64,000 nt of DNA from Thermoplasmata archaeon (lineage in GTDB: Archaea; Thermoplasmatota; Thermoplasmata; Lutacidiplasmatales; UBA184), in NCBI GenBank assembly GCA_035504395.1, contig DATJRX010000032.1:1510-65509 (forward strand). Direction: 5' to 3'. Below are positions 1-64,000 of this stretch, piece by piece (position 1 is the first letter of the stretch; every line of letters starts with the position of its first letter). Position numbers and translations under genes: made by a program. The notes under the pieces are model-generated. The model did no database searches. It was not told where the DNA came from and was given only the letters and a program-made list of their open reading frames with translations.

Positions 1-960
1 AACCGGCTCGCCGACGGCGCCCACATCTCGAGCGCCTCGTTCGGCGCGTTCGGCCTCCGCGGCGTGAAGCCGGTCTACTACGCGTGGGACGCCGAGCGGA
101 TGACGATCGACGTCGCCCGCTCCCGCGAGATCCTGCGGGCCGTCCGGCCGAAGCTCTGCCTGTTCGGGCTGTCGCTGTTCCTGTTCCCGCTCCCGATCGA
201 CGAGCTGCGCCCGACGCTCGAGGAGATCGGGGCGAAGGGCTGGTACGACGGCGCGCACGTCTTGGGGCTGATCGCCGGCGGCGTTTTCCAGGACCCGCTC
301 CGCGAGGGGTGCAGCGTGATCAGCGCGTCGACGCACAAGACGCTCCCCGGACCCCAGCACGGGATCCTCCTCGGCGACGGCCTCGACCCCGAGGTCCAGA
401 AGCGCCTGCAGTCGGGCGCGTTCCCCGGCGTGACCAGCAACCACCACCTGAACGCGATGGCGGCCCTCACGGTGAGCCTCGCGGAGCAGATCGAGTTCGG
501 GCGCGCCTACGCGACCCAGATCGTCGCGAACGCGCGCGCCCTCGCCCAGGCGCTCCACGACAAGGGGTTCGACGTGCTCGCGGCGGACCTGGGGTTCACG
601 CGCTCCCACACCCTCGCCGTCCGCGTCGAGCGGGAGGGCGGCGGGGAGGACGTCGCGCGCCGCCTTGCGGCGAGCGGGATCATCTCGAACAAGAACCTCC
701 TCCCCGGCGACAAGAGCCCGAAGCACCCGGGCGGCGTGCGCCTCGGGACCCCCGAGGTCACGCGCGTCGGCATGAAGGAGCGCGAGATGGCCCGGATCGC
801 CGAGCTGTTCGACGACCTCCTCCACCGCGGGCGCCCCCCCGAGGAGGTGCGGGCCGCCGCGGCCGAGCTCAAGCGCGGGTTCACCACCCTGCAGTACTGC
901 TTCGGCGCGGGGGAGGCGGCGTACCGCTACTACGATCTCACCGGGCGCGACCCGGCCTAG
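1..960 (+). CDS. glyA: serine hydroxymethyltransferase, C-terminal part (5' end lies outside the window)
   Basis: Frame 1 is open from nt 1 to the stop at 958-960. It contains the SHMT PLP-lysine motif SASTHKTLPGPQHG. Confidence 0.9.
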   Translation, partial: NRLADGAHISSASFGAFGLRGVKPVYYAWDAERMTIDVARSREILRAVRPKLCLFGLSLFLFPLPIDELRPTLEEIGAKGWYDGAHVLGLIAGGVFQDPLREGCSVISASTHKTLPGPQHGILLGDGLDPEVQKRLQSGAFPGVTSNHHLNAMAALTVSLAEQIEFGRAYATQIVANARALAQALHDKGFDVLAADLGFTRSHTLAVRVEREGGGEDVARRLAASGIISNKNLLPGDKSPKHPGGVRLGTPEVTRVGMKEREMARIAELFDDLLHRGRPPEEVRAAAAELKRGFTTLQYCFGAGEAAYRYYDLTGRDPA

Positions 961-3740
961 GGCTCGTCGTCCCGGGTCGCGGCCGCGCGGAGCCGGAGCG
1001 CGCGGTCGAGCTCCTCGGGATCGACGACCACGGTGACCGCGTCGTCCGGCTCGGGCGCGAGCGCGAACCGCGCCCCGCCCTGGCCCGCGTCCGTGGCCGC
1101 GAGCGTCCCGTCGGTCACGAGCGACGCGACCCAGTCCGCGAGGTCGGGCGGCGCCGGCGGCGGCGCCCACCGGGCCGCGATCCCGGCGAGGTCGATCGCC
1201 CCCGCGTCGCGGACGATCTCGATCGCCGCCGCGCGCCCTTCGGCCAGGCGGAGGAGCTCGGGGTCGTCGTCCGGGGCCTCCCGGGAGTCCCGCGAGGGGA
1301 TCGACCGGCGCCGCCACGCGAGGATGCCGAGGGCGGCGCCGGCGCCCGCGCCGGGCAGGACGGTCACGAGCAGCAGTTCCTCGGCGAGCGTCGGCGAGGG
1401 GACCCCCACCTCGATCGGGGCGAGGAGCGCGTCGCCCGCGAGGTCCGAGACCGTCACCGTCGCCGGGGTCGCCCCGGGGACGCTGTAGTTCACCCAGACC
1501 GCGGTCGCGGCCGGACCGACGCTCGCGGCGTACGCCCCGACCGTCGTCGAGCGGCTCCCGACGGTCGTGGTGACGAGCACTTCCGCGCCGGGGACCGGGT
1601 TCCCGAACCGATCGGTCACCCGCCAGAGCGTCGCCCCGGACCGGGTCCCGGACTCGGCGGGCGCGGGGTCGAAGAGCCGGAGCTCGCGGTCGTCCGGCAG
1701 GACCGTGAGCGCGAACGGGGCCGGCGGCGCAGGGCCCCCGTCGGCCACCGAGAGCCCGACGTCGATCGTCCCGGCGCTCGGCACGTCGATCGTCACCCGG
1801 AGCGTCCCGTTCGCCCACGCGCCCACGGGGACGTCGAACCATCCGGGGAGCGCGCTCGAGAGCGGACCGAGTCCGGTCGCGTTCACCCAGCCCGCGACAT
1901 CGCCGCCCGCGGCGGTGGTGAGCGAGATCTCGGCGGGCGACGCGTAGAGCGGGACCGTCGCGCCCGCCGGGTCGCGCGCCTCCCATTCGAGCACCGCCGC
2001 CGTGCCCGCGACCGTCGTCGGGGTCCCGGCCAGCGCAGCGGCGACGATCGACGTCGCCGGCCCCGCGAGGACCGTGGCCGAGAAGTCCGACCGGACCCGC
2101 GCGCCGAGCGCGTCGACGATCGTGAGCGAGACCGTCACCGGTCCGGCGGCCGGCGGAACGAACGTCGCCGAGAGGTTCCCGTCGTCGGACAGGTTCGCCT
2201 CCGCGAACGGTTGGGCGAGGTCGGTCGCGTTCCACCACGCCCGGGCCGGCCAGAGGCCGCCCGAGACCGAGGCCGACAGGACGGTCCCCGCGCCACCGGC
2301 GAGCGGGACGGTCGGCGGCGCGAGATCGACCCCGAGCGGCCCGGCGATCGTCGCGGTCGACACGGCCGATTGGTTCGCGCCGAGCGCGTCGACGACCCAC
2401 GCGGTGAGCGGATAGGTGCCGGGGGCACCGTACACGGGATCGAAGCTCCAGTCCGGACCGGACGAGGTCGAGCAGGCCACCGGCCCCGCGCCCGGCGCGA
2501 GGCACGCCCGGGCGAACGGGGCGGTGCCGGTGCCCGGGGCGACCCGCACGTCCACCGCGACGGCCGAGCCGACGTATCCGCGGGGCGCCCCCGGAACGAT
2601 CTCGACCCGAGGCGCGGGCGCGACCGAGATATTGGAAAGCCGGACGGTCGACGCGGAGGCTCCGTTCGACAGCGTCAGGCTCGGGGTCGCGGTGCCGTTG
2701 GCGGAGTACGCGAATGCGATCGCGCATCCGAGCGCGACGGGTCCCTCGGTCGCGTTCGGCACCGTGCAGGGCGCGGTCACGTTCGCGAGGCCGAGGCCCG
2801 GGTCGAGCGTCGTGGTGTAGGCGAGCCCGGGCGCGCCCGTCCCGTTCAGGGAGAACCCAACCGTCTCCCCCGCGTCCACCGTCGTCCGGTTCGCGGACGC
2901 GGCGACGATCATCGTCGGGACCGCGGCGAGGGCGACCGTCACGGAGGAGGTCGTCACCCAGCCGGCCGCCGTCGCGAGCTTCGCGTAGACCGAGAGGTTG
3001 CCCGGCGCCGCGCCGGCGGCGGCCGTGACGTTCGCGTCCGGTCCCGAGCCCGGAGGGTCGGCGAAGCTCCACCCTTCGCCCGAGAGGGACCAGCCGAAGA
3101 TCGGCGCGACCGGGCACGGGGTGCCGAGGACGCTCCAGGCGGACGCATCGAACGTCGCCACCGCGCCCGAGCTGACGGGCCACGTCGCGAACGCCGGCGC
3201 GAGGGAGACGTTCTCGAGGTCCAGGTAGAACTCGATGTGGAAGCGGGTCCCGTTCTGGGTCACGACCGGCTCGGTGCCGGTCGGGTACGGCGGGGCGGGC
3301 GCGAGGGTCACCGCCCCGTACGGCCCCGAGGTCGTGTTGCAGAACTGCACCCCGCCGACGGTTGGCCCGCAGACGACCTGGGGCGTCGCGAGGATCGAGA
3401 AGTTGTACTCGCCGTCGGGCGCGGCGTGGGTCGTGCCGTTCTCGACGTCGCACGCGTAGGCGTACGGCGCGCTGCCGTTGATGGCGGAGGCGACCTCCGC
3501 CTCGTACGAGTAGTTGATCGGCGTGACCGGGATGAACGTGGAGTCCTGGATCGCCACGGTCCCGTTGTACGCGCTCGGGAGCGGGGATCCCGCGCACACT
3601 CCCGAGGACGCGGCGCCGTACAGCGCCCGCGGACCGTCCCCCGGCGCCCCCGGGACCGCGAGGAGCCCGGTGCCAAGCGCGGCGCCCGCGACGAGCACGG
3701 CGAGCAGCACCGCGGTGCGGCGACCGGCACGGCCGGACAT
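957..3740 (-). CDS. large exported, membrane-anchored surface glycoprotein (S-layer/adhesin-like), function unknown
   Basis: N-terminal signal/TM segment (RRTAVLLAVLVAGAALGTGLLAV). The Thr/Ala/Gly/Val-rich ectodomain carries many N-x-S/T sequons. There is a C-terminal TM (LLLVTVLPGAGAGAALGILAW) followed by a ~130-aa cytoplasmic tail. I chose the ATG at 3740; the ORF extends to 3800. Confidence 0.75.
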   Translation of the reverse strand: MSGRAGRRTAVLLAVLVAGAALGTGLLAVPGAPGDGPRALYGAASSGVCAGSPLPSAYNGTVAIQDSTFIPVTPINYSYEAEVASAINGSAPYAYACDVENGTTHAAPDGEYNFSILATPQVVCGPTVGGVQFCNTTSGPYGAVTLAPAPPYPTGTEPVVTQNGTRFHIEFYLDLENVSLAPAFATWPVSSGAVATFDASAWSVLGTPCPVAPIFGWSLSGEGWSFADPPGSGPDANVTAAAGAAPGNLSVYAKLATAAGWVTTSSVTVALAAVPTMIVAASANRTTVDAGETVGFSLNGTGAPGLAYTTTLDPGLGLANVTAPCTVPNATEGPVALGCAIAFAYSANGTATPSLTLSNGASASTVRLSNISVAPAPRVEIVPGAPRGYVGSAVAVDVRVAPGTGTAPFARACLAPGAGPVACSTSSGPDWSFDPVYGAPGTYPLTAWVVDALGANQSAVSTATIAGPLGVDLAPPTVPLAGGAGTVLSASVSGGLWPARAWWNATDLAQPFAEANLSDDGNLSATFVPPAAGPVTVSLTIVDALGARVRSDFSATVLAGPATSIVAAALAGTPTTVAGTAAVLEWEARDPAGATVPLYASPAEISLTTAAGGDVAGWVNATGLGPLSSALPGWFDVPVGAWANGTLRVTIDVPSAGTIDVGLSVADGGPAPPAPFALTVLPDDRELRLFDPAPAESGTRSGATLWRVTDRFGNPVPGAEVLVTTTVGSRSTTVGAYAASVGPAATAVWVNYSVPGATPATVTVSDLAGDALLAPIEVGVPSPTLAEELLLVTVLPGAGAGAALGILAWRRRSIPSRDSREAPDDDPELLRLAEGRAAAIEIVRDAGAIDLAGIAARWAPPPAPPDLADWVASLVTDGTLAATDAGQGGARFALAPEPDDAVTVVVDPEELDRALRLRAAATRDDEP

Positions 3741-3834
3741 CGGGACCCCTGCCCGCGACCCGAGGGAGGCGGTCCGGCCCGGACCGCACCACCCTGCCAA
3801 AAACCCTCCGTCGTCGGGCCGCCGGGAGTGAACG

Positions 3835-4788
3835 GTGCGGTGCGCGACGGCGTCTTACCGCGCCATCGGTCGGGGAGGCGTGGCCCGACCGACGGTGACC
3901 TGGATCACTCCGCCCCGGCTCGCGTCGCTGCCGGTCGAGCGGGCCCAGCTCGAGTACTCCTCGCGGGCGCTCGCGTTCGCGGACGATGGAGGGCGCCTCC
4001 TCCGCGCTTGGGGTCCGCCCGAGCGGCCGTGGGGGCTCGGCGTCGCCGCGGACGGGGCGCGGTGGCGCGTCGAGGCGTGGGGCGCGGGGCCGGCGGCCGC
4101 GCGGCAGGCGGCGCGGGAGCTGTTCTCGCTCGACCATCCGCTCGAGGAGTTCTACCGGCTCGTCCGTTGCGAGCCGGTGCTCCGCGGTACTGAGCGGCGG
4201 TTCCGGGGCCTGCGCATCCCCCGGGACGCGAGCCTGTACGAGGCCCTGCTCTACGCGATCGTCGGCCAGCAGCTCTCGGTGCGGGCAGCGAGCGCGATCC
4301 TGCGCCGCCTTCTCGACCGCGCCGGGGCGCCGCTCCTCGTGGACGGCATCGAGGTCTCGGCGGTGCCGCGCCCGACGCGCCTGGCCGCGCTCCCGGTCGA
4401 GGAGCTGCGGGGGCTCGGGCTCAGCGCCGCCAAGTCGCGGGCGATCCTCGCGCTCGCCGGGACGGTCCGCCGCCGGTCCCTCGCCCCGGCGACCCTCCGC
4501 GCCCTGCCGCGCGCGGACGCCATCGCGCGGCTCGACGCGCTCCCGGGGGTCGGGCGGTGGACCGCGGAGAACGCGCTCCTCCGCGGCGCGGGCCGGACCG
4601 ACCTGTTCGTCGCGGGCGACCTCGGCCTTCGCGCGGCGCTCGCCCGCTACGCGGGGATCGAGCGGGAGCGGCCGGAGGACGTCGCACGGGCCTGGGCCGA
4701 GGCGTGGTACCCCGGATGGGGGAGCTACGCGACGCTCTACCTCTGGCGGAAGATGGTCGCGGACCGTTCGCTCATGGTCGCCGGCTGA
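3835..4788 (+). CDS. HhH-GPD superfamily DNA glycosylase (AlkA / 3-methyladenine glycosylase II-like)
   Basis: Contains LLYAIVGQQLSVRAASAILRRL and the helix-hairpin-helix LPGVGRWTAENALLRG, followed by the catalytic-Asp region FVAGDLGLRAAL. GTG start at 3835; an alternative in-frame GTG is at 3895. Confidence 0.8.
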   Translation: MRCATASYRAIGRGGVARPTVTWITPPRLASLPVERAQLEYSSRALAFADDGGRLLRAWGPPERPWGLGVAADGARWRVEAWGAGPAAARQAARELFSLDHPLEEFYRLVRCEPVLRGTERRFRGLRIPRDASLYEALLYAIVGQQLSVRAASAILRRLLDRAGAPLLVDGIEVSAVPRPTRLAALPVEELRGLGLSAAKSRAILALAGTVRRRSLAPATLRALPRADAIARLDALPGVGRWTAENALLRGAGRTDLFVAGDLGLRAALARYAGIERERPEDVARAWAEAWYPGWGSYATLYLWRKMVADRSLMVAG

Positions 4789-4800
4789 CCGCGTCCGTCC

Positions 4801-5328
4801 TCAACCGCCGAGGGGGAACGCCCGCACGACCCGGTGCTCGGGGCCCTGCGGGGTGAGCGTGCTCTCCTTCAGGGCGAGCTCCTCGACGCGCACCGGCGCG
4901 GCGGACGGGGCCGGCAGCGTCCCATCGAGCAGCGCCCGCGCGCGCTCCCGATCGCCCCGGGAACGGACCCGGAAGAGCGTGACGTGCGGCACGAGCTCCC
5001 GTCCTTCCGCCGGGAGGCCGACGGTCGCGAGCGCGGCGTCGAGGCGGTGCCCGAGGGCGGCGACCTCCGCGCGCCCGCGCCCGACCCCGAGCCAGACGAC
5101 GCGCGGCCGCTCGGGCGACGGGAAGGCGCCGATCCCTTCGAGCCCGAGGTCGAACGGCGCCGTGCCGCGCGCGACCGCCGGCAGCACGTCGAGGATCCGG
5201 TCGATCTCGCCGGGCCCCACCTCGCCGAAGAAGCGCAGGGTGAGGTGCGACGGCGCCGCGGCCGCGGATCCCGCCCCGAACCCGGGGCCGACGGGGCGTC
5301 CTACATCGATCGCGAGGAACGCGCGCAC
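4801..5328 (-). CDS. thpR: 2H phosphoesterase (RNA 2',3'-cyclic phosphodiesterase / LigT-ThpR family)
   Basis: Two H-x-T-x motifs at the expected spacing (HLTLRF and HVTLFR) in a protein of ~175 aa. It lies 24 nt downstream of the ATPase gene on the same strand. Confidence 0.85.
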   Translation of the reverse strand: MRAFLAIDVGRPVGPGFGAGSAAAAPSHLTLRFFGEVGPGEIDRILDVLPAVARGTAPFDLGLEGIGAFPSPERPRVVWLGVGRGRAEVAALGHRLDAALATVGLPAEGRELVPHVTLFRVRSRGDRERARALLDGTLPAPSAAPVRVEELALKESTLTPQGPEHRVVRAFPLGG

Positions 5329-5352
5329 GCGCCGGCCACGGTCCTCGAGCTC

Positions 5353-7911
5353 TTACCGACCGCGCGCCCCGGGCTCGATCGGCTCGGTCGGCGCTCCGCG
5401 GAGCACCCAGACGATCGCGCGGTCCCGACCGGCCCCGATCCGGCCGAGCGACGCCCGCACGGCCCGGGCGTGCGCAGCGGTCCCGACCACGAACAGCACG
5501 ACCGCGCCCCGGGCGGCCGCCTTCGAGAGGTCGTGGCGGATCCGCTCCGCCCGGCGCGCCCCCGTCACCTCCGCCTCGACATGCACGTTCCGCCCGCCGA
5601 AGTACCGCCAGGCCCATCCGGTCCTAAGCCGGTCGATCGCTCCGGCGAGCTCCCCGGGCGCGGCGCCGGTGACGGCCGGCGGAAGCTGGTCGAGCCGCGC
5701 GTCGGGGAGCGTCGTGTCGAACCGCCCCTGCCGGAGGATCTCCATCCGGTACCCCCGCCGGGCGAGGACTCGGAACGCGGCCAGGAGGAGGCGGCGGTGC
5801 TCGGCGCTCTCGCGCGTCGCCTCGGTCGGCGCTCCGAGGCCCAGGCTCCGAGCGCCGGCGTCGGTGAGACGGACCCCGAGGGGTCCGACCTCGACCCAGC
5901 GCTCGCGCACGACGGTCGGCCAGGCGTCGCTGAGGCGGGCTGCATCGATCGGGAGCCCCGGGAGGGCGAGCGCCGCCGCGACCACCGCGCCCTCGGAGAG
6001 CGGCCTGCCGTTCTCCTCGGCCGCGAGCACCGCGAGGAGGAGCCGTTCGATGGCGTCCGACGTCCCGGCGGGGCTCGACGGGCGCGGCGGGGGCCCGAGC
6101 GCGCGCGTCCGGTCGACCTCGATCGCCCAGGACGCCATCGGGTCGGCCGGAGGGTCGGGCCCGGGCGGCACGGGCACGAGCCGGCCGGTCTCGGGATCGA
6201 GTTCGACCGCGCGTCCGACCGGCAGGTGGGGGAGGATCGCCTCGGACTCCTCCCGGGCGAGACCCAGCCAGCCGCCCGCCTCGGCCGCCGCGGGCGGCGG
6301 GACGCGGAACGCGACGAACTGCGTCGAGGCGCCGGCGGCCGCCGCGCGGAGCTCGGGCGCGAGCCGCTCGGGGTACTGGGTCGCGACGATCGCCCGAAGC
6401 CCGTACTTCCGCCCCTCGGCGAGCACCTCGGCGACCAGGCGCGGCGAGAACCCGTGGACCTCGTCGAGCACGACCAGGACCTCGCGCACCCGCGGGAGCG
6501 GCCCCTCGCCCGCGACGCCGAGGAAGGCGCGGGCGAGCAGCAGGGTACCCGCGAACGCGGCCGCCTCGGGTCCGAGCTGGGCGAGCGGGAGGCGCACCAG
6601 CACCGCGCCCGCGTCGCCGAGGATCGCCTCGAGCGGGAGGCCGCCCTCGGGCGGGGCGAGCAGCTCGGCGAGCGCCGGCACGAGGACGACCTTCGAGAGC
6701 CGCGTCGCGGCGGACCAGAGGAACTCCGGATTCCGCCGGACGACCGGCCGCAGCTCGTCGAGGAACCGGCCGAGCTCGGGGCGTCGGGTGCCGAGGCGGG
6801 CGGCGTCCCTCCGGTCCTCGCTCGTCAACAGGTCGTACAGGTCGACCAGCGTGCCGCCCGACTCGAGGACCAGGCGCACGAACGTGTCGTAGATCCGCTC
6901 GAGCCGGAAGCCCCAGTAGACATCGGTCCCGTCGGCGCTCAGGCGCTTCACCGCCGCGACCAGGACGGCCGCGATGCGGTCCTCGTCGGGCCCCCGGGGG
7001 AGTGCGGAGATGCCGGGCACGGGCGGCGCGCCCGCGTCGACCGCCACGACGCGCGCCCGGTCGCGCGGGCCGAGCCGCCCGACGACCGCCGGGGCGAGGT
7101 CGCCGTGCAGGTCGAGGACGATCGTCGCGACGCGGTCCCGGATCGCGTCGGCCGCGCGGCGGGCGAGGTACGTGGTCTTCCCCGCCCCGGACGCCCCGAA
7201 CACGACCGCGTGGCCGGTCGGCGCCCCGGTCGGGGTCGGGACGGTGGGCGCCCGCGGTTCGGCCGTCCCCGCGAGGAGGTCCGCGTCCCCCCGGCGCCAC
7301 GCGTCCCCCGCGAGGTCCGCGATCCGGCGCTCCCGCCAGCGCCGTCGGGCGGCGAACCCGGCGCGGTAGCGCACGGTCGTGGCCAGGCCCTCCCCCGACC
7401 ACTCGCGCGCGAGGGCCCGCCCCACGTCCGCGAGCCGCGCGGCACCGGCGACCGGGTCGGCCGCCGCGAACCGGAAGCGGCGCGCGGCGTACAGCCCCCC
7501 GTGGCGCCCGCGCAGCCAGAACGTCTGCACGGCGAGCCAATCCCCCCCGGCGAGCCGCTCCGAGATCGCGGGCGGGTCGAGCGGGACGGGATCGCCGCGG
7601 TCGCGCCCCGCGTCCGCGCCCGGGACGATCGACCCGATGCGGTCGAACGCGAGGCCGATCGGCTCGGGCGCGCGGCGCGCCGGGACCGGCGCCGGGAGCC
7701 CGAGCGGTCCCGGGCTCGCGTCGGCGGCCGCGCGGACGAGGGCGCCCGGGCGGACCGTCACCCACGGCCGCGGGTCGGCGCCCTCGTGCTCGAGGACCGC
7801 GCCCGCCGGCGCCGGCGCGGCGGCGATCTCGTGCGCGAGCGCGCGGTAGAAGATCCGGCGGAGGCGGTAGGGCGCGTCGACGCGCAGGCTCGCGCAGTCA
7901 GACGGCGGCAC
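5353..7911 (-). CDS. HerA/FtsK/VirD4-type (DUF87-like) P-loop NTPase with an unknown N-terminal domain and a C-terminal wHTH-like plus PD-(D/E)xK-like region
   Basis: Walker A GASGAGKTTYL, Walker B VLVVLDEVHGF, and a GRKYGLRAIVATQYPERL segment. The C-terminal ~120 aa (AEHRRLLLAAF...GRFDTTLPD...NVHVEAEV) resembles a nuclease core. The domain assignment beyond the ATPase is by eye only. Confidence 0.75.
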   Translation of the reverse strand: MPPSDCASLRVDAPYRLRRIFYRALAHEIAAAPAPAGAVLEHEGADPRPWVTVRPGALVRAAADASPGPLGLPAPVPARRAPEPIGLAFDRIGSIVPGADAGRDRGDPVPLDPPAISERLAGGDWLAVQTFWLRGRHGGLYAARRFRFAAADPVAGAARLADVGRALAREWSGEGLATTVRYRAGFAARRRWRERRIADLAGDAWRRGDADLLAGTAEPRAPTVPTPTGAPTGHAVVFGASGAGKTTYLARRAADAIRDRVATIVLDLHGDLAPAVVGRLGPRDRARVVAVDAGAPPVPGISALPRGPDEDRIAAVLVAAVKRLSADGTDVYWGFRLERIYDTFVRLVLESGGTLVDLYDLLTSEDRRDAARLGTRRPELGRFLDELRPVVRRNPEFLWSAATRLSKVVLVPALAELLAPPEGGLPLEAILGDAGAVLVRLPLAQLGPEAAAFAGTLLLARAFLGVAGEGPLPRVREVLVVLDEVHGFSPRLVAEVLAEGRKYGLRAIVATQYPERLAPELRAAAAGASTQFVAFRVPPPAAAEAGGWLGLAREESEAILPHLPVGRAVELDPETGRLVPVPPGPDPPADPMASWAIEVDRTRALGPPPRPSSPAGTSDAIERLLLAVLAAEENGRPLSEGAVVAAALALPGLPIDAARLSDAWPTVVRERWVEVGPLGVRLTDAGARSLGLGAPTEATRESAEHRRLLLAAFRVLARRGYRMEILRQGRFDTTLPDARLDQLPPAVTGAAPGELAGAIDRLRTGWAWRYFGGRNVHVEAEVTGARRAERIRHDLSKAAARGAVVLFVVGTAAHARAVRASLGRIGAGRDRAIVWVLRGAPTEPIEPGARGR

Positions 7912-8212
7912 GTCGGGCCTCCGCGCGCGCGATGGCGTCGAGCCGGTCGATCTCGTGCGCGAGCGCGGGGAGGCCGTTCACGCGCGCGAACGCGCGCAGG
8001 CGGTCGGTCCCGACGGCGTGGCGCACCGCGCGGTCGTACTCCCAGAGGCGCACGGTCCAGAGCGTGCGGCCGTCCGGGAACAGGTAGAGCCGGGCGCGGG
8101 GGCGATACGGTCCGGCGATCGGGAGCCGCAGCTCGCCGATGGCGCGGACGCGTCGGGTCGTTCGGCGGGGAATCGGTTGGGCGACGTCGCATTCGATGCC
8201 AGATGCATCCAC
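7898..8212 (-). CDS. hypothetical 104-aa protein, translationally coupled to the downstream ATPase
   Basis: Its 3' end overlaps the start of the 852-aa ATPase gene by 14 nt. Its composition is more protein-like than the surrounding Arg-rich artefact ORFs. No motif recognised. Confidence 0.5.
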   Translation of the reverse strand: MDASGIECDVAQPIPRRTTRRVRAIGELRLPIAGPYRPRARLYLFPDGRTLWTVRLWEYDRAVRHAVGTDRLRAFARVNGLPALAHEIDRLDAIARAEARRAAV

Positions 8213-8770
8213 GGTCGTTCACAAACCCTCCCGCCGCCGCCGAGCCTGCGGACGGTGGGGTTCGGTCGGGGTGCGGCGGGGTCCCGTCGCACCGGCGCGG
8301 TCGCCCGCCCTCGGACGGCTCGCCCGCGGCCGGACCACCGCGGAGGAACGAGGGACGGGGGTCCGGCGCGAGCGCCGGGAAGTCCGCTAGCGCGACGGCG
8401 CGCCCAACCACTGCGCGAGCGCTCGGCGGAACCGGCCGGGCGTTCGCTGGGGGCGGGCGGCCGGGAAGGACCCGTTCTCCTTCGCGGCGACGCCGGGCGT
8501 CAGCGGGTTAGGGTCGATCGCTCGGTCGGCGTTCGGCCTCGATCGGAACGATCGGGGGCGGCGACCGATGCGAGGACCCGGGTTCGGGTCAGGCCGGCGT
8601 CGGATTCGGTCGGAAGGTTCCCGCGGGCGATCGAGGGGGGAACGGTTCGGGACCGGTGGGGCGGCGCGCAGCCTCGCATTCGCCCGGCCCAGGCGGCGCC
8701 GGAGGTCGGCGCTTCCGCCCCCGCGGTCGATGAACGCTGAGGAGAAAGATCGGACGCCCCGAGAGGTTGT

Positions 8771-8836
8771 GGAAGGACCCCTCGCACGCCCAGGACACGG
8801 TGCTGTCCTCTGGGGGCGATGTGAAGGGGTCCTTCC
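8771..8836. other. 66-nt compound stem-loop inside an ORF-free gap (candidate structured RNA element)
   Basis: GGAAGGACCCCT (8771-8782) is the perfect reverse complement of AGGGGTCCTTCC (8825-8836). An inner stem pairs CCCAGGACA (8789-8797) with TGTCCTCTGGG (8804-8814): 9 bp, a 2-nt bulge and a hexaloop. Confidence 0.5.
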
Positions 8837-8921
8837 GGGGGTGGTTGCAACCCAACGAGGGGGTGCACCGTATTTGAGGCGGGAACCGGGAGGTCGCGGA
8901 ACGCCCCCGCGCGCGGCCGTT

Positions 8922-9395
8922 TCAGCGCGCGCGGGCGGGTTCGGCCGGCACGATCCGCGGGAGCTCGCCCTGGATCGCCGGCGTGCGGCGGCTCGAGGCG
9001 CGGGAGGTCGCGGCGTGCCGCGGGAGGAGCCAGCGCTCGCCCCACGCCCTCAGCTCGCGGGCCGCGGGCGCGAGGCCGAGGCCCATCTCGGTCAGCGAGT
9101 AGACGACCGAGAACGGGCGGGTGCTGACGACCGTGCGCTGCACGACGCCCTGGGACTCGAGGAACTTGAGGGTCGCGCTCAGCGTCTTCGCGTTGAGCCG
9201 CGGGTTCGACTTCAGGATCTCGCTGAACCGCTGGGGTCCCTCGAGCAGACGGTGGACGATCGCGAGCCGCCACTCCGTGCCGATGACCCCGACCGCCGCG
9301 AGCACGGGGCACAGGCTCCGGCCCTCGGCGCTCTCGCAGCTGTCGCTCCCCGCGGCCGAGGACCCGGGTCCGCGATGGGTGCGATCGATCTCCAT
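8922..9395 (-). CDS. HxlR-family winged-helix transcriptional regulator
   Basis: CPVLAAVGVIGTEWRLAIVHRLLEGPQRFSEILKSNPRLNAKTLSATLKFLESQGVVQR is the canonical HxlR core. I chose the ATG at 9395 (MEIDRTH...) over the upstream ORF start at 9488. Confidence 0.85.
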   Translation of the reverse strand: MEIDRTHRGPGSSAAGSDSCESAEGRSLCPVLAAVGVIGTEWRLAIVHRLLEGPQRFSEILKSNPRLNAKTLSATLKFLESQGVVQRTVVSTRPFSVVYSLTEMGLGLAPAARELRAWGERWLLPRHAATSRASSRRTPAIQGELPRIVPAEPARAR

Positions 9396-9547
9396 CCTGG
9401 TCGCCTCGATCGTCCTAGGCCCGCGGAGGATTAAATAGTTACGGCATGAAAGTAGGTGAAAATCCGTAACCGAGCGGGCGCGTCCCACCGTTCGCGCTCC
9501 GCCCCGGCGGCCCGCACCTTTTTCTCCGCGCTCGCCGGTCGGGGGCC

Positions 9548-10165
9548 ATGGCGCTGAAGCGACGCGAGGTCGAGCTGACGGTCGAGCGGCCGCTCGACCC
9601 CACGAACCCCGGCGCCGGGACCGTCCGTCTCACCGGACGGTTCGAGGGCGACGCGGACGGCCGCGCGCCGTCGCACGGGGAGCTGGCCGACGCGCTCGAT
9701 CGGCTTCGGGCCGACCTCGACGCCCTCGTCGGCGCCCCGATCGCGGCGATCCCGGTCGCCCGGCCCGATCGTGAACTGACCGAGCTCATCGAGACGTACC
9801 GCCCCCGCCAGCGCGACCTGGTGGACGCGCTGCGCGGCGACGGGGAGCTGACGGTCGGCGAGCACGAACGGCTGCTCGCCTACCTCGACGGGATCGGCGC
9901 GCGCCCACCGGGAGCGCCCTCCTCCGCACCGGCGAGCCCGCCGCCCGAGCCGACGTTCGACCGTCCGATCGCCGCGGTCCCGATCGCGGCGGACCGGTCG
10001 CCCGAGTCGGCCCGGCCGATCTCCGAGCTGCTCGAGCGCTACCAGATCACGTCGCTGAAGCAGGCCGGCGCGGTCCGGGCCCGCCGCGAGATCTCGTTCG
10101 AGGAGTACATGGCGCTCAAGCGTCACTTCCAGCGCGACGAACCCCCGCCGCGCGCCCCGGGCTAG
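9548..10165 (+). CDS. hypothetical protein (205 aa)
   Basis: ATG-initiated ORF with helical, Asp/Glu/Leu-rich composition unlike the GC-artefact ORFs. It is followed after 12 nt by the HAD hydrolase gene. No motif recognised. Confidence 0.55.
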   Translation: MALKRREVELTVERPLDPTNPGAGTVRLTGRFEGDADGRAPSHGELADALDRLRADLDALVGAPIAAIPVARPDRELTELIETYRPRQRDLVDALRGDGELTVGEHERLLAYLDGIGARPPGAPSSAPASPPPEPTFDRPIAAVPIAADRSPESARPISELLERYQITSLKQAGAVRARREISFEEYMALKRHFQRDEPPPRAPG

Positions 10166-10177
10166 CGAGGCGAGCGG

Positions 10178-10891
10178 ATGGGCCCCGTCTCCGCCCCCGC
10201 CGCGCCGACGGGGATCCGCGCGATCCTCCTGGACTACGGCGGAACGCTCGTCAGCGGCACCCCGGATCCGTACCCGGTCTGGGCGCCGGTGCTCGCGGCC
10301 CGCGGACTCTCCCTCGACCGCGCGGGCTGGGAGGGCGCGAACGATCGCGCGCTCGCCCGTCTCGGACACCTGATGTACCGCACGGTCGGGGAGCGGCCGA
10401 CGTTCTGGGACCGCGTGCACGCCGCGACGCTCGAGGAGCTCGGCGTGGCGGACCCCGGCGGGGCGATCGTGGCGGCGCTGCACGACGCCGCCACGTCGCC
10501 GACGGAGCGCCCGCCGTTCCCCGAGACCGAGGCGGTGCTGCGCGAGTTGCGGGGGCTCGGGCTCTCCCTCCATGTCGTCTCGAACAGCACCGACTACCTC
10601 GTCGAGGCGATCGACCGCCTCGGGTGGCGGGACCGGTTCGACTCGCTGACGTACTCCCAGGAGGCCGGGGCGGAGAAGCCGGACCGGCGGGTGTTCGAGC
10701 TGGCGCTCCGGCGGGCCGGGGTCCCGCCGGGCGCGGCGCTGCACGTCGGCGACACCTGGGGGGCCGACTACGAGGGCGCCCGGGCCGCCGGCCTCAACGC
10801 CGCGTGGCTCAGCCGCGACGGGCGCGCCCCGCCCGAGCCCGCGACGACCGTCCGGGACCTGACGGGGATCCGCGCGCTCCTCGGGCGGTGA
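10178..10891 (+). CDS. HAD-superfamily hydrolase (subfamily IA-like)
   Basis: Motif I-like ILLDYGGTLV, motif II VVSNS, and motif IV HVGDTWGADYEGARAAG. Confidence 0.8.
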   Translation: MGPVSAPAAPTGIRAILLDYGGTLVSGTPDPYPVWAPVLAARGLSLDRAGWEGANDRALARLGHLMYRTVGERPTFWDRVHAATLEELGVADPGGAIVAALHDAATSPTERPPFPETEAVLRELRGLGLSLHVVSNSTDYLVEAIDRLGWRDRFDSLTYSQEAGAEKPDRRVFELALRRAGVPPGAALHVGDTWGADYEGARAAGLNAAWLSRDGRAPPEPATTVRDLTGIRALLGR

Positions 10892-10906
10892 GCGCCCGGC
10901 CGCGCG

Positions 10907-12247
10907 TCAGCCCCCGGCGGTCTCGGCCGGCTTCGGGTACGCCACCATCGCGAGGCACCCCACGTCGGTGATGCCGCGCCGCATCCGGACCGCCCGCGCC
11001 CGACCGGGCGCGACCGTCGCGTCGGGATCGGTCGGCGCGCCGATCACCGCGCCCGGCGGGAAGCTCGGCGAACCGATCTCCCCGGACGTGCGGAACAGCC
11101 CGACGCTCGTCTCGCGGCGACGGAGCAGTCCGGCCGCCTCCGTGAGGAACGCGCCGAGGGCCGGACCCTCGTCGACCCCCTCGGGCAGCCCGAGCGTCGC
11201 CATGCTGAACGTCGCGACGCCCTTCGTCCGGCTCTCGGGGGTGATCCGCTCCGCGACGAACAGATCCTCGGACCGGGCGAGGCACCGGCGCGCGGTCTCC
11301 TCGGGGGACTCCCGGAGCTGGAGGAACGCGAGCCGGGACGTCCACCCCTTGTCGAACACCGCGTCGGCCGCGGCCTGCAGCGCGTCGGACGGCGACGCGA
11401 CGACCACGGGACGCGCGACGCGCTCCCGCGGCGGGGCCGCCCCGCCCGGCAGCAGCGGCCCGGCCGCGTCGACCTCCCACGCCTCCGCCGGGACCGCGGC
11501 CGCTTTCCCGATCCGTTGGACGATCGCCCGCGCTTCGGTCCGCTCGGCCGGGTCGACGGCCCGGGTGGGGCCGCCGCCGAGGACGGCCGCCCCGTCGCCC
11601 CGCTCGACGACGAACGTCGCCACGTCGGCCCGGGTCGTGGCCTGCGCGAGGCGGCCCCCGACCGCCCCGGTGCCGAGCACCCGCGCGAGGAGACCGACCT
11701 CCCGGCCGGTGGCCCCGCGCTCGTGGGCCCCGCGGGTCAGCGCCTCGAACTCGGCCGGCCCGAGACCGGCGGGCGGCGTCGCGAGCGCGCGGAGGGCGCC
11801 CGGCGAGAGGAGCACGAGCAGGAGGTCCTGCTCCGTGAGGTCGCGCGCGATCTCGAGCGCGGCGTCCGAGACCGCCTGAGCCTCGGGGGTGCCCGGATAT
11901 CCGGGCGGCACGGCGATCCCCTGGAACGGGATCTCGGCCGGCACCGGCTCGGGTCCGGCGAGGAAGCCCTGCGTGAGCCGGTTCCCGATCGCGTGGAGGG
12001 CGGCGAGCGCCATCGAGTTCGCGGCGTTCCCCGCCGCGACGAACGCGATCTCGCGGTAGCGGCCGTCGGCGACGAACCGGTTCCCGACCCGCAGCGTCCC
12101 GGACTCCCGGCGCAGCGCGAGCCGGACCGCGTGGTAGGCATCGGCGGCGGTCACCGCCGCACGGAAGGCGATCGCGTGGATCGGGTCCGGGCCCTTCGGA
12201 TCCGGCTCGCCCGGCGGGAACGGGTCCCAGGGGAAGGCGCCGATCAC
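10907..12247 (-). CDS. glycerate kinase-like protein (DUF4147 / MOFRL family), divergent
   Basis: The overall layout and segments (FVAAGNAANSMA, LLLVLLSPGALRAL, GAVIGAPTDPD...) resemble glycerate 2-kinase / hydroxypyruvate reductase TtuD-type proteins. The usual LLSGGGSAL motif is degenerate. Confidence 0.6.
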   Translation of the reverse strand: MIGAFPWDPFPPGEPDPKGPDPIHAIAFRAAVTAADAYHAVRLALRRESGTLRVGNRFVADGRYREIAFVAAGNAANSMALAALHAIGNRLTQGFLAGPEPVPAEIPFQGIAVPPGYPGTPEAQAVSDAALEIARDLTEQDLLLVLLSPGALRALATPPAGLGPAEFEALTRGAHERGATGREVGLLARVLGTGAVGGRLAQATTRADVATFVVERGDGAAVLGGGPTRAVDPAERTEARAIVQRIGKAAAVPAEAWEVDAAGPLLPGGAAPPRERVARPVVVASPSDALQAAADAVFDKGWTSRLAFLQLRESPEETARRCLARSEDLFVAERITPESRTKGVATFSMATLGLPEGVDEGPALGAFLTEAAGLLRRRETSVGLFRTSGEIGSPSFPPGAVIGAPTDPDATVAPGRARAVRMRRGITDVGCLAMVAYPKPAETAGG

Positions 12248-12297
12248 GGTCCGCGGGAGCGGGGGCCCCCGTCAAGAGGATGACGGCGGCCCGCCGC

Positions 12298-13464
12298 TCA
12301 ACCGAGCTGGAGCCGCTCGGGCGCCGCGGCGCGCCCGGGGCCGAGGAACCGGCCCGGCGCGAAGGCGGCCGGGTCGAGGTCGGTCGGCTCGCCAAGCGCG
12401 GCGCGGGCGATCCGCTGGGACGCGGCCGGCGCGAGCATGAACCCGTGGCCCCCGAACCCGTTCGCCTGCACGAAGCCGCGGAGCCGCGGGTCCTCGCCGA
12501 TGATCGGGAGGCCGTCCGGCGTGTCGTCGTAGAACCCCGACCAGGCCCGGAGGATCCCGACCGACGCGAGACGGGGCAGGAGCCGGACGAGCGCCCGCGA
12601 CATCGTCCGAAGGAACTCGGGCGAGCTCGGCATCCCCGCGGCGGTGCCGGCGGGATGCGGGACCGTGACCCCGCCGACGATCTCCCCCCGCATCGTCTGG
12701 CTGAGGTACAGCCCGTCCGAGGGCCGGACCACCATCGGGTCGAGGAACGGCTTCATCGGCTCCGTCGCGAGGATCTCGTGGCGCGTCGGCGAGTTCGGGG
12801 TCTCGAGGCCCGCCCGGCGCGAGAGCTCGGCCGACCAGCCGCCGGCGGCGTTGACGACCACCCCGGTCTCCACGCGGCCGCGCGACGTGACGACCCCGGC
12901 CACACGGCCGTCGCGGGCCTCGACGCCCGTCACCTCGACCCCGAGGGCGACCTCGATGCCCCGCGCCCGGACGTCCTCGTAGAGGCCCCAGATCGCCGGG
13001 AACGGGTAGAGGATCCCGTCGCTGGCGAGGTACGACCCTCCGACGGCCACGCCCGGCGCGAGGCCCGGTACCAGCGCCGCGACGCCCGCCGCATCGAGCA
13101 TCTGGGAGGGGAGGTCCTCGGAGCGGACCAGGTCGTGCACCGTCCGCAGCCGGGCGAGCTCGACCGCGGTCTCCGCGAGGAACAGGTAGCCGGACTGGCG
13201 GAACCAGAGGTTGTAGCCGAACTCGCTCCCGAAGCGGCGGTAGGCTCGGACCGACTCGCGGGCCAGCCGCACGGTCGCGCGCGTCTCCCACTGCTGCCGG
13301 ACGCCGCCCCCGTTCCGGCCCGAGGCGCCGCTCGAGAGGAAGCCGCGGTCCACCACCAGGATCGGTCCGGCCCCCGCGGCGGCGAGGTGGTGCGCCGTGT
13401 AGAGGCCGACGATCCCGGCGCCGACGACGACCGCCCGGTACTCCCGGCGGGCCGGAGCGCTCAC
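12298..13464 (-). CDS. FAD-dependent oxidoreductase, beta-type subunit (sarcosine oxidase beta / proline dehydrogenase beta / DadA-like)
   Basis: N-terminal dinucleotide-binding fold YRAVVVGAGIVGLYTAHHLA, then SGASGRNGGGVR. The GTG start at 13464 overlaps the upstream stop (GTGA). Confidence 0.85.
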   Translation of the reverse strand: MSAPARREYRAVVVGAGIVGLYTAHHLAAAGAGPILVVDRGFLSSGASGRNGGGVRQQWETRATVRLARESVRAYRRFGSEFGYNLWFRQSGYLFLAETAVELARLRTVHDLVRSEDLPSQMLDAAGVAALVPGLAPGVAVGGSYLASDGILYPFPAIWGLYEDVRARGIEVALGVEVTGVEARDGRVAGVVTSRGRVETGVVVNAAGGWSAELSRRAGLETPNSPTRHEILATEPMKPFLDPMVVRPSDGLYLSQTMRGEIVGGVTVPHPAGTAAGMPSSPEFLRTMSRALVRLLPRLASVGILRAWSGFYDDTPDGLPIIGEDPRLRGFVQANGFGGHGFMLAPAASQRIARAALGEPTDLDPAAFAPGRFLGPGRAAAPERLQLG

Positions 13465-15122
13465 GATCCCCCCGGCGGGCGAGGCCCGGCGGCGAGCGCG
13501 GCGAACGCGGCGAGCGGTACCGGCACCAGCGGCGGCCGCTGGGTGATGTAGCCCACCTCCGAGGGCGGCCGGCCCTCCAGAAGGGCGAGCACGAGCAACG
13601 TGTCGGGCAGGCAGTAGCGGCCCTGGCAGAGCCCGGTTCCGACGCCCGTGTAGCGCTTCACGACCTCGATGCCCCGGTAGCCGGCCCGATGCGCCTCCTC
13701 GATCTCGTCGAGGAGCACGTCCTCGCACGGGCAGGCGATCCAGCGCCCGCGCGGGCGGCCGGTCATCAGCTCGCGGTAGTACCCCTCGAGCTCGGACGGC
13801 CCGACCGACGCCGCGGAAAGATCCGGCGCCAGGCCGGTCGCCACGGACCGGCCGAGGATCGCGTCGGCGACGCGCTCGCCGCTCGCGACCGCCGCGTCGG
13901 GCGGGAGGCCGGCCGTCGACCCGGCCGCGTACAGGCCGGGCACGGAGGTCGATCCGTCCTCGGCGACGACCGGGTAGTACGCGCCCGTCGGGGCGCGCCA
14001 GGCCATCCGGGCCCCGGCCTGGAAGAACAGCTGGGGCGTCGGGAGCCGGCGATGCGCGAGCACGACCGCGTCGCACGCGAGGTCGAACCTCGACCCCGAA
14101 CCGCGCGACCGCAGGGCGAGACGCCGCACCCGGCCGCGGCCGCTCGCGCGCTCCACGAGGACCCGCGGGTAGAGCGGGACGTCGAGCTCCGACGCGAGCC
14201 GGACCACCTCGGGCCCGATCGGTCCGGGCGCGACGAGCGCCTCGCACCGGTCGCCGAAGCGGCGGAGCAGCTCGGCCGCGCGGGCGCCGCCGCCGACCAC
14301 CACCGCGCGACGGAACGGAGGGTCGTCCGGTCCCCGGGCCAGGGCGAACGCCCCGTCCGCGGTCAGGACCCCGGGCCGGTCGTTGCCGGCGAACAGGAGG
14401 CTCGCGTCGTAGCCCCCGGTCGCGACGACGACGTGGGGCGCGGTGAGCTCGATGCCCTGCGCCGGCTCGGCGAACCCGTAGAGGGAGAACGGGGCCGACG
14501 ACGCCGGCCGCGGCGGGAGGAACGCGACCGTCGCCGCGAGCCAGGCCGGGTCGCCGGCCGGGGGCGCGGCGGTCCGGTCGACGATCACGACCTCGCGGCC
14601 CGCGGCGCGGAGCCGCTCCGCCGCGGCGCGTCCGCTGGGTCCCCCTCCGACCACCACCACGTCGGCGCGCCGGTGGACGGCCGCGGGGACCGGCCACGGG
14701 GGCGCGTCGATCGACGGCGCCGCCCCGAAGCCGGCGAGCCGACGCACGACCCGTTGGTAGGCGGCCGTGAGCCACGCGGGGCGGCGAAAGCCGTGCAGGG
14801 TGTCGACCCCGCCGGGGAAGACGAAATCGAGGACCCCGAGCAGATCGAACCGCGGGGACGGCCACGCGTTCTCTGTACGGACCTCGTCCCCCTCGGCCGG
14901 GGCGTACCGGCACGCGCGAACGTTCGGGTGGCCGTTCACCCGGACGAGGCAGCCCGTGCAGTACCCGATGCCGCACACCGGGGCCCGCGGCCGATGGTAG
15001 CGGATCGACCGCTGGAGGACCGGCACGCCGTCCCGGGCGAGGGACCGCGCGAGCGGCTCGCCGGGCCGGACCTCCTGCGAACGGCCCTCGAAGCGAAACC
15101 GTCGCGCCGGAGCTCCACCCAT
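13461..15122 (-). CDS. FAD/NAD(P)-binding oxidoreductase, alpha-type subunit with an N-terminal 2Fe-2S-like and a C-terminal BFD-like [2Fe-2S] domain (SoxA N-half / HcnB / OoxA-like)
   Basis: Cys cluster CGIGYCTGCLVRVNGHPNVRAC, Rossmann segment DVVVVGGGPSGRAAAERL, and C-terminal CPCEDV...GTGLCQGRYC. ATG at 15122 (MGGAPARRFRFEG). Confidence 0.75.
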   Translation of the reverse strand: MGGAPARRFRFEGRSQEVRPGEPLARSLARDGVPVLQRSIRYHRPRAPVCGIGYCTGCLVRVNGHPNVRACRYAPAEGDEVRTENAWPSPRFDLLGVLDFVFPGGVDTLHGFRRPAWLTAAYQRVVRRLAGFGAAPSIDAPPWPVPAAVHRRADVVVVGGGPSGRAAAERLRAAGREVVIVDRTAAPPAGDPAWLAATVAFLPPRPASSAPFSLYGFAEPAQGIELTAPHVVVATGGYDASLLFAGNDRPGVLTADGAFALARGPDDPPFRRAVVVGGGARAAELLRRFGDRCEALVAPGPIGPEVVRLASELDVPLYPRVLVERASGRGRVRRLALRSRGSGSRFDLACDAVVLAHRRLPTPQLFFQAGARMAWRAPTGAYYPVVAEDGSTSVPGLYAAGSTAGLPPDAAVASGERVADAILGRSVATGLAPDLSAASVGPSELEGYYRELMTGRPRGRWIACPCEDVLLDEIEEAHRAGYRGIEVVKRYTGVGTGLCQGRYCLPDTLLVLALLEGRPPSEVGYITQRPPLVPVPLAAFAALAAGPRPPGGS

Positions 15123-15232
15123 GCCGAACGGCGGGGACGCCCCTGCCCGTTCAAAAGCGTGGTTGCCCGACCGCGGTGCGCCCGCGCGGGCCGGAACCGT
15201 CGACACCGCCGGTCCACACCGCGAGGCGATGA

Positions 15233-15240
15233 CTATATAG
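15233..15240 (+). promoter_or_regulatory. TATA-box-like element upstream of the AbrB-PhoU gene
   Basis: CTATATAG sits in a very GC-rich context, 28 nt upstream of the ATG at 15269. This geometry implies a leaderless or near-leaderless archaeal transcript. Confidence 0.5.
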
Positions 15241-15268
15241 AAACCCACAGTTCCGGCGGCCTACGTAC

Positions 15269-16354
15269 ATGCGCAGCACCGGAGGGTTCCACGGCCGCCG
15301 CATCCAGAAAACCGGCGGATCGACGTTCATCATCTCGCTCCCGAAGAACTGGGTCGTGTCGCGGGGCCTCGGCGCGGGCGATACGCTGTTCTTCACGCCC
15401 CGGGCCGACGGATCGCTCACGGTCTTCGCGGAGGCGGGCGAGTCCGGCGAGCCCGACCGGCGCGTGGTCGAGGTCTCGAACGACCTCGACAACGAGCACC
15501 TGTTCCGCCGCCTGATCGCGGAGTACATCGCGGGCTATCCCCTCCTCGAGATCCGCACGACCGGCCGGATGAGCGCGCGGACCCGCGAGGTGATCCGCAG
15601 CTTCGCGCAGCGGATGATCGGCCCCGAGATCCTCGAGGAGACCGCGGAGTCGGTGATCCTCCAGGACGTCGTCGGCCAGAACCCGCTGCCGATCCCGTCC
15701 GTGATCCGGCGGATGCACCAGATGGTGCGCGCGATGCAGACCGATGCGATGGCGGCGTTCCGCGCGCGCGACCTCTCGATCGCCCGGGACGTGATCGAGC
15801 GGGACTGGGAGGTCGATCGCCTCCACTGGTTCCTGCAGAAGCAGGTGACGAGCGCGCTGCGTGACGCGCGCATCCTCGTGACCCTCGACCTCACCCTGCC
15901 CGAGTGCTCGACCTACCTGCTCGCGTCGCGCGTCCTCGAGCGGATCGCCGACCATGCGGTCCGCATCGCGGAGACCGTGTCGATCGTCGGGCGGGAGCGC
16001 CCGCCCGAGCGGTTGATGGGCGAGCTCGACCGGATGGCCGACGCGTCGGCCCGGGCGCTCGCCGACGCGCTCGACAGCCTCGACTCGCGCGACATCCCGA
16101 AGGCGAACGACGTGGTCGACGCCGCGAAGCGGATGACCCGCGAGCGGGACCACATCCTCCACGAGCTCACGAGCAAGCGCGGCCGCCTCGCGGTCGGTCT
16201 CGCGTACGTGCTGGAGAGCCTCGAGCGGAGCGCGTTCTACGCGAGCGACCTCGCGGAGATCGCGATCAACCGCGCGGTCGAGTCCCCGGCGCCCGACGCG
16301 GTGAGCGCCCGGACCCGGCCCGAGCGGTCCGTCTCCGCTGCGACCGTCCCCTAG
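15269..16354 (+). CDS. phosphate uptake regulator, AbrB/SpoVT-PhoU fusion (archaeal type)
   Basis: N-terminal SpoVT/AbrB swapped-hairpin motif (GGSTFIISLPKNWVVSRGLGAGDTLFF), followed by two PhoU-like helical repeats. Confidence 0.85.
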   Translation: MRSTGGFHGRRIQKTGGSTFIISLPKNWVVSRGLGAGDTLFFTPRADGSLTVFAEAGESGEPDRRVVEVSNDLDNEHLFRRLIAEYIAGYPLLEIRTTGRMSARTREVIRSFAQRMIGPEILEETAESVILQDVVGQNPLPIPSVIRRMHQMVRAMQTDAMAAFRARDLSIARDVIERDWEVDRLHWFLQKQVTSALRDARILVTLDLTLPECSTYLLASRVLERIADHAVRIAETVSIVGRERPPERLMGELDRMADASARALADALDSLDSRDIPKANDVVDAAKRMTRERDHILHELTSKRGRLAVGLAYVLESLERSAFYASDLAEIAINRAVESPAPDAVSARTRPERSVSAATVP

Positions 16355-17493
16355 GCGCCGGTCCCGAGCACCCGGAGCACGAGGGCGCGCACCTCGTCCT
16401 CGGTCGGCACGCGGGGATTGCCGAGCGTCGCGGGCGACCGCCGCGCGGCGGCGACGACCGCGGGGAGCTCGGCGAGGGCCGTATCGACCGAACCGTGGGC
16501 CGCCCGAACCGTCGGCGGGAAGCGGAGGGCGTCGGCGAGGCGTCGCACCCGCTCGGCCAGGGAGACGTCCCCGGCCGCATCGGCGGGGCGCACCCGCTCC
16601 GCGAGCCGTTCGAGCCGGTCGCGGGCCCCGTTGCGGTCGAAATCGAGGACGTACGGCAGGGCGATCCCGATCAGGCGTCCGTACGGGAGGCCGGTCGGGC
16701 GGACGAGGGCCCGCGCGAGCGCGTGGGCCACCCCCCGCTGTGCGTTCGCCGCCGCGAGGCCGGCCGCGGTCGCCGCGTAGTGCAGCGCCTCCCGCGCCTC
16801 GGGGTCCTCGCTCCAGCGCACGGCGTGCGGCAGCCGCTCGAGCACGGTCGCCACCGTTCCGATCGCGAGCGCGTCGCCGATCGGATTCGACCACGCGGAG
16901 AGGTAGGCTTCGGCCGCGAGCGCGAGCGTCTCGAACCCGCCGTCGACGATCGGCTCGACCGGGAGTCCCTCGGCGAGCGCCGGGTCGACCAGCGCCCACT
17001 CCGGGAGGATGCCCCGGTGCGCGAGCTCGAACGGGGCGCCGTCGTCGCCGAAGAGATCCACCGTCCAGCTCACTTCCGCCCCGCTCCCGCTCGTGGTCGG
17101 TACCGCGACGCACCGCCGTCGCGGGGGATCCGGTGCCTCCCGGAGCGGGGGGAGCGCGCGCAGATCCTCCTCCGGGAGCTCCGCCGCGAATCGGGCCGCC
17201 TTCGCCCCGTCGAGCGTGCGCCCGCCGCCGACGGCCACGATCCAGTCCGCCGAGGAGCGGCCGATCCGGTCGGCCAGCGCGGTCACCGAGGTCCATCGGT
17301 CCGGGGTCTCGGCCACGACGGTCTCCACCGAGGTCTCGGACTTCGCGAGCTCCTCGACGATCCGGCGCTCGCCGCGGCGGCGCGCGACCTCGGGGTCCAC
17401 CACCACGAGCGCGGCGTGCGCGCCGAGGCCGCTGAGCTGCTCGAGGGCGCCGGGACCCCACCCGACGCGCGGCGCGAAGAAGAACCCGCTCAT
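16351..17493 (-). CDS. iron-containing (group III) alcohol dehydrogenase family protein
   Basis: DWIVAVGGGRTLDGAKAA glycine-rich NAD(P) motif with typical Fe-ADH length and layout. Its 3' end overlaps the phoU-like gene convergently by 4 nt. Confidence 0.85.
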   Translation of the reverse strand: MSGFFFAPRVGWGPGALEQLSGLGAHAALVVVDPEVARRRGERRIVEELAKSETSVETVVAETPDRWTSVTALADRIGRSSADWIVAVGGGRTLDGAKAARFAAELPEEDLRALPPLREAPDPPRRRCVAVPTTSGSGAEVSWTVDLFGDDGAPFELAHRGILPEWALVDPALAEGLPVEPIVDGGFETLALAAEAYLSAWSNPIGDALAIGTVATVLERLPHAVRWSEDPEAREALHYAATAAGLAAANAQRGVAHALARALVRPTGLPYGRLIGIALPYVLDFDRNGARDRLERLAERVRPADAAGDVSLAERVRRLADALRFPPTVRAAHGSVDTALAELPAVVAAARRSPATLGNPRVPTEDEVRALVLRVLGTGA

Positions 17494-17511
17494 GGCCGAC
17501 GCTTGGCGGGG

Positions 17512-17814
17512 TCAGCCGCCCGCGGTCGGACCCTCGCGGCACCGCCGGCACGCGCCGGTCGCGCTGAACGCGACCCCGTCGACGCTCCAGCCGTCGGGAT
17601 GCCGGCGGGCGATCTCCGTCAGGAGGTGCCGGTCGAGCTCGGTCAGCTCGAGCCGCTGGATCCGGCCGCAGTTGCGGCAGACGATGTGGGCGTGCGGGTC
17701 CTCGGCGAGGTCGACCCGGACGACCCGCGGGGGGGGAGCGGGAGGGGGCGCGCGGGCGGCGACGCGGCGCGGTCGCGCCCGAGGGCTCCGCTTCGACCGC
17801 GCTCTCGGAGCCAT
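17512..17814 (-). CDS. Fur-family metal-binding/dimerisation-domain-only protein with an Arg/Pro-rich N-terminus
   Basis: DPHAHIVCRNCGRI...GACRRC matches the HxH-CxxC...CxxC C-terminal half of Fur/Zur/PerR. No winged-helix region is present. It lies 18 nt upstream of the Fe-ADH gene. Confidence 0.6.
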   Translation of the reverse strand: MAPRARSKRSPRARPRRVAARAPPPAPPPRVVRVDLAEDPHAHIVCRNCGRIQRLELTELDRHLLTEIARRHPDGWSVDGVAFSATGACRRCREGPTAGG

Positions 17815-17834
17815 CGGCGGACGGACGGAGCGGG

Positions 17835-17842
17835 TCTATTTA
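17835..17842 (-). promoter_or_regulatory. TATA-box-like element for the Fur-like gene
   Basis: The minus strand reads TAAATAGA, ending 20 nt upstream of the ATG at 17814. Confidence 0.45.
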
Positions 17843-17861
17843 GGAGGTCACGGCGGCCGGA

Positions 17862-18632
17862 TCAACGCTCGGCGTAGAGCACCCGGTTCTCGAAGTCCTG
17901 CCAGGCGGTATCGACGGTCCGGAACCCGGCCCGGGAGAGGAACTCCGCATGCAGCCGAAGCGGGCTCGCTGCGCGCGCCGGATGGCTGGCGTGCCGTCGG
18001 CGATGCTCCTGGAACGCCGCGCGGAGCTCGGGGACCTTGCGGGCCGCGCTCCACCACGCGCGCCAGCCGCTCCATTCCGCGCGTCGGGCGCGGCCGGGGT
18101 AGCGCACCGTGAGCACCCCGTTCGCGAGCCGGGCCATCGGGCCGTTCGGCGGGCTCGAGGGCAGGTAGTCGCCGTTGAGGAACACGCCGCCGCGCCGAAC
18201 GACGCGGCCGAGGTCGGCGTAGAGGCGTCCGAGGTCGGATCGGGTCAGCCAGTGGAGGGCCGTCGTGCTGACCGCCGCGTCGTAGCGGCGGCCGGGCAGC
18301 GCGTCGACCCAGCCCGGAGCCCCGAGCTTCGCGTCGACCCACGTGAGCCGCCCGGCCTGCGACCCCAGCGCGCCCTCGCCGACCTGCCGGACGACCGGGT
18401 CGTAGTCGACGGCGACGACCCGGGCGCGCGGGAAGCGACGGAGGAGCCGGACGCTCAGCGAGCCCGGGCCGCATCCGAGGTCGAGCGCGGTGAAGCGACC
18501 CTTGAACCGGGCCGCGAGGACGTCGAGGATCACCTCGAACCGCGCCTCGCGGTTCGGGTTGAAGCTCTCCTGCTGCCGATCCCACGCGCGCAGCAGCGCC
18601 GCCCAGTTCGCTCCTGCCCGCGTGCGTGCCAT
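17862..18632 (-). CDS. class I SAM-dependent methyltransferase
   Basis: Motif I ALDLGCGPGSLSVRLL followed by VVAVDYDP. I chose the ATG at 18632; the ORF extends to an ATG at 18737. Confidence 0.75.
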   Translation of the reverse strand: MARTRAGANWAALLRAWDRQQESFNPNREARFEVILDVLAARFKGRFTALDLGCGPGSLSVRLLRRFPRARVVAVDYDPVVRQVGEGALGSQAGRLTWVDAKLGAPGWVDALPGRRYDAAVSTTALHWLTRSDLGRLYADLGRVVRRGGVFLNGDYLPSSPPNGPMARLANGVLTVRYPGRARRAEWSGWRAWWSAARKVPELRAAFQEHRRRHASHPARAASPLRLHAEFLSRAGFRTVDTAWQDFENRVLYAER

Positions 18633-18731
18633 CGCGGTGCGCACCGGGGCCGGGCGGATAACCCGAACGGGACTCGGTCCGACGTCCCGAAACGGGCCTC
18701 GCTCGTCGAGGGCCGGCGGTGCGGAGCGATG

Positions 18732-18829
18732 ACGCATAACGAATCGGTTAATTCAATGCCCAGACGGTGCCTGCGAGCGGGCGCGAACGGTTGAACCGCT
18801 CGGCCGTAGGGCCGGGCAACGCATAACGA
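18732..18829. repeat. 12-nt direct repeat ACGCATAACGAA, two copies (18732-18743 and 18818-18829), in a divergent intergenic region
   Basis: Exact 12-mer copies 86 nt apart. The second copy abuts the AT-rich CTTATACT upstream of the VOC gene. Confidence 0.5.
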
Positions 18830-18895
18830 AACGCTTATACTACTCGCCCGCTCGTCGCCCCTCGGGGTCGTCCGCGACCCGGACGGAGACGGAAC

Positions 18896-19312
18896 ATGGA
18901 GGGACGGATCTCGCAGATCACGCTCGTCGTGACGAACCAGGCCCGCGCGTTCGAGTTCTACACGGAGAAGGTCGGCTTCGAGACGAAGACCGACGTCGCG
19001 CTCCCCGGCGGGGGCCGGTGGGTCTCCGTCGGGCCGAAGGGACAGGACCTCGAGCTGGCCCTGTGGGAGGTCGGGTCCGCCACGGATCCGACCCAGAAGG
19101 CGTGGTCCCAGCACTGGGCCCCGGCGAAGTCCCCTCCGATCGTGCTGCGCGTGGCCGACTGCCAGACGACCTATCAGGAGCTCCGCGCGCGGGGCGTGGA
19201 GTTCCCGCAACCCCCAAAGCAGTATCCGTGGGGTACGGCCGCCACGTTCCGGGACCCGGACGGGAACCTGTTCTCCCTCAACCAGCCCCCGAGCGAGTGG
19301 CCGAAGCCCTAG
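18896..19312 (+). CDS. VOC / glyoxalase-bleomycin resistance family protein
   Basis: ISQITLVVTNQARAFEFYTEKVGF at the N-terminus and FRDPDGNLFSLNQ at the C-terminus are the paired beta-alpha-beta-beta-beta module signatures. Confidence 0.85.
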   Translation: MEGRISQITLVVTNQARAFEFYTEKVGFETKTDVALPGGGRWVSVGPKGQDLELALWEVGSATDPTQKAWSQHWAPAKSPPIVLRVADCQTTYQELRARGVEFPQPPKQYPWGTAATFRDPDGNLFSLNQPPSEWPKP

Positions 19313-19340
19313 CGCGACCCGAGGGGACCCGGGTCCGAGC

Positions 19341-19778
19341 TCACGCGCGCGCCGCGTCCCGGTCGTGCCGTAGGGCGGCCGCGTCCTGCTCGAACTCGCG
19401 CGCGAAGAACCGGTCGACCGCCGCGGCGACCTCGGTCTCGGGCAGGACGGGGGACACGAACTCTCCGACGACCCCGACCCCGGTGCGGTCGCCGCGCGCC
19501 TCGTAGTAGAGAAAGAAGCGAGAACCGGCGAACGGCCCCTCGACGACGTCGTACGCGATCCCGAGCGGAGGATAGGAGACCCAGCGCATCGTGAACCGGG
19601 TCGGGGCTCCCTCGAACTCTTGCTCCCAGGAGTACTCGCCGGACCGGTCGCTCCAGCGCTGCCGCGAGTTCGCGCGGTGCCGGTGCGCGGAGGAATGGTG
19701 GTCGCCGGACCCCACGAACGCCCACACGTCGGCGAGCGGGGCGTCGAAGACCCCGCCCTCGTCGCGGACGAAGACCAC
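19341..19778 (-). CDS. SRPBCC (START/polyketide cyclase-like) superfamily protein
   Basis: Size (145 aa) and pattern (APLADVWAFV..., terminal amphipathic helix) fit SRPBCC. GTG start. TATA-like CATATGTA (19800-19807, minus strand) ends 21 nt upstream. Confidence 0.6.
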   Translation of the reverse strand: MVFVRDEGGVFDAPLADVWAFVGSGDHHSSAHRHRANSRQRWSDRSGEYSWEQEFEGAPTRFTMRWVSYPPLGIAYDVVEGPFAGSRFFLYYEARGDRTGVGVVGEFVSPVLPETEVAAAVDRFFAREFEQDAAALRHDRDAARA

Positions 19779-19912
19779 GGGCCGGGACCGGGACGCTCGT
19801 ACATATGGGGGTCGGCGCGCCCCGGCGTCGCCCCCGCGGCCGCCGGCTCGGGGCCGGGCGCACCGTGACCGGAACGAGCGACGCGCCCGTCCCGCCGCGG
19901 ACGGCCCGGTCC

Positions 19913-20275
19913 ATGCTCCTGCCGCTGCTCGCCTACCACGCGCTGATCGTGGTGGGGGGCGCGATCCTGATCGAGGGGTGGATCCACGGTTCCGGAGCGT
20001 GGATGGCGGTGGGGCTCGGGATCCTGCTGGTCGGGCTGGCGACCGTGGTCGCGGTGCTCGTGTGGGCGGCGCGTCTCGCCGTCGACGCCGGCCGCGCGAT
20101 CCCTGTGCGCGAGGTCCGTTCCCCGGCGCCGGCCCCGCGCGGGGGAACGATCTGCCCCCGGTGCGCCTGGTCCGGTCCCGGGCGGCGGGTCACGTGCCCC
20201 CGGTGCGGGGCGACCGTGGTCCCGACGTTCGTGGGGACGAGCGCCGCCGCTACCCGAGACCGTCCTGGAACTTGA
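19913..20275 (+). CDS. small membrane protein with a C-terminal zinc ribbon (CPRC...CPRC)
   Basis: Two hydrophobic helices (LLPLLAYHALIVVGGAILI and WMAVGLGILLVGLATVVAVLVWAA), then CPRCAWSGPGRRVTCPRCG. The start is uncertain (19805 or 19913). The 3' end overlaps the CDGSH gene convergently. Confidence 0.4.
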   Translation: MLLPLLAYHALIVVGGAILIEGWIHGSGAWMAVGLGILLVGLATVVAVLVWAARLAVDAGRAIPVREVRSPAPAPRGGTICPRCAWSGPGRRVTCPRCGATVVPTFVGTSAAATRDRPGT

Positions 20276-20945
20276 TCGAGGCGTGACTGCCGTTGCAGAA
20301 CGGCATGTTGGTCGAGGCACCGCACCGGCAGAGCGTCACGCGGTTGCGGATCTCGTACCCCTTCCCGTCCGCCGACTCGACGCGGATCCCGCCGCGCACC
20401 CAGAGCGGACCGCTGCACCCGAGGGCCGGATCCTCAATGAGCCCGATCGAGACGGGCAGCTCCGGCTCGTGCGCCGCGCCGGTCGACTTGTCGCGGAGGA
20501 CGAGCCGGCCGGAGGGACAGTGGGTCACCTCGCGGATCACGAGCTCCCGCACGCCCGGCGAATCGGTCCGCTCGATCAGGGACCAGACCTTCCCGCCCGG
20601 ATCGCAAAAGCGCGCGAAGGCGCAGAGGTTCTCGGCATCGCTCAGTACGTCCGTCGGCCCGTCGAGGTGCTCGGACTGGCGCTCGACCGGGCGACGCGAG
20701 GCGGTCTCCTTCCCCTCGAATCCGACCCTCAGGTGGCTGTTGTCGCAGAACGGCTTGTTCCGGGACTGGCCGCACCGGCACAGGAAGTACTCGGCCTCGG
20801 TGTCGAACGCGCGCCCCTCCTTCCACTCCCAGGACTCGCCGCGGGCGTTGGGCACGATCGTCTGGACGGCGAGCGGGACCTTGCCGACGACGCGGTACGG
20901 TCCGTGGGGGCTCACGACGATCTTCGGCGCGTTCTCGTCCGCCAT
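20250..20945 (-). CDS. CDGSH iron-sulfur domain protein (two CDGSH-type motifs)
   Basis: CRCGQSRNKPFCDNSH and CRCGASTNMPFCNGSH are two C-x-C-x2-(S/T)-x3-P-x-C-D/N-G/S-(S/A/T)-H motifs. Confidence 0.85.
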   Translation of the reverse strand: MADENAPKIVVSPHGPYRVVGKVPLAVQTIVPNARGESWEWKEGRAFDTEAEYFLCRCGQSRNKPFCDNSHLRVGFEGKETASRRPVERQSEHLDGPTDVLSDAENLCAFARFCDPGGKVWSLIERTDSPGVRELVIREVTHCPSGRLVLRDKSTGAAHEPELPVSIGLIEDPALGCSGPLWVRGGIRVESADGKGYEIRNRVTLCRCGASTNMPFCNGSHASIKFQDGLG

Positions 20946-20988
20946 GGAGGTGCTCCAGTCGAACCCATCGGCGAAGGCGTAGATGGCC

Positions 20989-22929
20989 TCACCGATGGGG
21001 GCGTCGGGCCGGCCACCGGCGGGCCGATGGGCGCGCGGGAGGCTCCCCGAGCCCCTGCTCGACCAGGAACCGCTCCGCCACCCGGAGGTGCCGCAGCCGC
21101 GCCGATTTCTTGGCCTGATGCGCCTCCATCCGCCGCAGGATGCTGTCGAGGGCGCGGACGGTCTCCACGAGGTAGGCGCCCTTGTTGAGCATCACGCACT
21201 CGGCCCGTTCCCCCATCGCCGCGTCGGTCACCTCCGCCCGGGAGGGGACCCCGGACCTCGAGAGGCTCTCGAGGACCTCGGTCGCCCAGATCGCCGGCAG
21301 GTGCGCGGCCTCGCACAGCCACAGGATCTCCTCCTGGACCTCGGAGAGGCGTTCGAACCCGACCTCGACCGCGAGGTCCCCCCGCGCGACCATGACCGCG
21401 ACGGGCCCCGCACGGAGCCCGCTCAGCAGGATCGCCGGCAGATGGTCGAACGCGCGCCGCGTTTCGATCTTGAGCACGATGCCGAGGTCGGGGTGGCCGA
21501 GCCGGGCCAGGGCGTCGCGAAGCTCGGGCACGTCCGTCGGAGACTGCACGAACGAGTACCCGACCAGGTCCGCGTGGTCCGCCACGAAGGCGAGGTTCGC
21601 GCGATCCTCCGCCGTGAGCGCCGGTAGCCCGAGGTCGGTGTCCGGGAGGTTGATGCCCTGGTCCCCCCGCAGCCACGCGCCGCCCGGGGCGGCCCGATCG
21701 ATCCGGACGACCGCTCCGGCCGGGGTGCGGCGCAGGACCACGCCCCCGATCCGACCCCCGTCGAACCAGATGTGATCCCCCCGACGGATGCGGTCGAGCA
21801 CCGCGGGGAGCGACACCCCGATCGTCGGGAGGCGCGCCGGCGCGGGTCTCGCACCGCGGTTGGGCCGATCCTCCGGCCCCGACGGCGCGGCGAGCCGCAA
21901 CCGGTCCCCGACGACCAGCCGGATCCGTCCCGGCCGAGCAGGGATCCCGGTGATCCGGCATCGGTCCGGCGCGCCGGTCGAGGTCCGAGCGTCGAGCCGC
22001 AGGCCGTTCGCCATGTAGGTGGTGCGGGCCGTGGACCCGACGAGCGCGCGACCGGAACGCGCGTCGATGCGGAGGACCCTCGAGGCACCCCGCGCGTCGA
22101 GCATCCGGATCCGTTCGCCCCGGCGTCGGCGCGCGAGCCAGTCCGCGGGGACCTCCAGCGCAGCGCCCGTCGCGGCAGCCGCGCCGGTCGCGGAGCCCGC
22201 CGGCACGAGCTCGACGCGGGCCCGCTCGACCACTCTCCCCCACGCATCGCGCGCGGGTCGAAGCTTGATCACCGCCGGGCCGGGAGCGAGGCCGGTCGTG
22301 CGCACCCTCGGGCCGCCGAGATCCATCTCGACGCGGCACGAGCGGCCGCTCGTCCGCACGGCGGTCCGAAGGTTCCGGATCATCTTCGCCCACTCTCGGG
22401 GAGAGTCGTGGGCGCAGTTGATCCTAAGACAGTCCATGCCGCCGCGGAGCAGCTCCGCGAGCAGGGTCGCCGAGCGCGCGGCCTCGGGCGGGGCCGTGAC
22501 CATGATGCGGGTCGATCGGCCGGGGCGCGAGGGACCCAGGAGCCGGGTCGCCCGCCGCGCGAGCAGCTGTCGCCCCTGCTCCGGCGTGATCGCGGCGGCC
22601 CCTCGGGACCGCGCGGCACGGGGACCTCCGCCGCCCAGCTGGGCGAGCACGGCCTCGAGATTGTAGAGCACGTGGCCCTCGGCGCGTCCCAGCGACGAGA
22701 GGCCGAGATCCGCGAGCTGCGACTGCGTGCGCCGAAGGTCGTAGTGGCGGAGCGCCAGGTAGTGGACCAGGTTCCGGGCGCTCTCGTCGGAGTCCCCGAA
22801 CCCCGAGAGCGGCACGGTCGCCTCGACCGACCGCAGTCGCCCGAGGATGCGGCCGATCGCGGCGGCGAGCCGATGCCGGGGCGCATCGGAGTCGGGCGAG
22901 GACCGCGCGGCGACCGGTGGGGGCGGCAC
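20989..22929 (-). CDS. pyruvate kinase-family (PK barrel) protein, atypical long form
   Basis: Equivalents of PK motifs: TRIMVTAPP, GMDCLRINCAHD, DLGGPRVRT, GINLPDT, LKIETRRAF, VMVARGDLAVE, ATEVLESL...PSRAEVTD. It has an extra ~120-aa N-terminus and an enlarged inserted domain, and lacks the C-terminal allosteric domain. Confidence 0.8.
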   Translation of the reverse strand: MPPPPVAARSSPDSDAPRHRLAAAIGRILGRLRSVEATVPLSGFGDSDESARNLVHYLALRHYDLRRTQSQLADLGLSSLGRAEGHVLYNLEAVLAQLGGGGPRAARSRGAAAITPEQGRQLLARRATRLLGPSRPGRSTRIMVTAPPEAARSATLLAELLRGGMDCLRINCAHDSPREWAKMIRNLRTAVRTSGRSCRVEMDLGGPRVRTTGLAPGPAVIKLRPARDAWGRVVERARVELVPAGSATGAAAATGAALEVPADWLARRRRGERIRMLDARGASRVLRIDARSGRALVGSTARTTYMANGLRLDARTSTGAPDRCRITGIPARPGRIRLVVGDRLRLAAPSGPEDRPNRGARPAPARLPTIGVSLPAVLDRIRRGDHIWFDGGRIGGVVLRRTPAGAVVRIDRAAPGGAWLRGDQGINLPDTDLGLPALTAEDRANLAFVADHADLVGYSFVQSPTDVPELRDALARLGHPDLGIVLKIETRRAFDHLPAILLSGLRAGPVAVMVARGDLAVEVGFERLSEVQEEILWLCEAAHLPAIWATEVLESLSRSGVPSRAEVTDAAMGERAECVMLNKGAYLVETVRALDSILRRMEAHQAKKSARLRHLRVAERFLVEQGLGEPPARPSARRWPARRPHR

Positions 22930-22998
22930 GGCGGCGGGTAGCCGATCGGCAGGGGTATTGGCTCGCTCAATCCGGCTCGACCTCGCCGGGTCGCTCCG

Positions 22999-23316
22999 CT
23001 ACTTCGGAGGGAGCGTCCGGGTCGCGGCGCGGGAGCGCTCCACCCAGCGGACGAGCGCCCGGGGGTCGTCGAGCGCCCGGACCGAGACCTTGAGCCAGCC
23101 CTTCATGGCCCGGCCCTCCATCATCGGCTTCGCGCCGGGCGACCGCAGCCAGCGGGCGGTCTCGTCGGGCGGGACGCGAACGATCAGGTCGTCGTGCGAG
23201 ACGCCGGCGATCAAGTGCCCGCGCTCCATCCACCCCACCCCGCCGAACATCCGCCGCTCGACCGCGTCGGGGAGCAGGACCCGCAGTCGGACCGCGAGCG
23301 ATTCGTTGAACGGCAT
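22999..23316 (-). CDS. TfoX N-terminal domain-like protein
   Basis: RRMFGGVGWMERGHLIAGV...LIVRV is the TfoX_N signature. Only the 3' 318 nt of the 398-aa track ORF look coding. ATG at 23316. Confidence 0.7.
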   Translation of the reverse strand: MPFNESLAVRLRVLLPDAVERRMFGGVGWMERGHLIAGVSHDDLIVRVPPDETARWLRSPGAKPMMEGRAMKGWLKVSVRALDDPRALVRWVERSRAATRTLPPK

Positions 23317-23378
23317 CCGGGCCGGTCCCGGTCGGACGATACGTCTCGGCGGATATCCTCTGGGGCGCCCGGGGCCGA

Positions 23379-24413
23379 TCAGCGCCCCGGGTCGTCCCCG
23401 CGCGCCCCGAGGCCTTCGGGATGCCGCTGGATCCAGACGACGAGGGCGACGAACACCGCGGTGAAGGCGAGCACCCCGACGTCGCCCAGCGCTTCGAGCA
23501 GGACGTCCCACACCACGAACGCCCCGGCGAAGCCTCCGACGAACGCCACCTGGTGCGGCCGGTTCTCGCGCCACCCCGACCGGGTCAGCAGGAAGCCGAG
23601 GCTCAGCGCGCCCGAGGCCACGAACAGCAGGATCAGGATCCCGGCCCACGGGAGGAGGTGGGACCCGATCTGGAAGAGCACGAGCAGCGCGAGCAGCCAC
23701 CCGAACGCCACGGCGAAGAACGCCCGGGGCGAGGCGGCGGGGGTCGGGGCTCGCATCCACCCCGCGAGCGCGCCGTCCGGGAGGCGACAGCCGGCGACGA
23801 TGAGCCCCACGCCGAGCAGCGCGAACCCCACCAGCGGGACCGCGAGCGGCCCGAGCGGGTCCGGGTCGACGGTGAAGAACATCAGGGTCACCGTCGCCGC
23901 GAACGCGAGGCCGACGATCGCGAGCGCCCGGTCGGAGACGATCGACCGGCCCTTGAGCCTCGGGAACAGGAGGGCGATCAGGAGGAGCTCGAGCCCGATG
24001 CTCACCGCGGCATGGAACGGGTCGATGCCGGCGACGGTGACCCACTCGACGCCGCCGAGGTTCCCGTACGCGCCGGGGATGCCGGTGATCGCGAACTGCT
24101 GGTGCGGGTCGGTGAACGTCTTGGTCGCGAGCCCCTCCTCGGCGATCCCGTAGGCGAGCCCCCACGGGACGACCGCGAGCCAGCCCTTCCGCCACCGGGC
24201 GAGCGCCTCCCAGACGAGCACCGCGCCTCCGCCGTAGAGCCCGAGCAGGAGGAGGAACCCCGACGGGTGGGCAAGGAGCTCGGGGACGGGGGTCGAGCCC
24301 GAGAGCACCTCGGGGAACGTCGCGGCGAAGAGCAGGAGGAGGACGAGGGGCCCGTATCGGGTGCGCGCGGCGAGGGCCGACGCGGCCTCAGGCGGGGCGG
24401 GGTCCGAGGGCAC
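23379..24413 (-). CDS. polytopic integral membrane protein (about 8-10 TM segments), unknown function
   Basis: Repeated long hydrophobic stretches throughout, with positive residues in the short loops. It starts 4 nt after the stop of the KaiC-like gene. Confidence 0.7.
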   Translation of the reverse strand: MPSDPAPPEAASALAARTRYGPLVLLLLFAATFPEVLSGSTPVPELLAHPSGFLLLLGLYGGGAVLVWEALARWRKGWLAVVPWGLAYGIAEEGLATKTFTDPHQQFAITGIPGAYGNLGGVEWVTVAGIDPFHAAVSIGLELLLIALLFPRLKGRSIVSDRALAIVGLAFAATVTLMFFTVDPDPLGPLAVPLVGFALLGVGLIVAGCRLPDGALAGWMRAPTPAASPRAFFAVAFGWLLALLVLFQIGSHLLPWAGILILLFVASGALSLGFLLTRSGWRENRPHQVAFVGGFAGAFVVWDVLLEALGDVGVLAFTAVFVALVVWIQRHPEGLGARGDDPGR

Positions 24414-24417
24414 GGGA

Positions 24418-25179
24418 TCAGCCGGCCGCCCGTCGACCGCGGAACCGGCCCCGGCGCGTGACCGTCAGGGCGAGGTCGATGTCGAGTCCGGCGGGTCCGA
24501 TCCGGTACGGGTGGAGCCGGGCGTCGTGCCCGCTCCCCCGGAGCTTCTCGATCCCGATCGCCCGGATCGTCGACCCGTTGTGCTCCCAGCGGAAGAGGCG
24601 GATCTCGCCCCGGGCGAGCATCCGCTCGGTCGAAGCGAGGTCGTCGGCGGGCGACTCGACGGTGAGCAGGGTGGTGATCCCGAGGTCCGCCAGGAACCTC
24701 AGGAACGTCTGGGCGCCGGCGGTCTCGTCGATCCCCTTCATGCAGAAGTACTGCAGCGCGGTCAGCGAGTCGATCACCACGCGCGAGTACCCGCACCGGG
24801 CCACCTCGTTCCGGAGGATCTGCTCGAGCGAGGTGATCGTGACCTCGACGCCGGTCAGCTCGGGCGTGCGCCGGATCAGCCACGGGACCCGCGCGAACGG
24901 CAGGACCGTCCGGACCATCGAGATGTCCTTGAACGGCACGTGCTCGTAGTGCATCACGTCGGGGATCGCGTCGAACACCTCCACCCGTGCGAACTCCGGA
25001 CCGAGCTCCCGGTGGTTGTACCGGCACTCGTTCGGTGGCTCCTCGACCGTGACCAGGAGGCACCGTTCGCCCCGTCGCACCCCGTCGCAGAGGAACTCGA
25101 GCGCGAGGGTCGTCTTGCCGGTGCCCGCCGACCCGCTCAGCAGGTACGGTCGTCCGGCGAGGAGCCCGCCCTCGAGCAT
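24418..25179 (-). CDS. KaiC/RadA-like RecA-superfamily ATPase (single domain)
   Basis: Walker A LLSGSAGTGKTTLALEF, Walker B-like RVVIDSLTAL, and C-terminal KLRGSGHD. Coordinates use the first ATG. The conserved N-terminal motif continues upstream without a start codon (see findings). Confidence 0.8.
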   Translation of the reverse strand: MLEGGLLAGRPYLLSGSAGTGKTTLALEFLCDGVRRGERCLLVTVEEPPNECRYNHRELGPEFARVEVFDAIPDVMHYEHVPFKDISMVRTVLPFARVPWLIRRTPELTGVEVTITSLEQILRNEVARCGYSRVVIDSLTALQYFCMKGIDETAGAQTFLRFLADLGITTLLTVESPADDLASTERMLARGEIRLFRWEHNGSTIRAIGIEKLRGSGHDARLHPYRIGPAGLDIDLALTVTRRGRFRGRRAAG

Positions 25180-25476
25180 CGCGTCGAGCGACGCGTTCCC
25201 CGTCGAGATCCGGGGCTCGGGTCCGTTCGCCGGGGGCGCGCTCGCGGACGCAGCCGTACCTCCCTCGGCGAGGGCTTACGCCAGCGCCGCGGAACGAAGA
25301 TGGGAACGCCCGCCTCAAGTAGTTTCGGCGAGCCCCCGGCGGGGGGCGGGGTGCGCCTATCGGCCCGATCCCCGCGCCGTCGGCCGGCCGGGAGCGCGGG
25401 TCCGGCCACGCCAGAAGGCCCTCCCCCTCCCGAGGGATCGCGATCCCGGTCGCGGGGTCCCGGGTCCAAACCCCCG

Positions 25477-25561
25477 TGCGGGGAGAGGGATTTGAACCCC
25501 CGAACTCCTACGAGACCAGACCCTGAATCTGGCGCCTTTGGCCAAGCTTGGCAATCCCCGC
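25477..25561 (-). tRNA. tRNA-Leu (anticodon CAG), class II with long variable arm, no encoded CCA
   Basis: Manual cloverleaf: acceptor GCGGGGA/TCCCCGC, anticodon stem CCAGA/TCTGG with loop TTCAGGG, variable arm TCTCGTAGGAGTTC, T arm GGGGG-TTCAAAT-CCCTC, discriminator A. The GCCAAGCTTGGCCAAAGGCG D region is archaeal-like. Confidence 0.9.
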
Positions 25562-25585
25562 GCGAAGGGGACGGTATCGGGTCCC

Positions 25586-25593
25586 GAATATCA
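25586..25593 (-). promoter_or_regulatory. TATA-box-like element for tRNA-Leu
   Basis: The minus strand reads TGATATTC, ending 24 nt upstream of the tRNA 5' end. Confidence 0.5.
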
Positions 25594-25683
25594 GGGTTCG
25601 GGAACCGTCCCGGGGCGGTGCGTCCTGCGACGGGTAGGCGAGGCTCAGGACCGTCACCGGCCGCCCGCTCGGACCGGGCCGGT

Positions 25684-26526
25684 TCAACGCGCCGGCGCGC
25701 GCGGGGGAGAGCTCGGAGCCCCCGCGCCGGGGTTCGGCACGCCGCCTTCCTCGGCGACGATCGCGAGCGCCTCGTCGACCGTCGCGTGCGCATGGACGAT
25801 CGCCCGCAGCGCCTTCAGCATCGCCACCGGGTGATCGGACTGCCAGATGTTCCGGCCCATGTCGATCCCGTGGGCCCCCTCATCGATCGCCCGCCGCGCG
25901 AGCTCGAGCGCGGCGCGATCGCTGTCGAGCTTGGGCCCGCCGGCGACCACCAGCGGGACGGGGCAGCCCTCGACGACCTTCGCGAAGTCCTCGCAGTAGT
26001 ACGTCTTCACGAGGTGCGCCCCGAGCTCCGCCGAGACCCGGCAGGCGAGCGCGAGGTAGCGGGCGTCCCGCTTCTCGAGCTCCTTCCCCACGGCGGTGAT
26101 CGCCATCACGGGGATCCCGGCCTCCTCGCCCTCGTCGACCAGCTCGCCCAGGTGGACGAGCGAGTCGTGCTCGTGCGGCGAGCCGACGAAGACGCTCATC
26201 GCGACCGCGCTCACGTTGAGGCGCACGGCCTCGCGCATCGAGGTGGTGATCTTCTCGTCGGAGAGGTCGTCCTTGAGGACGGTCGCTCCGCCCGACACCC
26301 GCAGCACGATTGGGGTCGGGGACTCCGGGGGCACGCACCGGCGCAGGATTCCGCGCGTCAGCGCGAGGGCGTCGGCGTGGGGCAGCAACGGCGCGATCGT
26401 CGAGCGGGCGTCCTCGAGGTGGCGGGTCGGTCCCATGAAGTAGCCGTGGTCGACCGCCAGCATCACCGTGTTGCCGCTCGCCGGCGCGAACATCCGGGCC
26501 ATCCGGTTCGCCAAGCCCCAGTCCAT
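25684..26526 (-). CDS. class I aldolase of the DhnA / FbaB / ADH-synthase (AroA') family
   Basis: MLAVDHGYFMGP, the Schiff-base lysine context HLVKTYY, PLVVAGGPK and GIDMGRNIWQ are family hallmarks. ATG at 26526. The 526-aa track ORF is a read-through composite. Confidence 0.8.
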   Translation of the reverse strand: MDWGLANRMARMFAPASGNTVMLAVDHGYFMGPTRHLEDARSTIAPLLPHADALALTRGILRRCVPPESPTPIVLRVSGGATVLKDDLSDEKITTSMREAVRLNVSAVAMSVFVGSPHEHDSLVHLGELVDEGEEAGIPVMAITAVGKELEKRDARYLALACRVSAELGAHLVKTYYCEDFAKVVEGCPVPLVVAGGPKLDSDRAALELARRAIDEGAHGIDMGRNIWQSDHPVAMLKALRAIVHAHATVDEALAIVAEEGGVPNPGAGAPSSPPRAPAR

Positions 26527-26591
26527 GCGCGTCCCCTTCGGCGCGGCGAGCGAGCGGGGCCCTTTGATGTTTGCCGGGGCGCGCGCGGGGC

Positions 26592-27083
26592 CTACGCCGC
26601 GGCCTCGGCGTCCCCCCCGCGCCGGGAGATCGGGACGCGCCGATCCTCCTTCACGCGGTTGAGGACGACCTGCGTGTTCGTCCGCTCGACGTGCGGGTCC
26701 TGGAGCGCGTGCTTCACGAACCGGTCGAGGTCGCGCCGATCGCGGAACCGGCCGATCAGGAGCGCATCGGTGTCGCCGGTGATGTCGTAGATCGCATAGG
26801 CGCGGGCGTCGCGCGCGAGCCGCTCCTCGACCTCCCGGAGCCGGCCCTTCGAGATGCGGATCCCCATCGCGGCCCAGAGGTCCCAACCGAGCTGCTCGTC
26901 GTCGAGGAGCGGGATGTAGCCGCGGATGACCCCCTGCGCCTCCATCCGCCCGATGCGCGCGCTCACGGTCGTGGGCGAGACCTTGAGCCGGTGGGCGATC
27001 GTCCGGTGGCTCCGCCGGGCGTCGACGTTGAGCTCCTCGAGGATCGACCGGTCGAGGTCGTCGAGCATGGACGTTCGCCGCAT
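26592..27083 (-). CDS. Lrp/AsnC-family transcriptional regulator
   Basis: LDDLDRSILEELNVDARRSHRTIAHRLKVSPTTVSARIGRMEAQGVI (HTH) plus a RAM-domain C-terminus. The start is the ATG at 27083 (leaderless geometry) or at 27068. Confidence 0.9.
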   Translation of the reverse strand: MRRTSMLDDLDRSILEELNVDARRSHRTIAHRLKVSPTTVSARIGRMEAQGVIRGYIPLLDDEQLGWDLWAAMGIRISKGRLREVEERLARDARAYAIYDITGDTDALLIGRFRDRRDLDRFVKHALQDPHVERTNTQVVLNRVKEDRRVPISRRGGDAEAAA

Positions 27084-27103
27084 GATGACACATTGTAATA
27101 GTA

Positions 27104-27112
27104 GGAAATAAA
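27104..27112 (-). promoter_or_regulatory. TATA-box-like element for the Lrp/AsnC gene
   Basis: The minus strand reads TTTATTTCC. The octamer TTTATTTC ends 21 nt upstream of the ATG at 27083. Confidence 0.45.
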
Positions 27113-27128
27113 GCGCGTGGCAGCAAAG

Positions 27129-27144
27129 ATGGACGTTCGTCCAT
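27129..27144. promoter_or_regulatory. perfect 16-bp palindrome ATGGACGTTCGTCCAT between the divergent lrp and glnA genes (candidate operator)
   Basis: Exact inverted repeat read directly from the sequence. An 11-nt copy of one arm plus centre (ATGGACGTTCG) recurs at 27067-27077, over the lrp start region. Confidence 0.5.
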
Positions 27145-27202
27145 TTTCGCAAGGTGAATGTTGATGTAGGTCGGGACCGTCGGACCGAGCGGAGGTCGGA
27201 CG

Positions 27203-28666
27203 TTGTCCCCCGCCAAGCAGTCGAAATCGGGCCCGGACGGTGTGAAGATCCTCGAGCAGCTCACGGCGGAGAAGGTCCGCTGGGTCCAGTTGTTCTACAC
27301 GGACGTGTTCGGCGGCTACAACCAGGTCGACGTCCCGCTCCACACGCTCGAGCCCGACTCCTTCGAGACCGGCGTGCCCAAGCTCGATGGCTCCTCGGTC
27401 CGCGGCTTCCGCGAGATCTTCGACTCCGACATGCTGCTCGTGCCCGACCCCCGCACGCTCGCGACGATCCCGTGGAACCCCGAGGCGGGCGGAACGGTCC
27501 GGTTCATCTGCGACGTCCGCATCGGCGGCACCCGGACGGCCTACGACCACGACCCCCGGGGCGTCGCCCGCCGGACCGAGCAGGTCCTGGCGAACGAGGG
27601 GTTCGACACGTCGTACTGGGGGCCCGAGATCGAGTTCTGGGTCTTCGACGGGGTCGAGCTCCTGCCGTCGTACCAGGGGGTCCACGACGCCTGGGCCGGC
27701 GCCGGCTACCGCATCCACCAGGGCGAGGCGCCGTGGGAGGCGCAACCGATCCAGGGCACGGTGCGGTTCAAGGAAGGCTACCATCGGACGCCCCCGGTGG
27801 ACTCGCTGCTCGGGCTGCGGGCCGAGATGTGCAACATCCTGGCGGACCAGTTCCACATCGTGATGGACGCCCACCACCACGAGGTCGCGACGGCGAGCCA
27901 GTCCGAGCTCAACATCCGCTTCGACGAGCTCGTGCCGATGGCCGACCACGTCCAGGACGTCCGGTACGTGATCAAGAACGTCGCCCGGAAGCACGGGAAG
28001 GTCGGCTGCCTCATGCCGAAGCCCGTCTACGGCGACAACGCGATCGGGATGCACACGAACCAGTCGCTCTGGACCAAGGGGAAGAACACGTTCTACGACG
28101 CCTCCGACAAGTACGCCGAGGTCAGCCAGACCTGCCGGTACTACGTCGGCGGGCTGATCAAGCACTCCCGGGCCCTCTGCGCGATCACCAACCCGACCAC
28201 GAACTCCTACCGCCGGCTCGTCCCCGGGTACGAGGCGCCGGTCTTCATCGCCTGGAGCCGGGCGAACCGCTCGGCCAGCATCCGCATTCCCGCCTACTTC
28301 CGGGGCCGGCCGGCGCCGAAGCGGATCGAGTACCGCACGCCCGACTCCGCCGCGAACATCTACCTGACGGAGGCCGCGCTCGCGCTCGCGGGCCTCGACG
28401 GGATCAAGAAGAAGATCGAGCCGCCGCCCCCCGTGGACGAGAACATCTACAAGCTCACGCCCGAGCGGCGGCGCGAGCTCGGGATCCACGAGCTTCCGGG
28501 TTCGCTCGGGGAGGCGCTCGACTGCCTCGCGTCGGACCGCGCCTTCCTCAAGCCGGCGTTCGCGTCGTCGCTCATCGACACCTACCTCGAGCTGAAGCGG
28601 GGCGAGCAGCTCGCGCTCAACCTGCGTCCGCACCCGTTCGAGTTCTACCAGTACCTCGACGTGTAG
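27203..28666 (+). CDS. glnA: glutamine synthetase, type I
   Basis: VRWVQLFYTDVFG at the N-terminus, a GS beta-grasp and a catalytic domain (KPVYGDNAIGMHTNQSLW, NPTTNSYRRLVPGYEAP, SIRIP). The TTG start at 27203 is preceded by GGAGGT with a 6-nt spacer. An alternative GTG is at 27241. Confidence 0.9.
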   Translation: MSPAKQSKSGPDGVKILEQLTAEKVRWVQLFYTDVFGGYNQVDVPLHTLEPDSFETGVPKLDGSSVRGFREIFDSDMLLVPDPRTLATIPWNPEAGGTVRFICDVRIGGTRTAYDHDPRGVARRTEQVLANEGFDTSYWGPEIEFWVFDGVELLPSYQGVHDAWAGAGYRIHQGEAPWEAQPIQGTVRFKEGYHRTPPVDSLLGLRAEMCNILADQFHIVMDAHHHEVATASQSELNIRFDELVPMADHVQDVRYVIKNVARKHGKVGCLMPKPVYGDNAIGMHTNQSLWTKGKNTFYDASDKYAEVSQTCRYYVGGLIKHSRALCAITNPTTNSYRRLVPGYEAPVFIAWSRANRSASIRIPAYFRGRPAPKRIEYRTPDSAANIYLTEAALALAGLDGIKKKIEPPPPVDENIYKLTPERRRELGIHELPGSLGEALDCLASDRAFLKPAFASSLIDTYLELKRGEQLALNLRPHPFEFYQYLDV

Positions 28667-28745
28667 TGTAGTCCTCGGACCGCGTCGCCGTCCCCGCCCC
28701 ACCGACCCCACCCTTCAACTGGGACCTCGCCCCTCGCCCCCGACG

Positions 28746-30308
28746 ATGCCGGGCGCGACCGCGTTCGTGGGCGGCCGGGTCTTCACGGGCGACCGGCTCT
28801 GCGCCGCCCTGCTGGTGGAGGGCGGGATCGTGTCGGTCGCGGGCTCCGAAGCGGAGGTGCGCCGGGCCGCGCCGACCGGGACCGAGGTCCGCTTGCTCGG
28901 CGGTGCCCTCGTGCTGCCGGGCCTGATCGACGCCCACCTCCATCTGGCCGAGATCACGCGCCGGCGCGACGGGCTGGACCTTTCGGGGGCCGCGTCGCTC
29001 GAGGCGCTCGCGACGATGATCCGAACCTGGGCGGACGCGCATCCGGGTCCTGCCGTCGTGGGCCGCGGGTTCGACCCCGAACGGTGGCCCGGGGCGGCGT
29101 GGCCGACCCGCGAGGACCTCGACCGGATGGCCGGGGGCCGGCCGGTGGTGCTCGTCCATGCGAGCGGCCACGCGTGGGTGGTCGGTTCGCCCGTCCTCGC
29201 CGCAGCCGGGGTCGACCGATCGACGCCCGACCCCCCGAGCGGCCGGTTCGGACGGTCGCCCGACGGCGCGCCCGACGGTCGCGTCCTCGAGGCGGCGATC
29301 CCGTTCCTCGAAGCGCGCCTGCCCGACTGGGAATCGGTCGAGCCCGCGGCGATGCTGCGCACCCTGAGGTCGACGGCGGCCCTGGGCCTCACGACGCTGG
29401 GCGCGATGAGCGTGCGTCCGGACGAGGCCGTGGTGCTCCGTCAGCTCGTCGATTCGGGTGTCTGGCCCGGACGGGTGCGGATCTACCTGCGGGGGGACCG
29501 GTGGCGCGAGTACTTCCGGGATCCCGGGGGGCCGTCGGGGCCTCCCGGGCGGTTCGAGGTCGTCGGGGTGAAAGCGTTCACGGACGGGGCGTTCGGTCCT
29601 CGGACGGCCCTCCTTTCGGAGCCGTACACGGACGCGCCGGACACGACCGGGATCGAGGTCGGAACGAGCGCCGAGCTCACGGCGCTGGTCCGCGAAGCGT
29701 CCCGCGCCGGGCTCGCGCCGGCGCTGCACGCCATCGGCGACCGGGCGGTCCTCCGCGCTCTCGACGTCGTGCGGGGGCTCGTCCGGCCGCGCGGGCGTCC
29801 GCCTCGCATCGAACACGCCGCGCTGACGCCCCCGAGCCTCTGGCCCCGGCTCGACGAGGTCCGGCCGGCGCTCGTGGTGCAGCCCGGGTTCGTCTGGAGC
29901 GACCGCTGGCTGACGGCGCGGCTGGGGGCGGATCGGGCGCGATGGGCCTACGCGTTCCGCTCCCTGCTCGATCGGGGTCACGTGCTCGCCGGCTCGAGCG
30001 ACGCCCCGTACGATCCGATCGACCCGTGGCGAGGGCTTCAGGCGGCGGTGCGGCGGACCGACCCGACGGGCGCCTCGGCGAACCCCGACCCCTCCGAGGC
30101 CGTGGACGCCGCGACCGCCGTGCGGCTCTACACCGTCCACGGGGGTCTCGCCCTCGGCGAGCCCCGCTTGGGCCGCCTCGAACCGGGGTCCGCCGCGGAC
30201 CTCGTCGTCGTCCGCGCCCCGACGCTCGAGGCCGCGATCGCGGCCGGAGCGTCGATCGTGCTCGAGTCGTGGGTCGCGGGCGAACCGATCCGGTCCGACC
30301 CCGCGTAG
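28746..30308 (+). CDS. metal-dependent amidohydrolase (Amidohydro_3 / YtcJ-like)
   Basis: LPGLIDAHLHL metal-binding HxH, HAIGDRAV, and C-terminal GSSDAPYDPIDP. Confidence 0.8.
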   Translation: MPGATAFVGGRVFTGDRLCAALLVEGGIVSVAGSEAEVRRAAPTGTEVRLLGGALVLPGLIDAHLHLAEITRRRDGLDLSGAASLEALATMIRTWADAHPGPAVVGRGFDPERWPGAAWPTREDLDRMAGGRPVVLVHASGHAWVVGSPVLAAAGVDRSTPDPPSGRFGRSPDGAPDGRVLEAAIPFLEARLPDWESVEPAAMLRTLRSTAALGLTTLGAMSVRPDEAVVLRQLVDSGVWPGRVRIYLRGDRWREYFRDPGGPSGPPGRFEVVGVKAFTDGAFGPRTALLSEPYTDAPDTTGIEVGTSAELTALVREASRAGLAPALHAIGDRAVLRALDVVRGLVRPRGRPPRIEHAALTPPSLWPRLDEVRPALVVQPGFVWSDRWLTARLGADRARWAYAFRSLLDRGHVLAGSSDAPYDPIDPWRGLQAAVRRTDPTGASANPDPSEAVDAATAVRLYTVHGGLALGEPRLGRLEPGSAADLVVVRAPTLEAAIAAGASIVLESWVAGEPIRSDPA

Positions 30309-30336
30309 GCTAAGGCGCCGCGCGTCTCGCGGGTCC

Positions 30337-30978
30337 GTGGCCGATCCCCCGCCCGTCCCGACGCTCAAGGAGTTCTCGCCGTCGATGCGGGTCGACGTGC
30401 TCATCTCCGACTGGAGGGCCGGCCTCGACCCGGACAGCTCGGAGGAGGAGAAGGAGCGCCGGCTCTACGGGGAGGCGTGGTCGGCGTACCTCGACGGCGA
30501 CTACGGGTTCGGACTGTGGTGCTGGCACGAGTGCGACCGGCTCACGAGCAACCTCAACGGGAACGTCCGCGAGGTCACCCGGATCCTCGGGCCCGGGCGC
30601 TACTTCGGGTTCTCGCACCGCAAGGCCGTCGCCGAGGCGGTGCCGGTGGAGCGGATCTACCGGCCCCGCAAGGGCGACATGAGCACGCCGAGGACCGACG
30701 CGTTCGTCCTTCCGCACTACCAGGTCCTCTGCGTCTACCTCGTTCGCGCCGGCTCCGGGGACCCCAAGGCGAAGGCGCAGCTCGAGATCGCGCTCCTCGA
30801 GCTCGAGGAGCGACGTCGGGCCGATCCGTTCCTGAAGTACTTCGAGACGTTCCGAGACCTGCTCGCCCGCAGCACGGGTGCGTCCCGGCCCGCGGACCCG
30901 GCGCCGGCGCCCGCGTCCGCCCCGCCCCGCTCGAAGAAACGGGCGCGCTCGCCCTCCCCCTCCGAAGGTTCCGTATAG
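30337..30978 (+). CDS. hypothetical protein (213 aa) with a basic Ser/Pro-rich tail
   Basis: GTG-initiated ORF with balanced, Trp/Tyr/Cys-containing composition (LWCWHECDRL) unlike the artefact ORFs. No motif recognised. Confidence 0.5.
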   Translation: MADPPPVPTLKEFSPSMRVDVLISDWRAGLDPDSSEEEKERRLYGEAWSAYLDGDYGFGLWCWHECDRLTSNLNGNVREVTRILGPGRYFGFSHRKAVAEAVPVERIYRPRKGDMSTPRTDAFVLPHYQVLCVYLVRAGSGDPKAKAQLEIALLELEERRRADPFLKYFETFRDLLARSTGASRPADPAPAPASAPPRSKKRARSPSPSEGSV

Positions 30979-31008
30979 ACGGTCCCCCTCGGCCGAGCCG
31001 GAGGTCCG

Positions 31009-32199
31009 GTGCGCGCGGTCGTGCTCGGGGGCGGCGGCCTGACCGGCCGCTGCTCGGTCCGCGACCTCGCGACCGGCGGGATCTTCGACGAGGTCGTCGC
31101 GGCCGATCTCGACCGGCCCCTCGCGGAGGCCGCCGCGCGGGCCGCGGGCGCGCGCGCCCGCGCCACCGGTCTCGACGTGCGGGACCGGACGGCGCTCGTG
31201 GCCCTCCTCCGGGGCGCCGACGTCGTGGTGAACGCGGTCCAGTACGGGTTCAACCTCACGGTGATGGAGGCCGCCCTCGAGGCGAACGTCCCGTACCTCG
31301 ATTTCGGGGGGCTGTTCCACATGACGCGGCGCCAGCTCGCGCTGGACAGCGCCTTTCGCGGCGCCGGCCTGCTCGCGATCCCCGGCCTGGGCCAGGTCCC
31401 CGGGGTCTCGAACGTCCTCGCCTCGGCGGCGAGCGTCGACCTCGACCGCGTCGACTCGCTGCTCATCCGGGACGGGTGGCGGGACCTCACCGTCGGCGGC
31501 CCCGAGATCGCGTTCACCTGGTCCCCGAGCACCTTCCTGGACGAGATGGTCCTCCCGGCGATGGTGTTCGAAGGGGGCCAGTACCGGGAGTACCCGCCGA
31601 TGAGCGGCGCCGAGGAGTACGACTTCCTGCCCCCGGTGGGCCGGACCCGGGTCTATCGGGTCCTGCACTCCGAGGCGGCCACACTTCCGGAGAGCCTCCG
31701 GGCGAAGGGCCTCGCGCACTGCGAGTGGCGGGAGGGCGGCCCGGGCATGGAAGTGCTCCGGACGATGGCGCTGCTCGGGCTCGCCTCGGAGCGCCCGCTC
31801 GAGGTGCGGGGCGAGCCGGTCGTGCCGAAGGAGTTCACCCTCGCCCTGCTCAAGCGCGAGCGGCTGCTCGGGATCCCCGAGGGGGTCACCGTCACCGACT
31901 GGGAGGTCTGCGACATCGAGGTCCGCGGGTCGAAGGGGGGCGCCACGGTCGTCCGCCACGCCGTGGCCCGGTTCCCGGCGCGGCCCGACTGGCAGTTGAG
32001 CGCCACCGAGTACGCGGTCGGGGTCGCCGGCGCCATCGGGGCCGAGATGATCGCGACGGACCAGGTGAAGGAGGTAGGGGTCGTTCCCCCCGAACGCTGC
32101 ATCCCGGTCGGGCCGTTCCGGGAGGCGCTCGCGCGACGGGGCATCGAGACCGCCATCGTCCCCCCCGAACCCCCGCTCGGACCGCCGCGGGCGGTGTGA
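31009..32199 (+). CDS. saccharopine dehydrogenase-family NAD(P)-binding oxidoreductase
   Basis: N-terminal Rossmann segment MRAVVLGGGGLTGR with the two-domain layout typical of the saccharopine dehydrogenase / homospermidine-synthase-like family. Confidence 0.7.
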   Translation: MRAVVLGGGGLTGRCSVRDLATGGIFDEVVAADLDRPLAEAAARAAGARARATGLDVRDRTALVALLRGADVVVNAVQYGFNLTVMEAALEANVPYLDFGGLFHMTRRQLALDSAFRGAGLLAIPGLGQVPGVSNVLASAASVDLDRVDSLLIRDGWRDLTVGGPEIAFTWSPSTFLDEMVLPAMVFEGGQYREYPPMSGAEEYDFLPPVGRTRVYRVLHSEAATLPESLRAKGLAHCEWREGGPGMEVLRTMALLGLASERPLEVRGEPVVPKEFTLALLKRERLLGIPEGVTVTDWEVCDIEVRGSKGGATVVRHAVARFPARPDWQLSATEYAVGVAGAIGAEMIATDQVKEVGVVPPERCIPVGPFREALARRGIETAIVPPEPPLGPPRAV

Positions 32200-32381
32200 G
32201 CCCGCGCGCGGGATCGGCGCCCATACCGGCCGCTCCGGCGCCGGAACCGCCGGCCCGGTCGGGTCCGGAGACGACGCCCAAGGTCCGGTCGCCGGTATAT
32301 CAACCCTATAACTCGTCAGAAATCCGAGCCAAGATTAAATAGGCCACTCGGGGTCCGAACGCCGCCCGCGATGGCTTCTTT

Positions 32382-34031
32382 ATGGCGGACCTTCCAACCG
32401 CCCCACCACCCACCCTGCCGGCGCGCGACGCCGACGGGACGAAGCGCGGGTCCCCCGTCGAGCGCGCGGTCGGACTGACCGCGGCCGACTCCGACGTCCA
32501 GACCCCTCCGACCCCGACGCCCGAGCCCGCCCACAAGGCCCCTCCCGAGCCGGAGGCCGAGGAGAAGAAGGAGCCGAAGGAGAGCGCGAAGGCGGAGCCA
32601 AAGGCGCCGGAGCCGAGGGCCGAGTCGAAGGGCGAGCCCAAGGAGGCCCCGGCGGCCGAGGTCGAGGCGCTGCCGATCCCGATCGCGCGGCTCGTCCCGA
32701 AGCTGAAGACGAGCGCGAAGCTGTTCGCGGAGGGCAAGAAGTACATCCCGAACTCCTCGAGCTCCCTCATCCGGGTCGCGTCGTACGACCCGTGTCCCCC
32801 GTTCATCGCGGCGGGGAAGGGGGCCCGGATCTGGGACGAGGACGGGAACGAGTACCTGGACTTCAACCTCGCCTACGGCTGCCTCATCAACGGTCACGCT
32901 CCGAAGGAGCAGGTGAAGGCGATCCAGGACCGGGCCGAGCTCGGCCTCCACTTCGCCGCGCCGACCTCGCTCGAGATCGAGGTCGCCAAGATGTTCCGCA
33001 AGATGGTCCCGAACGCGGAGCGCGTCGCGTTCTGCTCGAACGGGACCGACGCGACGCAGAACGCGATCCGGATCGCGCGCGCGGTCACGGGCAAGGACGC
33101 GATCCTGAAGTTCGAGGGCCACTACCACGGGCAGCACGACTACGCGCTGATCAGCGCGGAGGCGCCCCCGATCGTCGCGGGGCTCGACGAGTACCCGCGC
33201 CCGCTCCCGAACTCGGCGGGGATCCCGCCCGGCGTGACCGACTACGTCATGGTCGCGCAGTACAACTCGCTCCCGTCGTTCGAGCGGATGGTCAAGCGCT
33301 ACCGCGACCGGCTCGCGTGCGTGATCTTGGAGCCGGTCATGGCGAACTCGGGGGTGATCCCCCCGGCCCCGGATTACCTGAAGCGGCTGGTCGAGATCGC
33401 GCACCAGAACGAGCTCCTCGTGATCTTCGACGAGGTGTTCACCGGCTTCCGGGTGGCCCCGGGCGGCGCGCAGCAGCTCTACGGGGTCGAGCCGGACATC
33501 TCCTGCTGGGCGAAGGCGCTCGGGGGCGGGGTCACGATCTCGGCGGTCTCGGGCAAGGCCGAGTACATGGACCTGATCGCCCCGGGCCGGATCTCGTTCG
33601 GCGGCACCTACTTCGCGAACAACCTCTCGCTCGCGGGCGCGCTCGCGAACCTGAAGATCCTGCACCGCGGCGGGGAGGACCTCTACGCCCGGTTCGGCCG
33701 GATGACCGAGAAGCTCGAGAAGGGGCTCGAGGAGGCCGCGCGCGACGAGAAGATCTCCGTCGTCGTCCAGTCGGTCAACGGGATGCTGCAGTTCTTCTTC
33801 ACCCGGCGCAAGAAGATCACGAACTACCGCGAGTCGCTCCAGATCGACTGGAACCTGTACCTGCGGCACCACCAGCTCTTGCTGGACAAGGGGATCTACA
33901 TCCACCCCGATAACTACGAGCGGATCACCTTCTCGAGCGCCCACAGCGACAAGGACATCGAGCGGTTCATCGCGGTCACCCACGAGACGTTCCGCGAGCT
34001 GAGGACCCTGCCCCGGGACTATCTCCCGTGA
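32382..34031 (+). CDS. class III PLP aminotransferase of the glutamate-1-semialdehyde aminomutase (HemL)-like branch, with a ~100-aa K/E/P/A-rich N-terminal extension
   Basis: ARIWDEDGNEYLDFNLAYGCLINGH, SNGTDATQNAIRIARAVTGKD, KFEGHYHG, FDEVFTGFR, and the PLP-lysine context WAKALGGG. Confidence 0.8.
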   Translation: MADLPTAPPPTLPARDADGTKRGSPVERAVGLTAADSDVQTPPTPTPEPAHKAPPEPEAEEKKEPKESAKAEPKAPEPRAESKGEPKEAPAAEVEALPIPIARLVPKLKTSAKLFAEGKKYIPNSSSSLIRVASYDPCPPFIAAGKGARIWDEDGNEYLDFNLAYGCLINGHAPKEQVKAIQDRAELGLHFAAPTSLEIEVAKMFRKMVPNAERVAFCSNGTDATQNAIRIARAVTGKDAILKFEGHYHGQHDYALISAEAPPIVAGLDEYPRPLPNSAGIPPGVTDYVMVAQYNSLPSFERMVKRYRDRLACVILEPVMANSGVIPPAPDYLKRLVEIAHQNELLVIFDEVFTGFRVAPGGAQQLYGVEPDISCWAKALGGGVTISAVSGKAEYMDLIAPGRISFGGTYFANNLSLAGALANLKILHRGGEDLYARFGRMTEKLEKGLEEAARDEKISVVVQSVNGMLQFFFTRRKKITNYRESLQIDWNLYLRHHQLLLDKGIYIHPDNYERITFSSAHSDKDIERFIAVTHETFRELRTLPRDYLP

Positions 34032-34138
34032 GGCGCGGCCGGCGCCGCGCGGCGGTGGTCGGTTGGATTAAGAACGGGAAGTCGATAACCCGCGAACGGT
34101 CGGGCCGGCCGAGTCCCGATCCCGCGTAGGGTCGAAGA

Positions 34139-35170
34139 ATGGGCCGTAGCCTGAGCGACCTGTTCGTCTTCGTCGGAAAGCGTCTCCTCCAGCTGATCCC
34201 GGTCCTCCTCGGGGTGATCCTCCTCACCTTCTTCGTCTCGCATCTCCAGCTCTCCGCGAGCACGCTCTGCCACGAGTGGTACTTCCACGCCGGGTCGGGG
34301 ACCTACGCGAACTGCGAGGCGAAGTACGGCCTTCCCCTGAGCACCCAGTTCTGGAACTACCTCGTCAGCCTGGGCCAGGGGAACTGGGGCGCGGCGGTCC
34401 AGGGCGCCTCGGTCTCCACCGCGATCGCCACCCACCTGCCCGCCACGATCGAGCTGGTCCTCGCCGCGCTGTTCCTGATGATCGTTGTCGGGATCCCCCT
34501 CGGGGTCATCGCCGCCCAGTACAGCGGCCGTCTGGGGGACCACCTGGTGCGGCTGTTCTACCTCAGCGGTTGGGCGACGCCGACGTACCTCGGCGCGGTC
34601 ATCGTGGCGATCTTCGTCGGGCCCTGGTTGGGGCTCCCCACGAGCGGGGAGTACTCGACGATCATCGTACCGTTCCCCCAGTACACGCACATGTCGGTGA
34701 TCGACGCGATGATCGCCGGCAACCTCCCGTACACGATCGACGCGATCGACCACCTGATCCTGCCGGCGGCCGTGCTGGCCTTCATCAACATGGGCATCGC
34801 GACGCGGATGACCCGGGCCTCGATGCTCGAGGTACTGCCGCTGGACTACGTCCGCTCGGCCCGGATGAAGGGCCTCACCGAGTTCTGGGTCCTCTACAAG
34901 CACGCGCTCCGCAACGCCCTGATCACCACCACGACCGTCCTCGGGCTCACCGCCGGCGGCCTCCTCGCGGGCACCGTGGTCGTCGAGGAGGTGTTCGACT
35001 GGCCCGGGATCGGCCAGTACGCGTACACGGTCATCGGCGGCGGCGGCTCCGCCCCGAACTTCGACGGGGCGATCGCCGTCGTGGTCGTGTTCGCGATCGC
35101 CGTGGTCGTGGCGAACCTCGCGGCGGACGTCCTCTACGGGCTCCTCGACCCGCGCGTGGATTGGAGATAG
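34139..35170 (+). CDS. ABC transporter permease, PepT (peptide/opine/nickel) family, DppB/OppB-like
   Basis: N-terminus MGRSLSDLFVFVGKRLLQLIPVLLGVILLTFFV and the EAA-like loop YVRSARMKGLTEFWVLYKHALRNA. Confidence 0.9.
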   Translation: MGRSLSDLFVFVGKRLLQLIPVLLGVILLTFFVSHLQLSASTLCHEWYFHAGSGTYANCEAKYGLPLSTQFWNYLVSLGQGNWGAAVQGASVSTAIATHLPATIELVLAALFLMIVVGIPLGVIAAQYSGRLGDHLVRLFYLSGWATPTYLGAVIVAIFVGPWLGLPTSGEYSTIIVPFPQYTHMSVIDAMIAGNLPYTIDAIDHLILPAAVLAFINMGIATRMTRASMLEVLPLDYVRSARMKGLTEFWVLYKHALRNALITTTTVLGLTAGGLLAGTVVVEEVFDWPGIGQYAYTVIGGGGSAPNFDGAIAVVVVFAIAVVVANLAADVLYGLLDPRVDWR

Positions 35171-35174
35171 GCCG

Positions 35175-36230
35175 TTGGCCGCCACGACCCGGACCCCCGC
35201 TCTGGTGCGGCGCGCGGACTCCCGGTTCGGGGTCTTCTGGCGGATCCTGCGGGCGAACCCGCTCTCGCTCATCGGGTTCGTGCTGGTCGTGATCATCGCG
35301 GTCACGGCGGTCATCGTCGTCGTCGCGCCGCGCGTCCTCGTCCCGTACGGACCGCTCCAGCAGACCGCGGACCGCAACGCCGGGCCCTCGTGGGCCCACC
35401 CGTTCGGGACCGACAATCTCGGCCGTGACATCTACTCGAACGTGATGCTCGCGCTGCCCCTCGATCTCGCGATCGGCCTCGCCATCGCCGGGAGCGCCCT
35501 CCTCATCGGCGGCCTCCTCGGCCTCGTGGCGGGATTCTACAACACGCCGGGGACCGTCCTGGGCGGGGTCTCGGTCGTGGTGCTCCGGATCACCGATGTC
35601 TTCCTCTCGTTCCCCAGCCTGATCCTCGCGCTCGCCCTGACCCGGGTCCTGGGGCTCGGCGTCGGCCCGAGCGTGCTCGCGATCACGATCACGTGGTGGC
35701 CGTTCTACGTGCGGCTCGTCCGCGGCGAGGTGCTCGCGGTGAAGCACCTCCCGTACGTGAACGCGGCCCGCGCCGCCGGCGTGACGGAGAACCGGATCCT
35801 CCTGCGGCACGTCCTTCGGAACATCCTCGAACCCGTGATCGTCTACTTCACGCTCGACATCGGGACCGTCCTCGTCACCTACTCGACGATCGGCTACATC
35901 GGGGTCGCGAGCATCTACCCCGGGCCGTCGCCGGAGTGGGGGGCGATGCTCGCCTACTACCAGCAGACCGGCTCGGCGAACATCTACCCGTGGCTGGTCC
36001 TGGCCCCCGGCGGGGCGATCTTCCTCACCGTCTTCGCGTTCAGCCTGCTGGGCGACGGGCTGCGCGACATCCTCGACCCGCGCACGCGACGCGCCTTCGT
36101 CCGCTCGAGCGCGATCCACGAGCCGCCGGCCGAGACGTCGACGGGCCCCGCGGCCGAGCCGACCGGCCCCGAGCCGGACGTCGAGGGCGGGGTCCCGCTG
36201 GCGGCGCGGGAGGCGCACCCGGTCCCGTGA
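35175..36230 (+). CDS. ABC transporter permease, PepT family, DppC/OppC-like
   Basis: GTDNLGRDIYSNV motif, six hydrophobic segments, and YVNAARAAGVTENRILLRHVLRN. Confidence 0.85.
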   Translation: MAATTRTPALVRRADSRFGVFWRILRANPLSLIGFVLVVIIAVTAVIVVVAPRVLVPYGPLQQTADRNAGPSWAHPFGTDNLGRDIYSNVMLALPLDLAIGLAIAGSALLIGGLLGLVAGFYNTPGTVLGGVSVVVLRITDVFLSFPSLILALALTRVLGLGVGPSVLAITITWWPFYVRLVRGEVLAVKHLPYVNAARAAGVTENRILLRHVLRNILEPVIVYFTLDIGTVLVTYSTIGYIGVASIYPGPSPEWGAMLAYYQQTGSANIYPWLVLAPGGAIFLTVFAFSLLGDGLRDILDPRTRRAFVRSSAIHEPPAETSTGPAAEPTGPEPDVEGGVPLAAREAHPVP

Positions 36231-37393
36231 CCGACCCCCTGCTCGAGGTCGAGAACCTCGAGATCACCTACACGGTCGGCGCCGGCACCTTCCGCGCGGT
36301 CTCGGACGTCTCGCTGCGGATCTACCCGCGCCAGGTGATCGGGATCGTGGGCGAGACCGGGTGCGGGAAGAGCACGCTCGCGCAGGCGATCCCCCGCCTC
36401 CTCCCCGAGCCGCCGGCCACGATCGGCAGCGGACGGATCGTCTTCCGCGGCACCGACCTCGTCCGGGTGTCGAAGCGCCAGATGCCGATGGTCCGGGGCA
36501 CCGGCATCGCGATGATCTTCCAGGAGCCGCTCAACTCGCTGAACCCCGCCTACCGGGTCTTCGACCAGCTTGCCGAGTCGATCCGCATCCGGCACTTCCG
36601 CGAGATGGGCTGGGTGAAATCGTTCCAGGGCGGCGACGAGGCTCCGTTCGACTACTCGAAGCCGGCCGCGCCCGCGACCGCGACGGTCGGGGGCGCGCTC
36701 ACCCGGTCGATCGTGCCCGACGGGGCGCTCGAGGAGGCCGCCCGCGACCGGCTGAGGACCCGGTCCGAGTACCGCGACGAGGTCCTGCGCTACCTCCGCC
36801 TCGTGCGGATCAACGACCCCGAGACGATCCTGAACCTCTACCCGCACGAGCTGTCGGGCGGCATGCGGCAGCGGATCATGATCGCGATGGCGTTGAGCGA
36901 GAAGCCGTCGCTGCTGATCGCGGACGAGCCGACGAGCGCGCTCGACGTGACGATCCAGGCGCAGGTCCTCACGCTGATGAAGGAGCTGATCGACGAGGTC
37001 GACGCGGCGATCCTGTTCATCAGCCACGACCTCGGCGTCATCGCCGAGACCGCCGACGAGGTCGGGGTGATGTACGCCGGTCGGATCGTGGAGTACGGTC
37101 CCGTCGCCGAGATCTTCCGCTCCCCGCGCCACCCCTATACCAAGGCGCTCCTCCGGGCCGCCCCGTCCCGGTACAAGGACGAGGGACCTCTCAGCACGAT
37201 ACCGGGCTCGGTCCCGAACCTGTCGCGCCCGCCGCCGGGGTGCCGGTTCCACCCCCGCTGCGTGCTCGCCCGCGACGTCTGCCGCGGCGAGCCCCCGCCG
37301 CTGGCCCCGGTCGAAGCGGGCGCCGACCCGAACGCGCGGGGCGTCCACCGCAGCGCGTGCTACTTCGCGGCGGAGGTGCCGAACCTCCCGTGA
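36227..37393 (+). CDS. ABC transporter ATP-binding protein, DppD/OppD-like
   Basis: GTG start overlaps the upstream stop (GTGA). Walker A GETGCGKS, signature LSGGMRQR, Walker B LLIADEPTSALD, and a C-terminal oligopeptide-type Cys motif (GCRFHPRC). Confidence 0.9.
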   Translation: MTDPLLEVENLEITYTVGAGTFRAVSDVSLRIYPRQVIGIVGETGCGKSTLAQAIPRLLPEPPATIGSGRIVFRGTDLVRVSKRQMPMVRGTGIAMIFQEPLNSLNPAYRVFDQLAESIRIRHFREMGWVKSFQGGDEAPFDYSKPAAPATATVGGALTRSIVPDGALEEAARDRLRTRSEYRDEVLRYLRLVRINDPETILNLYPHELSGGMRQRIMIAMALSEKPSLLIADEPTSALDVTIQAQVLTLMKELIDEVDAAILFISHDLGVIAETADEVGVMYAGRIVEYGPVAEIFRSPRHPYTKALLRAAPSRYKDEGPLSTIPGSVPNLSRPPPGCRFHPRCVLARDVCRGEPPPLAPVEAGADPNARGVHRSACYFAAEVPNLP

Positions 37394-38475
37394 GCGACCC
37401 CGGCCCGGTGCTCGAGACCGAGCGCCTCGAGAAGTTCTTCCCGATCACGCGGTCGATCGGGGAGACCCTCCATCGCCGGTCCGTCCGCGCGATCCACGCG
37501 GTCGACGGCGTGACGATCTCGGTCCGCGCGGGGGAGACCCTCGGCCTGATCGGCGAGTCCGGCTCCGGGAAGACGACGTTGGGGTGGCTGGTCGCCCGGC
37601 TGCACGCCCCGACCGGCGGGACGATCCGGTTCGACGGCGAGGACATCACGAACCTGAAGGGCCGGGCGCTGCGCGCGTGGCGGCGGAACGTGCAGATCGT
37701 CTTCCAGGACCCGGTCGGGTCGCTCGACCCGCGGCTGAGGGTCTGGCAGATCGTGGGAGAACCGATCCGGGCCCAGGAGGGACTCCCGTCGGCCCAGGTG
37801 CGGGACGCGGTGCGGGACCTGCTCCCGACCGTCGGGCTCCCGGTCGACTGCCTCGACCAGTACCCCCACGAGTTCTCCGGAGGGGGTCGGCAACGCCTGT
37901 CGCTCGCCCGCGCGCTCAGCGTCCATCCGAAGCTCATCATCCTCGACGAGCCGACGAGCGCGCTCGACGTCGCGGTCCAGGCACAGATCCTGAATCGGCT
38001 GGTCGAGCTCCAGCGCGAGCGCGGCCTGGCGTACCTCCTCATCACCCACAACGTCGCCGCCGTGCGGTTCGTCGCCGACCGGGTCGCGGTGATGTACCTC
38101 GGCCAGATCGTCGAGTACGCCGGGGTCCGGGACCTGCTCGAGCACCCGGTCCATCCCTACACGAAGGCGCTCCTCGCCGCGGTCCCGGTGCCCGATGCGA
38201 GCCGGCGGCGCACGCGCTACCGGATCGGCGGCGACATCCCGTCGCTCGTCGACCCGGCGCCGGGCTGCCGCTTCGCGCCGCGCTGTCCGTTCGTGATCGA
38301 ACGGTGCCGGACCGAGGATCCGCCGCTGGTCCCGTTCGGGGCGTCGGGCCGTCTCGTCGCCTGCCACCGCGCCGAGGAGGTCCGGGACATCGCGCCCGAC
38401 GCCCTGCTGGCGACGGCCGGTCCGGCCCCGGCGGCGGCGACAGGCTCCGCGGCTAGCTCAACCACTGCGAGTTGA
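37390..38475 (+). CDS. ABC transporter ATP-binding protein, DppF/OppF-like
   Basis: GTG start overlaps the upstream stop (GTGA). Walker A GESGSGKTT, signature FSGGGRQR, Walker B LIILDEPTSALD, then GCRFAPRCPF. Confidence 0.9.
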   Translation: MSDPGPVLETERLEKFFPITRSIGETLHRRSVRAIHAVDGVTISVRAGETLGLIGESGSGKTTLGWLVARLHAPTGGTIRFDGEDITNLKGRALRAWRRNVQIVFQDPVGSLDPRLRVWQIVGEPIRAQEGLPSAQVRDAVRDLLPTVGLPVDCLDQYPHEFSGGGRQRLSLARALSVHPKLIILDEPTSALDVAVQAQILNRLVELQRERGLAYLLITHNVAAVRFVADRVAVMYLGQIVEYAGVRDLLEHPVHPYTKALLAAVPVPDASRRRTRYRIGGDIPSLVDPAPGCRFAPRCPFVIERCRTEDPPLVPFGASGRLVACHRAEEVRDIAPDALLATAGPAPAAATGSAASSTTAS

Positions 38476-40414
38476 AGCCGATCGAGAACGGCTCGGCGCT
38501 CGCCATCGGGTTCTCCACGAACCCGTGGAGGTTCGAGGCGTAGACCGCGAACGAGGTCGGCACGACGAGCCAGATCTCGCTGTAATCGTTGTAGAGCGCC
38601 TGCGTCATCGTGGCGTAGAGGTCGGTCAGCGTCTGGTTGTTCGTCGCGTTGTTGTCCGGGGTGCTCGCTGCCGAGTAGACCATCTGGTCGAGGGTCGCGT
38701 TGTAGTCCGGCGACGCGACGTTGTTGAAGCCGGCCATGCACATGTTCGCGCTGCCCGAGCTCACGAAGTCGTTCTGGGTCCAGTCGTCCGGGGAGATGTA
38801 GTCCGACGTGTAGAACTCCTGGCCCATGTAGAACGGCCCGCCGTTGAGCGTCGTGTTCGAGGCGCACTCCCCCGCGCTGTAGCCCTGCTCGGCGATCAGG
38901 CCGTCCAGGTTCACCGGGATCGGCTGGATCGTGATGTTGATCGCCTTCAGATCGTTCTGGAGGAGCGAGGCGGTGTCGGACCAGTCCGACCCCGAGTTGA
39001 GGTACATGTACTTGATCGTGTCCCCGCTGCAGGCGCCCTTCGCGCACGGCGAGTTCGCCATCTCCTGGTAGGCGAGGGAGAGGTCGTAGGGGTACGGCGA
39101 GAGCGCCGGGGTGCTGCCGTTGGCGGGGTCGTAGTACGGATACGACGGCGGCACCGGGCCGACCCACTGCGTCGCGTACCCACCGAACGCCTCCTGGATG
39201 ATCTGCTGGTAGTTGATCGCGTGCGCGATCGCCTCCCGGACCGAGAGGTTGTTGAACGGATAGACGGACTGGTTCAGGTAGATCCACCACGATCCGCTGG
39301 TCGCCCCGTAGATCGTCGACAGCGGCTGCACGACGATGTTCGAGTGCCCTTCGAGCTGCTGGATCGTCGAGGGCCCGATGTAGGCGAACGACGCCCCCTG
39401 GACGTGGCCATCGAGCAGGTCGGCCGTCGTGATGTCGATCGTGTCCTGGAAGATGATCTCGACCGAGGTGTTCGCCACCTGCAGGTTCACGTTCCAGGGC
39501 TCGGCCGCCGCGGCCGTCGCTCCCCAGTACTTGGGGTTCGGCTGGAGGACGTAGCCCCCTCCGCCGGCGCCGTTGTAGTCGAGGAGCAGGTACGGTCCCG
39601 TCCCGAGGGTGTTCGTCGCGGCGTACGTGTTCACGTTCCCGACCGAGACGCCTCCGTTCGCGTCGATCCAGACCGGGTCGACCGCGTACGAGTTCGGCGC
39701 CGAGATCGAGGCGAGCAGGTAGGTGTAGTTCGTCGCGAGGTAGCCGTAGCCGAGGTTCAGCGCGATGGAGTACTCGTTGATGACCTGGAACGACTGGTTC
39801 GCGGTCTCCATCATCGCGATCTCGGAAGCGGTCGGGTTGTCGAAGTTCCAGGAATTGAGGTCGCTCGCCAGGGTCGCGTTCGCGGCCTGGACGGTCGCGT
39901 TGGGCGAGTAGTACGAGAGCGGATCGGACGCGCTGAAGTTCGTCGAGTAGAAGTTCTCCTCCAGGATGAATTGCGGACCCTGCTCGAGCAAGAGGCTGCG
40001 GTAGAGGCTGTACCATTGGACGTAGGCGTTGTAGGGATCCCCGTTCGAGAAGACCACGCCCTGCCGGAGCTCGAAGGTGTAGGTCGAGATGTTGGTCCCG
40101 GTGTCGGGGTTGTAGTTGCTGGTCACGGTCCAGCCCGACGCGAGGACCCCCGAGAAGCTCGTCGAGCTCGAGCCGTTGTAGTTCACGAGCCCCTGGTAGA
40201 CCTGCTGGACGGCCGCCCATCCGGGCGTCGTGAACGTGACGGCGGGGTCGAGCGAGTCGGGGATCTCGGCCTGATCGATGCAGATGTACGCCTTCTGGTT
40301 CGGCCCGCAGTTCGAGGTCGTCGAGTGCTGCAGGGCGAAGTAGACGCCGATCCCGGCGACGACCACGACGATCACCAACGCGATGACGATGACGTTGCGG
40401 GTCTGGGGTCGCAT
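38453..40414 (-). CDS. ABC transporter substrate-binding protein, family 5 (PepT-type), membrane-anchored glycoprotein
   Basis: N-terminal anchor MRPQTRNVIVIALVIVVVVAGIGVYFAL with an SBP_bac_5-like layout. At least 15 N-x-S/T sequons. ATG at 40414. It is convergent with the ATPase gene, with a 23-nt 3' overlap. Confidence 0.85.
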   Translation of the reverse strand: MRPQTRNVIVIALVIVVVVAGIGVYFALQHSTTSNCGPNQKAYICIDQAEIPDSLDPAVTFTTPGWAAVQQVYQGLVNYNGSSSTSFSGVLASGWTVTSNYNPDTGTNISTYTFELRQGVVFSNGDPYNAYVQWYSLYRSLLLEQGPQFILEENFYSTNFSASDPLSYYSPNATVQAANATLASDLNSWNFDNPTASEIAMMETANQSFQVINEYSIALNLGYGYLATNYTYLLASISAPNSYAVDPVWIDANGGVSVGNVNTYAATNTLGTGPYLLLDYNGAGGGGYVLQPNPKYWGATAAAAEPWNVNLQVANTSVEIIFQDTIDITTADLLDGHVQGASFAYIGPSTIQQLEGHSNIVVQPLSTIYGATSGSWWIYLNQSVYPFNNLSVREAIAHAINYQQIIQEAFGGYATQWVGPVPPSYPYYDPANGSTPALSPYPYDLSLAYQEMANSPCAKGACSGDTIKYMYLNSGSDWSDTASLLQNDLKAINITIQPIPVNLDGLIAEQGYSAGECASNTTLNGGPFYMGQEFYTSDYISPDDWTQNDFVSSGSANMCMAGFNNVASPDYNATLDQMVYSAASTPDNNATNNQTLTDLYATMTQALYNDYSEIWLVVPTSFAVYASNLHGFVENPMASAEPFSIGFNSQWLS

Positions 40415-40553
40415 CGAGGACCACCTCAGAAGTCTGGGCCGAATCCCCCTCCCCCTTGATAAGGTGTACCATGGGGGGTCTCCGCCCTCGAGAAGGCCGT
40501 GCGCCCGGCACCCTCTTTTATCCGGGGGGAACTGGCCGCGGCCGAGGCCGTCC

Positions 40554-42047
40554 ATGGGCCAGAAGATGCTGATCGGAGGCGAGTGGGTCGAGGCGTCGAG
40601 CGCCGCGACCGTTCCCGTGACCAGCCCGTTCGACGGGGCGACGATCGACACGGTCCCGCAGGGGGGTCGGGAGGACGCTCGCGCCGCGGTCGATGCGGCC
40701 CGGGAGGCGTTCGACCGGGGCCCGTGGCCGCGGATGCCGCCGCGCGCCCGAGGCGAGGTCTACCTCAAGGCGGCCGCCCTGATCCAGTCCCGGATCGCCC
40801 CCCTGGCGGAGCTCGAGTCGCGCAATCAGGGCAAGACGATCAAGCAGGCCCAGGACGCGGACCTCCCGTTCTCGGTCGACAACCTGATCTTCTACGCCGG
40901 GGCGGGCCGCCTGCTCGACGCGAAGAGCCCCGGGGAGTTCACCGGGGATGGCACGACGATCTTCCGGCGGGAGCCGGTCGGGGTCGTCGCGTCGATCACC
41001 CCGTGGAACTACCCGTTCATGATGGCCGTGTGGAAGATCGGTCCGGCGCTCATCACCGGCAACACGGTCGTGCTGAAGCCGGCGAGCTGGACGCCGCTCA
41101 CGACCCTCGAGCTCGGGCGTGCCTTCGACGAGGCGGGGCTGCCGAAGGGCGCCCTCAACGTGGTCACCGGACCGGGAGGGGAGGTCGGGGACGAGCTGTC
41201 GCGCCATCCCAAGGTCGACATGGTCTCGCTGACGGGGGACACGGCGACCGGCAAGAAGATCATGGAGGCGGCGAGCGGCACCGTCAAGCGGACGCAGCTC
41301 GAGCTCGGCGGGAAGGCCCCGTTCGTGGTCTTCGAGGACGCGGACCTCGCCGCGGCCGTGGAGGGCGCGATCGTCGCGGGGTACGTGAACGGCGGGCAGG
41401 ACTGCACGGCCGCGACGCGCCTCATCGTCCACCGGAACGTCCGCGGGAAGTTCGTGAAGCGCCTCCTCGAGCGGGTCGCCGCGATCCGGGTCGGGGACCC
41501 GTTGCAGCGCACCACCGACCTCGGCCCGCTGGTCCACACGACGCAACAGCGGCGCGTCCTCGAGTTCGTGGAGAAAGGGAAGGACGAAGGGGCCCAGCTC
41601 CTCGCCGGCGGCACCGACGAGCGCGCGAAGCAGCTCACGGGCGCGTTCGTCGCGCCGACCGTGTTCGACGCGGTGACCCCGGACATGACGATCGCGCAGC
41701 GGGAGGTCTTCGGACCGGTCCTGGACGTGCTCGAGTTCGAGACGTTCGACCAGGCGCTCGAGATCGCGAACGGCGTCGAGTACGGGCTCGCGGGTTCGGT
41801 GTGGACCAACGACCTTCGGACCGCCGTGAAGGCCGCGAACGCGTTGAGGTTCGGGGACGTCTGGGTGAACGACCACCTGCCGCTCGGCTCCGAGACGCCG
41901 CACGGCGGGATGAAGCAGTCCGGGTTCGGCAAGGACCTGGGGGCGGACTCGCTCTACGATTACACGACCGTGAAGAACATCTACATCGATCTCACCGGCC
42001 AGGCCCGGAAGGCCTGGCATTACACGACCTACGGCGATCCGGCGTGA
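40554..42047 (+). CDS. NAD(P)-dependent aldehyde dehydrogenase (aminoaldehyde / betaine-aldehyde DH-like)
   Basis: ITPWNYPFMMAVWKIGPALITGNTVVLKP, LELGGKAP, and the catalytic Cys context GGQDCTAATR. ATG at 40554. Confidence 0.9.
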   Translation: MGQKMLIGGEWVEASSAATVPVTSPFDGATIDTVPQGGREDARAAVDAAREAFDRGPWPRMPPRARGEVYLKAAALIQSRIAPLAELESRNQGKTIKQAQDADLPFSVDNLIFYAGAGRLLDAKSPGEFTGDGTTIFRREPVGVVASITPWNYPFMMAVWKIGPALITGNTVVLKPASWTPLTTLELGRAFDEAGLPKGALNVVTGPGGEVGDELSRHPKVDMVSLTGDTATGKKIMEAASGTVKRTQLELGGKAPFVVFEDADLAAAVEGAIVAGYVNGGQDCTAATRLIVHRNVRGKFVKRLLERVAAIRVGDPLQRTTDLGPLVHTTQQRRVLEFVEKGKDEGAQLLAGGTDERAKQLTGAFVAPTVFDAVTPDMTIAQREVFGPVLDVLEFETFDQALEIANGVEYGLAGSVWTNDLRTAVKAANALRFGDVWVNDHLPLGSETPHGGMKQSGFGKDLGADSLYDYTTVKNIYIDLTGQARKAWHYTTYGDPA

Positions 42048-42054
42048 GGGGTCC

Positions 42055-43542
42055 GTGATCGACGGCCTCCCGGCGAGCGGCAAGGGCTCGCTCCTCATTG
42101 GGGGCGAGTGGCGGGCGCCCGCGAGCGGCCGGTACCTCCCGGTCCGCGACCCGTCGACGGGCCGGGCGATCGCGGAGGCGCCGGTCGCGTCCGCGGACGA
42201 GGCGCGGGCCGCGGTCGACGCGGCGGCGGACGCCGAGGAGCGGTGGGGGCGGGTCCCGGGCCACGAGCGGGCCCGCGTCCTCCGGGCCGCCGCGGAACGG
42301 CTCCGCGCGGACCGCGACACGCTGGCCCGGCTGATCGCGATGGAGGTCGGGAAGCCGATCGCCGACGCGCGGGTCGAGGCGGACCGCGCGGTCGGGGTCT
42401 ACCAGCTGGCGGCCGAGGAGATCCGCCACCTGGGCGGCGAGAGCTACCCCGCCGACGCCTACGAGCGTCCCGCGGGCAACGAGACGCGGTTCCTGTTCTC
42501 GGTCCGGGACCCGGTCGGGGTCGTGGTCGCGATCGGGCCGTTCAACTTCCCGCTCAACCTGCTGAGCCACAAGATCGCCCCCGCGCTCGCGGCCGGGAAT
42601 CCGGTCGTGGCGAAGCCCACGAGCGCGGCGCCGTTCACGGCGCTCCGGCTGGCGGAGCACCTCACCGCGGCCGGGGTCCCGCCGGGGGTCCTCAACGTGG
42701 TCACCGGTCCGGGCGGCTCTGTGGGGGACGCGCTCGTCGAGCACCCCCGCACGCGGCTCGTCACGTTCACCGGCTCGACCGAGGTCGGCAAGGCGATCGC
42801 CGGCAAGGCCGGGGCCCGCGCGAAGCGCGTGATCCTCGAGATGGGCGGAATGGACCCGTTCGTGGTGCTCGCGGACGCTGCGCTCGAGCCGACGGTCGAC
42901 GCCGCGGTTCGTGGGGTCTTCGCCTACTCGGGCCAGGTGTGCACCGCATCGAAGCGATTCCTCGTCGCCGAGCCGATCGCGGACGCGTTCGCGCAGCAGT
43001 TCGCCGCGCGCGCCCGCGCGCTGAGGGTCGGGCCGGCCCTCGAGGAGTCCACGCAGGTCGGCCCGCTGATCGACCCCGCCGCGGTCGAGCGCATGGAGAC
43101 GCTGGTGGCGGACGCGAGGTCCCGGTCCGCGGAGGTCCTCACCGGCGGCGGGCGGCCCCCGGGCCGGACGGAGGGGAGCTTCTTCGAACCGACGGTGATC
43201 GACCGCGTGCCCGAGGCGGCCCGGGTCCTCCACGAGGAACCGTTCGGGCCGCTCGCCCCGATCGTCCGGTTCCGGGACCTCGACGACGCGGTCCGGATCG
43301 CGAACGGCACCCCCTACGGACTCCAGGCGGCGGTGTACACGCGCGACCTCGCGCGCGGGTTCGCGCTCGCGAAGCGGATCCGCGCCGGGGGCGTGCACCT
43401 CAATGACCCGACCAACCTCCGGTGGGACGCCCTGCCGTTCGGCGGGGTGAAGGAGAGCGGCCTCGGCCGCGAAGGGCTGCGCTACGCGATGCAGGAGATG
43501 ACCGAGGTCAAGCTGATCTCGGTCAATTTCGCGGGTGCCTGA
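42055..43542 (+). CDS. NAD(P)-dependent aldehyde dehydrogenase (lactaldehyde / succinate-semialdehyde DH-like)
   Basis: IGPFNFPLNLLSHKIAPALAAGNPVVAKP, ILEMGGMDP, and the catalytic Cys context SGQVCTASKR. GTG start 7 nt after the previous stop. Confidence 0.9.
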   Translation: MIDGLPASGKGSLLIGGEWRAPASGRYLPVRDPSTGRAIAEAPVASADEARAAVDAAADAEERWGRVPGHERARVLRAAAERLRADRDTLARLIAMEVGKPIADARVEADRAVGVYQLAAEEIRHLGGESYPADAYERPAGNETRFLFSVRDPVGVVVAIGPFNFPLNLLSHKIAPALAAGNPVVAKPTSAAPFTALRLAEHLTAAGVPPGVLNVVTGPGGSVGDALVEHPRTRLVTFTGSTEVGKAIAGKAGARAKRVILEMGGMDPFVVLADAALEPTVDAAVRGVFAYSGQVCTASKRFLVAEPIADAFAQQFAARARALRVGPALEESTQVGPLIDPAAVERMETLVADARSRSAEVLTGGGRPPGRTEGSFFEPTVIDRVPEAARVLHEEPFGPLAPIVRFRDLDDAVRIANGTPYGLQAAVYTRDLARGFALAKRIRAGGVHLNDPTNLRWDALPFGGVKESGLGREGLRYAMQEMTEVKLISVNFAGA

Positions 43543-43545
43543 GCT

Positions 43546-45051
43546 TCACGACGGCTCGGCGTCGGGGAGCGATCGGCCGGGCACCGGTGGGATCACCGGG
43601 GCGGGGCCGCCCGGTCCGGCCGGCAGTCGCGGTTCGATCGGCATCGCCCGGGCCGGGCCGACCGGGCCCGCGCGCGCGGCCCCGGGCACGAGGTCGAGGC
43701 TGTCGAGCGCGTCCTCGTACGCTTCGAGACCGCGCTCGAGGAGCTCGTCCTCGATCGTGAGCGGCGCCATGAACCGGGTCACCTGGTCCCACGCGCCGGC
43801 GGTGTGCATCAGCACGCCGCGGGCGAACAGCGCCGCTCGGACGGCCTTGGCGCGGTCGCCCCACGGCGCCCGCGTGGCCGGGTCCCGGACGAACTCGACG
43901 CCGATCATGAAGCCCCGGCCGCGGACGTCCCCGATCGAGGGGTGGGCCGCGGCGAACGATCGGAACCGGTCGACGACCCGGGCCCCCCGGTGCCGCGTGC
44001 GCTCGAGCAGGTCGTCCTCCTGGAGGACGCGGAGGACCTCGGTCCCGACGGCGAGCGCGAGCGGGTTCCCCCGGTACGTGCCGAGATGGAATCCGCGCGG
44101 GAGCTCGGGCACGAGGTCGTCGCGGTACGCGACGAGCGCGAGCGGGATCCCGCCGCCGATCGTCTTCGCGATGCAGACGATGTCCGGGGTGACGCCGGCG
44201 TGCTCGACGGCCCACATCCGGCCGGTCCGGCCGAGCCCGGTCTGCACCTCGTCCGCGATCAGGACGATCCCGTGCCGATCGCAGTACTCCCGCAGCGACG
44301 GCAGGAAGTCGTCCGGAGGGACGACGTACCCGCCCTCCCCCAGGATCGGCTCAACCAGGACCGACGAGATCGTGTCGACGCCCGATGCCGGATCGTTCGC
44401 GAGATGCTCGAGGTACGCGATCGTGCCCGCGGCGCCCTCGTCGGCCCCGAGGACCGGGCGGTAGGGATCGGGGTACGGGACGCGGATCACCGATCCGCCC
44501 GGGAAGGAGGAGGTGACGTGGTACCGGCGGGCGCTGGTGAGGCCCACCGCGCCGCCGTGCACCCCGTGGTACGCGCCCGAGAACGCCACGGTGCCGTGCC
44601 GCTTCGTGGCGAAGTCGGCCAGGCTGACCGCGGTCTCGATCGCATCGCCCCCGGTGACGCAGAACAGCACCCGGGCGTGACGCCGCAGCGTGCCCGGCAG
44701 GCATCCGACGAGCTCCTCGAGGAACGCCACGCGGGCCTCGGTCGGGAGCTCGAGCGCATGCCAGATCGCCCGCTCCTGGGCCTCGAGGGCCGCGACGAGC
44801 CGGGGGTGCCGGTGCCCGAGATTGAGCACGGAGATCCCGGCGAGCCAGTCGATGTAGCGGTTCCCGTCGACATCCTCGATCGTCGCGCCCTGCGCGACGC
44901 GGGGGGCCATCGGGAAGTAGTGGGGATACCCCACCGCGTCCGTCTCGAGCCGCCCCTGCTGCGCGAGGAGCTGGCGGGACTTCGGGCCCGGTGGGGGGGT
45001 CACGATGCGCGGGGCGTCCGGAAAGCTCAGCCAGTGGGCGGCGTCGGTCAT
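43546..45051 (-). CDS. class III PLP aminotransferase (4-aminobutyrate / omega-amino acid aminotransferase-like)
   Basis: DVDGNRYIDWLAGISVLNLGHRHP, SGAYHGVHGG, LIADEVQTGLGRTG, and the PLP-lysine context CIAKTIGGG. ATG at 45051. It has a Pro-rich C-terminal tail. Confidence 0.9.
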   Translation of the reverse strand: MTDAAHWLSFPDAPRIVTPPPGPKSRQLLAQQGRLETDAVGYPHYFPMAPRVAQGATIEDVDGNRYIDWLAGISVLNLGHRHPRLVAALEAQERAIWHALELPTEARVAFLEELVGCLPGTLRRHARVLFCVTGGDAIETAVSLADFATKRHGTVAFSGAYHGVHGGAVGLTSARRYHVTSSFPGGSVIRVPYPDPYRPVLGADEGAAGTIAYLEHLANDPASGVDTISSVLVEPILGEGGYVVPPDDFLPSLREYCDRHGIVLIADEVQTGLGRTGRMWAVEHAGVTPDIVCIAKTIGGGIPLALVAYRDDLVPELPRGFHLGTYRGNPLALAVGTEVLRVLQEDDLLERTRHRGARVVDRFRSFAAAHPSIGDVRGRGFMIGVEFVRDPATRAPWGDRAKAVRAALFARGVLMHTAGAWDQVTRFMAPLTIEDELLERGLEAYEDALDSLDLVPGAARAGPVGPARAMPIEPRLPAGPGGPAPVIPPVPGRSLPDAEPS

Positions 45052-45111
45052 CGGCCCTCGCGCCGGAGAACCGGTCCGGCGCTTATCAACGTTCGGCCGC
45101 CGCAGGCGCGG

Positions 45112-45119
45112 TGTATTTG
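45112..45119 (+). promoter_or_regulatory. TATA-box-like element upstream of the (frameshifted) GNAT gene
   Basis: TGTATTTG ends 24 nt upstream of the ATG at 45144, the same geometry as other leaderless genes in the window. Confidence 0.4.
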
Positions 45120-45143
45120 CGCGGTCGCGCGCTCCGCCCCGGG

Positions 45144-45703
45144 ATGGGCCTGCCCACCTCGATCCGCCTGCGGGACGGGAGAACGGCCGTCGTGCGCCTC
45201 GCCGAGGCCGCCGACGCCGAGGCCCAGCTCGCGAACTGGAACGAGATCGGGCGGAGGAGGTGTATGTCATGAGCGAGCGGCCCCCCCGGTCGGTCGAGGA
45301 GGTCCGCGCGCAGTTCGGGGGCGCGGACCCCCGGGGCCAGCTCTGGCTGGTGGCCGAGGTCGGGGGGGGCGTGGTGGGCGGTGCGAACCCGGCCCGCGGG
45401 CGGTGGCGGAAGAACGCGCACACCGCGGAGTTCGGGATCGCGATCACGAGGGAGTTTCGCGGCCTCGGGATCGGCGAGGCCCTGCTCACGGCGGGCCTCG
45501 ACTGGGCGCGATCGGTCGACGTGCGGAAGGTGTGGCTCGGCGTGTTCGCGACCAACGATCGGGCGATCCGCCTCTACCGGCGGCTCGGGTTCGAGGAAGA
45601 GGGGCGTCTGCGGGACCAGGTCGTCCTCGACGGACGCCCGGTCGACGAGGTGTTCCTGGCGCGCTGGATCGGCCCCCGGCCCGGGCCCGGGGCCACCCCC
45701 TGA
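45144..45703 (+). pseudogene. GNAT-family N-acetyltransferase interrupted by a 1-nt frameshift (or assembly indel); intact 3' ORF is 45269-45703
   Basis: The N-terminal 36 codons (MGLPTSIRLRDGRTAVVRLAEAADAEAQLANWNEIG) are in frame 0 and the remainder (AEEVYVMSERPP...RGLGIGEALL...AIRLYRRLGFEEEG) is in frame 2. The frames join at the GGG run at 45249-45251. Confidence 0.65.
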
Positions 45704-45754
45704 ACCGTTAATCGCGGCGACCGCTCTCCGGCGCGAGGATCGGAGGAGACCCGG

Positions 45755-46663
45755 GTGCGCGTCGACTCCCACCTGCACCTCAGCCGCTGGTGGCCCGATC
45801 TCGCGCACACCGGCTACCGGCCCAACCTCGACTACACCGTGCGGGGCCTGCTCGCCGAGATGGACGGCGCAGGGATCGATGCCGGCCTCACGATCGAGAT
45901 CTTCGAGGCGCCGAATCCGACCGAGGCCCTGGCGGAGAGCCGCGCGACCGCGGAGGCGAGCCACGGCCGCCTCCGCCCCGTGGTGACCGTCGATCCGACG
46001 AAGGGGTCCGCCAGCATCGCCGACGCGATCGCCCTGTGGGAGCACGAACCGGGGCTCGCCGGGGTGAAGCTGTTCCCCGGCTACCAGTGGTTCTACCCCC
46101 ACGATCCGATCTTGGGCCCGCTCTACGAGTTCGCGCACCGGCGCGGGATCCCGGTGCTGATCCATCAGGGCGACACCCTCGACCGAGCGGGCCGGATCAA
46201 GTACGCCCGTCCGATCGAGGTCGACGAGGTGGCCGTCCGGTACCGGGACGTGCGGTTCGTCCTGTGCCACTTCGGCAATCCCTGGATCGACGAGGCCGCG
46301 GAGCTCGTCTACAAGAACGAGAACGTCTACGCCGACACCTCCGGGCTCCTCGCCCACCCGTCGGCCCCCTACTTCCCCCGGATGGTCGAGCAGAGCCGCC
46401 AGCGGCTCCAGCAGGCGATCTTCACGATCGGATCGGTCGACCGGATCCTCTACGGCTCCGACTGGCCGCTCGAGGAGCTCGCGCTCGCCGTGCGCCTGGT
46501 CGAGGGGCTCGATCTCCCGCTCGAGGACCGCGCGAAGGTCCTTGGGGAGAACGCCCGACGCTTGTTCGGCTTCGCCGACCGCCCCTCGGCGCGGGCCCGC
46601 CGGACCCCCGAGACTACGGCAATTTCGAAAGGCTCCGTGAAAAGGCGGCGTCGCCCTCGCTAG
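45755..46663 (+). CDS. metal-dependent hydrolase, amidohydrolase_2 (ACMSD-like TIM barrel) family
   Basis: N-terminal VRVDSHLHL (HxH), IPVLIHQGD, FVLCHFGNPW, and SDWPL near the C-terminus. Confidence 0.75.
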   Translation: MRVDSHLHLSRWWPDLAHTGYRPNLDYTVRGLLAEMDGAGIDAGLTIEIFEAPNPTEALAESRATAEASHGRLRPVVTVDPTKGSASIADAIALWEHEPGLAGVKLFPGYQWFYPHDPILGPLYEFAHRRGIPVLIHQGDTLDRAGRIKYARPIEVDEVAVRYRDVRFVLCHFGNPWIDEAAELVYKNENVYADTSGLLAHPSAPYFPRMVEQSRQRLQQAIFTIGSVDRILYGSDWPLEELALAVRLVEGLDLPLEDRAKVLGENARRLFGFADRPSARARRTPETTAISKGSVKRRRRPR

Positions 46664-46678
46664 GGAGCGGGGAGACTC

Positions 46679-47323
46679 GTGCCATCGGCCGGCGCGTCGG
46701 TCAGCGGAGCCACGGAGACAGGAGGGACCCCGCTCCACCGCTCCGATCCGGGCGCGGAGCTCCTGCGGCGCCGGATCGAGCGACCCGCGCGCCTCGGTCA
46801 GTACGTGCTCGCGACGCTCGGCGCCGTGACGGCGGCCGCAGGGGCCACGCTCTGGTTCACGGACCGATCTCCGCTCGGCCTCGCATTCACGGCCTTCGGG
46901 TTGGTGCTCGCGGCCCTCGGGGGGCTCCAGTTCCTCCTCCTGCGGCGCGACCGGGAGCACTGGCCCGACCAGGTCGTTCTCTGGGACCGCGGCGTCGAGC
47001 TGATCCTGCACAACGGCGAGGTCCGCGGGGCCGGATGGGACGACCCGGACCTCGCGCTCAACCTGATCGCCCGAGCGGCGCCCGAACCCGCGGGGCGGGA
47101 GTACCTCCTCGTATGGATGGCGGAGGGGAAGATCCCATCGGCGGAGCTCACCGCAGACGGGTTCGACCGCCTCCGTCGGGCCGCCGAACGGGAGCACCTC
47201 CTCGTGACCGAACCGCACCCACTCCGTCGCCCCGGTGGCCTCCAGTGGGTCGAGATCCGGGCGAGCACGGCGGGACGGCCCGTCGACCGAGCGAGCCGGA
47301 GCGGCGAGGCTACCGCCCCCTGA
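46679..47323 (+). CDS. membrane protein with two TM helices followed by a PH-like (bPH_2/DUF304-like) domain, tentative
   Basis: YVLATLGAVTAAAGATLWF and LGLAFTAFGLVLAALGGLQFLLL, followed by a ~100-aa soluble domain. GTG start. The assignment rests on topology only. Confidence 0.45.
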   Translation: MPSAGASVSGATETGGTPLHRSDPGAELLRRRIERPARLGQYVLATLGAVTAAAGATLWFTDRSPLGLAFTAFGLVLAALGGLQFLLLRRDREHWPDQVVLWDRGVELILHNGEVRGAGWDDPDLALNLIARAAPEPAGREYLLVWMAEGKIPSAELTADGFDRLRRAAEREHLLVTEPHPLRRPGGLQWVEIRASTAGRPVDRASRSGEATAP

Positions 47324-47382
47324 CCGGGCCGTCACCTTAAGGCGGCGGCGCGGCTCCCGCGGCCCGGGCCGGCGGTCGGGGC

Positions 47383-48726
47383 ATGGACGCGGACGAGATC
47401 CAGCGGATCGTCCGGGAGACGAACTACGTCACCTGGCGACGGCAGTCCGGCTGGAACCCCATGGTCGTGACCCGCGCCGAGGGGTCGAGCTTCTGGGACG
47501 CGGCGGGCCGCGAGTATCTCGACTTCTCTTCGCAACTGATCGCGACCAACCTCGGGCACCAGAACCCGGCGGTCGTCGCGGCGATCGCGGAGCAGGCGCG
47601 CGTCCTCAGCTACGCCGTCCCTGGGTTCGCGACCGAGCCCCGGGCCCGGTTGAGCGCCCTCCTTACGGAGGTCCTGCCGAAGGGGCTCGACCGCTTCTTC
47701 TTCAGCACCTCGGGGACCGAGGCGAACGAGGCCGCGCTGAAGATCGCGCGCGTGGCGACGGGCCGCTCGAAGGTCGTCGCGCGCTACCGTTCGTACCACG
47801 GTGCGACCGCCGCGTCGATCTCGGTCACCGGCGAGGTGCGCCGCCGGCCGACCGAGCGCGTCGAGCGGGTCCCGGGGACGGTCTTCGCGCCCGACTGCTA
47901 CTGCTACCGCTGCCCGCTCGGGCTCACCTACCCCGACTGCGGCGTAGCGTGCGCCGAGTACGTCGACTACCAGCTCGAGCGCGAGGGCGACGTCGCGGCG
48001 ATGATCGTCGAGCCGGTCGTGGGCACCAATGGGGTGATCGTGCCGGTCCCGGAGTACCTTCCCCGTCTCCGGGAGATCACGCGCAAGCACGACGTCCTGC
48101 TGATCGCGGACGAGGTGATGAGCGCCTGGGGCCGCGTCGGCGAGTGGTTCGCCGTCGACCACTGGGGGGTCCAGCCCGACCTTCTCACGACGGCGAAGGG
48201 GATCACCGGGGCGCACATCCCGCTCGGGCTCACCGCGACCACCGCGAAGCTCCACGACGCGTTCCGCGACGCGTACTTCCCGCACGGTCACACCTACGAG
48301 GCCCACCCGCTGACGCTCGCGCCCGCTGTCGCGGCGATCGGGGAATACCGACGCCTCGGGCTCCTCGAGAAGTCGCGCCGGGACGGGGCGTACCTCCTCG
48401 AGCGCCTGACGGAGATCGGGGGCCGCCACCGATCGGTAGGGGAGGTGCGCGGGCTCGGGCTGTTCGCCGCGGTCGAGCTCGTCCGGAACCGCGCGACCAA
48501 GGCCCCGTTCAACTCGGACGAGGACAAGCTCGCGGGCCGGCCGCTCGTCGCCGAGGCCGTCGCCGCGGCGATGCTGAAGGAAGGGGTCTACTGCGTGGCC
48601 TGGATCTCCCACCTCGTGATCGCACCTCCGCTCATCGTCACCCGCGCGGAGCTCGACCGCGGACTCGAGGTGCTCGATCGCGCGTTGGCCGTGGCGGACG
48701 CGCAGGCGGATCCGGTCCCGGCCTAG
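47383..48726 (+). CDS. class III PLP aminotransferase (omega-amino acid:pyruvate / beta-alanine-pyruvate aminotransferase-like)
   Basis: FWDAAGREYLDFSSQLIATNLGHQNP, YRSYHGAT, LIADEVMSAWGRVG, and the PLP-lysine context TTAKGITGAHIPLG. Confidence 0.9.
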   Translation: MDADEIQRIVRETNYVTWRRQSGWNPMVVTRAEGSSFWDAAGREYLDFSSQLIATNLGHQNPAVVAAIAEQARVLSYAVPGFATEPRARLSALLTEVLPKGLDRFFFSTSGTEANEAALKIARVATGRSKVVARYRSYHGATAASISVTGEVRRRPTERVERVPGTVFAPDCYCYRCPLGLTYPDCGVACAEYVDYQLEREGDVAAMIVEPVVGTNGVIVPVPEYLPRLREITRKHDVLLIADEVMSAWGRVGEWFAVDHWGVQPDLLTTAKGITGAHIPLGLTATTAKLHDAFRDAYFPHGHTYEAHPLTLAPAVAAIGEYRRLGLLEKSRRDGAYLLERLTEIGGRHRSVGEVRGLGLFAAVELVRNRATKAPFNSDEDKLAGRPLVAEAVAAAMLKEGVYCVAWISHLVIAPPLIVTRAELDRGLEVLDRALAVADAQADPVPA

Positions 48727-50588
48727 GCGTCGGGGGCTCGGCTCCCCGCCGCGGGACCCCGCTCCCGCACGTCGAGCGCCCGGTCGAGCTCGGTCGCGGC
48801 GGTGATCAGAGCGAGGTGGGTGAACGCCTGCGGGAAGTTCCCGAGGTGCCGCCCCTTCGCGTCGATCTCCTCGCCGTAAAGCCCGAGCGGTCCGGCGCGG
48901 GCCAGGAGCCGCTCGAAGATCCGGCGCGCCCGGCCCCGCTCGCCCCGGCGGGCATAGTAGGCGACGCGCCAGAACGCGCAGGGGAGGAAGTACCCCTCCC
49001 CGCCCGCGAGCCCGTCGGCGAGGCGGTACCGGCGGACGAACGGTTCATCGACCAGGCTCTCCTCGATCGCGTCGGCCGTCCGTACCATGACCGGATCGTC
49101 GGCCGCGAGGAAGCCCAGGATCGGCAGCCGCAGGAGCGACGCGTCCGGCCCGTTCGCGCCGTAGTACCAGGCCAGGGCGCCGCCCCGCGCGGTCCGGCCC
49201 CGGGCGAGGACGTCCTCCGCGATCGCGGCGCGCGTCCGACGCCACCGATCGAACGGCGCGGGATAGCCGAGCCGCTCGCCGAGGTCGATCCCCCGATCGA
49301 GCGCGGCCCACGACATCGCCTTCGAGTAGACGTAGTGGCGCGGGGGGCCCCGGACCTCCCAGATCCCGTGGTCGGGCTCGCTCCACACCCGCGCCGCGTA
49401 CTCGACGAGCCGGCGCAGCTGCCACCACAGGTCGAGGGAGACGACACCCCCGTGCTGCTCGAGGAGGTCGGCGACCGCGAGGACGCCCCCGTAGAGGTCG
49501 TGCTGGACCTGGTCCCGCGCGGCGTTGCCGACGCGCACGGGGCGGGACCCGCGGTAGCCGTGCAGCGAGGGGACCGTGCGCTCGGTCGGCGGGGCGCCAC
49601 CGTCGACCGCGTAGAGGACCTTGAGGTGGACCTCCTCGTGCTCGAGGATGTCGAGGAGCCAATAGACGAAGTCGGTCGCCTCCTCGGTGTACCCGAGATC
49701 GAAGAGGGCGCGGACCGCGAGCACGGTGTCGCGGACCCAGCAGAACCGGTAGTCCCAGTTGCGGCGGCCACCGATCGCTTCCGGGAGCGACGTGGTCGGC
49801 GCCGCGACCATCGCGCCGGACGGGCGGTAGAACAGGGTCTTGAGCGTGAGCGCGGAACGCTCGACCTCGGGCCGCCACCGCCCCTCGTAGCGCATCCGGC
49901 GCGCCCACGCGCGCCACAACCGCTCGGTCTCGCGGCGGCGGCGTACCGCGTGGAACGACCCGAGCGGCGTGACCTCCTCGGCCCCCGCCGAGAGGACGAA
50001 CCATCGCTCCTCGCCGGGCTGGAGCGCGAGTTCGCCGCGGGCGTGGTCGCCCGCGAGCTCGATCCGCTCGTCGGGATCGAAGGAGAGCCCGATCGAGCCC
50101 CCGGCCCCGCGGGCGAGGATCCCGTGCTCCGAGCGCCGGAGCGAGGGCGTCGCGGCCCCGTAGGCGAACCGGGGCGCGAACGTGATCGCGACCTTCGGGG
50201 CCCCCTCCCGCACGAGCAGCCGGCGGTGGACCTCCGACATCAGGACGCGGTCGGAGTCGATCTCGGGGCAGAAGTCCTCGAGGGCGATCGAGCCGCTCCG
50301 GTCGGCGAGCTCGGTGACGAGCACGGTCGTGCCGGGCACGTAGTGACGCCGGACGGAGCCGCGGCCGCTGGCGAGGTCGATTGAGAAGTACCCGCCCCGC
50401 CGGGGATCGAGGAGCGCGGCGAATACGGTCGGCGAGTCGAACCGGGGGAACGCCGCCCAGTCGATCGATCCCCGGGGGCTCACGAGCAGCGCGGTCCGAT
50501 TGTTGCCGATGAGGCCGTAGGACTCGATCGGGTGGACGCGCGCCGGCGGCGCGGCCGGCCGAGTTCGCGTTCGGGCTTGGGGGACCAT
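48723..50588 (-). CDS. glycoside hydrolase family 15 (glucoamylase / archaeal trehalase-like)
   Basis: IESYGLIGNNRTALLVSPRGSIDWAAFPRFDSPTVFAALLD is the classic GH15 N-terminus. The (alpha/alpha)6 catalytic region includes WDYRFCWVRD and LYGEEID. Confidence 0.9.
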   Translation of the reverse strand: MVPQARTRTRPAAPPARVHPIESYGLIGNNRTALLVSPRGSIDWAAFPRFDSPTVFAALLDPRRGGYFSIDLASGRGSVRRHYVPGTTVLVTELADRSGSIALEDFCPEIDSDRVLMSEVHRRLLVREGAPKVAITFAPRFAYGAATPSLRRSEHGILARGAGGSIGLSFDPDERIELAGDHARGELALQPGEERWFVLSAGAEEVTPLGSFHAVRRRRETERLWRAWARRMRYEGRWRPEVERSALTLKTLFYRPSGAMVAAPTTSLPEAIGGRRNWDYRFCWVRDTVLAVRALFDLGYTEEATDFVYWLLDILEHEEVHLKVLYAVDGGAPPTERTVPSLHGYRGSRPVRVGNAARDQVQHDLYGGVLAVADLLEQHGGVVSLDLWWQLRRLVEYAARVWSEPDHGIWEVRGPPRHYVYSKAMSWAALDRGIDLGERLGYPAPFDRWRRTRAAIAEDVLARGRTARGGALAWYYGANGPDASLLRLPILGFLAADDPVMVRTADAIEESLVDEPFVRRYRLADGLAGGEGYFLPCAFWRVAYYARRGERGRARRIFERLLARAGPLGLYGEEIDAKGRHLGNFPQAFTHLALITAATELDRALDVRERGPAAGSRAPDA

Positions 50589-50649
50589 CGGCCCCCGAGG
50601 ACCGGGAGCCTGAAACCTTGTGCCCGGACCCGGTCCGGGGCGGACCCGC

Positions 50650-52098
50650 TCAGAACCAGCGCGTCGTGACGACCTTCTTGCGGGTGTAGAACTCGATGGC
50701 GTCGCGGCCGGTGGCGTGGAGATCGCCGTAGAACGATCCCTTCCATCCGACGAACGGAAAGTACGCCGCCGGCGCGGGGACCCCGATGTTGACGCCGAGC
50801 ATCCCGGCCTCGATGCGGTGCGCGAACTCGCGCGCCGCCTTTCCGTCGCGCGTGAAGATCGCGGCGGCGTTGCCGAACCGGGCCCGGTTCGCGATCTCGA
50901 TCGCCGCGTCGAGCGACGGCGCCCGGATGACGGAGAGCACGGGGCCGAAGATCTCCTCCTGGGCGATCGCCATCTCCGGTCGCACGTGGTCGAAGAGCAC
51001 GGGCGCGACGAAGTACCCCCCGCTCCCCTCCGGCGCGACGCCGCGCGCCGCGACGGTCGCCCCGGCCCGGATCCCCTCGTCGATCCACTGAAGGACCCGG
51101 GCCCGGTGCTCCGGCCGGATCACCGGTCCCACGTCCGTCGCGCCCTCCTCCGCGCCCCCGAGCCGAAGTCGCCCGACCGCTTCGGCGAGTCGCGCGATCA
51201 GCGCGTCGCCGATCGGCTCGACGGCGACGACCACGCTGCCGGCGAGGCAGCGCTCCCCCGACTGCCCGAACGCGCTCGACACGATCGCGGGGACCGAGCG
51301 TTCGAGATCGGCGTCCGGCATCACGAGGAGGTGGTTCTTCGCCCCCGCGAGCGCCTGCACGCGCTTCCCGTGCGCCGCCGCGGTCGTGTACACGTGCCGC
51401 GCGGTCGGGGCGCTGCCGACGAAGGAGACCCCGTCGATCCCGGGGTGCGCGAGGATCGCGTTCACCGCCGCGGCGTCCCCGTGGACCAGGTTGAACGTGC
51501 CCGCCGGGAATCCGGCCTCGCCGAACAGCCGGGCCAGGATCGCCGCGGAGAGCGGCACCCGCTCGGACGGCTTGAGCACGAAGGCGTTGCCGCAGACGAG
51601 GGCGAGCGGCGCCATCCAGAGCGGGATCATGACCGGGAAATTGAACGGCGTGATCCCGGCCACCACGCCAACGGGCTGCCGGAGCAGCGTGGTGTCGACC
51701 CCGGGCGAGACGTCCTCGAGGAACGATCCCTGCAGCGTGGTCGGGGCCGACGCCGCGAACTCGACCGCCTCGATCCCACGGCGCACGGATCCGCGGGCTT
51801 CCCCCGCCGTCTTCCCGTTCTCGCGGACGACGCTTCGGACCAGGGACTCGAAGTGAGTCTCGAGGAGGCTCCTGAGCGCGAGGACCTTCCGCGCCCGCTC
51901 GGCCACCGGCACGTCCCGCCACGCGGGGAACGCCGCCCGGGCCGCCGCGACCGCGGCATCGACGTCGGCCGCGTTCGACCTCGGCACGCGGGCGAGGAGC
52001 GTCCCGGTCGACGGGTCGGGCACGTCGAGGACCCCGGACGATCGCGCCGGGACCCAGGCCCCGCCCACGAAGTTGTCCAGGGTGGGCTCGCCTGCCAT
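50650..52098 (-). CDS. mmsA: CoA-acylating methylmalonate-/malonate-semialdehyde dehydrogenase
   Basis: NFVGGAWV..., ITPFNFPVMIPLWMAPLALVCGNAFVLKPSE, and the catalytic Cys context SGERCLAGS. It ends in the MMSDH-typical YTRKKVVTTRWF. Confidence 0.85.
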   Translation of the reverse strand: MAGEPTLDNFVGGAWVPARSSGVLDVPDPSTGTLLARVPRSNAADVDAAVAAARAAFPAWRDVPVAERARKVLALRSLLETHFESLVRSVVRENGKTAGEARGSVRRGIEAVEFAASAPTTLQGSFLEDVSPGVDTTLLRQPVGVVAGITPFNFPVMIPLWMAPLALVCGNAFVLKPSERVPLSAAILARLFGEAGFPAGTFNLVHGDAAAVNAILAHPGIDGVSFVGSAPTARHVYTTAAAHGKRVQALAGAKNHLLVMPDADLERSVPAIVSSAFGQSGERCLAGSVVVAVEPIGDALIARLAEAVGRLRLGGAEEGATDVGPVIRPEHRARVLQWIDEGIRAGATVAARGVAPEGSGGYFVAPVLFDHVRPEMAIAQEEIFGPVLSVIRAPSLDAAIEIANRARFGNAAAIFTRDGKAAREFAHRIEAGMLGVNIGVPAPAAYFPFVGWKGSFYGDLHATGRDAIEFYTRKKVVTTRWF

Positions 52099-52157
52099 CG
52101 CTCGCCCGGAGCGCTCGACGTTCTTGACGGTCTCGGAAGAGCGTGCGCCGCCCCGGT

Positions 52158-52967
52158 TCAGGCCCGGCGGGCGGTATAGATCGGCGTCGACATGTCGAAG
52201 CGGACCTTCCCGCCGAACTCCTCGCGTGCGATCCGTTCGACGGCGTCGAGGAACGTGCGCCGCCGGGCGGGGGACATCTTGAGGACGTTCCCGAAGGTCG
52301 CCCAGAGTCCCCGGACCTCCGCGGGGTCGAGCTCGACCGGGAATCGCACGACCTCGTAGTCGATGCGATCGAAATCCCCCGAGCGTCCGAGCCGGCCCAG
52401 CCGGACGGCGACCTCCCTCCGCGAGTCAAGGCGGCCCCGCCGCACCCAGGTCGGATGGCTCTCCAAGGGGCGCCAGAGGCGATGGGTCGCCCGATGGAAC
52501 TCGCTGGGGTGCTCGGGGTCCCCGTGACGGTTCCACCACATCGCCCACCACCCACCGGGTCGAAGGAGCCGGGCGACCTTCGGGAGCCCCCGGCGAGCGT
52601 GGACCCAGTGGAACGAGGTCGCGGCGACCCCGAGGTCGAAGCGGCCCGCCGGGAGCGGGGCGTCCTCGAACGTGGAGCGCACGAACCGAAGCCTTCCCCC
52701 GACCGTGCCGAGGGTCCGGGCGAGGTAGCGCGCGAGGCGCGGGTCGGGCTCGACCACGTAGAGCGGGTTCGCGCCGAGCCGGAGGAGCTCGCGCGTCGCG
52801 AGGCCGGGGCCCGGCCCGATCTCGAACACGCGGGACCCGCGCGTGAGCCCGCAGCGATCCTTCAGGATCTCGAGCACCCGGGGCGGGTACGGGAGCCGGT
52901 AGCGGGCGTACCCGGACGGATCCTTGCCGAAGGTGGTCCGGCCTTCCCTCCGCAGGAGCGACGGCAT
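52158..52967 (-). CDS. class I SAM-dependent methyltransferase
   Basis: Motif I VFEIGPGPGLATRELL followed by YVVEPD. I chose the ATG at 52967 because a T-rich TATA-like tract lies ~25 nt upstream. The ORF extends to 52997. Confidence 0.75.
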   Translation of the reverse strand: MPSLLRREGRTTFGKDPSGYARYRLPYPPRVLEILKDRCGLTRGSRVFEIGPGPGLATRELLRLGANPLYVVEPDPRLARYLARTLGTVGGRLRFVRSTFEDAPLPAGRFDLGVAATSFHWVHARRGLPKVARLLRPGGWWAMWWNRHGDPEHPSEFHRATHRLWRPLESHPTWVRRGRLDSRREVAVRLGRLGRSGDFDRIDYEVVRFPVELDPAEVRGLWATFGNVLKMSPARRRTFLDAVERIAREEFGGKVRFDMSTPIYTARRA

Positions 52968-53317
52968 GACGGACCTCGCCGAGAAACGGAAGAACAAGAG
53001 CTTCCGGATGCCCCGGGCCCCGGCGACCGGGGCCGGGAGGGTTTTTGTAAGCGCAACCGGTCCGAAGGACGACGGACCGGCCGCGACCCTGGCCCGTCGA
53101 GGGAGATGGGAGTCTGGACCCCCGCTTTGCGAGCGCGTTTGCCGAGTACGAGCGCCGTACGCCCCGATCGCGGGAGCTCTCCGAGCGCGGCCGCCGGTGG
53201 AGCCCGCTGGGCGTCCACTCGAACTACCGGTACCTAGAACCGTACCCGTTCTACGTTCGCCGCGCGAGCGGCGTCACGCTGTGGGACGCCGACGGGAACG
53301 ACTACCTCGACTTCAAC

Positions 53318-54481
53318 ATGGGATTCGGCTCGCTGCAGAGCGGCCACGCCCATCCGAAGCTGGTCGAGGCGCTCACGCGCCAGCTGCACGACGGCAGCAT
53401 CTACGGCTACGAGTGGGAGCGGACCCCCGAGGTCGCGGAGCGGATCTGCCGCCGGTACGGGATGGACAAGGTACGGTTCAGTACCACGGGGCTCGAGGCG
53501 ACGCACCACGCGATCCGGTTCGCGCGCGCGTTCACGAAGAAGCGCTACGTCCTCAAGTTCGAGGGCTCCTACCACGGGTCCCACGACTCCCTCCTGGTCG
53601 GGGTCAAGCCCCGGATCCAGGTCGCCGGACCCCCCGAGCACCCCGCCTCCGCGCCCGCCTCGCCCGGGATCCTCGCCGAGCTCTCGGAACGGACGCTCGT
53701 CGCCCCGTTCAACGATCTCGAGGCGACCCGTCGGATCGCCCGGGAGCACCGCGACGACCTCGCGGCGGTGATCGCCGAGCCGATCCCGATGAACATGGGG
53801 TTCATCGTCCCCGACCCGGCGTTCTTCCCCGGCGTGCGCGAGCTGTGCGACGAGCTCGGGGCCCTCCTGATCTTCGACGAGATCAAGACCGGCGCGAAGT
53901 ACCCCCACGGCGCCTCGGAGCGCGTGGGCGCGCGACCGGACCTCCTGACGCTGGGCAAGTCGATCGCGTGCGGCGTGCCGATGTCGGCGATCGCAGCGCG
54001 GCCCGGAGTGCTCGACGAGGTCGGACCGCGGAAGGTCGCGCACGCCGGTACGTTCAACTCCAACCCCCTCGCCATGGTCGCCTGCCTCGCGTCGCTCGAC
54101 CACGTGCTCACCGACGACGCCCTCGCCCGCTCGTCCGCGCTGAACGCCCGCCTCGCGCGCGGGTACGCCGAGGTGTTCCGCGACGCGGGGGTCACCGCGC
54201 ACGTCGCCGCCGATGGGGTCTCGGGGACCGTCTATTTCGCCGACCACCCGGTCCGCAACTGGCGGGACTTCCTCACCGTCGACGGCGACCGTTCGATGCT
54301 CTACTACTACCTCTGCCTGAACCGGGGGTTGATCCCCTCGGGGACCGGACCCGACGAGCAGTGGACGATCTCGGTGCAGCACACCGAGACCGACGTCGAC
54401 CGCCACCTCGAGATCCTCGGAGCGGTCGCGGACGCGCTCGCCGGGGCGCCGCAGGCCGGCGAGATCGAAGAGTCCGTCTGA
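53318..54481 (+). CDS. class III PLP aminotransferase, HemL-like branch (second copy); coordinates give the minimal ATG-initiated ORF and the 5' end is anomalous
   Basis: STTGLEATHHAIRFARAFTKK, KFEGSYHGSHD, FDEIKTG, and the PLP-lysine context TLGKSIACGVP. Conserved family sequence (PYPFYVRRASGVTLWDADGNDYLDFN) continues in frame upstream of 53318 with no ATG/GTG/TTG (see findings). Confidence 0.8.
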   Translation: MGFGSLQSGHAHPKLVEALTRQLHDGSIYGYEWERTPEVAERICRRYGMDKVRFSTTGLEATHHAIRFARAFTKKRYVLKFEGSYHGSHDSLLVGVKPRIQVAGPPEHPASAPASPGILAELSERTLVAPFNDLEATRRIAREHRDDLAAVIAEPIPMNMGFIVPDPAFFPGVRELCDELGALLIFDEIKTGAKYPHGASERVGARPDLLTLGKSIACGVPMSAIAARPGVLDEVGPRKVAHAGTFNSNPLAMVACLASLDHVLTDDALARSSALNARLARGYAEVFRDAGVTAHVAADGVSGTVYFADHPVRNWRDFLTVDGDRSMLYYYLCLNRGLIPSGTGPDEQWTISVQHTETDVDRHLEILGAVADALAGAPQAGEIEESV

Positions 54482-54659
54482 TCCTGCGCGCGCGGGCCCG
54501 CGGGCCGGCGAGGCGCTGACGGTCGGGGGCCACCGGACGGCCATCGAACCGCGCCCCGCGCGGTGAGATGTTCGCCGAAGCGGGCGATCGATGGAAAACC
54601 GTCCAGCGGCGCGCCCGGCCCCGATTTCTCCTCCGTCGACCTCGAGCGGCGAGCGGTGC

Positions 54660-55199
54660 ATGCCCCCATCGATCCGTCCCGCCGAGCTTGCCGACCTCCC
54701 GGCGATCGTCGAGCTGTACAACCACTACGTCCGGTCGACGGCCGCGACGTTCGAGATCGCGGAAGTTCGTCCCGAGGACAAGTCCGGGTGGTTCCACGAG
54801 CACGGCGCGTCCGGCCCGCATCGGATGCTGGTCGCGGTAGATGCCGCCGGCGGGGTGATCGGGTGGGCGACGACGAGCCCGTTCCGCCCGCGGGCCGCCT
54901 ATCGGACGACCGTCGAGTCGTCGATCTACCTCCACCCCGTGGCGGTGGGCCGGGGCGTGGGTTCGCAGCTCTACGGCGCGCTCTTCGACTCGATCCGGAA
55001 CGAGGACCTCGAGCGGATCGTCGCGGGGATCTCCCTTCCGAACCCGGGTTCGGTCGCGCTCCACCGCCGGTTCGGCTTCCAGCCGGTCGGGGTGTTCACG
55101 CGCGTGGGGCGGAAGTTCGATCGGTACTGGGACGTGGCGTGGTTCGAGCGACCCTTGCGCCTGCCGGCCCCGGCGCCTCCGCGGGCGCCTACGCCGTAG
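54660..55199 (+). CDS. GNAT acetyltransferase, phosphinothricin / L-amino-acid N-acetyltransferase (PAT/YncA)-like
   Basis: IRPAELADLPAIVELYNHYVRSTAATFE, VGRGVGSQLY, and FGFQPVGVFTRVGRKFDRYWDVAWFE are PAT-family hallmarks. ATG at 54660; the ORF extends to 54591. Confidence 0.8.
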   Translation: MPPSIRPAELADLPAIVELYNHYVRSTAATFEIAEVRPEDKSGWFHEHGASGPHRMLVAVDAAGGVIGWATTSPFRPRAAYRTTVESSIYLHPVAVGRGVGSQLYGALFDSIRNEDLERIVAGISLPNPGSVALHRRFGFQPVGVFTRVGRKFDRYWDVAWFERPLRLPAPAPPRAPTP

Positions 55200-56262
55200 C
55201 GCCCGTCGGGGGCGCGCCGGGGAGGACGGCCGACGTTGCGATCAGCGCGTCGGCCGGGACGTCCGCCACCTCCTCCGCCCGGTGGCAGGCGACCTGCCGG
55301 TCCGGCCGACCGGGGAGCGCGCGCAGCGCGGGCGACTCGGAGCGGCACCGGTCGACCGCGAACGGGCAACGGGGCGCGAAGCGGCACCCCGGGGGCGGGG
55401 AGAGGAGGGTCGGGATCTCGCCGGTGATGCGGTAGCGCGCCCGGCGCCGCTTCGGATCCGGCACCGGGACCGCAGCGAGGAGCGCCTTCGTGTACGGATG
55501 GACCGGATGCTCGAGGACGTCGTGGACGTCCCCGAGCTCGACCACCTCGCCGAGGTACATCACCGCCACCCGGTGCGCGGCATAGCGGACCGCGGCGACG
55601 TTGTGGGTGATGAGCAGGTAGGCGAGCCCCCGCTCGCGCTGGAGGTCGACGAGGCGGTTGAGGATCTGCGCCTGCACGGCGACGTCGAGCGCGCTCGTCG
55701 GCTCGTCCAGGATGATCAGCCTCGGGCGGACGCTCAGCGCCCGGGCCAGCGAGAGTCGCTGGCGGCCGCCGCCGGAGAACTCGTGCGGGTACTGGTCGAG
55801 GCACTCGGGCGGCAGTCCCACCGTCGGGAGGAGGTCGGCGACCCGTCGGCGCAGCTCGGCCCGCCCGACCGATTCCTGCGAGCGCATGGGTTCGCCGACG
55901 ATCTGCCAGACCCGCAGCCGGGGGTCGAGCGATCCCAGCGGGTCCTGGAAGACCATCTGGGCGTGGCGGTGCCAGAGGCGGAGCGCCCGCCCGCCGAGCC
56001 GGGTGATGTCCGCCCCCTCGAACCGGATCGCGCCCGAGGTCGGCGGGTACAGGCGCGCGGCGAGCCAGCCGAGCGTCGTCTTGCCGGACCCGGATTCGCC
56101 GATGAGGCCGAGCGTCTCGCCCGCGCGGAGGGAGATCGAGACCCCGTCCACTGCGTGGATCGCCTTCGGCGCGCTCCCGTGGACGAACTCCTGGAACGAC
56201 CGGTTGATCGGGAAGTGCTTCACGAGGTTGACGGTCTCCAGGAGCGGCGGTGCGTCGGTCAC
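55189..56262 (-). CDS. ABC transporter ATP-binding protein, DppF/OppF-like (paralog of 37390-38475)
   Basis: GTG start overlaps the upstream stop (GTGA). GESGSGKTTLGW, FSGGGRQRLSLARAL, LIILDEPTSALD, GCRFAPRCPF. Confidence 0.9.
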   Translation of the reverse strand: MTDAPPLLETVNLVKHFPINRSFQEFVHGSAPKAIHAVDGVSISLRAGETLGLIGESGSGKTTLGWLAARLYPPTSGAIRFEGADITRLGGRALRLWHRHAQMVFQDPLGSLDPRLRVWQIVGEPMRSQESVGRAELRRRVADLLPTVGLPPECLDQYPHEFSGGGRQRLSLARALSVRPRLIILDEPTSALDVAVQAQILNRLVDLQRERGLAYLLITHNVAAVRYAAHRVAVMYLGEVVELGDVHDVLEHPVHPYTKALLAAVPVPDPKRRRARYRITGEIPTLLSPPPGCRFAPRCPFAVDRCRSESPALRALPGRPDRQVACHRAEEVADVPADALIATSAVLPGAPPTGATA

Positions 56263-57425
56263 GGCAGCGCCTCGACCTCGCTCGCGAAGTGGCACGCGGA
56301 CGCGTTGGAGTGGAGGCGAGGGGATCCCACGGGGGCCGCGAGCGCCGGCCCGGGCTCGGCGGAGCACTCCGGCCGCGCGATCGGGCAGCGGGGGGCGAAC
56401 GCACAGCCGTCGGGGAGGCGCGAGAGGTTCGGGACGGATCCGGGGAGCGTGGGGAGGGCGCCGTCGCGCTGGTAGGTCCGCGGGATCGAGCGGAGCAGCG
56501 CCTTCGTGTACGGATGGCGCGGGGATTCGAAGACGTCCGCCACCGGGCCGAACTCGACGAGCGCCCCCGCGTACATCACGCCGACCTGGTCGGCGATCTC
56601 GGCGATGACCCCGAGATCGTGGCTGATGAACAGGATCGAGGTGTGGATCTCGTCCATCAGCTCCTTCATCAGGGTGAGGACCTGCGCCTGGATCGTCACG
56701 TCGAGCGCGCTCGTCGGCTCGTCCGCGATCAAGAGCGACGGCCGCGCGGAGAGCGCGGTCGCGATCATGATGCGCTGGCGCATCCCACCGGACAGCTCGT
56801 GCGGGTAGAGGTTGAGGATCGTCTCGGGATCGTTGATGCGGACGAGCCGAAGATACTCGAGCACCTCCCGCTTGAGCGCCGCGCCCGAGACGTCGCCGTC
56901 GGGCGGGGCCTTCCCCTCGAGGGAGTCGGGGACCCGCGGGAGGAACGCATGCGAGAGCGCCTCGGCGGTCGGGACGGGGTCGCCCTTCGAGTAGTCGTGC
57001 GGGACCAGATCCGGGTGGAACATCGGCGCCCGGCCCGACTCGCGCAGGCGCCGGATCCGGACGGCCTCCGCGACCTGCTTGTAGATGCGGAAGGCCGGGT
57101 CGAGCGAGTTGATCGGCTCCTGGAAGATCATCCCGATGCCGGTCCCGCGGACGTACGGCATCCGCCACTTCGGGACCTGGAGGAGATCGACGCCCTGGAA
57201 CCGGATCCGCCCCGATCGCGTCCGGGCCGGGGGCTCCGGCAGGAGGCGGGGGATCGAGTGCGCGAGCGTGCTCTTGCCGCAGCCGGTCTCGCCGACGATC
57301 CCGACCACCTCGCCGGGCGCCATCTCGAACGTGACGTTCCGCAGGGCATGGAACGTCCCGGCCCCGACGACGTAATCGACGCTCAGCCCCTCGACCTCGA
57401 GGATCGGCTCCGCCGTTCTCGTCAC
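56259..57425 (-). CDS. ABC transporter ATP-binding protein, DppD/OppD-like (paralog of 36227-37393)
   Basis: GETGCGKSTLAHSI, LSGGMRQRIMIATAL, LLIADEPTSALD. The GTG at 57425 gives VTRTAEPILEVEGL, parallel to the paralog N-terminus. The ORF extends to an ATG at 57500, which overlaps the cupin gene. Confidence 0.85.
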   Translation of the reverse strand: MTRTAEPILEVEGLSVDYVVGAGTFHALRNVTFEMAPGEVVGIVGETGCGKSTLAHSIPRLLPEPPARTRSGRIRFQGVDLLQVPKWRMPYVRGTGIGMIFQEPINSLDPAFRIYKQVAEAVRIRRLRESGRAPMFHPDLVPHDYSKGDPVPTAEALSHAFLPRVPDSLEGKAPPDGDVSGAALKREVLEYLRLVRINDPETILNLYPHELSGGMRQRIMIATALSARPSLLIADEPTSALDVTIQAQVLTLMKELMDEIHTSILFISHDLGVIAEIADQVGVMYAGALVEFGPVADVFESPRHPYTKALLRSIPRTYQRDGALPTLPGSVPNLSRLPDGCAFAPRCPIARPECSAEPGPALAAPVGSPRLHSNASACHFASEVEALP

Positions 57426-57453
57426 CTCCCTCGGAGGGGCCGGGTTCGCTCCC

Positions 57454-57786
57454 TCATCCCGTGACCCGCTCGGGCGGTGCGAAGACGACGAGCAGCACAA
57501 GCTCCTCGGTGATCGAGTGGAACCGGTGCGGGACGTGGGCGGGAACGAACAGCACCTCCCCGGGCTTGGCCTCGGAGTCGACGCTGCCGTGCGTGAGCCG
57601 TCCGCGGCCCCGGACGACGTAGTAGATCTCGTCCTCGGAGTGGGGGGACTGGCGGTCGATCGCGCCCGGGGCGAGGACGTACACCCCGACGCTCATCGTC
57701 GGAACGCGCAGGAACTCCCGCCAGTCGCCCGGGTTCTGCTTGGCCCGCTCGGCCTCCTCCTCGATCGCCGTCATCGCCGTCCGCAC
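57454..57786 (-). CDS. cupin-domain protein (cupin_2-like), ~110 aa
   Basis: PHSEDEIYYVVRGRG...GEVLFVPAHVPHRF matches the two-motif cupin core G(X)5HxH...G(X)5PxG(X)2H in divergent form. The start is GTG 57786 or ATG 57774. Confidence 0.75.
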   Translation of the reverse strand: MRTAMTAIEEEAERAKQNPGDWREFLRVPTMSVGVYVLAPGAIDRQSPHSEDEIYYVVRGRGRLTHGSVDSEAKPGEVLFVPAHVPHRFHSITEELVLLVVFAPPERVTG

Positions 57787-57799
57787 GCGCCGCTTCGGA

Positions 57800-59152
57800 T
57801 TAACCGCCCGGGGCCCCGGCGTCGAGCGCGAGCACCTCCTCGGCCGCGCGGACCCCGGTCTCGATCGCGCCGGCGACGGTCGCCGAGAGCCCCCGCGTCT
57901 CGGTCGCCTCGCCCGCGAAGAAGAGGCGGTCCCCGACCGGGGCCGCGAGCGCGGCGCGGTCGGAGAGGCGCGCCCCGACCGGGAGGAACGAGTAGGCGCC
58001 CCGCGCGAAGGGATCGTTCGACCACCGGTGGACGCGGGCCCCCTCCACCGTCCCGAGGGAGATGCCGGGCGGGAGCAGGGAGTCCCACTCCTGGACGGTC
58101 GCCGCGACGAGATCGGCGTCGCTCAGGTCGGCCCGGCGCCGCGCCTCTCGCCCCACCGTGAAGGCCGTCACGATCTCGATCGGCTCGCCGAGGCCGACGC
58201 GCGGGCGGAGGAAGGTCGAGGCGGTCCCTCCCCAGACGAGGGCGAACTCGCCGAGGCGCGCGCGGGCGGTCCCGCCGCGCAGCCGCAGCGAGACCGCGTA
58301 GCCGTCGGCGAAGGCGATGCGGGCGATCGCCGCCCGCTTCGCCTCGGGAAGGGGAGGATCGAAGACGATCGCCCCGGAGCGCAGCACGCCGAGCGGCACG
58401 GTGACGATCGCGCGCGGCGCCCGGTAGATGCGGTCGGGCCCATCGACGGGGTGGACCGTGACCGCGACGCCCGCGGCGGTCCCGCGGACCTCGGTCACGG
58501 GGGTCCCGAGCCGCACGCGGTCCCCGAGCGCCGCCGCCTCCCGCTCCGCGAGGGTCGAGTACCCCTCCACGACCCGGAAGTTCCGGAAGCCGAAGGGCTC
58601 CGGCGCCCGGCGGTCCTCCTCCCCGGGGCCGAGGATCCCGATCGCATCCGCGTCGGCCGCGTAGGTGTGGGCGTGCAGGAGCTCGACGAGCAGGCGGGCC
58701 GCCGGAGCGGGTCGCGCCTCGTCGAGGAAGTCGGCGATCGACCGGTCCGGCGGCCCGAGCGCCTGCAACCGGCCCGGGATCCCGCGGAGCCCCGCGTACG
58801 TCGCCCGGGTCCCCGCGGCGGGGTGGAACGGCAGCGCGAACCACGGATAGCGCGCGATCCGGCCCCGGACCACGAGCCGGCTCCGCTGGGTGAGCGGGAG
58901 CGGCGCGGCCGTGAGCCCCCGGCGCGCGAGCCACGCGTGCGTGACGACGTGCCGGCCGTGCACCATCTGGGCGCCGAGCTCGAGCGGGACGCCGGCGAGC
59001 GTGCGGTCCGTCAGGACCCGGCCCCCCACCCGGTTCCGGGCCTCCAGGACGAGCACACGGCGCCCGGCCTCGGTCAGGCGGTGGGCTGCGGCGAGACCGG
59101 CGAACCCGGCCCCGACGACGAGAACGTCGACCTCGGAGTCTCCGCTCGCCAT
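57800..59152 (-). CDS. flavin-containing amine oxidase (polyamine / monoamine oxidase-like)
   Basis: DVLVVGAGFAGLAAAHRLTEAGRRVLVLEARNRVGGRV N-terminal FAD fold and C-terminal LFFAGEATE motif. Confidence 0.85.
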   Translation of the reverse strand: MASGDSEVDVLVVGAGFAGLAAAHRLTEAGRRVLVLEARNRVGGRVLTDRTLAGVPLELGAQMVHGRHVVTHAWLARRGLTAAPLPLTQRSRLVVRGRIARYPWFALPFHPAAGTRATYAGLRGIPGRLQALGPPDRSIADFLDEARPAPAARLLVELLHAHTYAADADAIGILGPGEEDRRAPEPFGFRNFRVVEGYSTLAEREAAALGDRVRLGTPVTEVRGTAAGVAVTVHPVDGPDRIYRAPRAIVTVPLGVLRSGAIVFDPPLPEAKRAAIARIAFADGYAVSLRLRGGTARARLGEFALVWGGTASTFLRPRVGLGEPIEIVTAFTVGREARRRADLSDADLVAATVQEWDSLLPPGISLGTVEGARVHRWSNDPFARGAYSFLPVGARLSDRAALAAPVGDRLFFAGEATETRGLSATVAGAIETGVRAAEEVLALDAGAPGG

Positions 59153-59161
59153 GGTCCCGCG

Positions 59162-60178
59162 TCACGTCCCGGGCTCGTCCGAGCGCTCGACGGGGATCGG
59201 GGCCGGGACCGCCACCCGCTCGCGGGCGAAGGCACGGCGGGTCCGGGGATCGAGCACGTCCCGCAGCCCGTCGCCCAGCAGGGAGAATCCGAGCACCGTG
59301 ACGAAGATCGCGAGCCCGGGCGCGAGCACGAGGTACAGGTACTGCGGCAGGTACCCCTGGTACTCGAAGACCATGCTGCCCCACTCGGGCGTCGTCGCCG
59401 GCAGGGAGATCCCGAAGTACGAGATCGTGGAGAACGTCACGAGGACGGTCCCGACGTCCAGGGTCGCGTACACGGTCAGCGGTTCGAGCAGGTTGCGGAC
59501 CACGTGCCGCAGCAGGATCCGCGACTCCGACGCCCCCGCGATGCGGGCCGCCGGGATGTAGCCCTGGTGCTTGATCGTGAGCACCTCGCCGCGGACGAGC
59601 CGGACGTAGTACGGCCACCAGGTGATGATCAGGGCCGCGAGCGTGGCGGTGAGATTGCGTCCGAGGATCGCCGCGAGCGCGAACGCGAGCACGAGGGTCG
59701 GGAAGGCGAGGAAGACGTCGGTGACCCGGAGGATGAAGCCGGCGAGCGGCCGGCTGAAGCGGCCCGAGTCCCAGAAGCCGGAGACGAGGCCGAGCCCGCC
59801 GCCGATGATCAGCGCCGCTCCGACGATCGCGAAGCCGATGAAGAGGTCGAGCGGGAGCGCGGCGAGCACCCGGGAGAAGACGTCACGGCCGAGGTTGTCG
59901 GTGCCGAACCAGTGCTGCCAGCTCGGGCCCTGGAGCAGGGTGGGCGAGAGCGCGTTCGGGTCGTAGGGCAGCAGCGAGACCGCGCGCCCGATGAGCGCCT
60001 TCGAGACGAGCGGCACGAGCTCGACGGCCGCCGCCAGGACCACGGTGACGAGGACCAGGAAGAAGCCCGCCGCGGTAAGCCGGTTCGCCCGGAGCGTCCG
60101 GACCGCCTCCCCGAGCGTGTCCCGCCGTCGGATCGTGCCGGCCATCGGCGCCGGAGGGGAGGGACGCGACGCGGCCAT
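59162..60178 (-). CDS. ABC transporter permease, DppC/OppC-like (paralog of 35175-36230)
   Basis: GTDNLGRDVFSRV, IPAARIAGASESRILLRHVVRN. The start is immediately adjacent to the upstream stop. Confidence 0.85.
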   Translation of the reverse strand: MAASRPSPPAPMAGTIRRRDTLGEAVRTLRANRLTAAGFFLVLVTVVLAAAVELVPLVSKALIGRAVSLLPYDPNALSPTLLQGPSWQHWFGTDNLGRDVFSRVLAALPLDLFIGFAIVGAALIIGGGLGLVSGFWDSGRFSRPLAGFILRVTDVFLAFPTLVLAFALAAILGRNLTATLAALIITWWPYYVRLVRGEVLTIKHQGYIPAARIAGASESRILLRHVVRNLLEPLTVYATLDVGTVLVTFSTISYFGISLPATTPEWGSMVFEYQGYLPQYLYLVLAPGLAIFVTVLGFSLLGDGLRDVLDPRTRRAFARERVAVPAPIPVERSDEPGT

Positions 60179-61198
60179 CTAGCGCCAGTCCACCCGCGGG
60201 TCGATGAGGCCGTACAGGATGTCCGCGATCAGGTTCGCGATCACGACGGCGATCGCGAACACGATCACGATCGCGATGGTGCCCGCGAAGTTGTAGCCGA
60301 CGACCGCGTCGTACGAGTACTCCCCGATGCCGGGCCAGCGGAACACCTCCTCGATGACGATCGTGCCCGACAGCAGCCCGCTCGCCGTGAAGCCGAGCAC
60401 GGTGGTCGTCGTGATCAGGGAATTGCGGAGCACGTGGCGGAGGACCACGGTGCCCTCGTTGAGGCCCTTCATCCGGGCGCTCTTCACGAAGTCCATCGGG
60501 AGGACCTCGAGCATCGAGCTGCGCGTCATCCGGGTGATGATGCCGAGGTTGAGGAACGCGAGGGCCGTCGCCGGGAGGATGAGGTGCTCGATCGCGTTGA
60601 CGGTGTACGGTAGATTGCCGGCTAACAGGGCGTCGAGGACCGACATGTGGGTCGGTTGCGGGAACGGCGGTGGATTCACGGAGAAGTCGCCCCCCGTGGG
60701 GAGCCCGACCACGGGACCGATCACGAACGCGAGGAGGACGGCGGCCAGGTACGTCGGCGCCGCCCAACCGCTCAGGTAGAACAACCGGACGAGGTGGTCC
60801 GGCCACCGGCCAGCCCACCGGGCCGCCACGACCCCCAGGAGGATGCCGAACACGATCATGATGAGGAGCGCCGCGAGCACGAGCTCGACGGTCTCGGGGA
60901 GGGCCGCCGCGATCACCGGGTAGACCGGCACCCCGTTCTGGTCGGTCCCCCAGTTGCCCTGCGCGAGCTGGACGACGTACTTCTCGAACTGGATCCAGAT
61001 CGGTTGATTGAATCCGAAGAACTGGCGGCACGCGGCGATGACGTCCGGCTTCGCGTGGGGGTACCACGCGGGACACGGGTCCGAGATGATGACGTGCGTC
61101 AGGAGGAACGTGAGGAGGATGACGCCCAGGAGGACCGGGACGAGCTCGGCGAGGCGGACCCCGATGAAGTAGGCCAGGTCGGAGAGGCTCCGCCCCAT
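60179..61198 (-). CDS. ABC transporter permease, DppB/OppB-like (paralog of 34139-35170)
   Basis: MGRSLSDLAYFIGVRLAELVPVLLGVILLTFLL and FVKSARMKGLNEGTVVLRHVLRNS. Confidence 0.9.
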   Translation of the reverse strand: MGRSLSDLAYFIGVRLAELVPVLLGVILLTFLLTHVIISDPCPAWYPHAKPDVIAACRQFFGFNQPIWIQFEKYVVQLAQGNWGTDQNGVPVYPVIAAALPETVELVLAALLIMIVFGILLGVVAARWAGRWPDHLVRLFYLSGWAAPTYLAAVLLAFVIGPVVGLPTGGDFSVNPPPFPQPTHMSVLDALLAGNLPYTVNAIEHLILPATALAFLNLGIITRMTRSSMLEVLPMDFVKSARMKGLNEGTVVLRHVLRNSLITTTTVLGFTASGLLSGTIVIEEVFRWPGIGEYSYDAVVGYNFAGTIAIVIVFAIAVVIANLIADILYGLIDPRVDWR

Positions 61199-61305
61199 GC
61201 TCCTTCAGGCCCCCGGGTCGGGGACGTCCGGCGCCGGCAGCGCGTCGGCCGCGGTCACTCGGACCGCGTAACGGAAGGCCCCCGATAAACGCGCCGGCGG
61301 TTCTC

Positions 61306-61746
61306 TTACGCCGGGGGCGTCGCGTCGAGCTTTGCGGCGAGGTTCCTCGCGAACTCCTCCGCGTCGGGCCCGACGCGCTTCGCGAGATACGAGTCGATCA
61401 CGGCGCGCAGGGCCCCCGTGCCGGTCATGGTGAGGGTCAGGGTCACGTCGGTCGCGTCCGGCGGCGCCGCGACGAACGCGAGCCGGCCCTCGATCGTCGC
61501 CTCGGGTCCGCGGGCGCGGAACCGGACGCCCGCCTCGCTCCCCTCGAGGAGTTCGCCCTGGTAGAGGCTCTTCCTCGAGATCGGTCCCAGCTTGATCGCC
61601 ACGGTCCAGATGGCGGTCCGCTCGCCGGTCCGCTCGACCCCGACGACCTGGGGGATCAGCGCGGCGACGAACGTCGGGTCCGAGAGGGACCGGTGCAGGG
61701 CCTCCGGAGCCGCCGGCGCCCGGAAGCGGACCGTGGACTCGGGCAC
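61306..61746 (-). CDS. SRPBCC-superfamily protein (CoxG / carbon monoxide dehydrogenase subunit G-like)
   Basis: Size (146 aa) and pattern (..FVAALIPQVVGVE...WTVAIKLGPISRK...) fit CoxG-type SRPBCC. It starts 4 nt after the stop of the upstream oxidoreductase. Confidence 0.6.
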   Translation of the reverse strand: MPESTVRFRAPAAPEALHRSLSDPTFVAALIPQVVGVERTGERTAIWTVAIKLGPISRKSLYQGELLEGSEAGVRFRARGPEATIEGRLAFVAAPPDATDVTLTLTMTGTGALRAVIDSYLAKRVGPDAEEFARNLAAKLDATPPA

Positions 61747-61750
61747 GGAA

Positions 61751-63307
61751 CTACGTCCCCGCGTTGGCCGCGTGAAGGTCGGCGAGGACGACGCCGGCGG
61801 CGTTGTGGCCGGGGGCGCCGATCACGCCGCCGCCCGGATGGGTCGCGCAGCCGCAGAGGTAGAGGCCCGGGACCGGGGTCCGGTAGTTCGACCAGCCCGG
61901 CATCGGCCGCAGGCTGAAGATCTGGTCGGGCGTGATGTCGCCCTGGTCGATGTTCCCGCCGGTCATCCCCAGCGTGCGCTCGATGTCGAGCGGCGTCACG
62001 ACCTGCCAGTGGCGCACGAGCGCCCGGATCCCGGGCGCGTACTCCTCGATCGTCGAGAGGACGGTCTCCGCGACCGCCTCGCGCGCGTCGTCCCAGGCGC
62101 CGCCGCGCAGCTCGGTCGGCGCGTACTGGACGAAGCAGGTCATCGTGTGCTTCCCGGCGGGGGCGACGCTGGGGTCGACGAGGCTCTGGAAGTAGATGTC
62201 GATCGAGGGCGCCCGGGAGAACTGACCGAACTTCGCGTCGTCGAACGCCCGCTCGATGTACTCCATGCTGGGGCAGATGTCGACCGCCCCGACCAGGTGC
62301 CTCGGGTCCGGATCCGCCGTGAACGTCGGCACGCCGTCGAGCGCGGCGTTGAACTTGAGGCAGGCTCCGCGCGATCGGATGCGATGGACCCGGGACTCGA
62401 TCGCCCCGTCGAGCGTACCCCGCGGGAGCAGCTTCAGCAGGGTGTTCGGCGCGTCGGCGTTCGAGACCACGGCCCGCGCCCGGATCGTCTCGCCCGCGTC
62501 AGTGACGATCCCGACCGCGCGGCCGTGCTCGACGACGACCTCCCGCACCCCGACCCCAGTCCGGATCGTCGCCCCGGCGTCGGTCGCCGAACGCGCCATC
62601 GACTCGGTGATCCGTCCCATGCCGCCGCGCGAGTGGCCCCAGACGCGGCGGTGCTCCCCGATCCGCCCGATGTTGTGGTGACCCAGGATGTACGCCGTGC
62701 CGGGAGTGTACGGTCCGGCGAACGTGCCGATCGTCGCTCCCGCCGCGAGCGCGCCCTTGAGCTCGGGGCTCTCGAACCAGTCGTCGAGGAAGTCCCGGGC
62801 GCTGCGGAGGAAGAGGTCGCGCAGCATCGGCTCCGCCTCCCCGGCGGGCAGGGAGCCGATGAACCGGTCGAGCGGCATCGGCGGCGCCATCATCGCCGGT
62901 TCGATCACGTCGAGCGCGTGGTCCCAGAACCGCAGGTACTCGGGGTAGGCGCGGGCGTCGGCGGCCGAGAACTTCGCGATCTCGCGCTGGTCGTGCCGCT
63001 CGTCCAGCCAGAACCTGAGCGATCGACCGTCGGGCTGCGGGAGGAACGCCTGCGGGTCCGGGAGGATCGGATCGTAGCCGTACCGGACCAGGTCGAGCTC
63101 CTCCACGATCTGGGGCCGGAGGAGCCCGCTCGCGTACGCGAACGTGTTGATGCGGAACCCCGGCCACGGCTCCTCGGTGATGCACGCGCCCCCGACCTGG
63201 GGACGTCGCTCGAGAACGCAGACCCGCGCGCCCGCGCGGGCGAGATAGGCGGCGGCGATGAGGCCGTTGTGCCCGGCCCCGATGACGACGGCGTCGAACT
63301 CCGCCAT
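61751..63307 (-). CDS. NAD(P)/FAD-dependent oxidoreductase of the phytoene desaturase (CrtI)-like family
   Basis: FDAVVIGAGHNGLIAAAYLARAGARVCVLERRPQVGGA and C-terminal GLYLCGCATHPGGGVIGAPG. Confidence 0.85.
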   Translation of the reverse strand: MAEFDAVVIGAGHNGLIAAAYLARAGARVCVLERRPQVGGACITEEPWPGFRINTFAYASGLLRPQIVEELDLVRYGYDPILPDPQAFLPQPDGRSLRFWLDERHDQREIAKFSAADARAYPEYLRFWDHALDVIEPAMMAPPMPLDRFIGSLPAGEAEPMLRDLFLRSARDFLDDWFESPELKGALAAGATIGTFAGPYTPGTAYILGHHNIGRIGEHRRVWGHSRGGMGRITESMARSATDAGATIRTGVGVREVVVEHGRAVGIVTDAGETIRARAVVSNADAPNTLLKLLPRGTLDGAIESRVHRIRSRGACLKFNAALDGVPTFTADPDPRHLVGAVDICPSMEYIERAFDDAKFGQFSRAPSIDIYFQSLVDPSVAPAGKHTMTCFVQYAPTELRGGAWDDAREAVAETVLSTIEEYAPGIRALVRHWQVVTPLDIERTLGMTGGNIDQGDITPDQIFSLRPMPGWSNYRTPVPGLYLCGCATHPGGGVIGAPGHNAAGVVLADLHAANAGT

Positions 63308-63330
63308 CGGGGGCGGCAGGCGGCGCGGGG

Positions 63331-63338
63331 GATAAACT
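63331..63338 (-). promoter_or_regulatory. TATA-box-like element for the CrtI-like gene
   Basis: The minus strand reads AGTTTATC. TTTATC ends 23 nt upstream of the ATG at 63307. Confidence 0.4.
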
Positions 63339-63357
63339 CCTCGACGCGCACGATCTC

Positions 63358-63420
63358 CCTCGAGGAGAATCGAAGCCGGGGGTCGTCCAAAGGGTTAAGG
63401 AAGCGACCCCCTCCTCGAGG
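63358..63420. repeat. nested inverted repeat in the divergent promoter region between the CrtI-like and Rieske genes
   Basis: CCTCGAGGAG (63358-63367) pairs with CTCCTCGAGG (63411-63420), and GGGGGTCG (63378-63385) pairs with CGACCCCC (63404-63411). The repeat encloses the AT-rich GGGTTAAGGAAG. Confidence 0.5.
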
Positions 63421-63436
63421 TCAATCGAGGTGGGAC

Positions 63437-64000
63437 ATGGCCGGGCCGGCGACGCGAGGGACCCGGGGAGGGCTCGGTCCCGTACCCGCGGCCGCGTTGC
63501 GGACCGTCAACCGACCGCTTGACCGCGCGCGCACCCTGCCCGGCCGGCTGTTCAGCGATCCGACCGTCTATGACCTCGAGACCGACCGACTGTTCCGTCG
63601 GAGCTGGCAGTGCATCGGCCGCGAGGACGAACTGGTCCGGCCCGGTGCCTTCCGCAGCTTCGAGGTCGGCGGGTCGGGCGTGGTCGTGGTGCGAGACGAG
63701 ACCGGGACCCTCCGCGCGTTCCACAACGTCTGCCGGCACCGAGGGACGCGCCTCGTGGAGGCCCCCGAGGGCCAGGGGCTCACGAAGCTGGTCTGTCCGT
63801 ACCACGCGTGGACCTACCGGCTCGACGGTCGCCTGATCGGCACACCCCACATGGCCGAAGCGAAGGAGTTCGATCGGGCCGACTTCGGACTTCATCCGGT
63901 CGCGACCGAGGTCTGGCGGGGGTTCGTCTTCGTGAACCTCGACCCGAAGGCGCGGCCGCTGGCGGAGACGCTCGGGGGCCTGCTGCGTCGGGCGGCCCCG
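63437..64000 (+). CDS. Rieske [2Fe-2S] non-heme iron oxygenase, alpha subunit (N-terminal part; 3' end outside window)
   Basis: CRHRG...CPYHAW Rieske motif inside SWQCIGREDEL...VVVVRDETGTLRAFHNVCRHRGTRL...LVCPYHAWTYRLDGRL. The frame is open from the ATG at 63437 to the window end. Confidence 0.85.
   Translation, partial: MAGPATRGTRGGLGPVPAAALRTVNRPLDRARTLPGRLFSDPTVYDLETDRLFRRSWQCIGREDELVRPGAFRSFEVGGSGVVVVRDETGTLRAFHNVCRHRGTRLVEAPEGQGLTKLVCPYHAWTYRLDGRLIGTPHMAEAKEFDRADFGLHPVATEVWRGFVFVNLDPKARPLAETLGGLLRRAAP

Follow-up and report, generated by a model that had tools for sequence, protein, structure and literature searches.

Organization of the cassette

The window analyzed here, a 64-kb (64,000-nucleotide) stretch of Thermoplasmata archaeon DNA, contains three closely packed minus-strand genes, each with a GTG start: a 104-aa small partner protein (7898–8212), an 852-aa multidomain ATPase (5353–7911) and a 175-aa ThpR/LigT-type 2H phosphoesterase of the RNA 2',3'-cyclic phosphodiesterase family (LigT; 4801–5328). 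The first two genes overlap by 14 nt (GTGCCGCCGTCTGA), with the TGA stop of the small ORF (7900–7898) within the ATPase start region, and a GGAGG motif (7918–7922, minus strand) inside the small ORF, 6 nt upstream of the ATPase GTG, may play a Shine-Dalgarno-like role for that start. The TAA stop of the ATPase gene (5355–5353) is followed by a 24-nt spacer and then the LigT GTG, and the LigT stop lies 12 nt from the end of a convergent HhH-GPD gene (3835–4788). We infer that the small protein is translationally coupled to the ATPase, and the three genes are probably co-transcribed as an operon. An earlier note made from the sequence alone had described the three genes with this overlap and gap, and re-reading the sequence bears out all of it; every motif that it quoted is present in the translations.

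Chance ORFs are frequent in DNA as GC-rich as this (~75%), e.g., a 1225-aa antisense ORF that spans the cassette. The codon-position GC of the three genes is coding-like (GC3 0.89–0.96 vs. GC2 0.56–0.60) and each has many homologs or a TIGR02258 match; they are thus genuine genes and not chance ORFs. Upstream of the small ORF lies a conserved non-coding leader (8330–8500, minus strand; 66–78% DNA identity, 40 loci) that has no three-base periodicity (0.46/0.44/0.43) and contains several hairpins, with compensatory change in 17 of 33 predicted pairs and a modest covariation term (−1.66). This leader is possibly a promoter or the 5' UTR of the operon, an assignment that is uncertain. A structured small RNA, undescribed until now, is found at 8764–8851.

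A divergent FtsK-HerA-superfamily motor

The largest of the three genes encodes a highly divergent ATPase of the FtsK-HerA superfamily; this 852-aa protein is soluble, with no transmembrane segment. Its P-loop core (residues 231–590; 6142–7221, minus strand) holds Walker A (GASGAGKTTYL, residues 239–249; 7165–7197), Walker B (VLVVLDEVHGF, residues 478–488; 6448–6480) and a GRKYG...ATQ motif (GRKYGLRAIVATQ, residues 500–512; 6376–6414), and the catalytic motifs are all invariant among 45 sequences. By analogy with TrwB, we take the strongly conserved segment between Walker A and Walker B (residues ~300–430) to be helical.

The earlier note likened this P-loop protein to HerA/FtsK/VirD4 translocases, and matches to Pfam, NCBIfam, PADLOC and PDB profiles all support an ATPase of that type. 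TrwB_AAD_bind scores 25.2 bits (cutoff 20.5) and spans the P-loop region only, DUF87 falls under its Pfam cutoff at 19.5 bits and TraG-D_C gives E=0.39; PADLOC mad8 matches residues 231–524 at 1.8e-11, phrog_5156 matches at 4e-12, and the PDB profile matches, to HerA (8wiv), TrwB (1e9r), DotL (6sz9) and YjgR, are all weak. The best NCBIfam matches (CedD, TraD, VirB4, CedB) are at the P-loop level only, CedD scoring 19.6 bits where its cutoff is 600. The nearest annotated relatives bear PF02534, PF10412 and PF12696, hallmarks of VirD4/TraG. As part of the reading that we favor below, and with the same reserve, we place the motor on the VirD4/TraG (type IV coupling protein, T4CP) side of the superfamily; the likeness of the window ATPase itself to T4CPs is weak in sequence.

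The N-terminal domain (residues 1–230; 7222–7911, minus strand) is the fastest-evolving part of the protein, barely alignable with its counterpart in the deep clade B described below (hhalign E=0.017), with P55, Q129, T130, W132, R145, W192 and W205 invariant. The earlier note could not place the first ~240 residues, and we likewise find no Pfam match at E≤10 and no PDB profile match for residues 1–230. An identity with DUF8128 was rejected (hhalign probability 0.1%).

The small accessory ORF encodes a real, conserved protein, as had been suspected, with 121 homologs (55–95% identity), all in Thermoplasmata; it has no Pfam domain and could be assigned to no fold. Its conserved core reads G-x-[VL]-R-[VLI]-P ... 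RP-x-A-[RH] ... W-x-[VL]-R-L ... GLP. Among 73 non-redundant loci whose upstream sequence was long enough to score it, the small protein lies directly upstream of the ATPase in ~51 and is undetectable in ~22; in three loci an unrelated DUF6015 protein takes its place. Distant homologs occupy the same position in clade B (loci L085, E=4e-7; L095, E=3e-17; L091–93).

A winged helix and a putative nuclease domain follow the motor

An AlphaFold2 (AF2) model of residues 600–852 (pLDDT 81) contains a winged helix-turn-helix (wHTH) domain (residues ~617–684; 5860–6063, minus strand) with three helices and a β-hairpin wing (pLDDT >90). Foldseek matches this domain to 2x4h (probability 0.97), 7oyk (0.94) and 8jxk (0.85), including the SSo2273 and CggR DNA-binding domains at 0.94–0.97. 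A winged helix downstream of the motor, which had been suggested from the sequence, is thus well supported by the model and these matches.

The C-terminal domain (residues ~695–840; 5392–5829, minus strand) is modeled as a restriction-endonuclease-fold-like α/β domain of ~150 residues (pLDDT 84.8, pTM 0.79), with the order α1-β1-β2-(three short helices)-β3-α2-β4-α3-β5. The motifs AEHRR, GRFDTTLPD and NVHVEAEV fall at residues 703–707, 729–737 and 775–782, and the invariant residues H705, Q728, P736-D737, E779-x-E781 and K797 form an H...Q...PD...ExE...K signature that is kept in distant relatives. A search with this domain gives only 97 matches among 1.84 billion representatives. The earlier suggestion of a nuclease-like C-terminus holds up in part. 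In its favor, the model has the α-β-β-β-α-β order with E, PD and ExE where a nuclease would be expected to have them, and PD-(D/E)xK nucleases make up nearly all of the top matches in BFVD, a library of viral structures (probability ≤0.96, TM 0.40–0.47, E≥0.023). Against it, no structural match is significant: nothing in the PDB reaches E≤1e-3 (best E 0.011; best TM scores to YaeQ, EcoT38I and BsaWI), the best BFVD match has E 0.023 and TM is at most 0.47. The canonical catalytic Lys is Glu in every family member, and nuclease activity is therefore putative. A restriction-endonuclease fold, and with it a putative nuclease, is plausible on the basis of the model.

LigT is a bona fide ThpR-type phosphoesterase with an unusual neighbor

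The third gene encodes a bona fide 2H phosphoesterase, as first proposed: TIGR02258 matches at 8.8e-31 (107.2 bits, cutoff 65.7), Pfam LigT_PEase and 2_5_RNA_ligase2 match at 4e-21 and 4e-17, and both HxTx motifs, HLTL (28) and HVTL (115), are intact. Nothing in the protein itself sets it apart from other ThpR/LigT members; what is unusual in the window family is the deep, conserved adjacency to the ATPase. LigT lies directly downstream on the same strand, with a gap of 3–318 nt, in 70 of 80 loci. It is absent beside the ATPase in six, a 4.4-kb MFS-transporter insertion separates the two genes in another, and one sequence is an in-frame ATPase-LigT fusion. Since LigT and the small protein are each missing beside the ATPase in some loci, neither is strictly required.

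A vertically inherited core-genome locus

We find more than 300 full-length ATPase homologs (50–73% identity), all from Thermoplasmata MAGs, and the family occurs in at least 80 GTDB species genomes, in Thermoplasmata only; the hosts are soil and peat Thermoplasmata of a high-GC clade. The ~15-kb neighborhood is collinear in relatives of 40–73% identity. Clade B, at ~30% ATPase identity, keeps the small ORF, ATPase and LigT with DnaJ in place of HxlR on its upstream flank, and this trio is ancestral to two deep clades, A and B. Conservation of the trio as a unit across related archaeal genomes, a question raised by the earlier note, is thereby supported beyond blanket synteny. In three divergent members of one clade-B subclade, a β-class N6A/N4C DNA methyltransferase (MTase; DPPF...FCGSGTT) sits tightly between ATPase and LigT, with LigT still downstream and the reading frames overlapping; neither the window nor any clade-A locus examined has the MTase, and the most parsimonious reading is that it was inserted late, in one subclade. 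At locus L004 a toxin-antitoxin pair is inserted beside the cassette.

The variable-region or defense-island setting raised by the earlier note is not what we see. Across at least 80 species the gene occupies one core chromosomal site, where ATPase identity follows that of the housekeeping neighbors, so that the locus is fixed and vertically inherited; the 64-kb window is otherwise central metabolism, with no integrases or other defense genes, and the sole PADLOC match is to the mad8 ATPase module.

Relatives on plasmids and comparison with known systems

The family profile aligns with distant relatives over the motor (230–540) and the wHTH/C-terminal region (620/670–845). One of these lies in a T4SS-like cluster with TraC/PrgI-like, VirB4-like and DUF8128 genes, and 137 plasmids, most of them from haloarchaea, carry homologs of it that bear the annotation T4SS coupling protein. 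These haloarchaeal megaplasmid ATPases (e.g., Halobacterium hubeiense pSTJ001 WP_157534011.1) have the same module as the window protein, namely a motor, then a region with a wHTH and then the C-terminal domain, in which the HR...Q...PD...EAE...RKA positions are shared, and they too are soluble, with no N-terminal transmembrane segment. They are, however, only ~20% identical to the window protein, have another N-terminus, lack the small partner and LigT, and are plasmid-borne near T4SS-like genes (VirB4-like AAA_10, TraC/PrgI-like, DUF8128), whereas the window family is chromosomal and vertical. The earlier note had named homologs in conjugative or T4SS modules as a counter-test; such homologs exist among the distant relatives, but not in the window family, where ~90 loci examined contain no T4SS genes and where PLSDB (plasmids) and IMG/VR (viruses) give no match. 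The archaeal plasmid versions of this fused module could be relevant to the way archaea process DNA for transfer.

TrwB, VirD4, TraD and DotL belong to the same ATPase branch, as judged from TrwB_AAD_bind and the 1e9r and 6sz9 profile matches, with similarity mainly at the P-loop level; they differ in having an N-terminal membrane anchor and residing in conjugation/T4SS operons, with no wHTH or nuclease-like C-terminus. HerA-NurA, SIR2-HerA (8wiv), TdpAB (8wet) and YjgR likewise pair a ring ATPase of this superfamily with a nuclease and resemble the window ATPase weakly around Walker A, Walker B and GRKYG, but in those systems a second protein, of another fold (RNase H-like in NurA), supplies the nuclease or effector, and the window locus has a sub-cutoff DUF87 score, no NurA, SIR2 or TdpB neighbor and no indication of a HAS-barrel. 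FtsK/SpoIIIE also place a DNA-recognizing winged helix after the motor; in contrast, the window protein has no FtsK_SpoIIIE Pfam match and no N-terminal membrane domain, and its wHTH is not terminal but is followed by the nuclease-like domain. MADS, an 8-gene operon in Pseudomonas defense hotspots (bioRxiv 10.1101/2023.03.30.534895), shares only its ATPase module with the window family, through mad8 (a profile of 314 positions), and the window locus has no island setting; one subclade of the family is similarly linked to an N6/N4 DNA methyltransferase.

A candidate translocase-nuclease module of conjugative ancestry

We tentatively favor, at slightly less than even confidence, a reading of the cassette as a domesticated (exapted) DNA translocase-nuclease module of conjugative ancestry, now working in host DNA metabolism. 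The ancestry is suggested because the same motor, wHTH and C-terminal module is carried by haloarchaeal conjugative megaplasmids, and the inheritance pattern and context hint at a role in host DNA repair. The 852-aa protein, in which the Walker A, Walker B and arginine/sensor motifs are all intact, would assemble as a ring translocase on DNA and use these motifs to hydrolyze ATP, the wHTH would engage DNA, and the metal-binding acidic center of the C-terminal domain would nick or cut it; the oligomeric state, substrate and biological role are all predicted in this scheme. The 104-aa protein may partner the ATPase stoichiometrically or regulate it, and might dock on its fast-evolving N-terminal domain, and LigT could clean up ends of a nucleic-acid intermediate that are blocked by a 2',3'-cyclic phosphate or in a related way. 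The host process might be repair, recombination or the handling of chromosomal DNA ends or branches.

It is also conceivable, if somewhat unlikely, that the functional unit comprises only the small protein and the ATPase, with LigT an ordinary housekeeping ThpR that is downstream through synteny and functionally unconnected. LigT does score as a ThpR equivalog, its adjacency is uninformative in clade A because the whole ~15-kb neighborhood is collinear there, and the six loci with no adjacent LigT, the MFS-transporter insertion and the plasmid relatives that lack LigT all fit this view. Yet in clade B, despite its changed upstream flank, LigT still lies next to the ATPase on the same strand and at a short distance, LigT stays downstream after MTase insertion, and the two ORFs are fused once.

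We consider it unlikely that the cassette is a restriction-like or anti-mobile-element defense module, in which the ATPase-nuclease moves along foreign DNA and cleaves it, self is protected by methylation in the MTase-bearing subclade and by modification dependence (type IV-like) where there is no methyltransferase, and LigT is a regulator or end-processing accessory. The inserted MTase, mad8 of the methylation-associated MADS as the best defense-library match, the weak similarity to the HerA-type defense ATPases 8wiv and TdpA, and the toxin-antitoxin pair in L004 point this way; against it stand the fixed core site with identity that parallels the housekeeping neighbors, the lack of variability or island features in the window, the confinement of the MTase to one subclade and the absence of all seven other MADS genes.

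Quite improbable, in our assessment, is a working coupling protein of a chromosomal DNA-transfer system, either a Ced/Ted-like exchange system or an ancient integrated conjugative element, for which other genomic loci would encode the membrane components used to deliver or receive DNA. Precedent comes from chromosomal DNA-exchange systems of archaea in which ATPases of this type operate (PMC11868833, PMC9905601). Among annotated proteins, the nearest relatives are the T4SS coupling proteins of haloarchaeal plasmids and of the VirB4/TraC-like cluster, and the P-loop-level NCBIfam matches agree, but the window and the ~90 family loci contain no VirB4-like, pilin-like or channel genes, the protein has no membrane anchor and a CedD score far under cutoff, and the family itself has no plasmid or viral homologs.

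Least probable of all is an RNA substrate, with the C-terminal domain an RNA endonuclease and LigT processing the resulting 2',3'-cyclic phosphate ends in RNA repair or surveillance: some restriction-endonuclease-fold enzymes do act on RNA, the active-site variant keeps a conserved His and Lys but not the canonical Lys, and linkage to an RNA 2',3'-cyclic phosphodiesterase is persistent, but motors of the FtsK-HerA/VirD4 type translocate DNA, the relatives serve in DNA transfer, the gene inserted in the clade-B subclade is a DNA methyltransferase, and the conserved acidic cluster suggests metal-dependent cleavage that would not yield cyclic phosphates.

Three genes of the cassette

The cassette consists of three minus-strand genes, each with a GTG start, encoding a small protein of 104 aa (7898-8212), an ATPase of 852 aa (5353-7911) and a LigT protein of 175 aa (4801-5328). 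The window has a G+C content of ~75% and long stop-free frames on both strands, with an antisense ORF of 1225 aa covering the entire cassette; the three ORFs placed here by the earlier note are genuine genes, with coding-like codon-position G+C (GC3 0.89-0.96 versus GC2 0.56-0.60) and homologs for each, and all of the motifs it had read in their products are found at the expected positions. The end of the small ORF, including its stop, overlaps the ATPase ORF by 14 nt, with a GGAGG motif 6 nt ahead of the ATPase start; 24 nt separate the ATPase from LigT, which ends 12 nt from a convergent HhH-GPD gene. The small protein has 121 homologs, all in Thermoplasmata, and no recognised domain in Pfam. 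The 175-aa protein is by its profile matches an ordinary ThpR/LigT 2H phosphoesterase, as previously proposed, scoring 107.2 bits with TIGR02258 against a curated cutoff of 65.7 and above the cutoffs of PF02834 and PF13563, with both HxTx motifs intact (HLTL at 28, HVTL at 115).

Domain architecture of the ATPase

Residues ~231-590 are, by motifs and matches to several family HMMs, a P-loop ATPase of the FtsK-HerA superfamily, which is recognised by a Walker A motif GxxGxGK[ST], a Walker B motif hhhhDE, a conserved Arg/Lys and a polar sensor (ATQ) after Walker B. All are present (GASGAGKT, 239-246; VLDEVH, 481-486; GRKYG, 500-504; ATQ, 510-512), and these catalytic motifs are invariant across 45 sequences. 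Similarity to database entries is weak and scattered over several families: PF10412 (TrwB_AAD_bind) reaches 25.2 bits against a cutoff of 20.5, only over residues 222-273, HerA_C matches weakly (E = 0.056), the PADLOC mad8 profile matches at 1.8e-11, matches to CedD, TraD and VirB4 are confined to the P-loop level, and PDB profile matches with E ≈ 1e-3 are to HerA-type ATPases, TrwB and DotL. HerA proteins of the HerA-NurA type are distinguished by an N-terminal HAS-barrel, DUF87 and HerA_C matches above threshold and a NurA partner; assignment to them was rejected, with DUF87 at 19.5 bits, under its cutoff of 23.2, and no NurA-like neighbor. Membership of the CedD/CedB DNA-import ATPases, which have a transmembrane segment plus a VirB4-like N-terminal domain (PMC11868833), was likewise rejected, with scores of 19.6 bits for CedD (cutoff 600) and 12.9 bits for CedB (cutoff 700) and no transmembrane segment.

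Residues 1-230 return no match in Pfam (E ≤ 10) or in a PDB-sequence profile search. This N-terminal domain is barely alignable even inside the wider family, and hhalign detects no counterpart in outgroups; DUF8128, a domain of related coupling proteins, was considered and discarded (hhalign probability 0.1%). Residues ~617-684, after the motor, form the winged helix that had been suspected there, a placement borne out by the AlphaFold2 model (pLDDT >90) and by Foldseek, which pairs it with archaeal and bacterial winged-helix proteins at a probability of 0.94-0.97.

Residues ~695-840 fold into an α/β domain (AlphaFold2 pLDDT 84.8, pTM 0.79) with the element order α-β-β-(three short helices)-β-α-β-α-β. 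In the domain model, a1 spans 9-24, b1 29-31, b2 44-46, b3 81-86, a2 94-106 and b4 109-115, with the three-helix insertion between b2 and b3, and the alpha-beta-beta-beta-alpha-beta core of PD-(D/E)xK enzymes is matched here in element order only, not in coordinates. The catalytic motif of these enzymes, (E)...(P)D...(D/E)xK, lies at a1, b2 and b3; in our family the conserved residues are E701/E704-H705 in the first helix, P736-D737 at the start of β2, E779-x-E781 in β3 and K797 in the next helix, and the invariants sit where the restriction-endonuclease fold places its metal ligands. The most distant members strictly keep H705, Q728, (P)D737, E779-x-E781 and K797. The third motif position is Glu instead of the canonical Lys in every member, distant ones included; BamHI carries a D...ExE variant of the motif, which may offer a lead.

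Structure searches with this domain against the PDB return nothing at E ≤ 1e-3 (best E 0.011), the list consisting mostly of generic α/β folds, with best TM scores of 0.40 for YaeQ, 0.39 for EcoT38I and 0.38 for BsaWI. Against predicted viral structures (BFVD), nearly every top match is annotated as a nuclease of the PD-(D/E)xK fold (VRR-NUC, endonuclease I-like, Vsr-like, MmcB-like, CoiA-like and restriction endonucleases), with probabilities up to 0.96 and TM scores of 0.40-0.47, but E ≥ 0.023. Refolding the domain by itself improves the structure matches only modestly, and neither Pfam at E ≤ 10 nor profile searches of the PDB give any match. A two-domain Foldseek query including the winged helix was dominated by "wHTH + Rossmann" methyltransferases and was set aside as uninformative for the C-terminal domain. 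The nuclease-like C-terminus of the earlier note is plausible: the element order, the placement of the invariants and the viral nuclease matches speak for it, and the lack of any significant structural match and of the canonical Lys against it. We consider that the domain probably adopts the restriction-endonuclease (PD-(D/E)xK) fold and, with somewhat less assurance, that it is catalytic as a nuclease.

A putative domesticated DNA translocase-nuclease

No named system matches the architecture of the cassette; the general kind, in which a motor of the FtsK-HerA type goes together with a nuclease, is well known. Our tentative reading, which may well be correct, is that the cassette encodes a domesticated DNA translocase-nuclease. 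Anatomy, conservation, distribution and context are observed here; assembly, substrate, chemistry and role in the cell are inferred, and would be as follows: a ring of ATPase subunits would track along DNA, the winged helix would engage that DNA and the C-terminal domain would nick or cut it, with the small protein as a co-translated partner or regulator and LigT clearing blocked or cyclic-phosphate ends on the intermediate. The family would on this reading descend from the motor of a mobile element that became part of a core operon of the chromosome. Its proteins are annotated only as "hypothetical protein", and their N- and C-terminal domains have no Pfam family.

Conservation of the trio

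In a neighbor-joining tree of the ATPase, clade A, which holds the window protein, stands apart from clade B at ~30% identity. Everything in clade A is collinear, which makes its gene order uninformative on function, and so the divergent loci are the informative cases. Two clade-B loci (L085 and L095) retain all three genes, with a small-protein homolog directly against the ATPase and a gap of 24-42 nt before LigT downstream, and the upstream flanks of clade B differ, with DnaJ and a membrane protein. Retention of the trio despite other flanks indicates that the association of small ORF, ATPase and LigT is older than the clade split; conservation as a unit, a check suggested in the earlier note, is borne out, with partners missing in part of the loci. 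In L095, an antisense 323-aa call (3051-4022) masks the real small partner gene.

Of 80 loci, 70 have LigT immediately downstream of the ATPase in the same orientation (gaps of 3-318 nt), four have an inserted gene between the two and six lack LigT. The small protein is detectable in ~51 of the 73 loci with upstream sequence, and the ~19 clade-A loci without it contain no conserved alternative small ORF. The tightest unit is the pair of small protein and ATPase; linkage of LigT is old and frequent, yet dispensable. These exceptions are what a two-gene unit of small protein and ATPase, with LigT an incidental housekeeping gene, would lead one to expect, and the persistence of LigT in both clades is what it explains poorly; we regard this arrangement as somewhat unlikely, though a serious contender. 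An in-frame ATPase-LigT fusion (P0279, 1049 aa), found as one metagenomic ORF, is a single sequence and a weak hint of linkage. The link of the operon to an RNA/DNA end-processing 2H enzyme is deeply conserved.

Several loci depart from the common arrangement. In three nested clade-A loci (L071, L076 and L079; ~5990-6550), an unrelated DUF6015 protein, ending at the ATPase start, takes the place of the small partner, LigT is gone and the other flanks differ, with Pus10 upstream and a PrsW protease downstream; the DUF6015 protein was rejected as a remote homolog of the small protein (hhalign probability 0.2%). In two loci that lack LigT, a canonical HerA-like ATPase of ~690 aa (DUF87 plus HerA_C) converges on the family ATPase (L080, 9589-11673; L082, 9725-11785; minus strand). 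Two identical LigT genes flank a 405-aa ORF of unknown function in L086 (9760-13021), a duplication around an insertion, with a TnpB-like gene (OrfB_IS605/Cas12f1-like_TNB) ~6 kb upstream. Long ATPase variants (P0249 and P0260) have low-complexity read-through and no extra domains; in the P0249 cluster (1171 aa, 60 members), this extension of the ORF is ~320 aa long. Like the fusion P0279 and the masked gene of L095, it is a gene-calling oddity of these high-GC genomes.

Distribution, inheritance and the question of defence

Over its full length, the ATPase has >300 homologs (50-73% identity), exclusively from Thermoplasmata metagenome-assembled genomes; among GTDB species representatives, at least 80 genomes carry it, in 112 matching stretches. 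These carriers are all Thermoplasmata except for one record titled "bacterium" (L043, DAIDCO010000076.1), a fully syntenic locus with ATPase, LigT, HhH-GPD, surface protein and SHMT at 84% identity, and probably a mislabelled or misbinned archaeal contig. A ~15-kb neighborhood is collinear in relatives from 73% down to ~40% identity, in the order SHMT, ~930-aa surface protein, HhH-GPD glycosylase, LigT, ATPase, small ORF, HxlR regulator, 205-aa protein, DUF4147 and DAO. In the window, a 947-aa Ala/Thr/Pro-rich protein (957-3800, minus strand) has only weak Ig/PKD-like matches, and the 205-aa protein (9548-10165, plus strand) has no recognised domain; both share clade-A synteny with the cassette. 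The remaining window encodes central metabolism, including Fe-ADH, pyruvate kinase, glutamine synthetase, aminotransferases, aldehyde dehydrogenases, an ABC binding protein and a glucoamylase. Searches of 72,556 plasmids and of the viral contigs in IMG/VR found no homologs of the family. The collinear core site, the restriction to Thermoplasmata and the lack of plasmid or viral homologs make the inheritance pattern that of a vertical core gene, neither a defence island nor an integrated element. A gene conserved throughout a clade of archaea that abound in soil and peat probably does something needed there.

In three clade-B members, a β-class N6-adenine/N4-cytosine DNA methyltransferase (PF01555), with motif IV (DPPF) ahead of motif I (FCGSGTT), is inserted between ATPase and LigT, in frames that abut or overlap (L091, 8804-9955; L092, 8869-9987; L093, 5115-6296). 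Its absence from the clade-B loci L085 and L095 and, by tblastn, of any PF01555-type enzyme from the window and the clade-A loci examined makes a single insertion more parsimonious than several losses. The insertion argues for a module that acts on DNA, and it is an instance of that module paired with a modification enzyme, as in restriction-modification systems. This arrangement is consistent with a restriction-like defence module. A cognate methyltransferase is, however, a feature of classical restriction-modification, and one is present only in L091-L093, not in the window or the clade-A loci examined. The link to antiviral systems raised in the earlier note gained no footing from PADLOC, which gave a mad8-like match to the ATPase and no further matches for the trio; MADS is an eight-gene mad1-8 operon with an N6-methyltransferase in a defence hotspot, whereas the window lacks a methyltransferase and has its mad8-like match in a core metabolic context. 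A defence island was also rejected, given the collinear core neighborhood, the match of PADLOC to the ATPase module alone and the lack of mobile-element or defence genes in the 64 kb. We therefore judge a restriction-like defence role unlikely.

Relation to coupling proteins and archaeal conjugation

A profile of the C-terminal domain alone retrieves just 97 matches from 1.84 billion representative proteins, nearly all of them proteins of ~850 aa built in the same way. The outliers, few in number (743-2060 aa), are likewise ATPases of DUF87, TraG-D_C or TrwB type, to which the full-length family profile aligns over the motor and over the winged helix plus C-terminal domain. One of them, P0335, has as cluster neighbors a TraC/PrgI-like protein, an AAA_10 ATPase resembling VirB4 and a DUF8128 protein. 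Homologs of P0335 are carried by 137 plasmids, for the most part megaplasmids of haloarchaea, and their annotation is that of type IV secretion coupling proteins or TraM-recognition-domain proteins; the protein of Halobacterium hubeiense pSTJ001 keeps the signature HR…Q…PD…EAE…RKA. Coupling-protein-like ATPases of haloarchaeal megaplasmids thus share the combination of motor, winged helix and nuclease-like domain. The closest outgroup to the family is a rare protein, also from Thermoplasmata; farther out come proteins with PF02534, PF10412 and PF12696, the hallmark domains of type IV coupling proteins.

Type IV coupling proteins are recognised by significant matches to PF02534, to PF12696 and, over the all-alpha domain, to PF10412. 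Relatives linked through the family profile carry these domains; the window ATPase matches PF12696 (TraG-D_C) weakly (E = 0.39) and PF02534 (T4SS-DNA_transf) not at all in a Pfam search. Bacterial coupling proteins (VirD4/TraG/TrwB) have an N-terminal membrane anchor, which is missing from the window protein and from its relatives on archaeal plasmids: no 19-residue window with a Kyte-Doolittle value ≥1.6 occurs in the N-terminal 400 residues of the ATPase, and the same scan finds a segment at 19-52 in a bacterial-type control (P0374). No T4SS or conjugation genes (VirB4, pilin, channel) are present in the 64-kb window or in ~90 family loci. The homologs in conjugative modules contemplated by the earlier note thus exist among distant relatives (the P0335 cluster and the plasmid proteins) and not in the family's own loci. 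The window gene would appear by sequence to come from the same stock as coupling-protein-like ATPases and to work like them, and it misses two defining features of coupling proteins, the membrane anchor and the T4SS context. A still-active coupling protein with T4SS partners encoded elsewhere would fit that descent and not the two missing features, and seems quite improbable. An RNA-directed enzyme, to which the 2H phosphoesterase might point and against which the inserted DNA methyltransferase speaks, is least likely of all.

Two haloarchaeal-type T4SS modules (L087 and L094) each encode two coupling-protein-like ATPases, one of DUF8128/TraM-recognition type and the other with a winged helix and nuclease-like C-terminal domain; the C-terminal profile of the family matches only the latter. 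A giant TraG-D_C protein of 2060 aa (P0337; L089, 586-6768) matches the winged helix plus C-terminal domain twice (814-1002 and 1442-1594) and is surrounded by small ORFs in a mobile-element-like setting.

In archaeal conjugative plasmids, a relaxase has never been identified and no homolog is known (PMC9905601). We speculate, at long odds, that the winged helix and restriction-endonuclease-fold module could be the nicking enzyme, or relaxase substitute, of archaeal conjugation, and that Thermoplasmata might have captured translocase-nickase, small partner and end-healing 2H phosphoesterase and fixed them in the chromosome as a machine that processes or exchanges their own DNA. A nuclease-like domain fused to a coupling ATPase is a concrete, testable candidate for relaxase-less DNA nicking and hand-over in archaea, and the idea is approachable in the genetically tractable haloarchaea.

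Conserved non-coding elements upstream of the small ORF

The ~700-nt spacer that separates HxlR from the small ORF is not neutral sequence. An ~88-nt conserved element just downstream of HxlR (8764-8851, minus strand) is a candidate for an undescribed small RNA on the basis of DNA conservation (71-99% identity in >60 loci) and compensatory changes: it forms one long hairpin of 21 predicted pairs, 15 of them with compensatory double changes, and U·G pairs fix its strand. Neither the 5' tail GCAACCACCCC nor the loop GCACCG varies. An AAATA box is found ~25 nt upstream, and many loci have oligo-T tracts downstream. Rfam 15 has no match to the intergenic region. With a covariance model, the window yields a single copy, and copies turn up solely in loci that also have HxlR, with none in clade-B or outgroup loci, indicating that the element goes with HxlR and not with the cassette. 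In L004, a nucleotidyltransferase/HEPN (MNT-HepT-like) toxin-antitoxin pair (3900-4690) lies between small RNA and small ORF, so the spacer tolerates insertions. Immediately ahead of the small ORF lies another conserved non-coding block (~8330-8500, minus strand; 66-78% DNA identity in 40 loci), which lacks three-base codon periodicity and contains several conserved hairpins, one of them perfectly conserved (CCGGCG...CGCCGG), and may be an operon leader or promoter.

Follow-up and report, generated by a model that had tools for sequence, protein, structure and literature searches.

What does a soil archaeon do with two peptide-type importers and about 25 enzymes acting on nitrogen compounds, gathered in roughly 43 kb of its genome? 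We consider this question for a stretch of 64,000 nucleotides (the window) on contig C32 of a genome from UBA184, uncultured Thermoplasmata of acid soil which we equate with the published order Lutacidiplasmatales. Our main reading, to which we give a probability of roughly 60%, is that the region is a locus for the import and breakdown of nitrogen compounds, built of two paralogous units with an importer at the heart of each, for which we infer substrates, an order of reactions and a link to nitrogen assimilation.

Gene content and clustering

The features are collected in Table 1, and genes are named below by their first coordinate. The ATPase genes of the first importer were defined by third-position GC frame analysis, translations and start codons, and those of the second by translations and start codons. 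Pfam and NCBIfam models bear out, at family level, the gene content of a preliminary description of the locus: four class-III aminotransferases at or near the positions it gave, two of them HemL-like (the GSAM-like first and last, 32382 and 53051/53318), three aldehyde dehydrogenases (ALDHs; the MmsA-type one exceeds its curated cut-off), two amidohydrolases, a saccharopine-dehydrogenase-family (SacDH-like) enzyme, an amine oxidase, a CrtI-like and a Rieske gene, two GNATs and two PepT-type importers. Missing from that list were the GH15, methyltransferase, cupin and SRPBCC genes and the domain-less proteins 30337 and 46679.

Table 1. Features of the region in window coordinates, with the matches that define them (scores in bits, followed by the curated cut-off where given).
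Feature	Coordinates	Strand	Matches and remarks
Lrp/AsnC regulator	26592..27083	-	Pfam HTH_AsnC-type, AsnC_trans_reg; divergent from glnA
Type I glutamine synthetase (glnA)	27203..28666	+	TIGR00653 534.6 (429)
Amidohydro_3 metal hydrolase	28746..30308	+	PF07969, 254; opens Unit 1
Orphan conserved protein	30337..30978	+	no Pfam/NCBIfam match
SacDH-like oxidoreductase	31009..32199	+	PF03435, PF16653
GSAM-like class-III aminotransferase	32382..34031	+	PF00202; N-terminal extension ~100 aa
Two Opp/Dpp-type permeases	34139-35170, 35175-36230	+	BPD_transp_1, OppC_N
Two Opp/Dpp-type ATPases	36227-37393, 37390-38475	+	ABC_tran, oligo_HPY
Family-5 substrate-binding protein	38453..40414	-	SBP_bac_5; convergent with ATPase genes
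ALDH, nearest aminobutyraldehyde and betaine-aldehyde dehydrogenases	40554..42047	+	PRK13473 580.7 (615)
ALDH, succinate-semialdehyde/lactaldehyde dehydrogenase-like	42055..43542	+	NF040648 469, TIGR01780 395; both under cut-off
GabT-like class-III aminotransferase	43546..45051	-	TIGR00700 331 (507)
GNAT acetyltransferase	45144..45703	+	PF00583; split by frameshift
Amidohydro_2 hydrolase	45755..46663	+	PF04909, 135.9
Small protein	46679..47323	+	no family match
Omega-aminotransferase	47383..48726	+	closes colinear Unit 1
GH15 glycoside hydrolase	48723..50588	-	PF00723, TREH_N
Methylmalonate/malonate-semialdehyde dehydrogenase, CoA-acylating	50650..52098	-	TIGR01722 565.7 (448.5)
Class I methyltransferase	52158..52997	-	Methyltransf_11, Methyltransf_25
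Second GSAM-like aminotransferase	53051..54481	+	PF00202; first canonical start codon 53318
GNAT, phosphinothricin/ArsN1-type acetyltransferase-like	54591..55199	+	NF040504 141 (210)
Second importer, two Opp/Dpp-type ATPases	55189-56262, 56259-57425	-	ABC_tran, oligo_HPY
Small cupin protein	57454..57786	-	Cupin_2, 6e-15; faint DMSP_lyase match, E 0.001
Flavin amine oxidase	57800..59152	-	PF01593, 189.8; between ATPase and permease genes
Second importer, two permeases	59162..61198	-	BPD_transp_1
SRPBCC/Polyketide_cyc2-fold small protein	61306..61746	-	PF10604; in 7-9 of 18 related loci
CrtI-like NAD(P)/FAD oxidoreductase	61751..63307	-	PF01593; crtI_fam 140 (238)
Rieske oxygenase alpha subunit	63437..64000 (window end)	+	full gene 63437-64606 on contig
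Second Rieske gene	64611-65837	-	C32, beyond window
Second binding protein	65949-67892		C32, beyond window
Second SacDH-like gene	68042-69136		C32, beyond window
Fifth class-III aminotransferase	69133-70473	-	C32, beyond window
Second CrtI-like gene	70509-72065	-	C32, beyond window

The catalytic motifs are intact where they were inspected: the PLP-binding Asp and Lys are in place in aminotransferase 32382, ELGGK and the catalytic Cys in ALDH 40554, the catalytic Cys in ALDH 42055, and the CxH..CxxH Rieske and E..H....H mononuclear-iron motifs in Rieske 63437. Two genes have irregular reading frames, namely GNAT 45144, to which the G003 ortholog aligns over two frames, and aminotransferase 53051, whose 89 codons upstream of the first canonical start are conserved in orthologs; the frameshift and the lack of a canonical start codon were both counted against the main reading.

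Searches of the whole 1.78-Mb assembly with tblastn place five of its nine class-III aminotransferase loci between 28.7 and 72.1 kb, in 2.4% of the assembly (binomial estimate, P ~1e-6). The same interval holds three of the six ALDH loci (P ~3e-4, estimated likewise) and all the genes that the assembly has for family-5 binding proteins, Rieske alpha subunits, CrtI-like proteins and flavin amine oxidases. This clustering is well beyond chance. One could still picture a fortuitous neighbourhood of unrelated housekeeping paralogs with no common pathway, given at least five transcription directions, the presence of bystanders (GH15, the broken GNAT and glnA itself) and no dedicated regulator in the region, the Lrp/AsnC gene being the sole regulator adjoining it. 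Against this stand the enrichment, gene order and spacing kept in many genomes, and the recurrence of the gene set in three phyla and two domains, so that we strongly disfavour such an explanation and hold it to be very improbable.

The two HemL-like genes had raised the question of genuine HemL. Scored against TIGR00713 (cut-off 527 bits), 32382 reaches 392.8 and 53051 reaches 316.8 bits, and both were rejected as HemL. The objection fails because the genome's best HemL match (502.8 bits) sits in a hemA-hemB-hemL cluster on another contig, C39.

A conserved core unit and a patchy accessory unit

Where a single 35-kb island had been described, we find two units, Unit 1 at 28.7-48.7 kb and Unit 2 at 53-72 kb, the latter overrunning the window by about 8 kb. 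Their importer parts are 47-73% identical (ATPases 63-73%, permeases 54-63%), and their SacDH-like and GSAM-like pairs 32% each; the two CrtI-like genes share 62% and the two Rieske genes 43% identity.

Unit 1 belongs to the core of the genus and always lies beside glnA, a conserved left neighbour and the sole glutamine synthetase homolog of the assembly, at a single locus. Orthologs are clustered in relatives, not scattered: the order glnA, amidohydrolase, orphan gene, SacDH-like gene is seen again, and Unit 1 is colinear in all five genus relatives examined, from glnA through the omega-aminotransferase in G095, G128 and G275 (56-89% identity) and up to the ends of contigs in G012 and G174. 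Among 50 genus genomes searched, Amidohydro_3 is present in 47 and ALDH 40554 in 40 (74-87% identity), and in 14 further genomes the two genes lie on one contig 11.6-12.2 kb apart (11.8 kb in the window). Binding protein 38453 keeps its position in relatives and Amidohydro_2, whose sole PDB relative is the uncharacterised 3irs, is syntenic; relatives' copies of omega-aminotransferase 47383 are 85-87% identical, and small protein 46679 has a 45% identical counterpart at the matching position in G275. The orphan protein 30337 (68-88% identical in relatives) has 626 homologs, all without a name and, where an organism label is given, all from Thermoplasmata; its AlphaFold2 model is helical and of low confidence (pLDDT 66). 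In G095, G128 and G275 no GNAT separates the GabT-like gene from Amidohydro_2.

Unit 2 is accessory and patchily distributed, its amine oxidase being present in 5 of 24 genus genomes. It is complete or almost so in all 18 Thermoplasmata loci recovered, with the binding protein in 18, the Rieske pair in 17, the permeases in 15, orthologs of aminotransferase 69133 in 15 and of SacDH-like 68042 in 14, and the amine oxidase in 7. A single compact cluster in G011 joins the gene types of both units: Amidohydro_2, the GabT-like aminotransferase, two ALDHs, ATPases, the GSAM-like aminotransferase and amine oxidase, then permeases, SRPBCC, the CrtI-like gene, two Rieske genes, the binding protein and the SacDH-like gene.

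Of the genes between the units, GH15 is a bystander, an insertion peculiar to this genome; it is not at the matching site in G095 or G128, and none of the 18 related loci has it within 10 kb of its core. The semialdehyde dehydrogenase 50650 keeps its position in G095. In none of the 18 loci is it close to the core, and it could serve valine breakdown instead, a point against the main reading. In G020 the methyltransferase adjoins the ortholog of the second GSAM-like aminotransferase.

A predicted route from amines to central metabolism

In Unit 1, an amino compound would enter through the Opp/Dpp-type ABC importer, and the Amidohydro_3, SacDH-like and GSAM-like enzymes would turn it into an amino-aldehyde. 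ALDH 40554 would then oxidise the aldehyde to an omega-amino acid; the most plausible pair is 4-aminobutanal and GABA, and the GabT-like aminotransferase and ALDH 42055 would carry the product to succinate. Judged by family resemblance only, this passage from aminobutanal through GABA to succinate is the best-supported step; the best PDB match of GabT-like 43546 is E. coli GabT (1sf2, 4e-81), followed by PuuE. A C3 branch through omega-aminotransferase 47383 (best PDB matches taurine:2-oxoglutarate aminotransferase 6jix, 3e-77, omega-transaminases, and polyamine:pyruvate transaminase 9j4z) and dehydrogenase 50650 may take beta-alanine or beta-aminoisobutyrate to acetyl-CoA or propionyl-CoA.

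The preliminary proposal of polyamine or omega-amino-acid catabolism stands in part: the ABALDH-like, GabT-like, SSADH-like and omega-aminotransferase genes agree with it at family level, together with a true methylmalonate-semialdehyde dehydrogenase, but no gene identifies a polyamine substrate, the ABALDH, GabT, succinate-semialdehyde dehydrogenase and polyamine oxidase models all staying under their cut-offs. Three observations count against the main reading: methylmalonate-semialdehyde dehydrogenase and glutamine synthetase alone reach substrate-specific curated cut-offs; the importers belong to the peptide/nickel family and not to the Pot family of known polyamine importers; and the binding proteins resemble no protein of known ligand (38453 matches NikA and GsiB, distantly only).

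The importer family invites another account, in which Opp/Dpp takes up ordinary peptides, Amidohydro_3 serves as a dipeptidase and the SacDH-like enzymes have lysine 6-dehydrogenase activity. Lysine, ornithine and arginine would be broken down by the aminotransferases and ALDHs, giving rise to GABA, and the Rieske and flavin genes would have an unrelated side function. JGI does auto-name homologs of SacDH-like 31009 'lysine 6-dehydrogenase', and a Xaa-Pro dipeptidase model faintly matches the N-terminus of Amidohydro_3, whose PDB relatives are solely two uncharacterised hydrolases from archaea, 3icj and 3igh. The dehydrogenases argue otherwise: the piperideine-6-carboxylate dehydrogenase model lies outside the 25 best matches of ALDH 40554, whose glutamate-semialdehyde dehydrogenase score is far under its aminobutyraldehyde score, and the top models for ALDH 42055 are succinate-semialdehyde and lactaldehyde. 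The Rieske, CrtI-like and amine oxidase genes, moreover, are intermingled with those of the importer and accompany them in the 18 loci, and the bacterial version of the enzyme set pairs with Pot-type amine importers, not peptide importers. We consider peptide import with basic amino-acid breakdown unlikely.

Nor do we favour biosynthesis and re-uptake of a nitrogen-rich metabolite (a polyamine, opine-type metallophore or compatible solute), with SacDH-like enzymes as reductive condensing enzymes, aminotransferases making amine precursors and a Nik/Cnt-like importer recovering the product. The SacDH-like proteins are nearest carboxyspermidine dehydrogenase (8deb, 4e-18 for 31009), saccharopine dehydrogenases also being among their closest characterised relatives, the binding proteins faintly match NikA and staphylopine-binding CntA, and GSAM-like aminotransferases are known in biosynthetic pathways, their PDB neighbours including 4zm3 and 6k8h, which we take to be biosynthetic enzymes. 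Yet the carboxynorspermidine synthase model gives 49-94 bits against a cut-off of 800, and in the region we found neither a decarboxylase nor an exporter nor any gene resembling nicotianamine synthase. Its three ALDHs, one of them a CoA-acylating semialdehyde dehydrogenase, are hallmarks of catabolism, and the bacterial counterparts carry TetR/BetI-type repressors and amine importers. On balance biosynthesis seems quite improbable.

Returning to breakdown, the toolkit of Unit 2 comprises the second importer, two Rieske oxygenases of the GbcA/CntA/Stc2 clade, two CrtI-like flavoproteins, the flavin amine oxidase, the cupin, the SRPBCC protein, the second SacDH-like enzyme and two further aminotransferases. 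It would cleave N-alkylated amines, probably N-methylated or quaternary ones, at their C-N bonds, and its aldehyde and amine products would supply the enzymes of Unit 1. Methylated amines are favoured over plain polyamines because of the likeness of the Rieske enzymes to oxygenases of betaine, carnitine and stachydrine: Stc2 (PDB 3VCA/4QUP), CntA (6Y8J) and GbcA give both paralogs their best matches in PDB and NCBIfam. The GbcA model reaches about 200 bits against a cut-off of 670 (201 for 63437, where it leads), with the N-terminal half alone aligned, and for 64611 the best PDB matches are carnitine monooxygenase CntA and 3vca, which was deposited as a ring-hydroxylating dioxygenase and is the stachydrine demethylase Stc2. 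The PDB relatives of the amine oxidase are LSD2, nicotine oxidoreductase-type amine oxidases and polyamine oxidase (1e-22 to 1e-28). Two absences count against the main reading: the region has no gene for a Rieske reductase or ferredoxin partner, and a dedicated GcvT-like protein is missing from the archaeal clusters, the sole GCV_T gene lying on contig C28.

Comparison with known systems

Bacterial putrescine/GABA routes include PatA-PatD(YdcW)-GabT/PuuE-GabD of E. coli and the Spu pathway of Pseudomonas. As in these, the aminoaldehyde-dehydrogenase-like ALDH, GabT-like aminotransferase and second semialdehyde-type ALDH of the region adjoin, and its omega-aminotransferases are related to SpuC and polyamine:pyruvate transaminase. 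Unlike them, the region lacks the PuuA/PuuD gamma-glutamyl branch (its sole glutamine synthetase is of the housekeeping type I), has an importer of Opp/Dpp type and not of Pot or PuuP type, scores under cut-off with all the specific family models, and would use for its entry steps SacDH-like, GSAM-like and Amidohydro_3 enzymes, which those pathways do not contain.

The Opp/Dpp/Nik importers form the PepT family (TC 3.A.1.5), and the region holds their whole set twice: a family-5 binding protein, two permeases (one with OppC_N) and two oligo_HPY-tailed ATPases. It departs from them in having amine oxidase and cupin genes set between those for the permeases and the ATPases, and in placing the binding-protein genes several kb off or on the other strand; among solved structures, the binding proteins have only distant relatives. 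Set against the Stc2, CntA and GbcA systems, the Rieske genes have no adjacent CntB/GbcB-type reductase gene and form a divergent or convergent pair beside CrtI-like flavoproteins.

Parts of the gene set also recur in bacteria. In Actinobacteria the CrtI-like gene is linked with a Rieske gene in 12 of 20 loci and with a GSAM-like aminotransferase in 10 of 20, and such loci also carry a Pot-type ABC importer and a BetI-type TetR regulator. A plasmid of Fuscovulum ytuae YMD61 (NZ_CP124537.1, QF092_RS19755-RS19820) bears an unnamed cluster resembling the region, and one of Rhizobium sp. SL42 (NZ_CP063398.1, IM739_RS21770-RS21820) a smaller version; we found no publication on either. Both differ from the region in their Pot/polyamine-type importer, GcvT-like aminomethyltransferase and TetR regulator, and in having no SacDH-like, flavin amine oxidase or ALDH-pair genes in these stretches. 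Both share with it two CrtI-like oxidoreductases (43-46% and 30-34% identical), a Rieske gene (one in Rhizobium) and a class-III aminotransferase, which in Rhizobium is nearest omega-aminotransferase 47383 and not the GSAM-like genes. Fuscovulum adds, in a single block, a second Rieske alpha subunit (31-35% identical), a GSAM-like aminotransferase (33%), a DMSP-lyase-family cupin, an Amidohydro_3 homolog (27% identical to 28746), a methyltransferase and the ABC importer. The GcvT-like folate protein of these counterparts, taken with the Rieske likeness, suggests that Unit 2 acts on quaternary or N-methylated amines. Because the layout is found again in relatives and partly on plasmids of cultured bacteria, the region is probably a real amine-degrading system, albeit a predicted one, and the similar gene set in cultured Fuscovulum and Rhizobium makes the idea testable.

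Gene content and extent of the region

The source genome is a MAG of 1.78 Mb in 80 contigs with 71.6% GC and an estimated completeness of 90.5%, and contig C32, on which the window occupies positions 1510-65509, is 77,692 bp long. No rRNA genes, 16S included, are found in the 80-contig assembly. Because a mechanical list of open reading frames is mostly noise at 73% GC, we call genes by third-position GC and frame and then scan them against Pfam and NCBIfam. Each entry of the gene list in the preliminary description is found by this procedure at or beside the position it had been given. The PLP-binding Asp and Lys are retained in all five class-III aminotransferases of the region, and motif inspection finds the catalytic Cys retained in its aldehyde dehydrogenases (ALDHs). 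Several further genes lie past the window end, and we take the right-hand end of the region to be at about 72.1 kb.

Coordinates of features in and beyond the window and in the tetrapyrrole cluster of the same assembly
Feature	Position	Strand	Location or remark
Orphan protein gene	30337-30978		window
N-terminal extension of aminotransferase 32382	32382-32720		window
GNAT gene	45144-45703		window
Conserved stretch ahead of first ATG/GTG/TTG, aminotransferase 53051	53051-53320		window
First Rieske gene, full length	63437-64606		remainder past window end, contig C32
Second Rieske gene	64611-65837	-	past window end, contig C32
Second family-5 binding protein	65949-67892		past window end, contig C32
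Second SacDH-like gene	68042-69136		past window end, contig C32
Fifth class-III aminotransferase	69133-70473	-	past window end, contig C32
Second CrtI-like gene	70509-72065	-	past window end, contig C32
DUF981 membrane protein	72649-73521		next gene after second CrtI-like gene
Tetrapyrrole cluster	5118-10900		contig C39
hemA-like gene	5118-6146		contig C39
hemB	7918-8862		contig C39
Best HemL match	9641-10900		contig C39

To quantify clustering, we search the whole assembly by tblastn with the proteins of the region. The stretch from 28.7 to 72.1 kb makes up 2.4% of the genome and holds 5 of its 9 class-III aminotransferase loci and 3 of its 6 ALDH loci (binomial estimate, P ~1e-6 and ~3e-4, respectively). 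Inside the same stretch lie both family-5 binding proteins (2/2), both Rieske alpha subunits (2/2), both CrtI-like NAD(P)/FAD flavoproteins (2/2) and the single flavin amine oxidase (1/1). The aminotransferase and ALDH paralogs share just 27-38% identity and are therefore not recent tandem copies. We reject a compositionally foreign island, since GC across the region (0.67-0.76) brackets the genome value of 0.716; no integrase or transposase is found among the genes called in the region.

Two paralogous units

The preliminary description had read 28746-64000 as a single supercluster for utilising polyamines or beta/omega-amino acids, or else opine- or peptide-derived amines. We find instead two units, a genus-core one at glnA (Unit 1, 28.7-48.7 kb) and a patchy accessory one (Unit 2, 53-72 kb, running about 8 kb past the window end); among relatives, Unit 1 is near-universal in the genus and Unit 2 is patchy. 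Each unit has a complete Opp/Dpp/Nik (PepT) importer, made up of an SBP_bac_5 protein, two BPD_transp_1 permeases and two ABC_tran ATPases with oligo_HPY, the binding protein of the second lying 4.7 kb from its permease genes, just past the window end. The two importers are paralogs, with 63-73% identity between ATPases, 54-63% between permeases and 47% between binding proteins. Each is accompanied by its own gene of the saccharopine dehydrogenase family (SacDH-like) and its own aminotransferase resembling glutamate-1-semialdehyde aminomutase (GSAM-like), and in both cases the two copies are 32% identical; identity within the CrtI-like pair is 62% and within the Rieske pair 43%. This importer family is not known for carrying polyamines or betaines, and a search of the PDB for clues to the ligand of the binding proteins gives distant matches only (HbpA, GsiB and NikA).

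The best evidence that the two units carry out related chemistry comes from the relative G011, where one compact cluster with a single importer combines parts of both. Its order is Amidohydro_2, GabT-like aminotransferase, ALDH, ALDH, two ATPases and GSAM-like aminotransferase (86% identical), followed by amine oxidase, two permeases, SRPBCC, a CrtI-like gene, two Rieske genes, binding protein and SacDH-like gene.

Unit 1 is conserved across the genus

Scattering of the orthologs in relatives, which would have spoken against a functional cluster, is not what we see, and gene order is kept among genus relatives. Unit 1 has the same order as the window in five other genus genomes, at 56-89% amino acid identity and up to contig ends: glnA, Amidohydro_3, orphan gene, SacDH-like gene, GSAM-like aminotransferase, two permeases, two ATPases, binding protein (-), ALDH, ALDH, GabT-like aminotransferase (-), Amidohydro_2, (a small gene) and omega-aminotransferase. 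In one relative (G095) this is continued by a methylmalonate-semialdehyde dehydrogenase (-), a second GSAM-like aminotransferase, an amine oxidase (-) and a Rieske gene. Among the 50 genus genomes searched, Amidohydro_3 is present in 47, as a single copy in each, and ALDH 40554 in 40. The two share a contig in 16 genomes, and in 14 of these the spacing is 11.6-12.2 kb (the window has 11.8 kb). Nine loci were inspected around Amidohydro_3, and each has glnA upstream and/or the orphan and SacDH-like genes downstream. Linkage within Unit 1 is thus common, not universal, as several well-assembled genomes, among them G002, G005 and G011, have the ALDH block and Amidohydro_3 on different contigs.

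Several details of Unit 1 are recorded here. The orphan protein belongs to a family of 626 members without a Pfam domain, for which all organism labels given are Thermoplasmata and the homolog names in a large protein database are 'hypothetical' only. It always sits between Amidohydro_3 and the SacDH-like gene, and it is more conserved (68-88%) than the neighbouring enzyme Amidohydro_3 (54-63%); an AlphaFold2 model from a 25-sequence alignment is all-helical and of low confidence (pLDDT 66, pTM 0.49). A 4,111-bp contig of the same assembly, C41, carries a run of Amidohydro_3 (3' end), orphan, SacDH-like and GSAM-like genes at 77-90% nucleotide identity to window 29.9-34.0 kb. Because Amidohydro_3 is single-copy in all relatives searched, this contig may come from a co-binned related strain and not be a true duplicate. 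The GSAM-like aminotransferase 32382 has an N-terminal extension of about 100 residues ahead of its conserved core, with the ATG at 32382 as sole in-frame start codon, and the extension seems to be conserved, since the C41 copy aligns from residue 1. The GNAT gene of Unit 1 has a frameshift near 45250, visible in that the ortholog from G003, a relative's genome, begins its alignment in one frame (..LRDGR.A.VR..) and continues it in a different frame (..AEEVYVM..); no such gene is present at the corresponding intergenic site in the relatives G095, G128 and G275.

Unit 2 is accessory and cohesive

The amine oxidase is present in 5 of 24 genomes searched within the genus and absent from all 16 searched outside it; of 201 genomes in a sample spanning the class, 10 have the CrtI-like gene. 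To see what accompanies the CrtI-like gene, we count its neighbours in the 18 Thermoplasmata loci recovered with it, some of them cut by contig ends. The binding protein is nearby in 18/18, both Rieske genes in 17/18, the permeases and the ortholog of aminotransferase 69133 in 15/18 each, and the ortholog of SacDH-like gene 68042 in 14/18. Less constant are the ATPases (9/18), the SRPBCC protein (7-9/18), the ALDH pair (6-9/18) and the amine oxidase (7/18). Unit 2 is accessory yet internally cohesive. Never found within 10 kb of the core in these 18 loci are glnA, lrp, Amidohydro_3, the orphan gene, both GNATs, GH15, the methyltransferase and the orthologs of the semialdehyde dehydrogenase and the omega-aminotransferase. 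GH15 is also absent at the matching site in G095 and G128, and we treat it as a bystander.

The second GSAM-like aminotransferase gene, 53051, has 89 conserved in-frame codons ahead of its first ATG/GTG/TTG. We compare it with orthologs at four recovered loci: L097 (G128), L095 (G095), L018 (G020) and L030. The G128 ortholog has the conserved upstream stretch without any canonical start, the sole nearby canonical start in G095 is a GTG within that stretch, and those of G020 and L030 have an in-frame GTG immediately ahead of a conserved GDGxLDP. All five share GGAGATGGGA, with its ATG one base out of frame, and then a conserved in-frame CTG. Since the upstream stretch recurs in orthologs, it does not come from faulty assembly; the gene may use a non-canonical start (CTG after GGAG) or carry a frameshift.

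Aminotransferases, aldehyde dehydrogenases and glutamine synthetase

The GSAM-like genes might have been genuine HemL with a role in tetrapyrrole synthesis, a case that the preliminary description had raised against its own interpretation. Against the HemL model TIGR00713 (cut-off 527.3 bits), genes 32382 and 53051 score 392.8 and 316.8 bits, both below. The best score in the genome, 502.8 bits and also under the cut-off, belongs to a gene on contig C39 that follows a hemA-like gene and hemB, and this gene is clearly the genome's candidate HemL. We reject the island genes as HemL, given their lower scores and their position away from hem genes. The hemA-like gene itself scores just 103 bits against a 210-bit cut-off.

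Of the three ALDHs, semialdehyde dehydrogenase 50650 is above the cut-off of TIGR01722, the model for CoA-acylating methylmalonate-semialdehyde dehydrogenase (MmsA; 565.7 vs 448.5 bits), and has a GERCLA motif at residue 281. ALDH 40554 matches best the aminobutyraldehyde dehydrogenase model PRK13473, just under its cut-off (580.7 vs 615 bits; TIGR03374, 444.9 vs 909), with the betaine-aldehyde dehydrogenase model next. Aminotransferase 43546 is below the GabT cut-off (TIGR00700, 330.8 vs 506.65 bits); its closest PDB match is E. coli GabT (4e-81), PuuE is also close, and the PLP-binding Lys and Asp are present. For ALDH 42055 the succinate-semialdehyde dehydrogenase model TIGR01780 gives 395.1 vs 646 bits and the top match, a lactaldehyde dehydrogenase model, 469 vs 650 bits, both below cut-off. 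Aminotransferase 47383 is nearest to taurine:2-oxoglutarate aminotransferase, omega-transaminases and a polyamine:pyruvate transaminase. A glutamine synthetase homolog beside such genes could be a PuuA-type gamma-glutamylpolyamine synthetase; we reject this for glnA, which scores over the cut-off for type I glutamine synthetase and has no further homolog in the assembly, and is thus a housekeeping enzyme.

Rieske, flavin and SacDH-like enzymes

Both Rieske paralogs have intact Rieske (CxH-x17-CxxH) and mononuclear-iron (ExxHxxxxH) motifs. Their best NCBIfam model is GbcA (NF058607), at 201 and 197 bits against a cut-off of 670, with the N-terminal half alone aligned. Their best solved relatives are carnitine monooxygenase and 3VCA/4QUP, labelled in the PDB as a ring-hydroxylating dioxygenase (3VCA) and a demethylase (4QUP), and known as the stachydrine demethylase Stc2. 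No gene for a GbcB/CntB-type reductase or ferredoxin is found among those called between 25.7 and 73.5 kb.

The flavin amine oxidase (PF01593, 189.8 bits) has an FAD-binding GAGFAG at residue 14 and is no closer to polyamine oxidases than to LSD-type demethylases or nicotine-type amine oxidases; its E-values with polyamine oxidase, monoamine oxidase, the nicotine-type enzymes and LSD2 are much alike (1e-22 to 1e-28). The CrtI-like protein scores far below the cut-offs of carotenoid-enzyme models (CrtO, 302 vs 1000 bits; crtI_fam, 140 vs 238), and its homologs in a large protein database are named 'phytoene dehydrogenase-like' only. SacDH-like protein 31009 has Sacchrp_dh_NADP and Sacchrp_dh_C domains, each above cut-off. 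Against the carboxy(nor)spermidine dehydrogenase model NF043000 (cut-off 800 bits), genes 31009 and 68042 score 48.8 and 94.2, both below. The SacDH-like proteins are nearest to carboxyspermidine and saccharopine dehydrogenases, enzymes that form or split a secondary amine, and their database homologs are named 'lysine 6-dehydrogenase' only.

Proposed function

The interpretation of the preliminary description is partly supported: its degradative logic holds, for a substrate that need not be a polyamine, and the enzymes belong to two units and not one. Our proposal starts from observed features of the region, namely the genes it holds, how intact they are, how they are paralogous and how their linkage is conserved. 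We give a probability of roughly one in three to the reading that the genes recurring together form a single, undescribed pathway that breaks down an N-methylated or quaternary amine. Such a pathway would combine two CrtI-like flavoproteins with two Rieske oxygenases from the GbcA/CntA/Stc2 clade, and a GSAM-like aminotransferase, a cupin, Amidohydro_3 and an ABC importer would complete it. It would be common to soil Thermoplasmata, Actinomycetota and plasmids of Alphaproteobacteria, with a peptide-type importer swapped in and SacDH-like enzymes added in the archaeal version.

In Unit 2, where we lean towards methylated amines as substrate, an N-alkylated amine would be imported, and the Rieske oxygenases would open the attack on its C-N bonds by hydroxylation adjacent to the nitrogen, like CntA, Stc2 and GbcA. 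Further oxidation may be carried out by the amine oxidase and the CrtI-like flavoproteins. In both units, the SacDH-like enzymes might split secondary amines using NAD(P)+, and the primary amines so formed would be transaminated and the aldehydes oxidised. The sub-route with the best support would run from 4-aminobutanal through GABA and succinate semialdehyde to succinate via 40554, 43546 and 42055, a trio that is contiguous and conserved in many genomes. A possible C3 branch would lead from beta-alanine to acetyl-CoA via omega-aminotransferase 47383 and semialdehyde dehydrogenase 50650; the latter could equally serve valine breakdown. The fixed position of the locus beside lrp-glnA suggests that the freed nitrogen would feed assimilation, with the locus perhaps under the control of nitrogen status.

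The Lutacidiplasmatales, the order to which the source genome is assigned, are uncultured and widespread in acidic soils and peat, and their published reconstruction mentions, on transport and degradation, a peptide/nickel ABC system and amino-acid degradation genes only, in a text without the words polyamine, aminotransferase, amine oxidase or betaine (PMC9287336). A full-text literature search for the gene combination and for archaeal polyamine catabolism finds no description of the cluster. A conserved 20-40 kb for amine uptake and C-N cleavage beside glutamine synthetase suggests that organic-nitrogen scavenging is a central trait of the group, which bears on the nitrogen turnover of acid soils. 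The region also brings together families without an assigned reaction: the CrtI-like and SacDH-like proteins, the orphan helical protein and the archaeal Amidohydro_3. If the CrtI-like proteins correspond, in prokaryotes, to PYROXD2, an orphan flavoprotein of humans, the pathway would hint at the reaction of that enzyme; variants at the human PYROXD2 locus are associated with trimethylamine and dimethylamine levels (PMC3169529). The region is conserved, undescribed and testable in cultured bacteria, the function being directly accessible because a similar gene set lies on plasmids of cultured, genetically tractable species.

Comparison with bacterial gene clusters

The nearest non-archaeal homologs of the CrtI-like gene (46-52% identity) are in Acidobacteriota, without partner genes. 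Of 20 loci in Actinomycetota, 12 have a Rieske gene close to the CrtI-like gene (~40% identical) and 10 have a GSAM-like aminotransferase close to it. One Mycolicibacterium sp. MAG (locus L055, NZ_JAEMSG010000002.1, 2221-16511) has a cluster with a Rieske alpha subunit, a GSAM-like aminotransferase and a CrtI-like flavoprotein. The cluster also encodes a Pot-type ABC importer with SBP_bac_8 and a TOBE_2 ATPase, a TetR repressor of the BetI type, an ADP-forming CoA ligase, an acyl-CoA dehydrogenase and a flavoprotein of the DAO family; we find no description of it in the literature.

GcvT-like folate proteins go with oxidative N-demethylases such as dimethylglycine and sarcosine oxidases, and the presence of a GcvT-like protein in the bacterial clusters therefore favours a methylated amine as substrate. 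The archaeal genome has a single GCV_T gene, on another contig (C28). On the Fuscovulum ytuae YMD61 plasmid NZ_CP124537.1, the annotated genes start with TetR, a class-III aminotransferase and a pair of NAD(P)/FAD oxidoreductases. Next come a protein of the aminomethyltransferase family and two alpha subunits of ring-hydroxylating dioxygenases, followed by a polyamine ABC binding protein, an ATPase, two permeases, a DMSP-lyase-family protein, an amidohydrolase and a methyltransferase. Compared with the archaeal proteins, the GSAM-like aminotransferase is 33% identical and the Amidohydro_3 homolog 27%; the two CrtI-like proteins reach 46% and 34%, and the two Rieske proteins 35% and 31%. A plasmid of Rhizobium sp. 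SL42 carries a smaller version of the cluster, whose aminotransferase is nearest to the archaeal omega-aminotransferase 47383.
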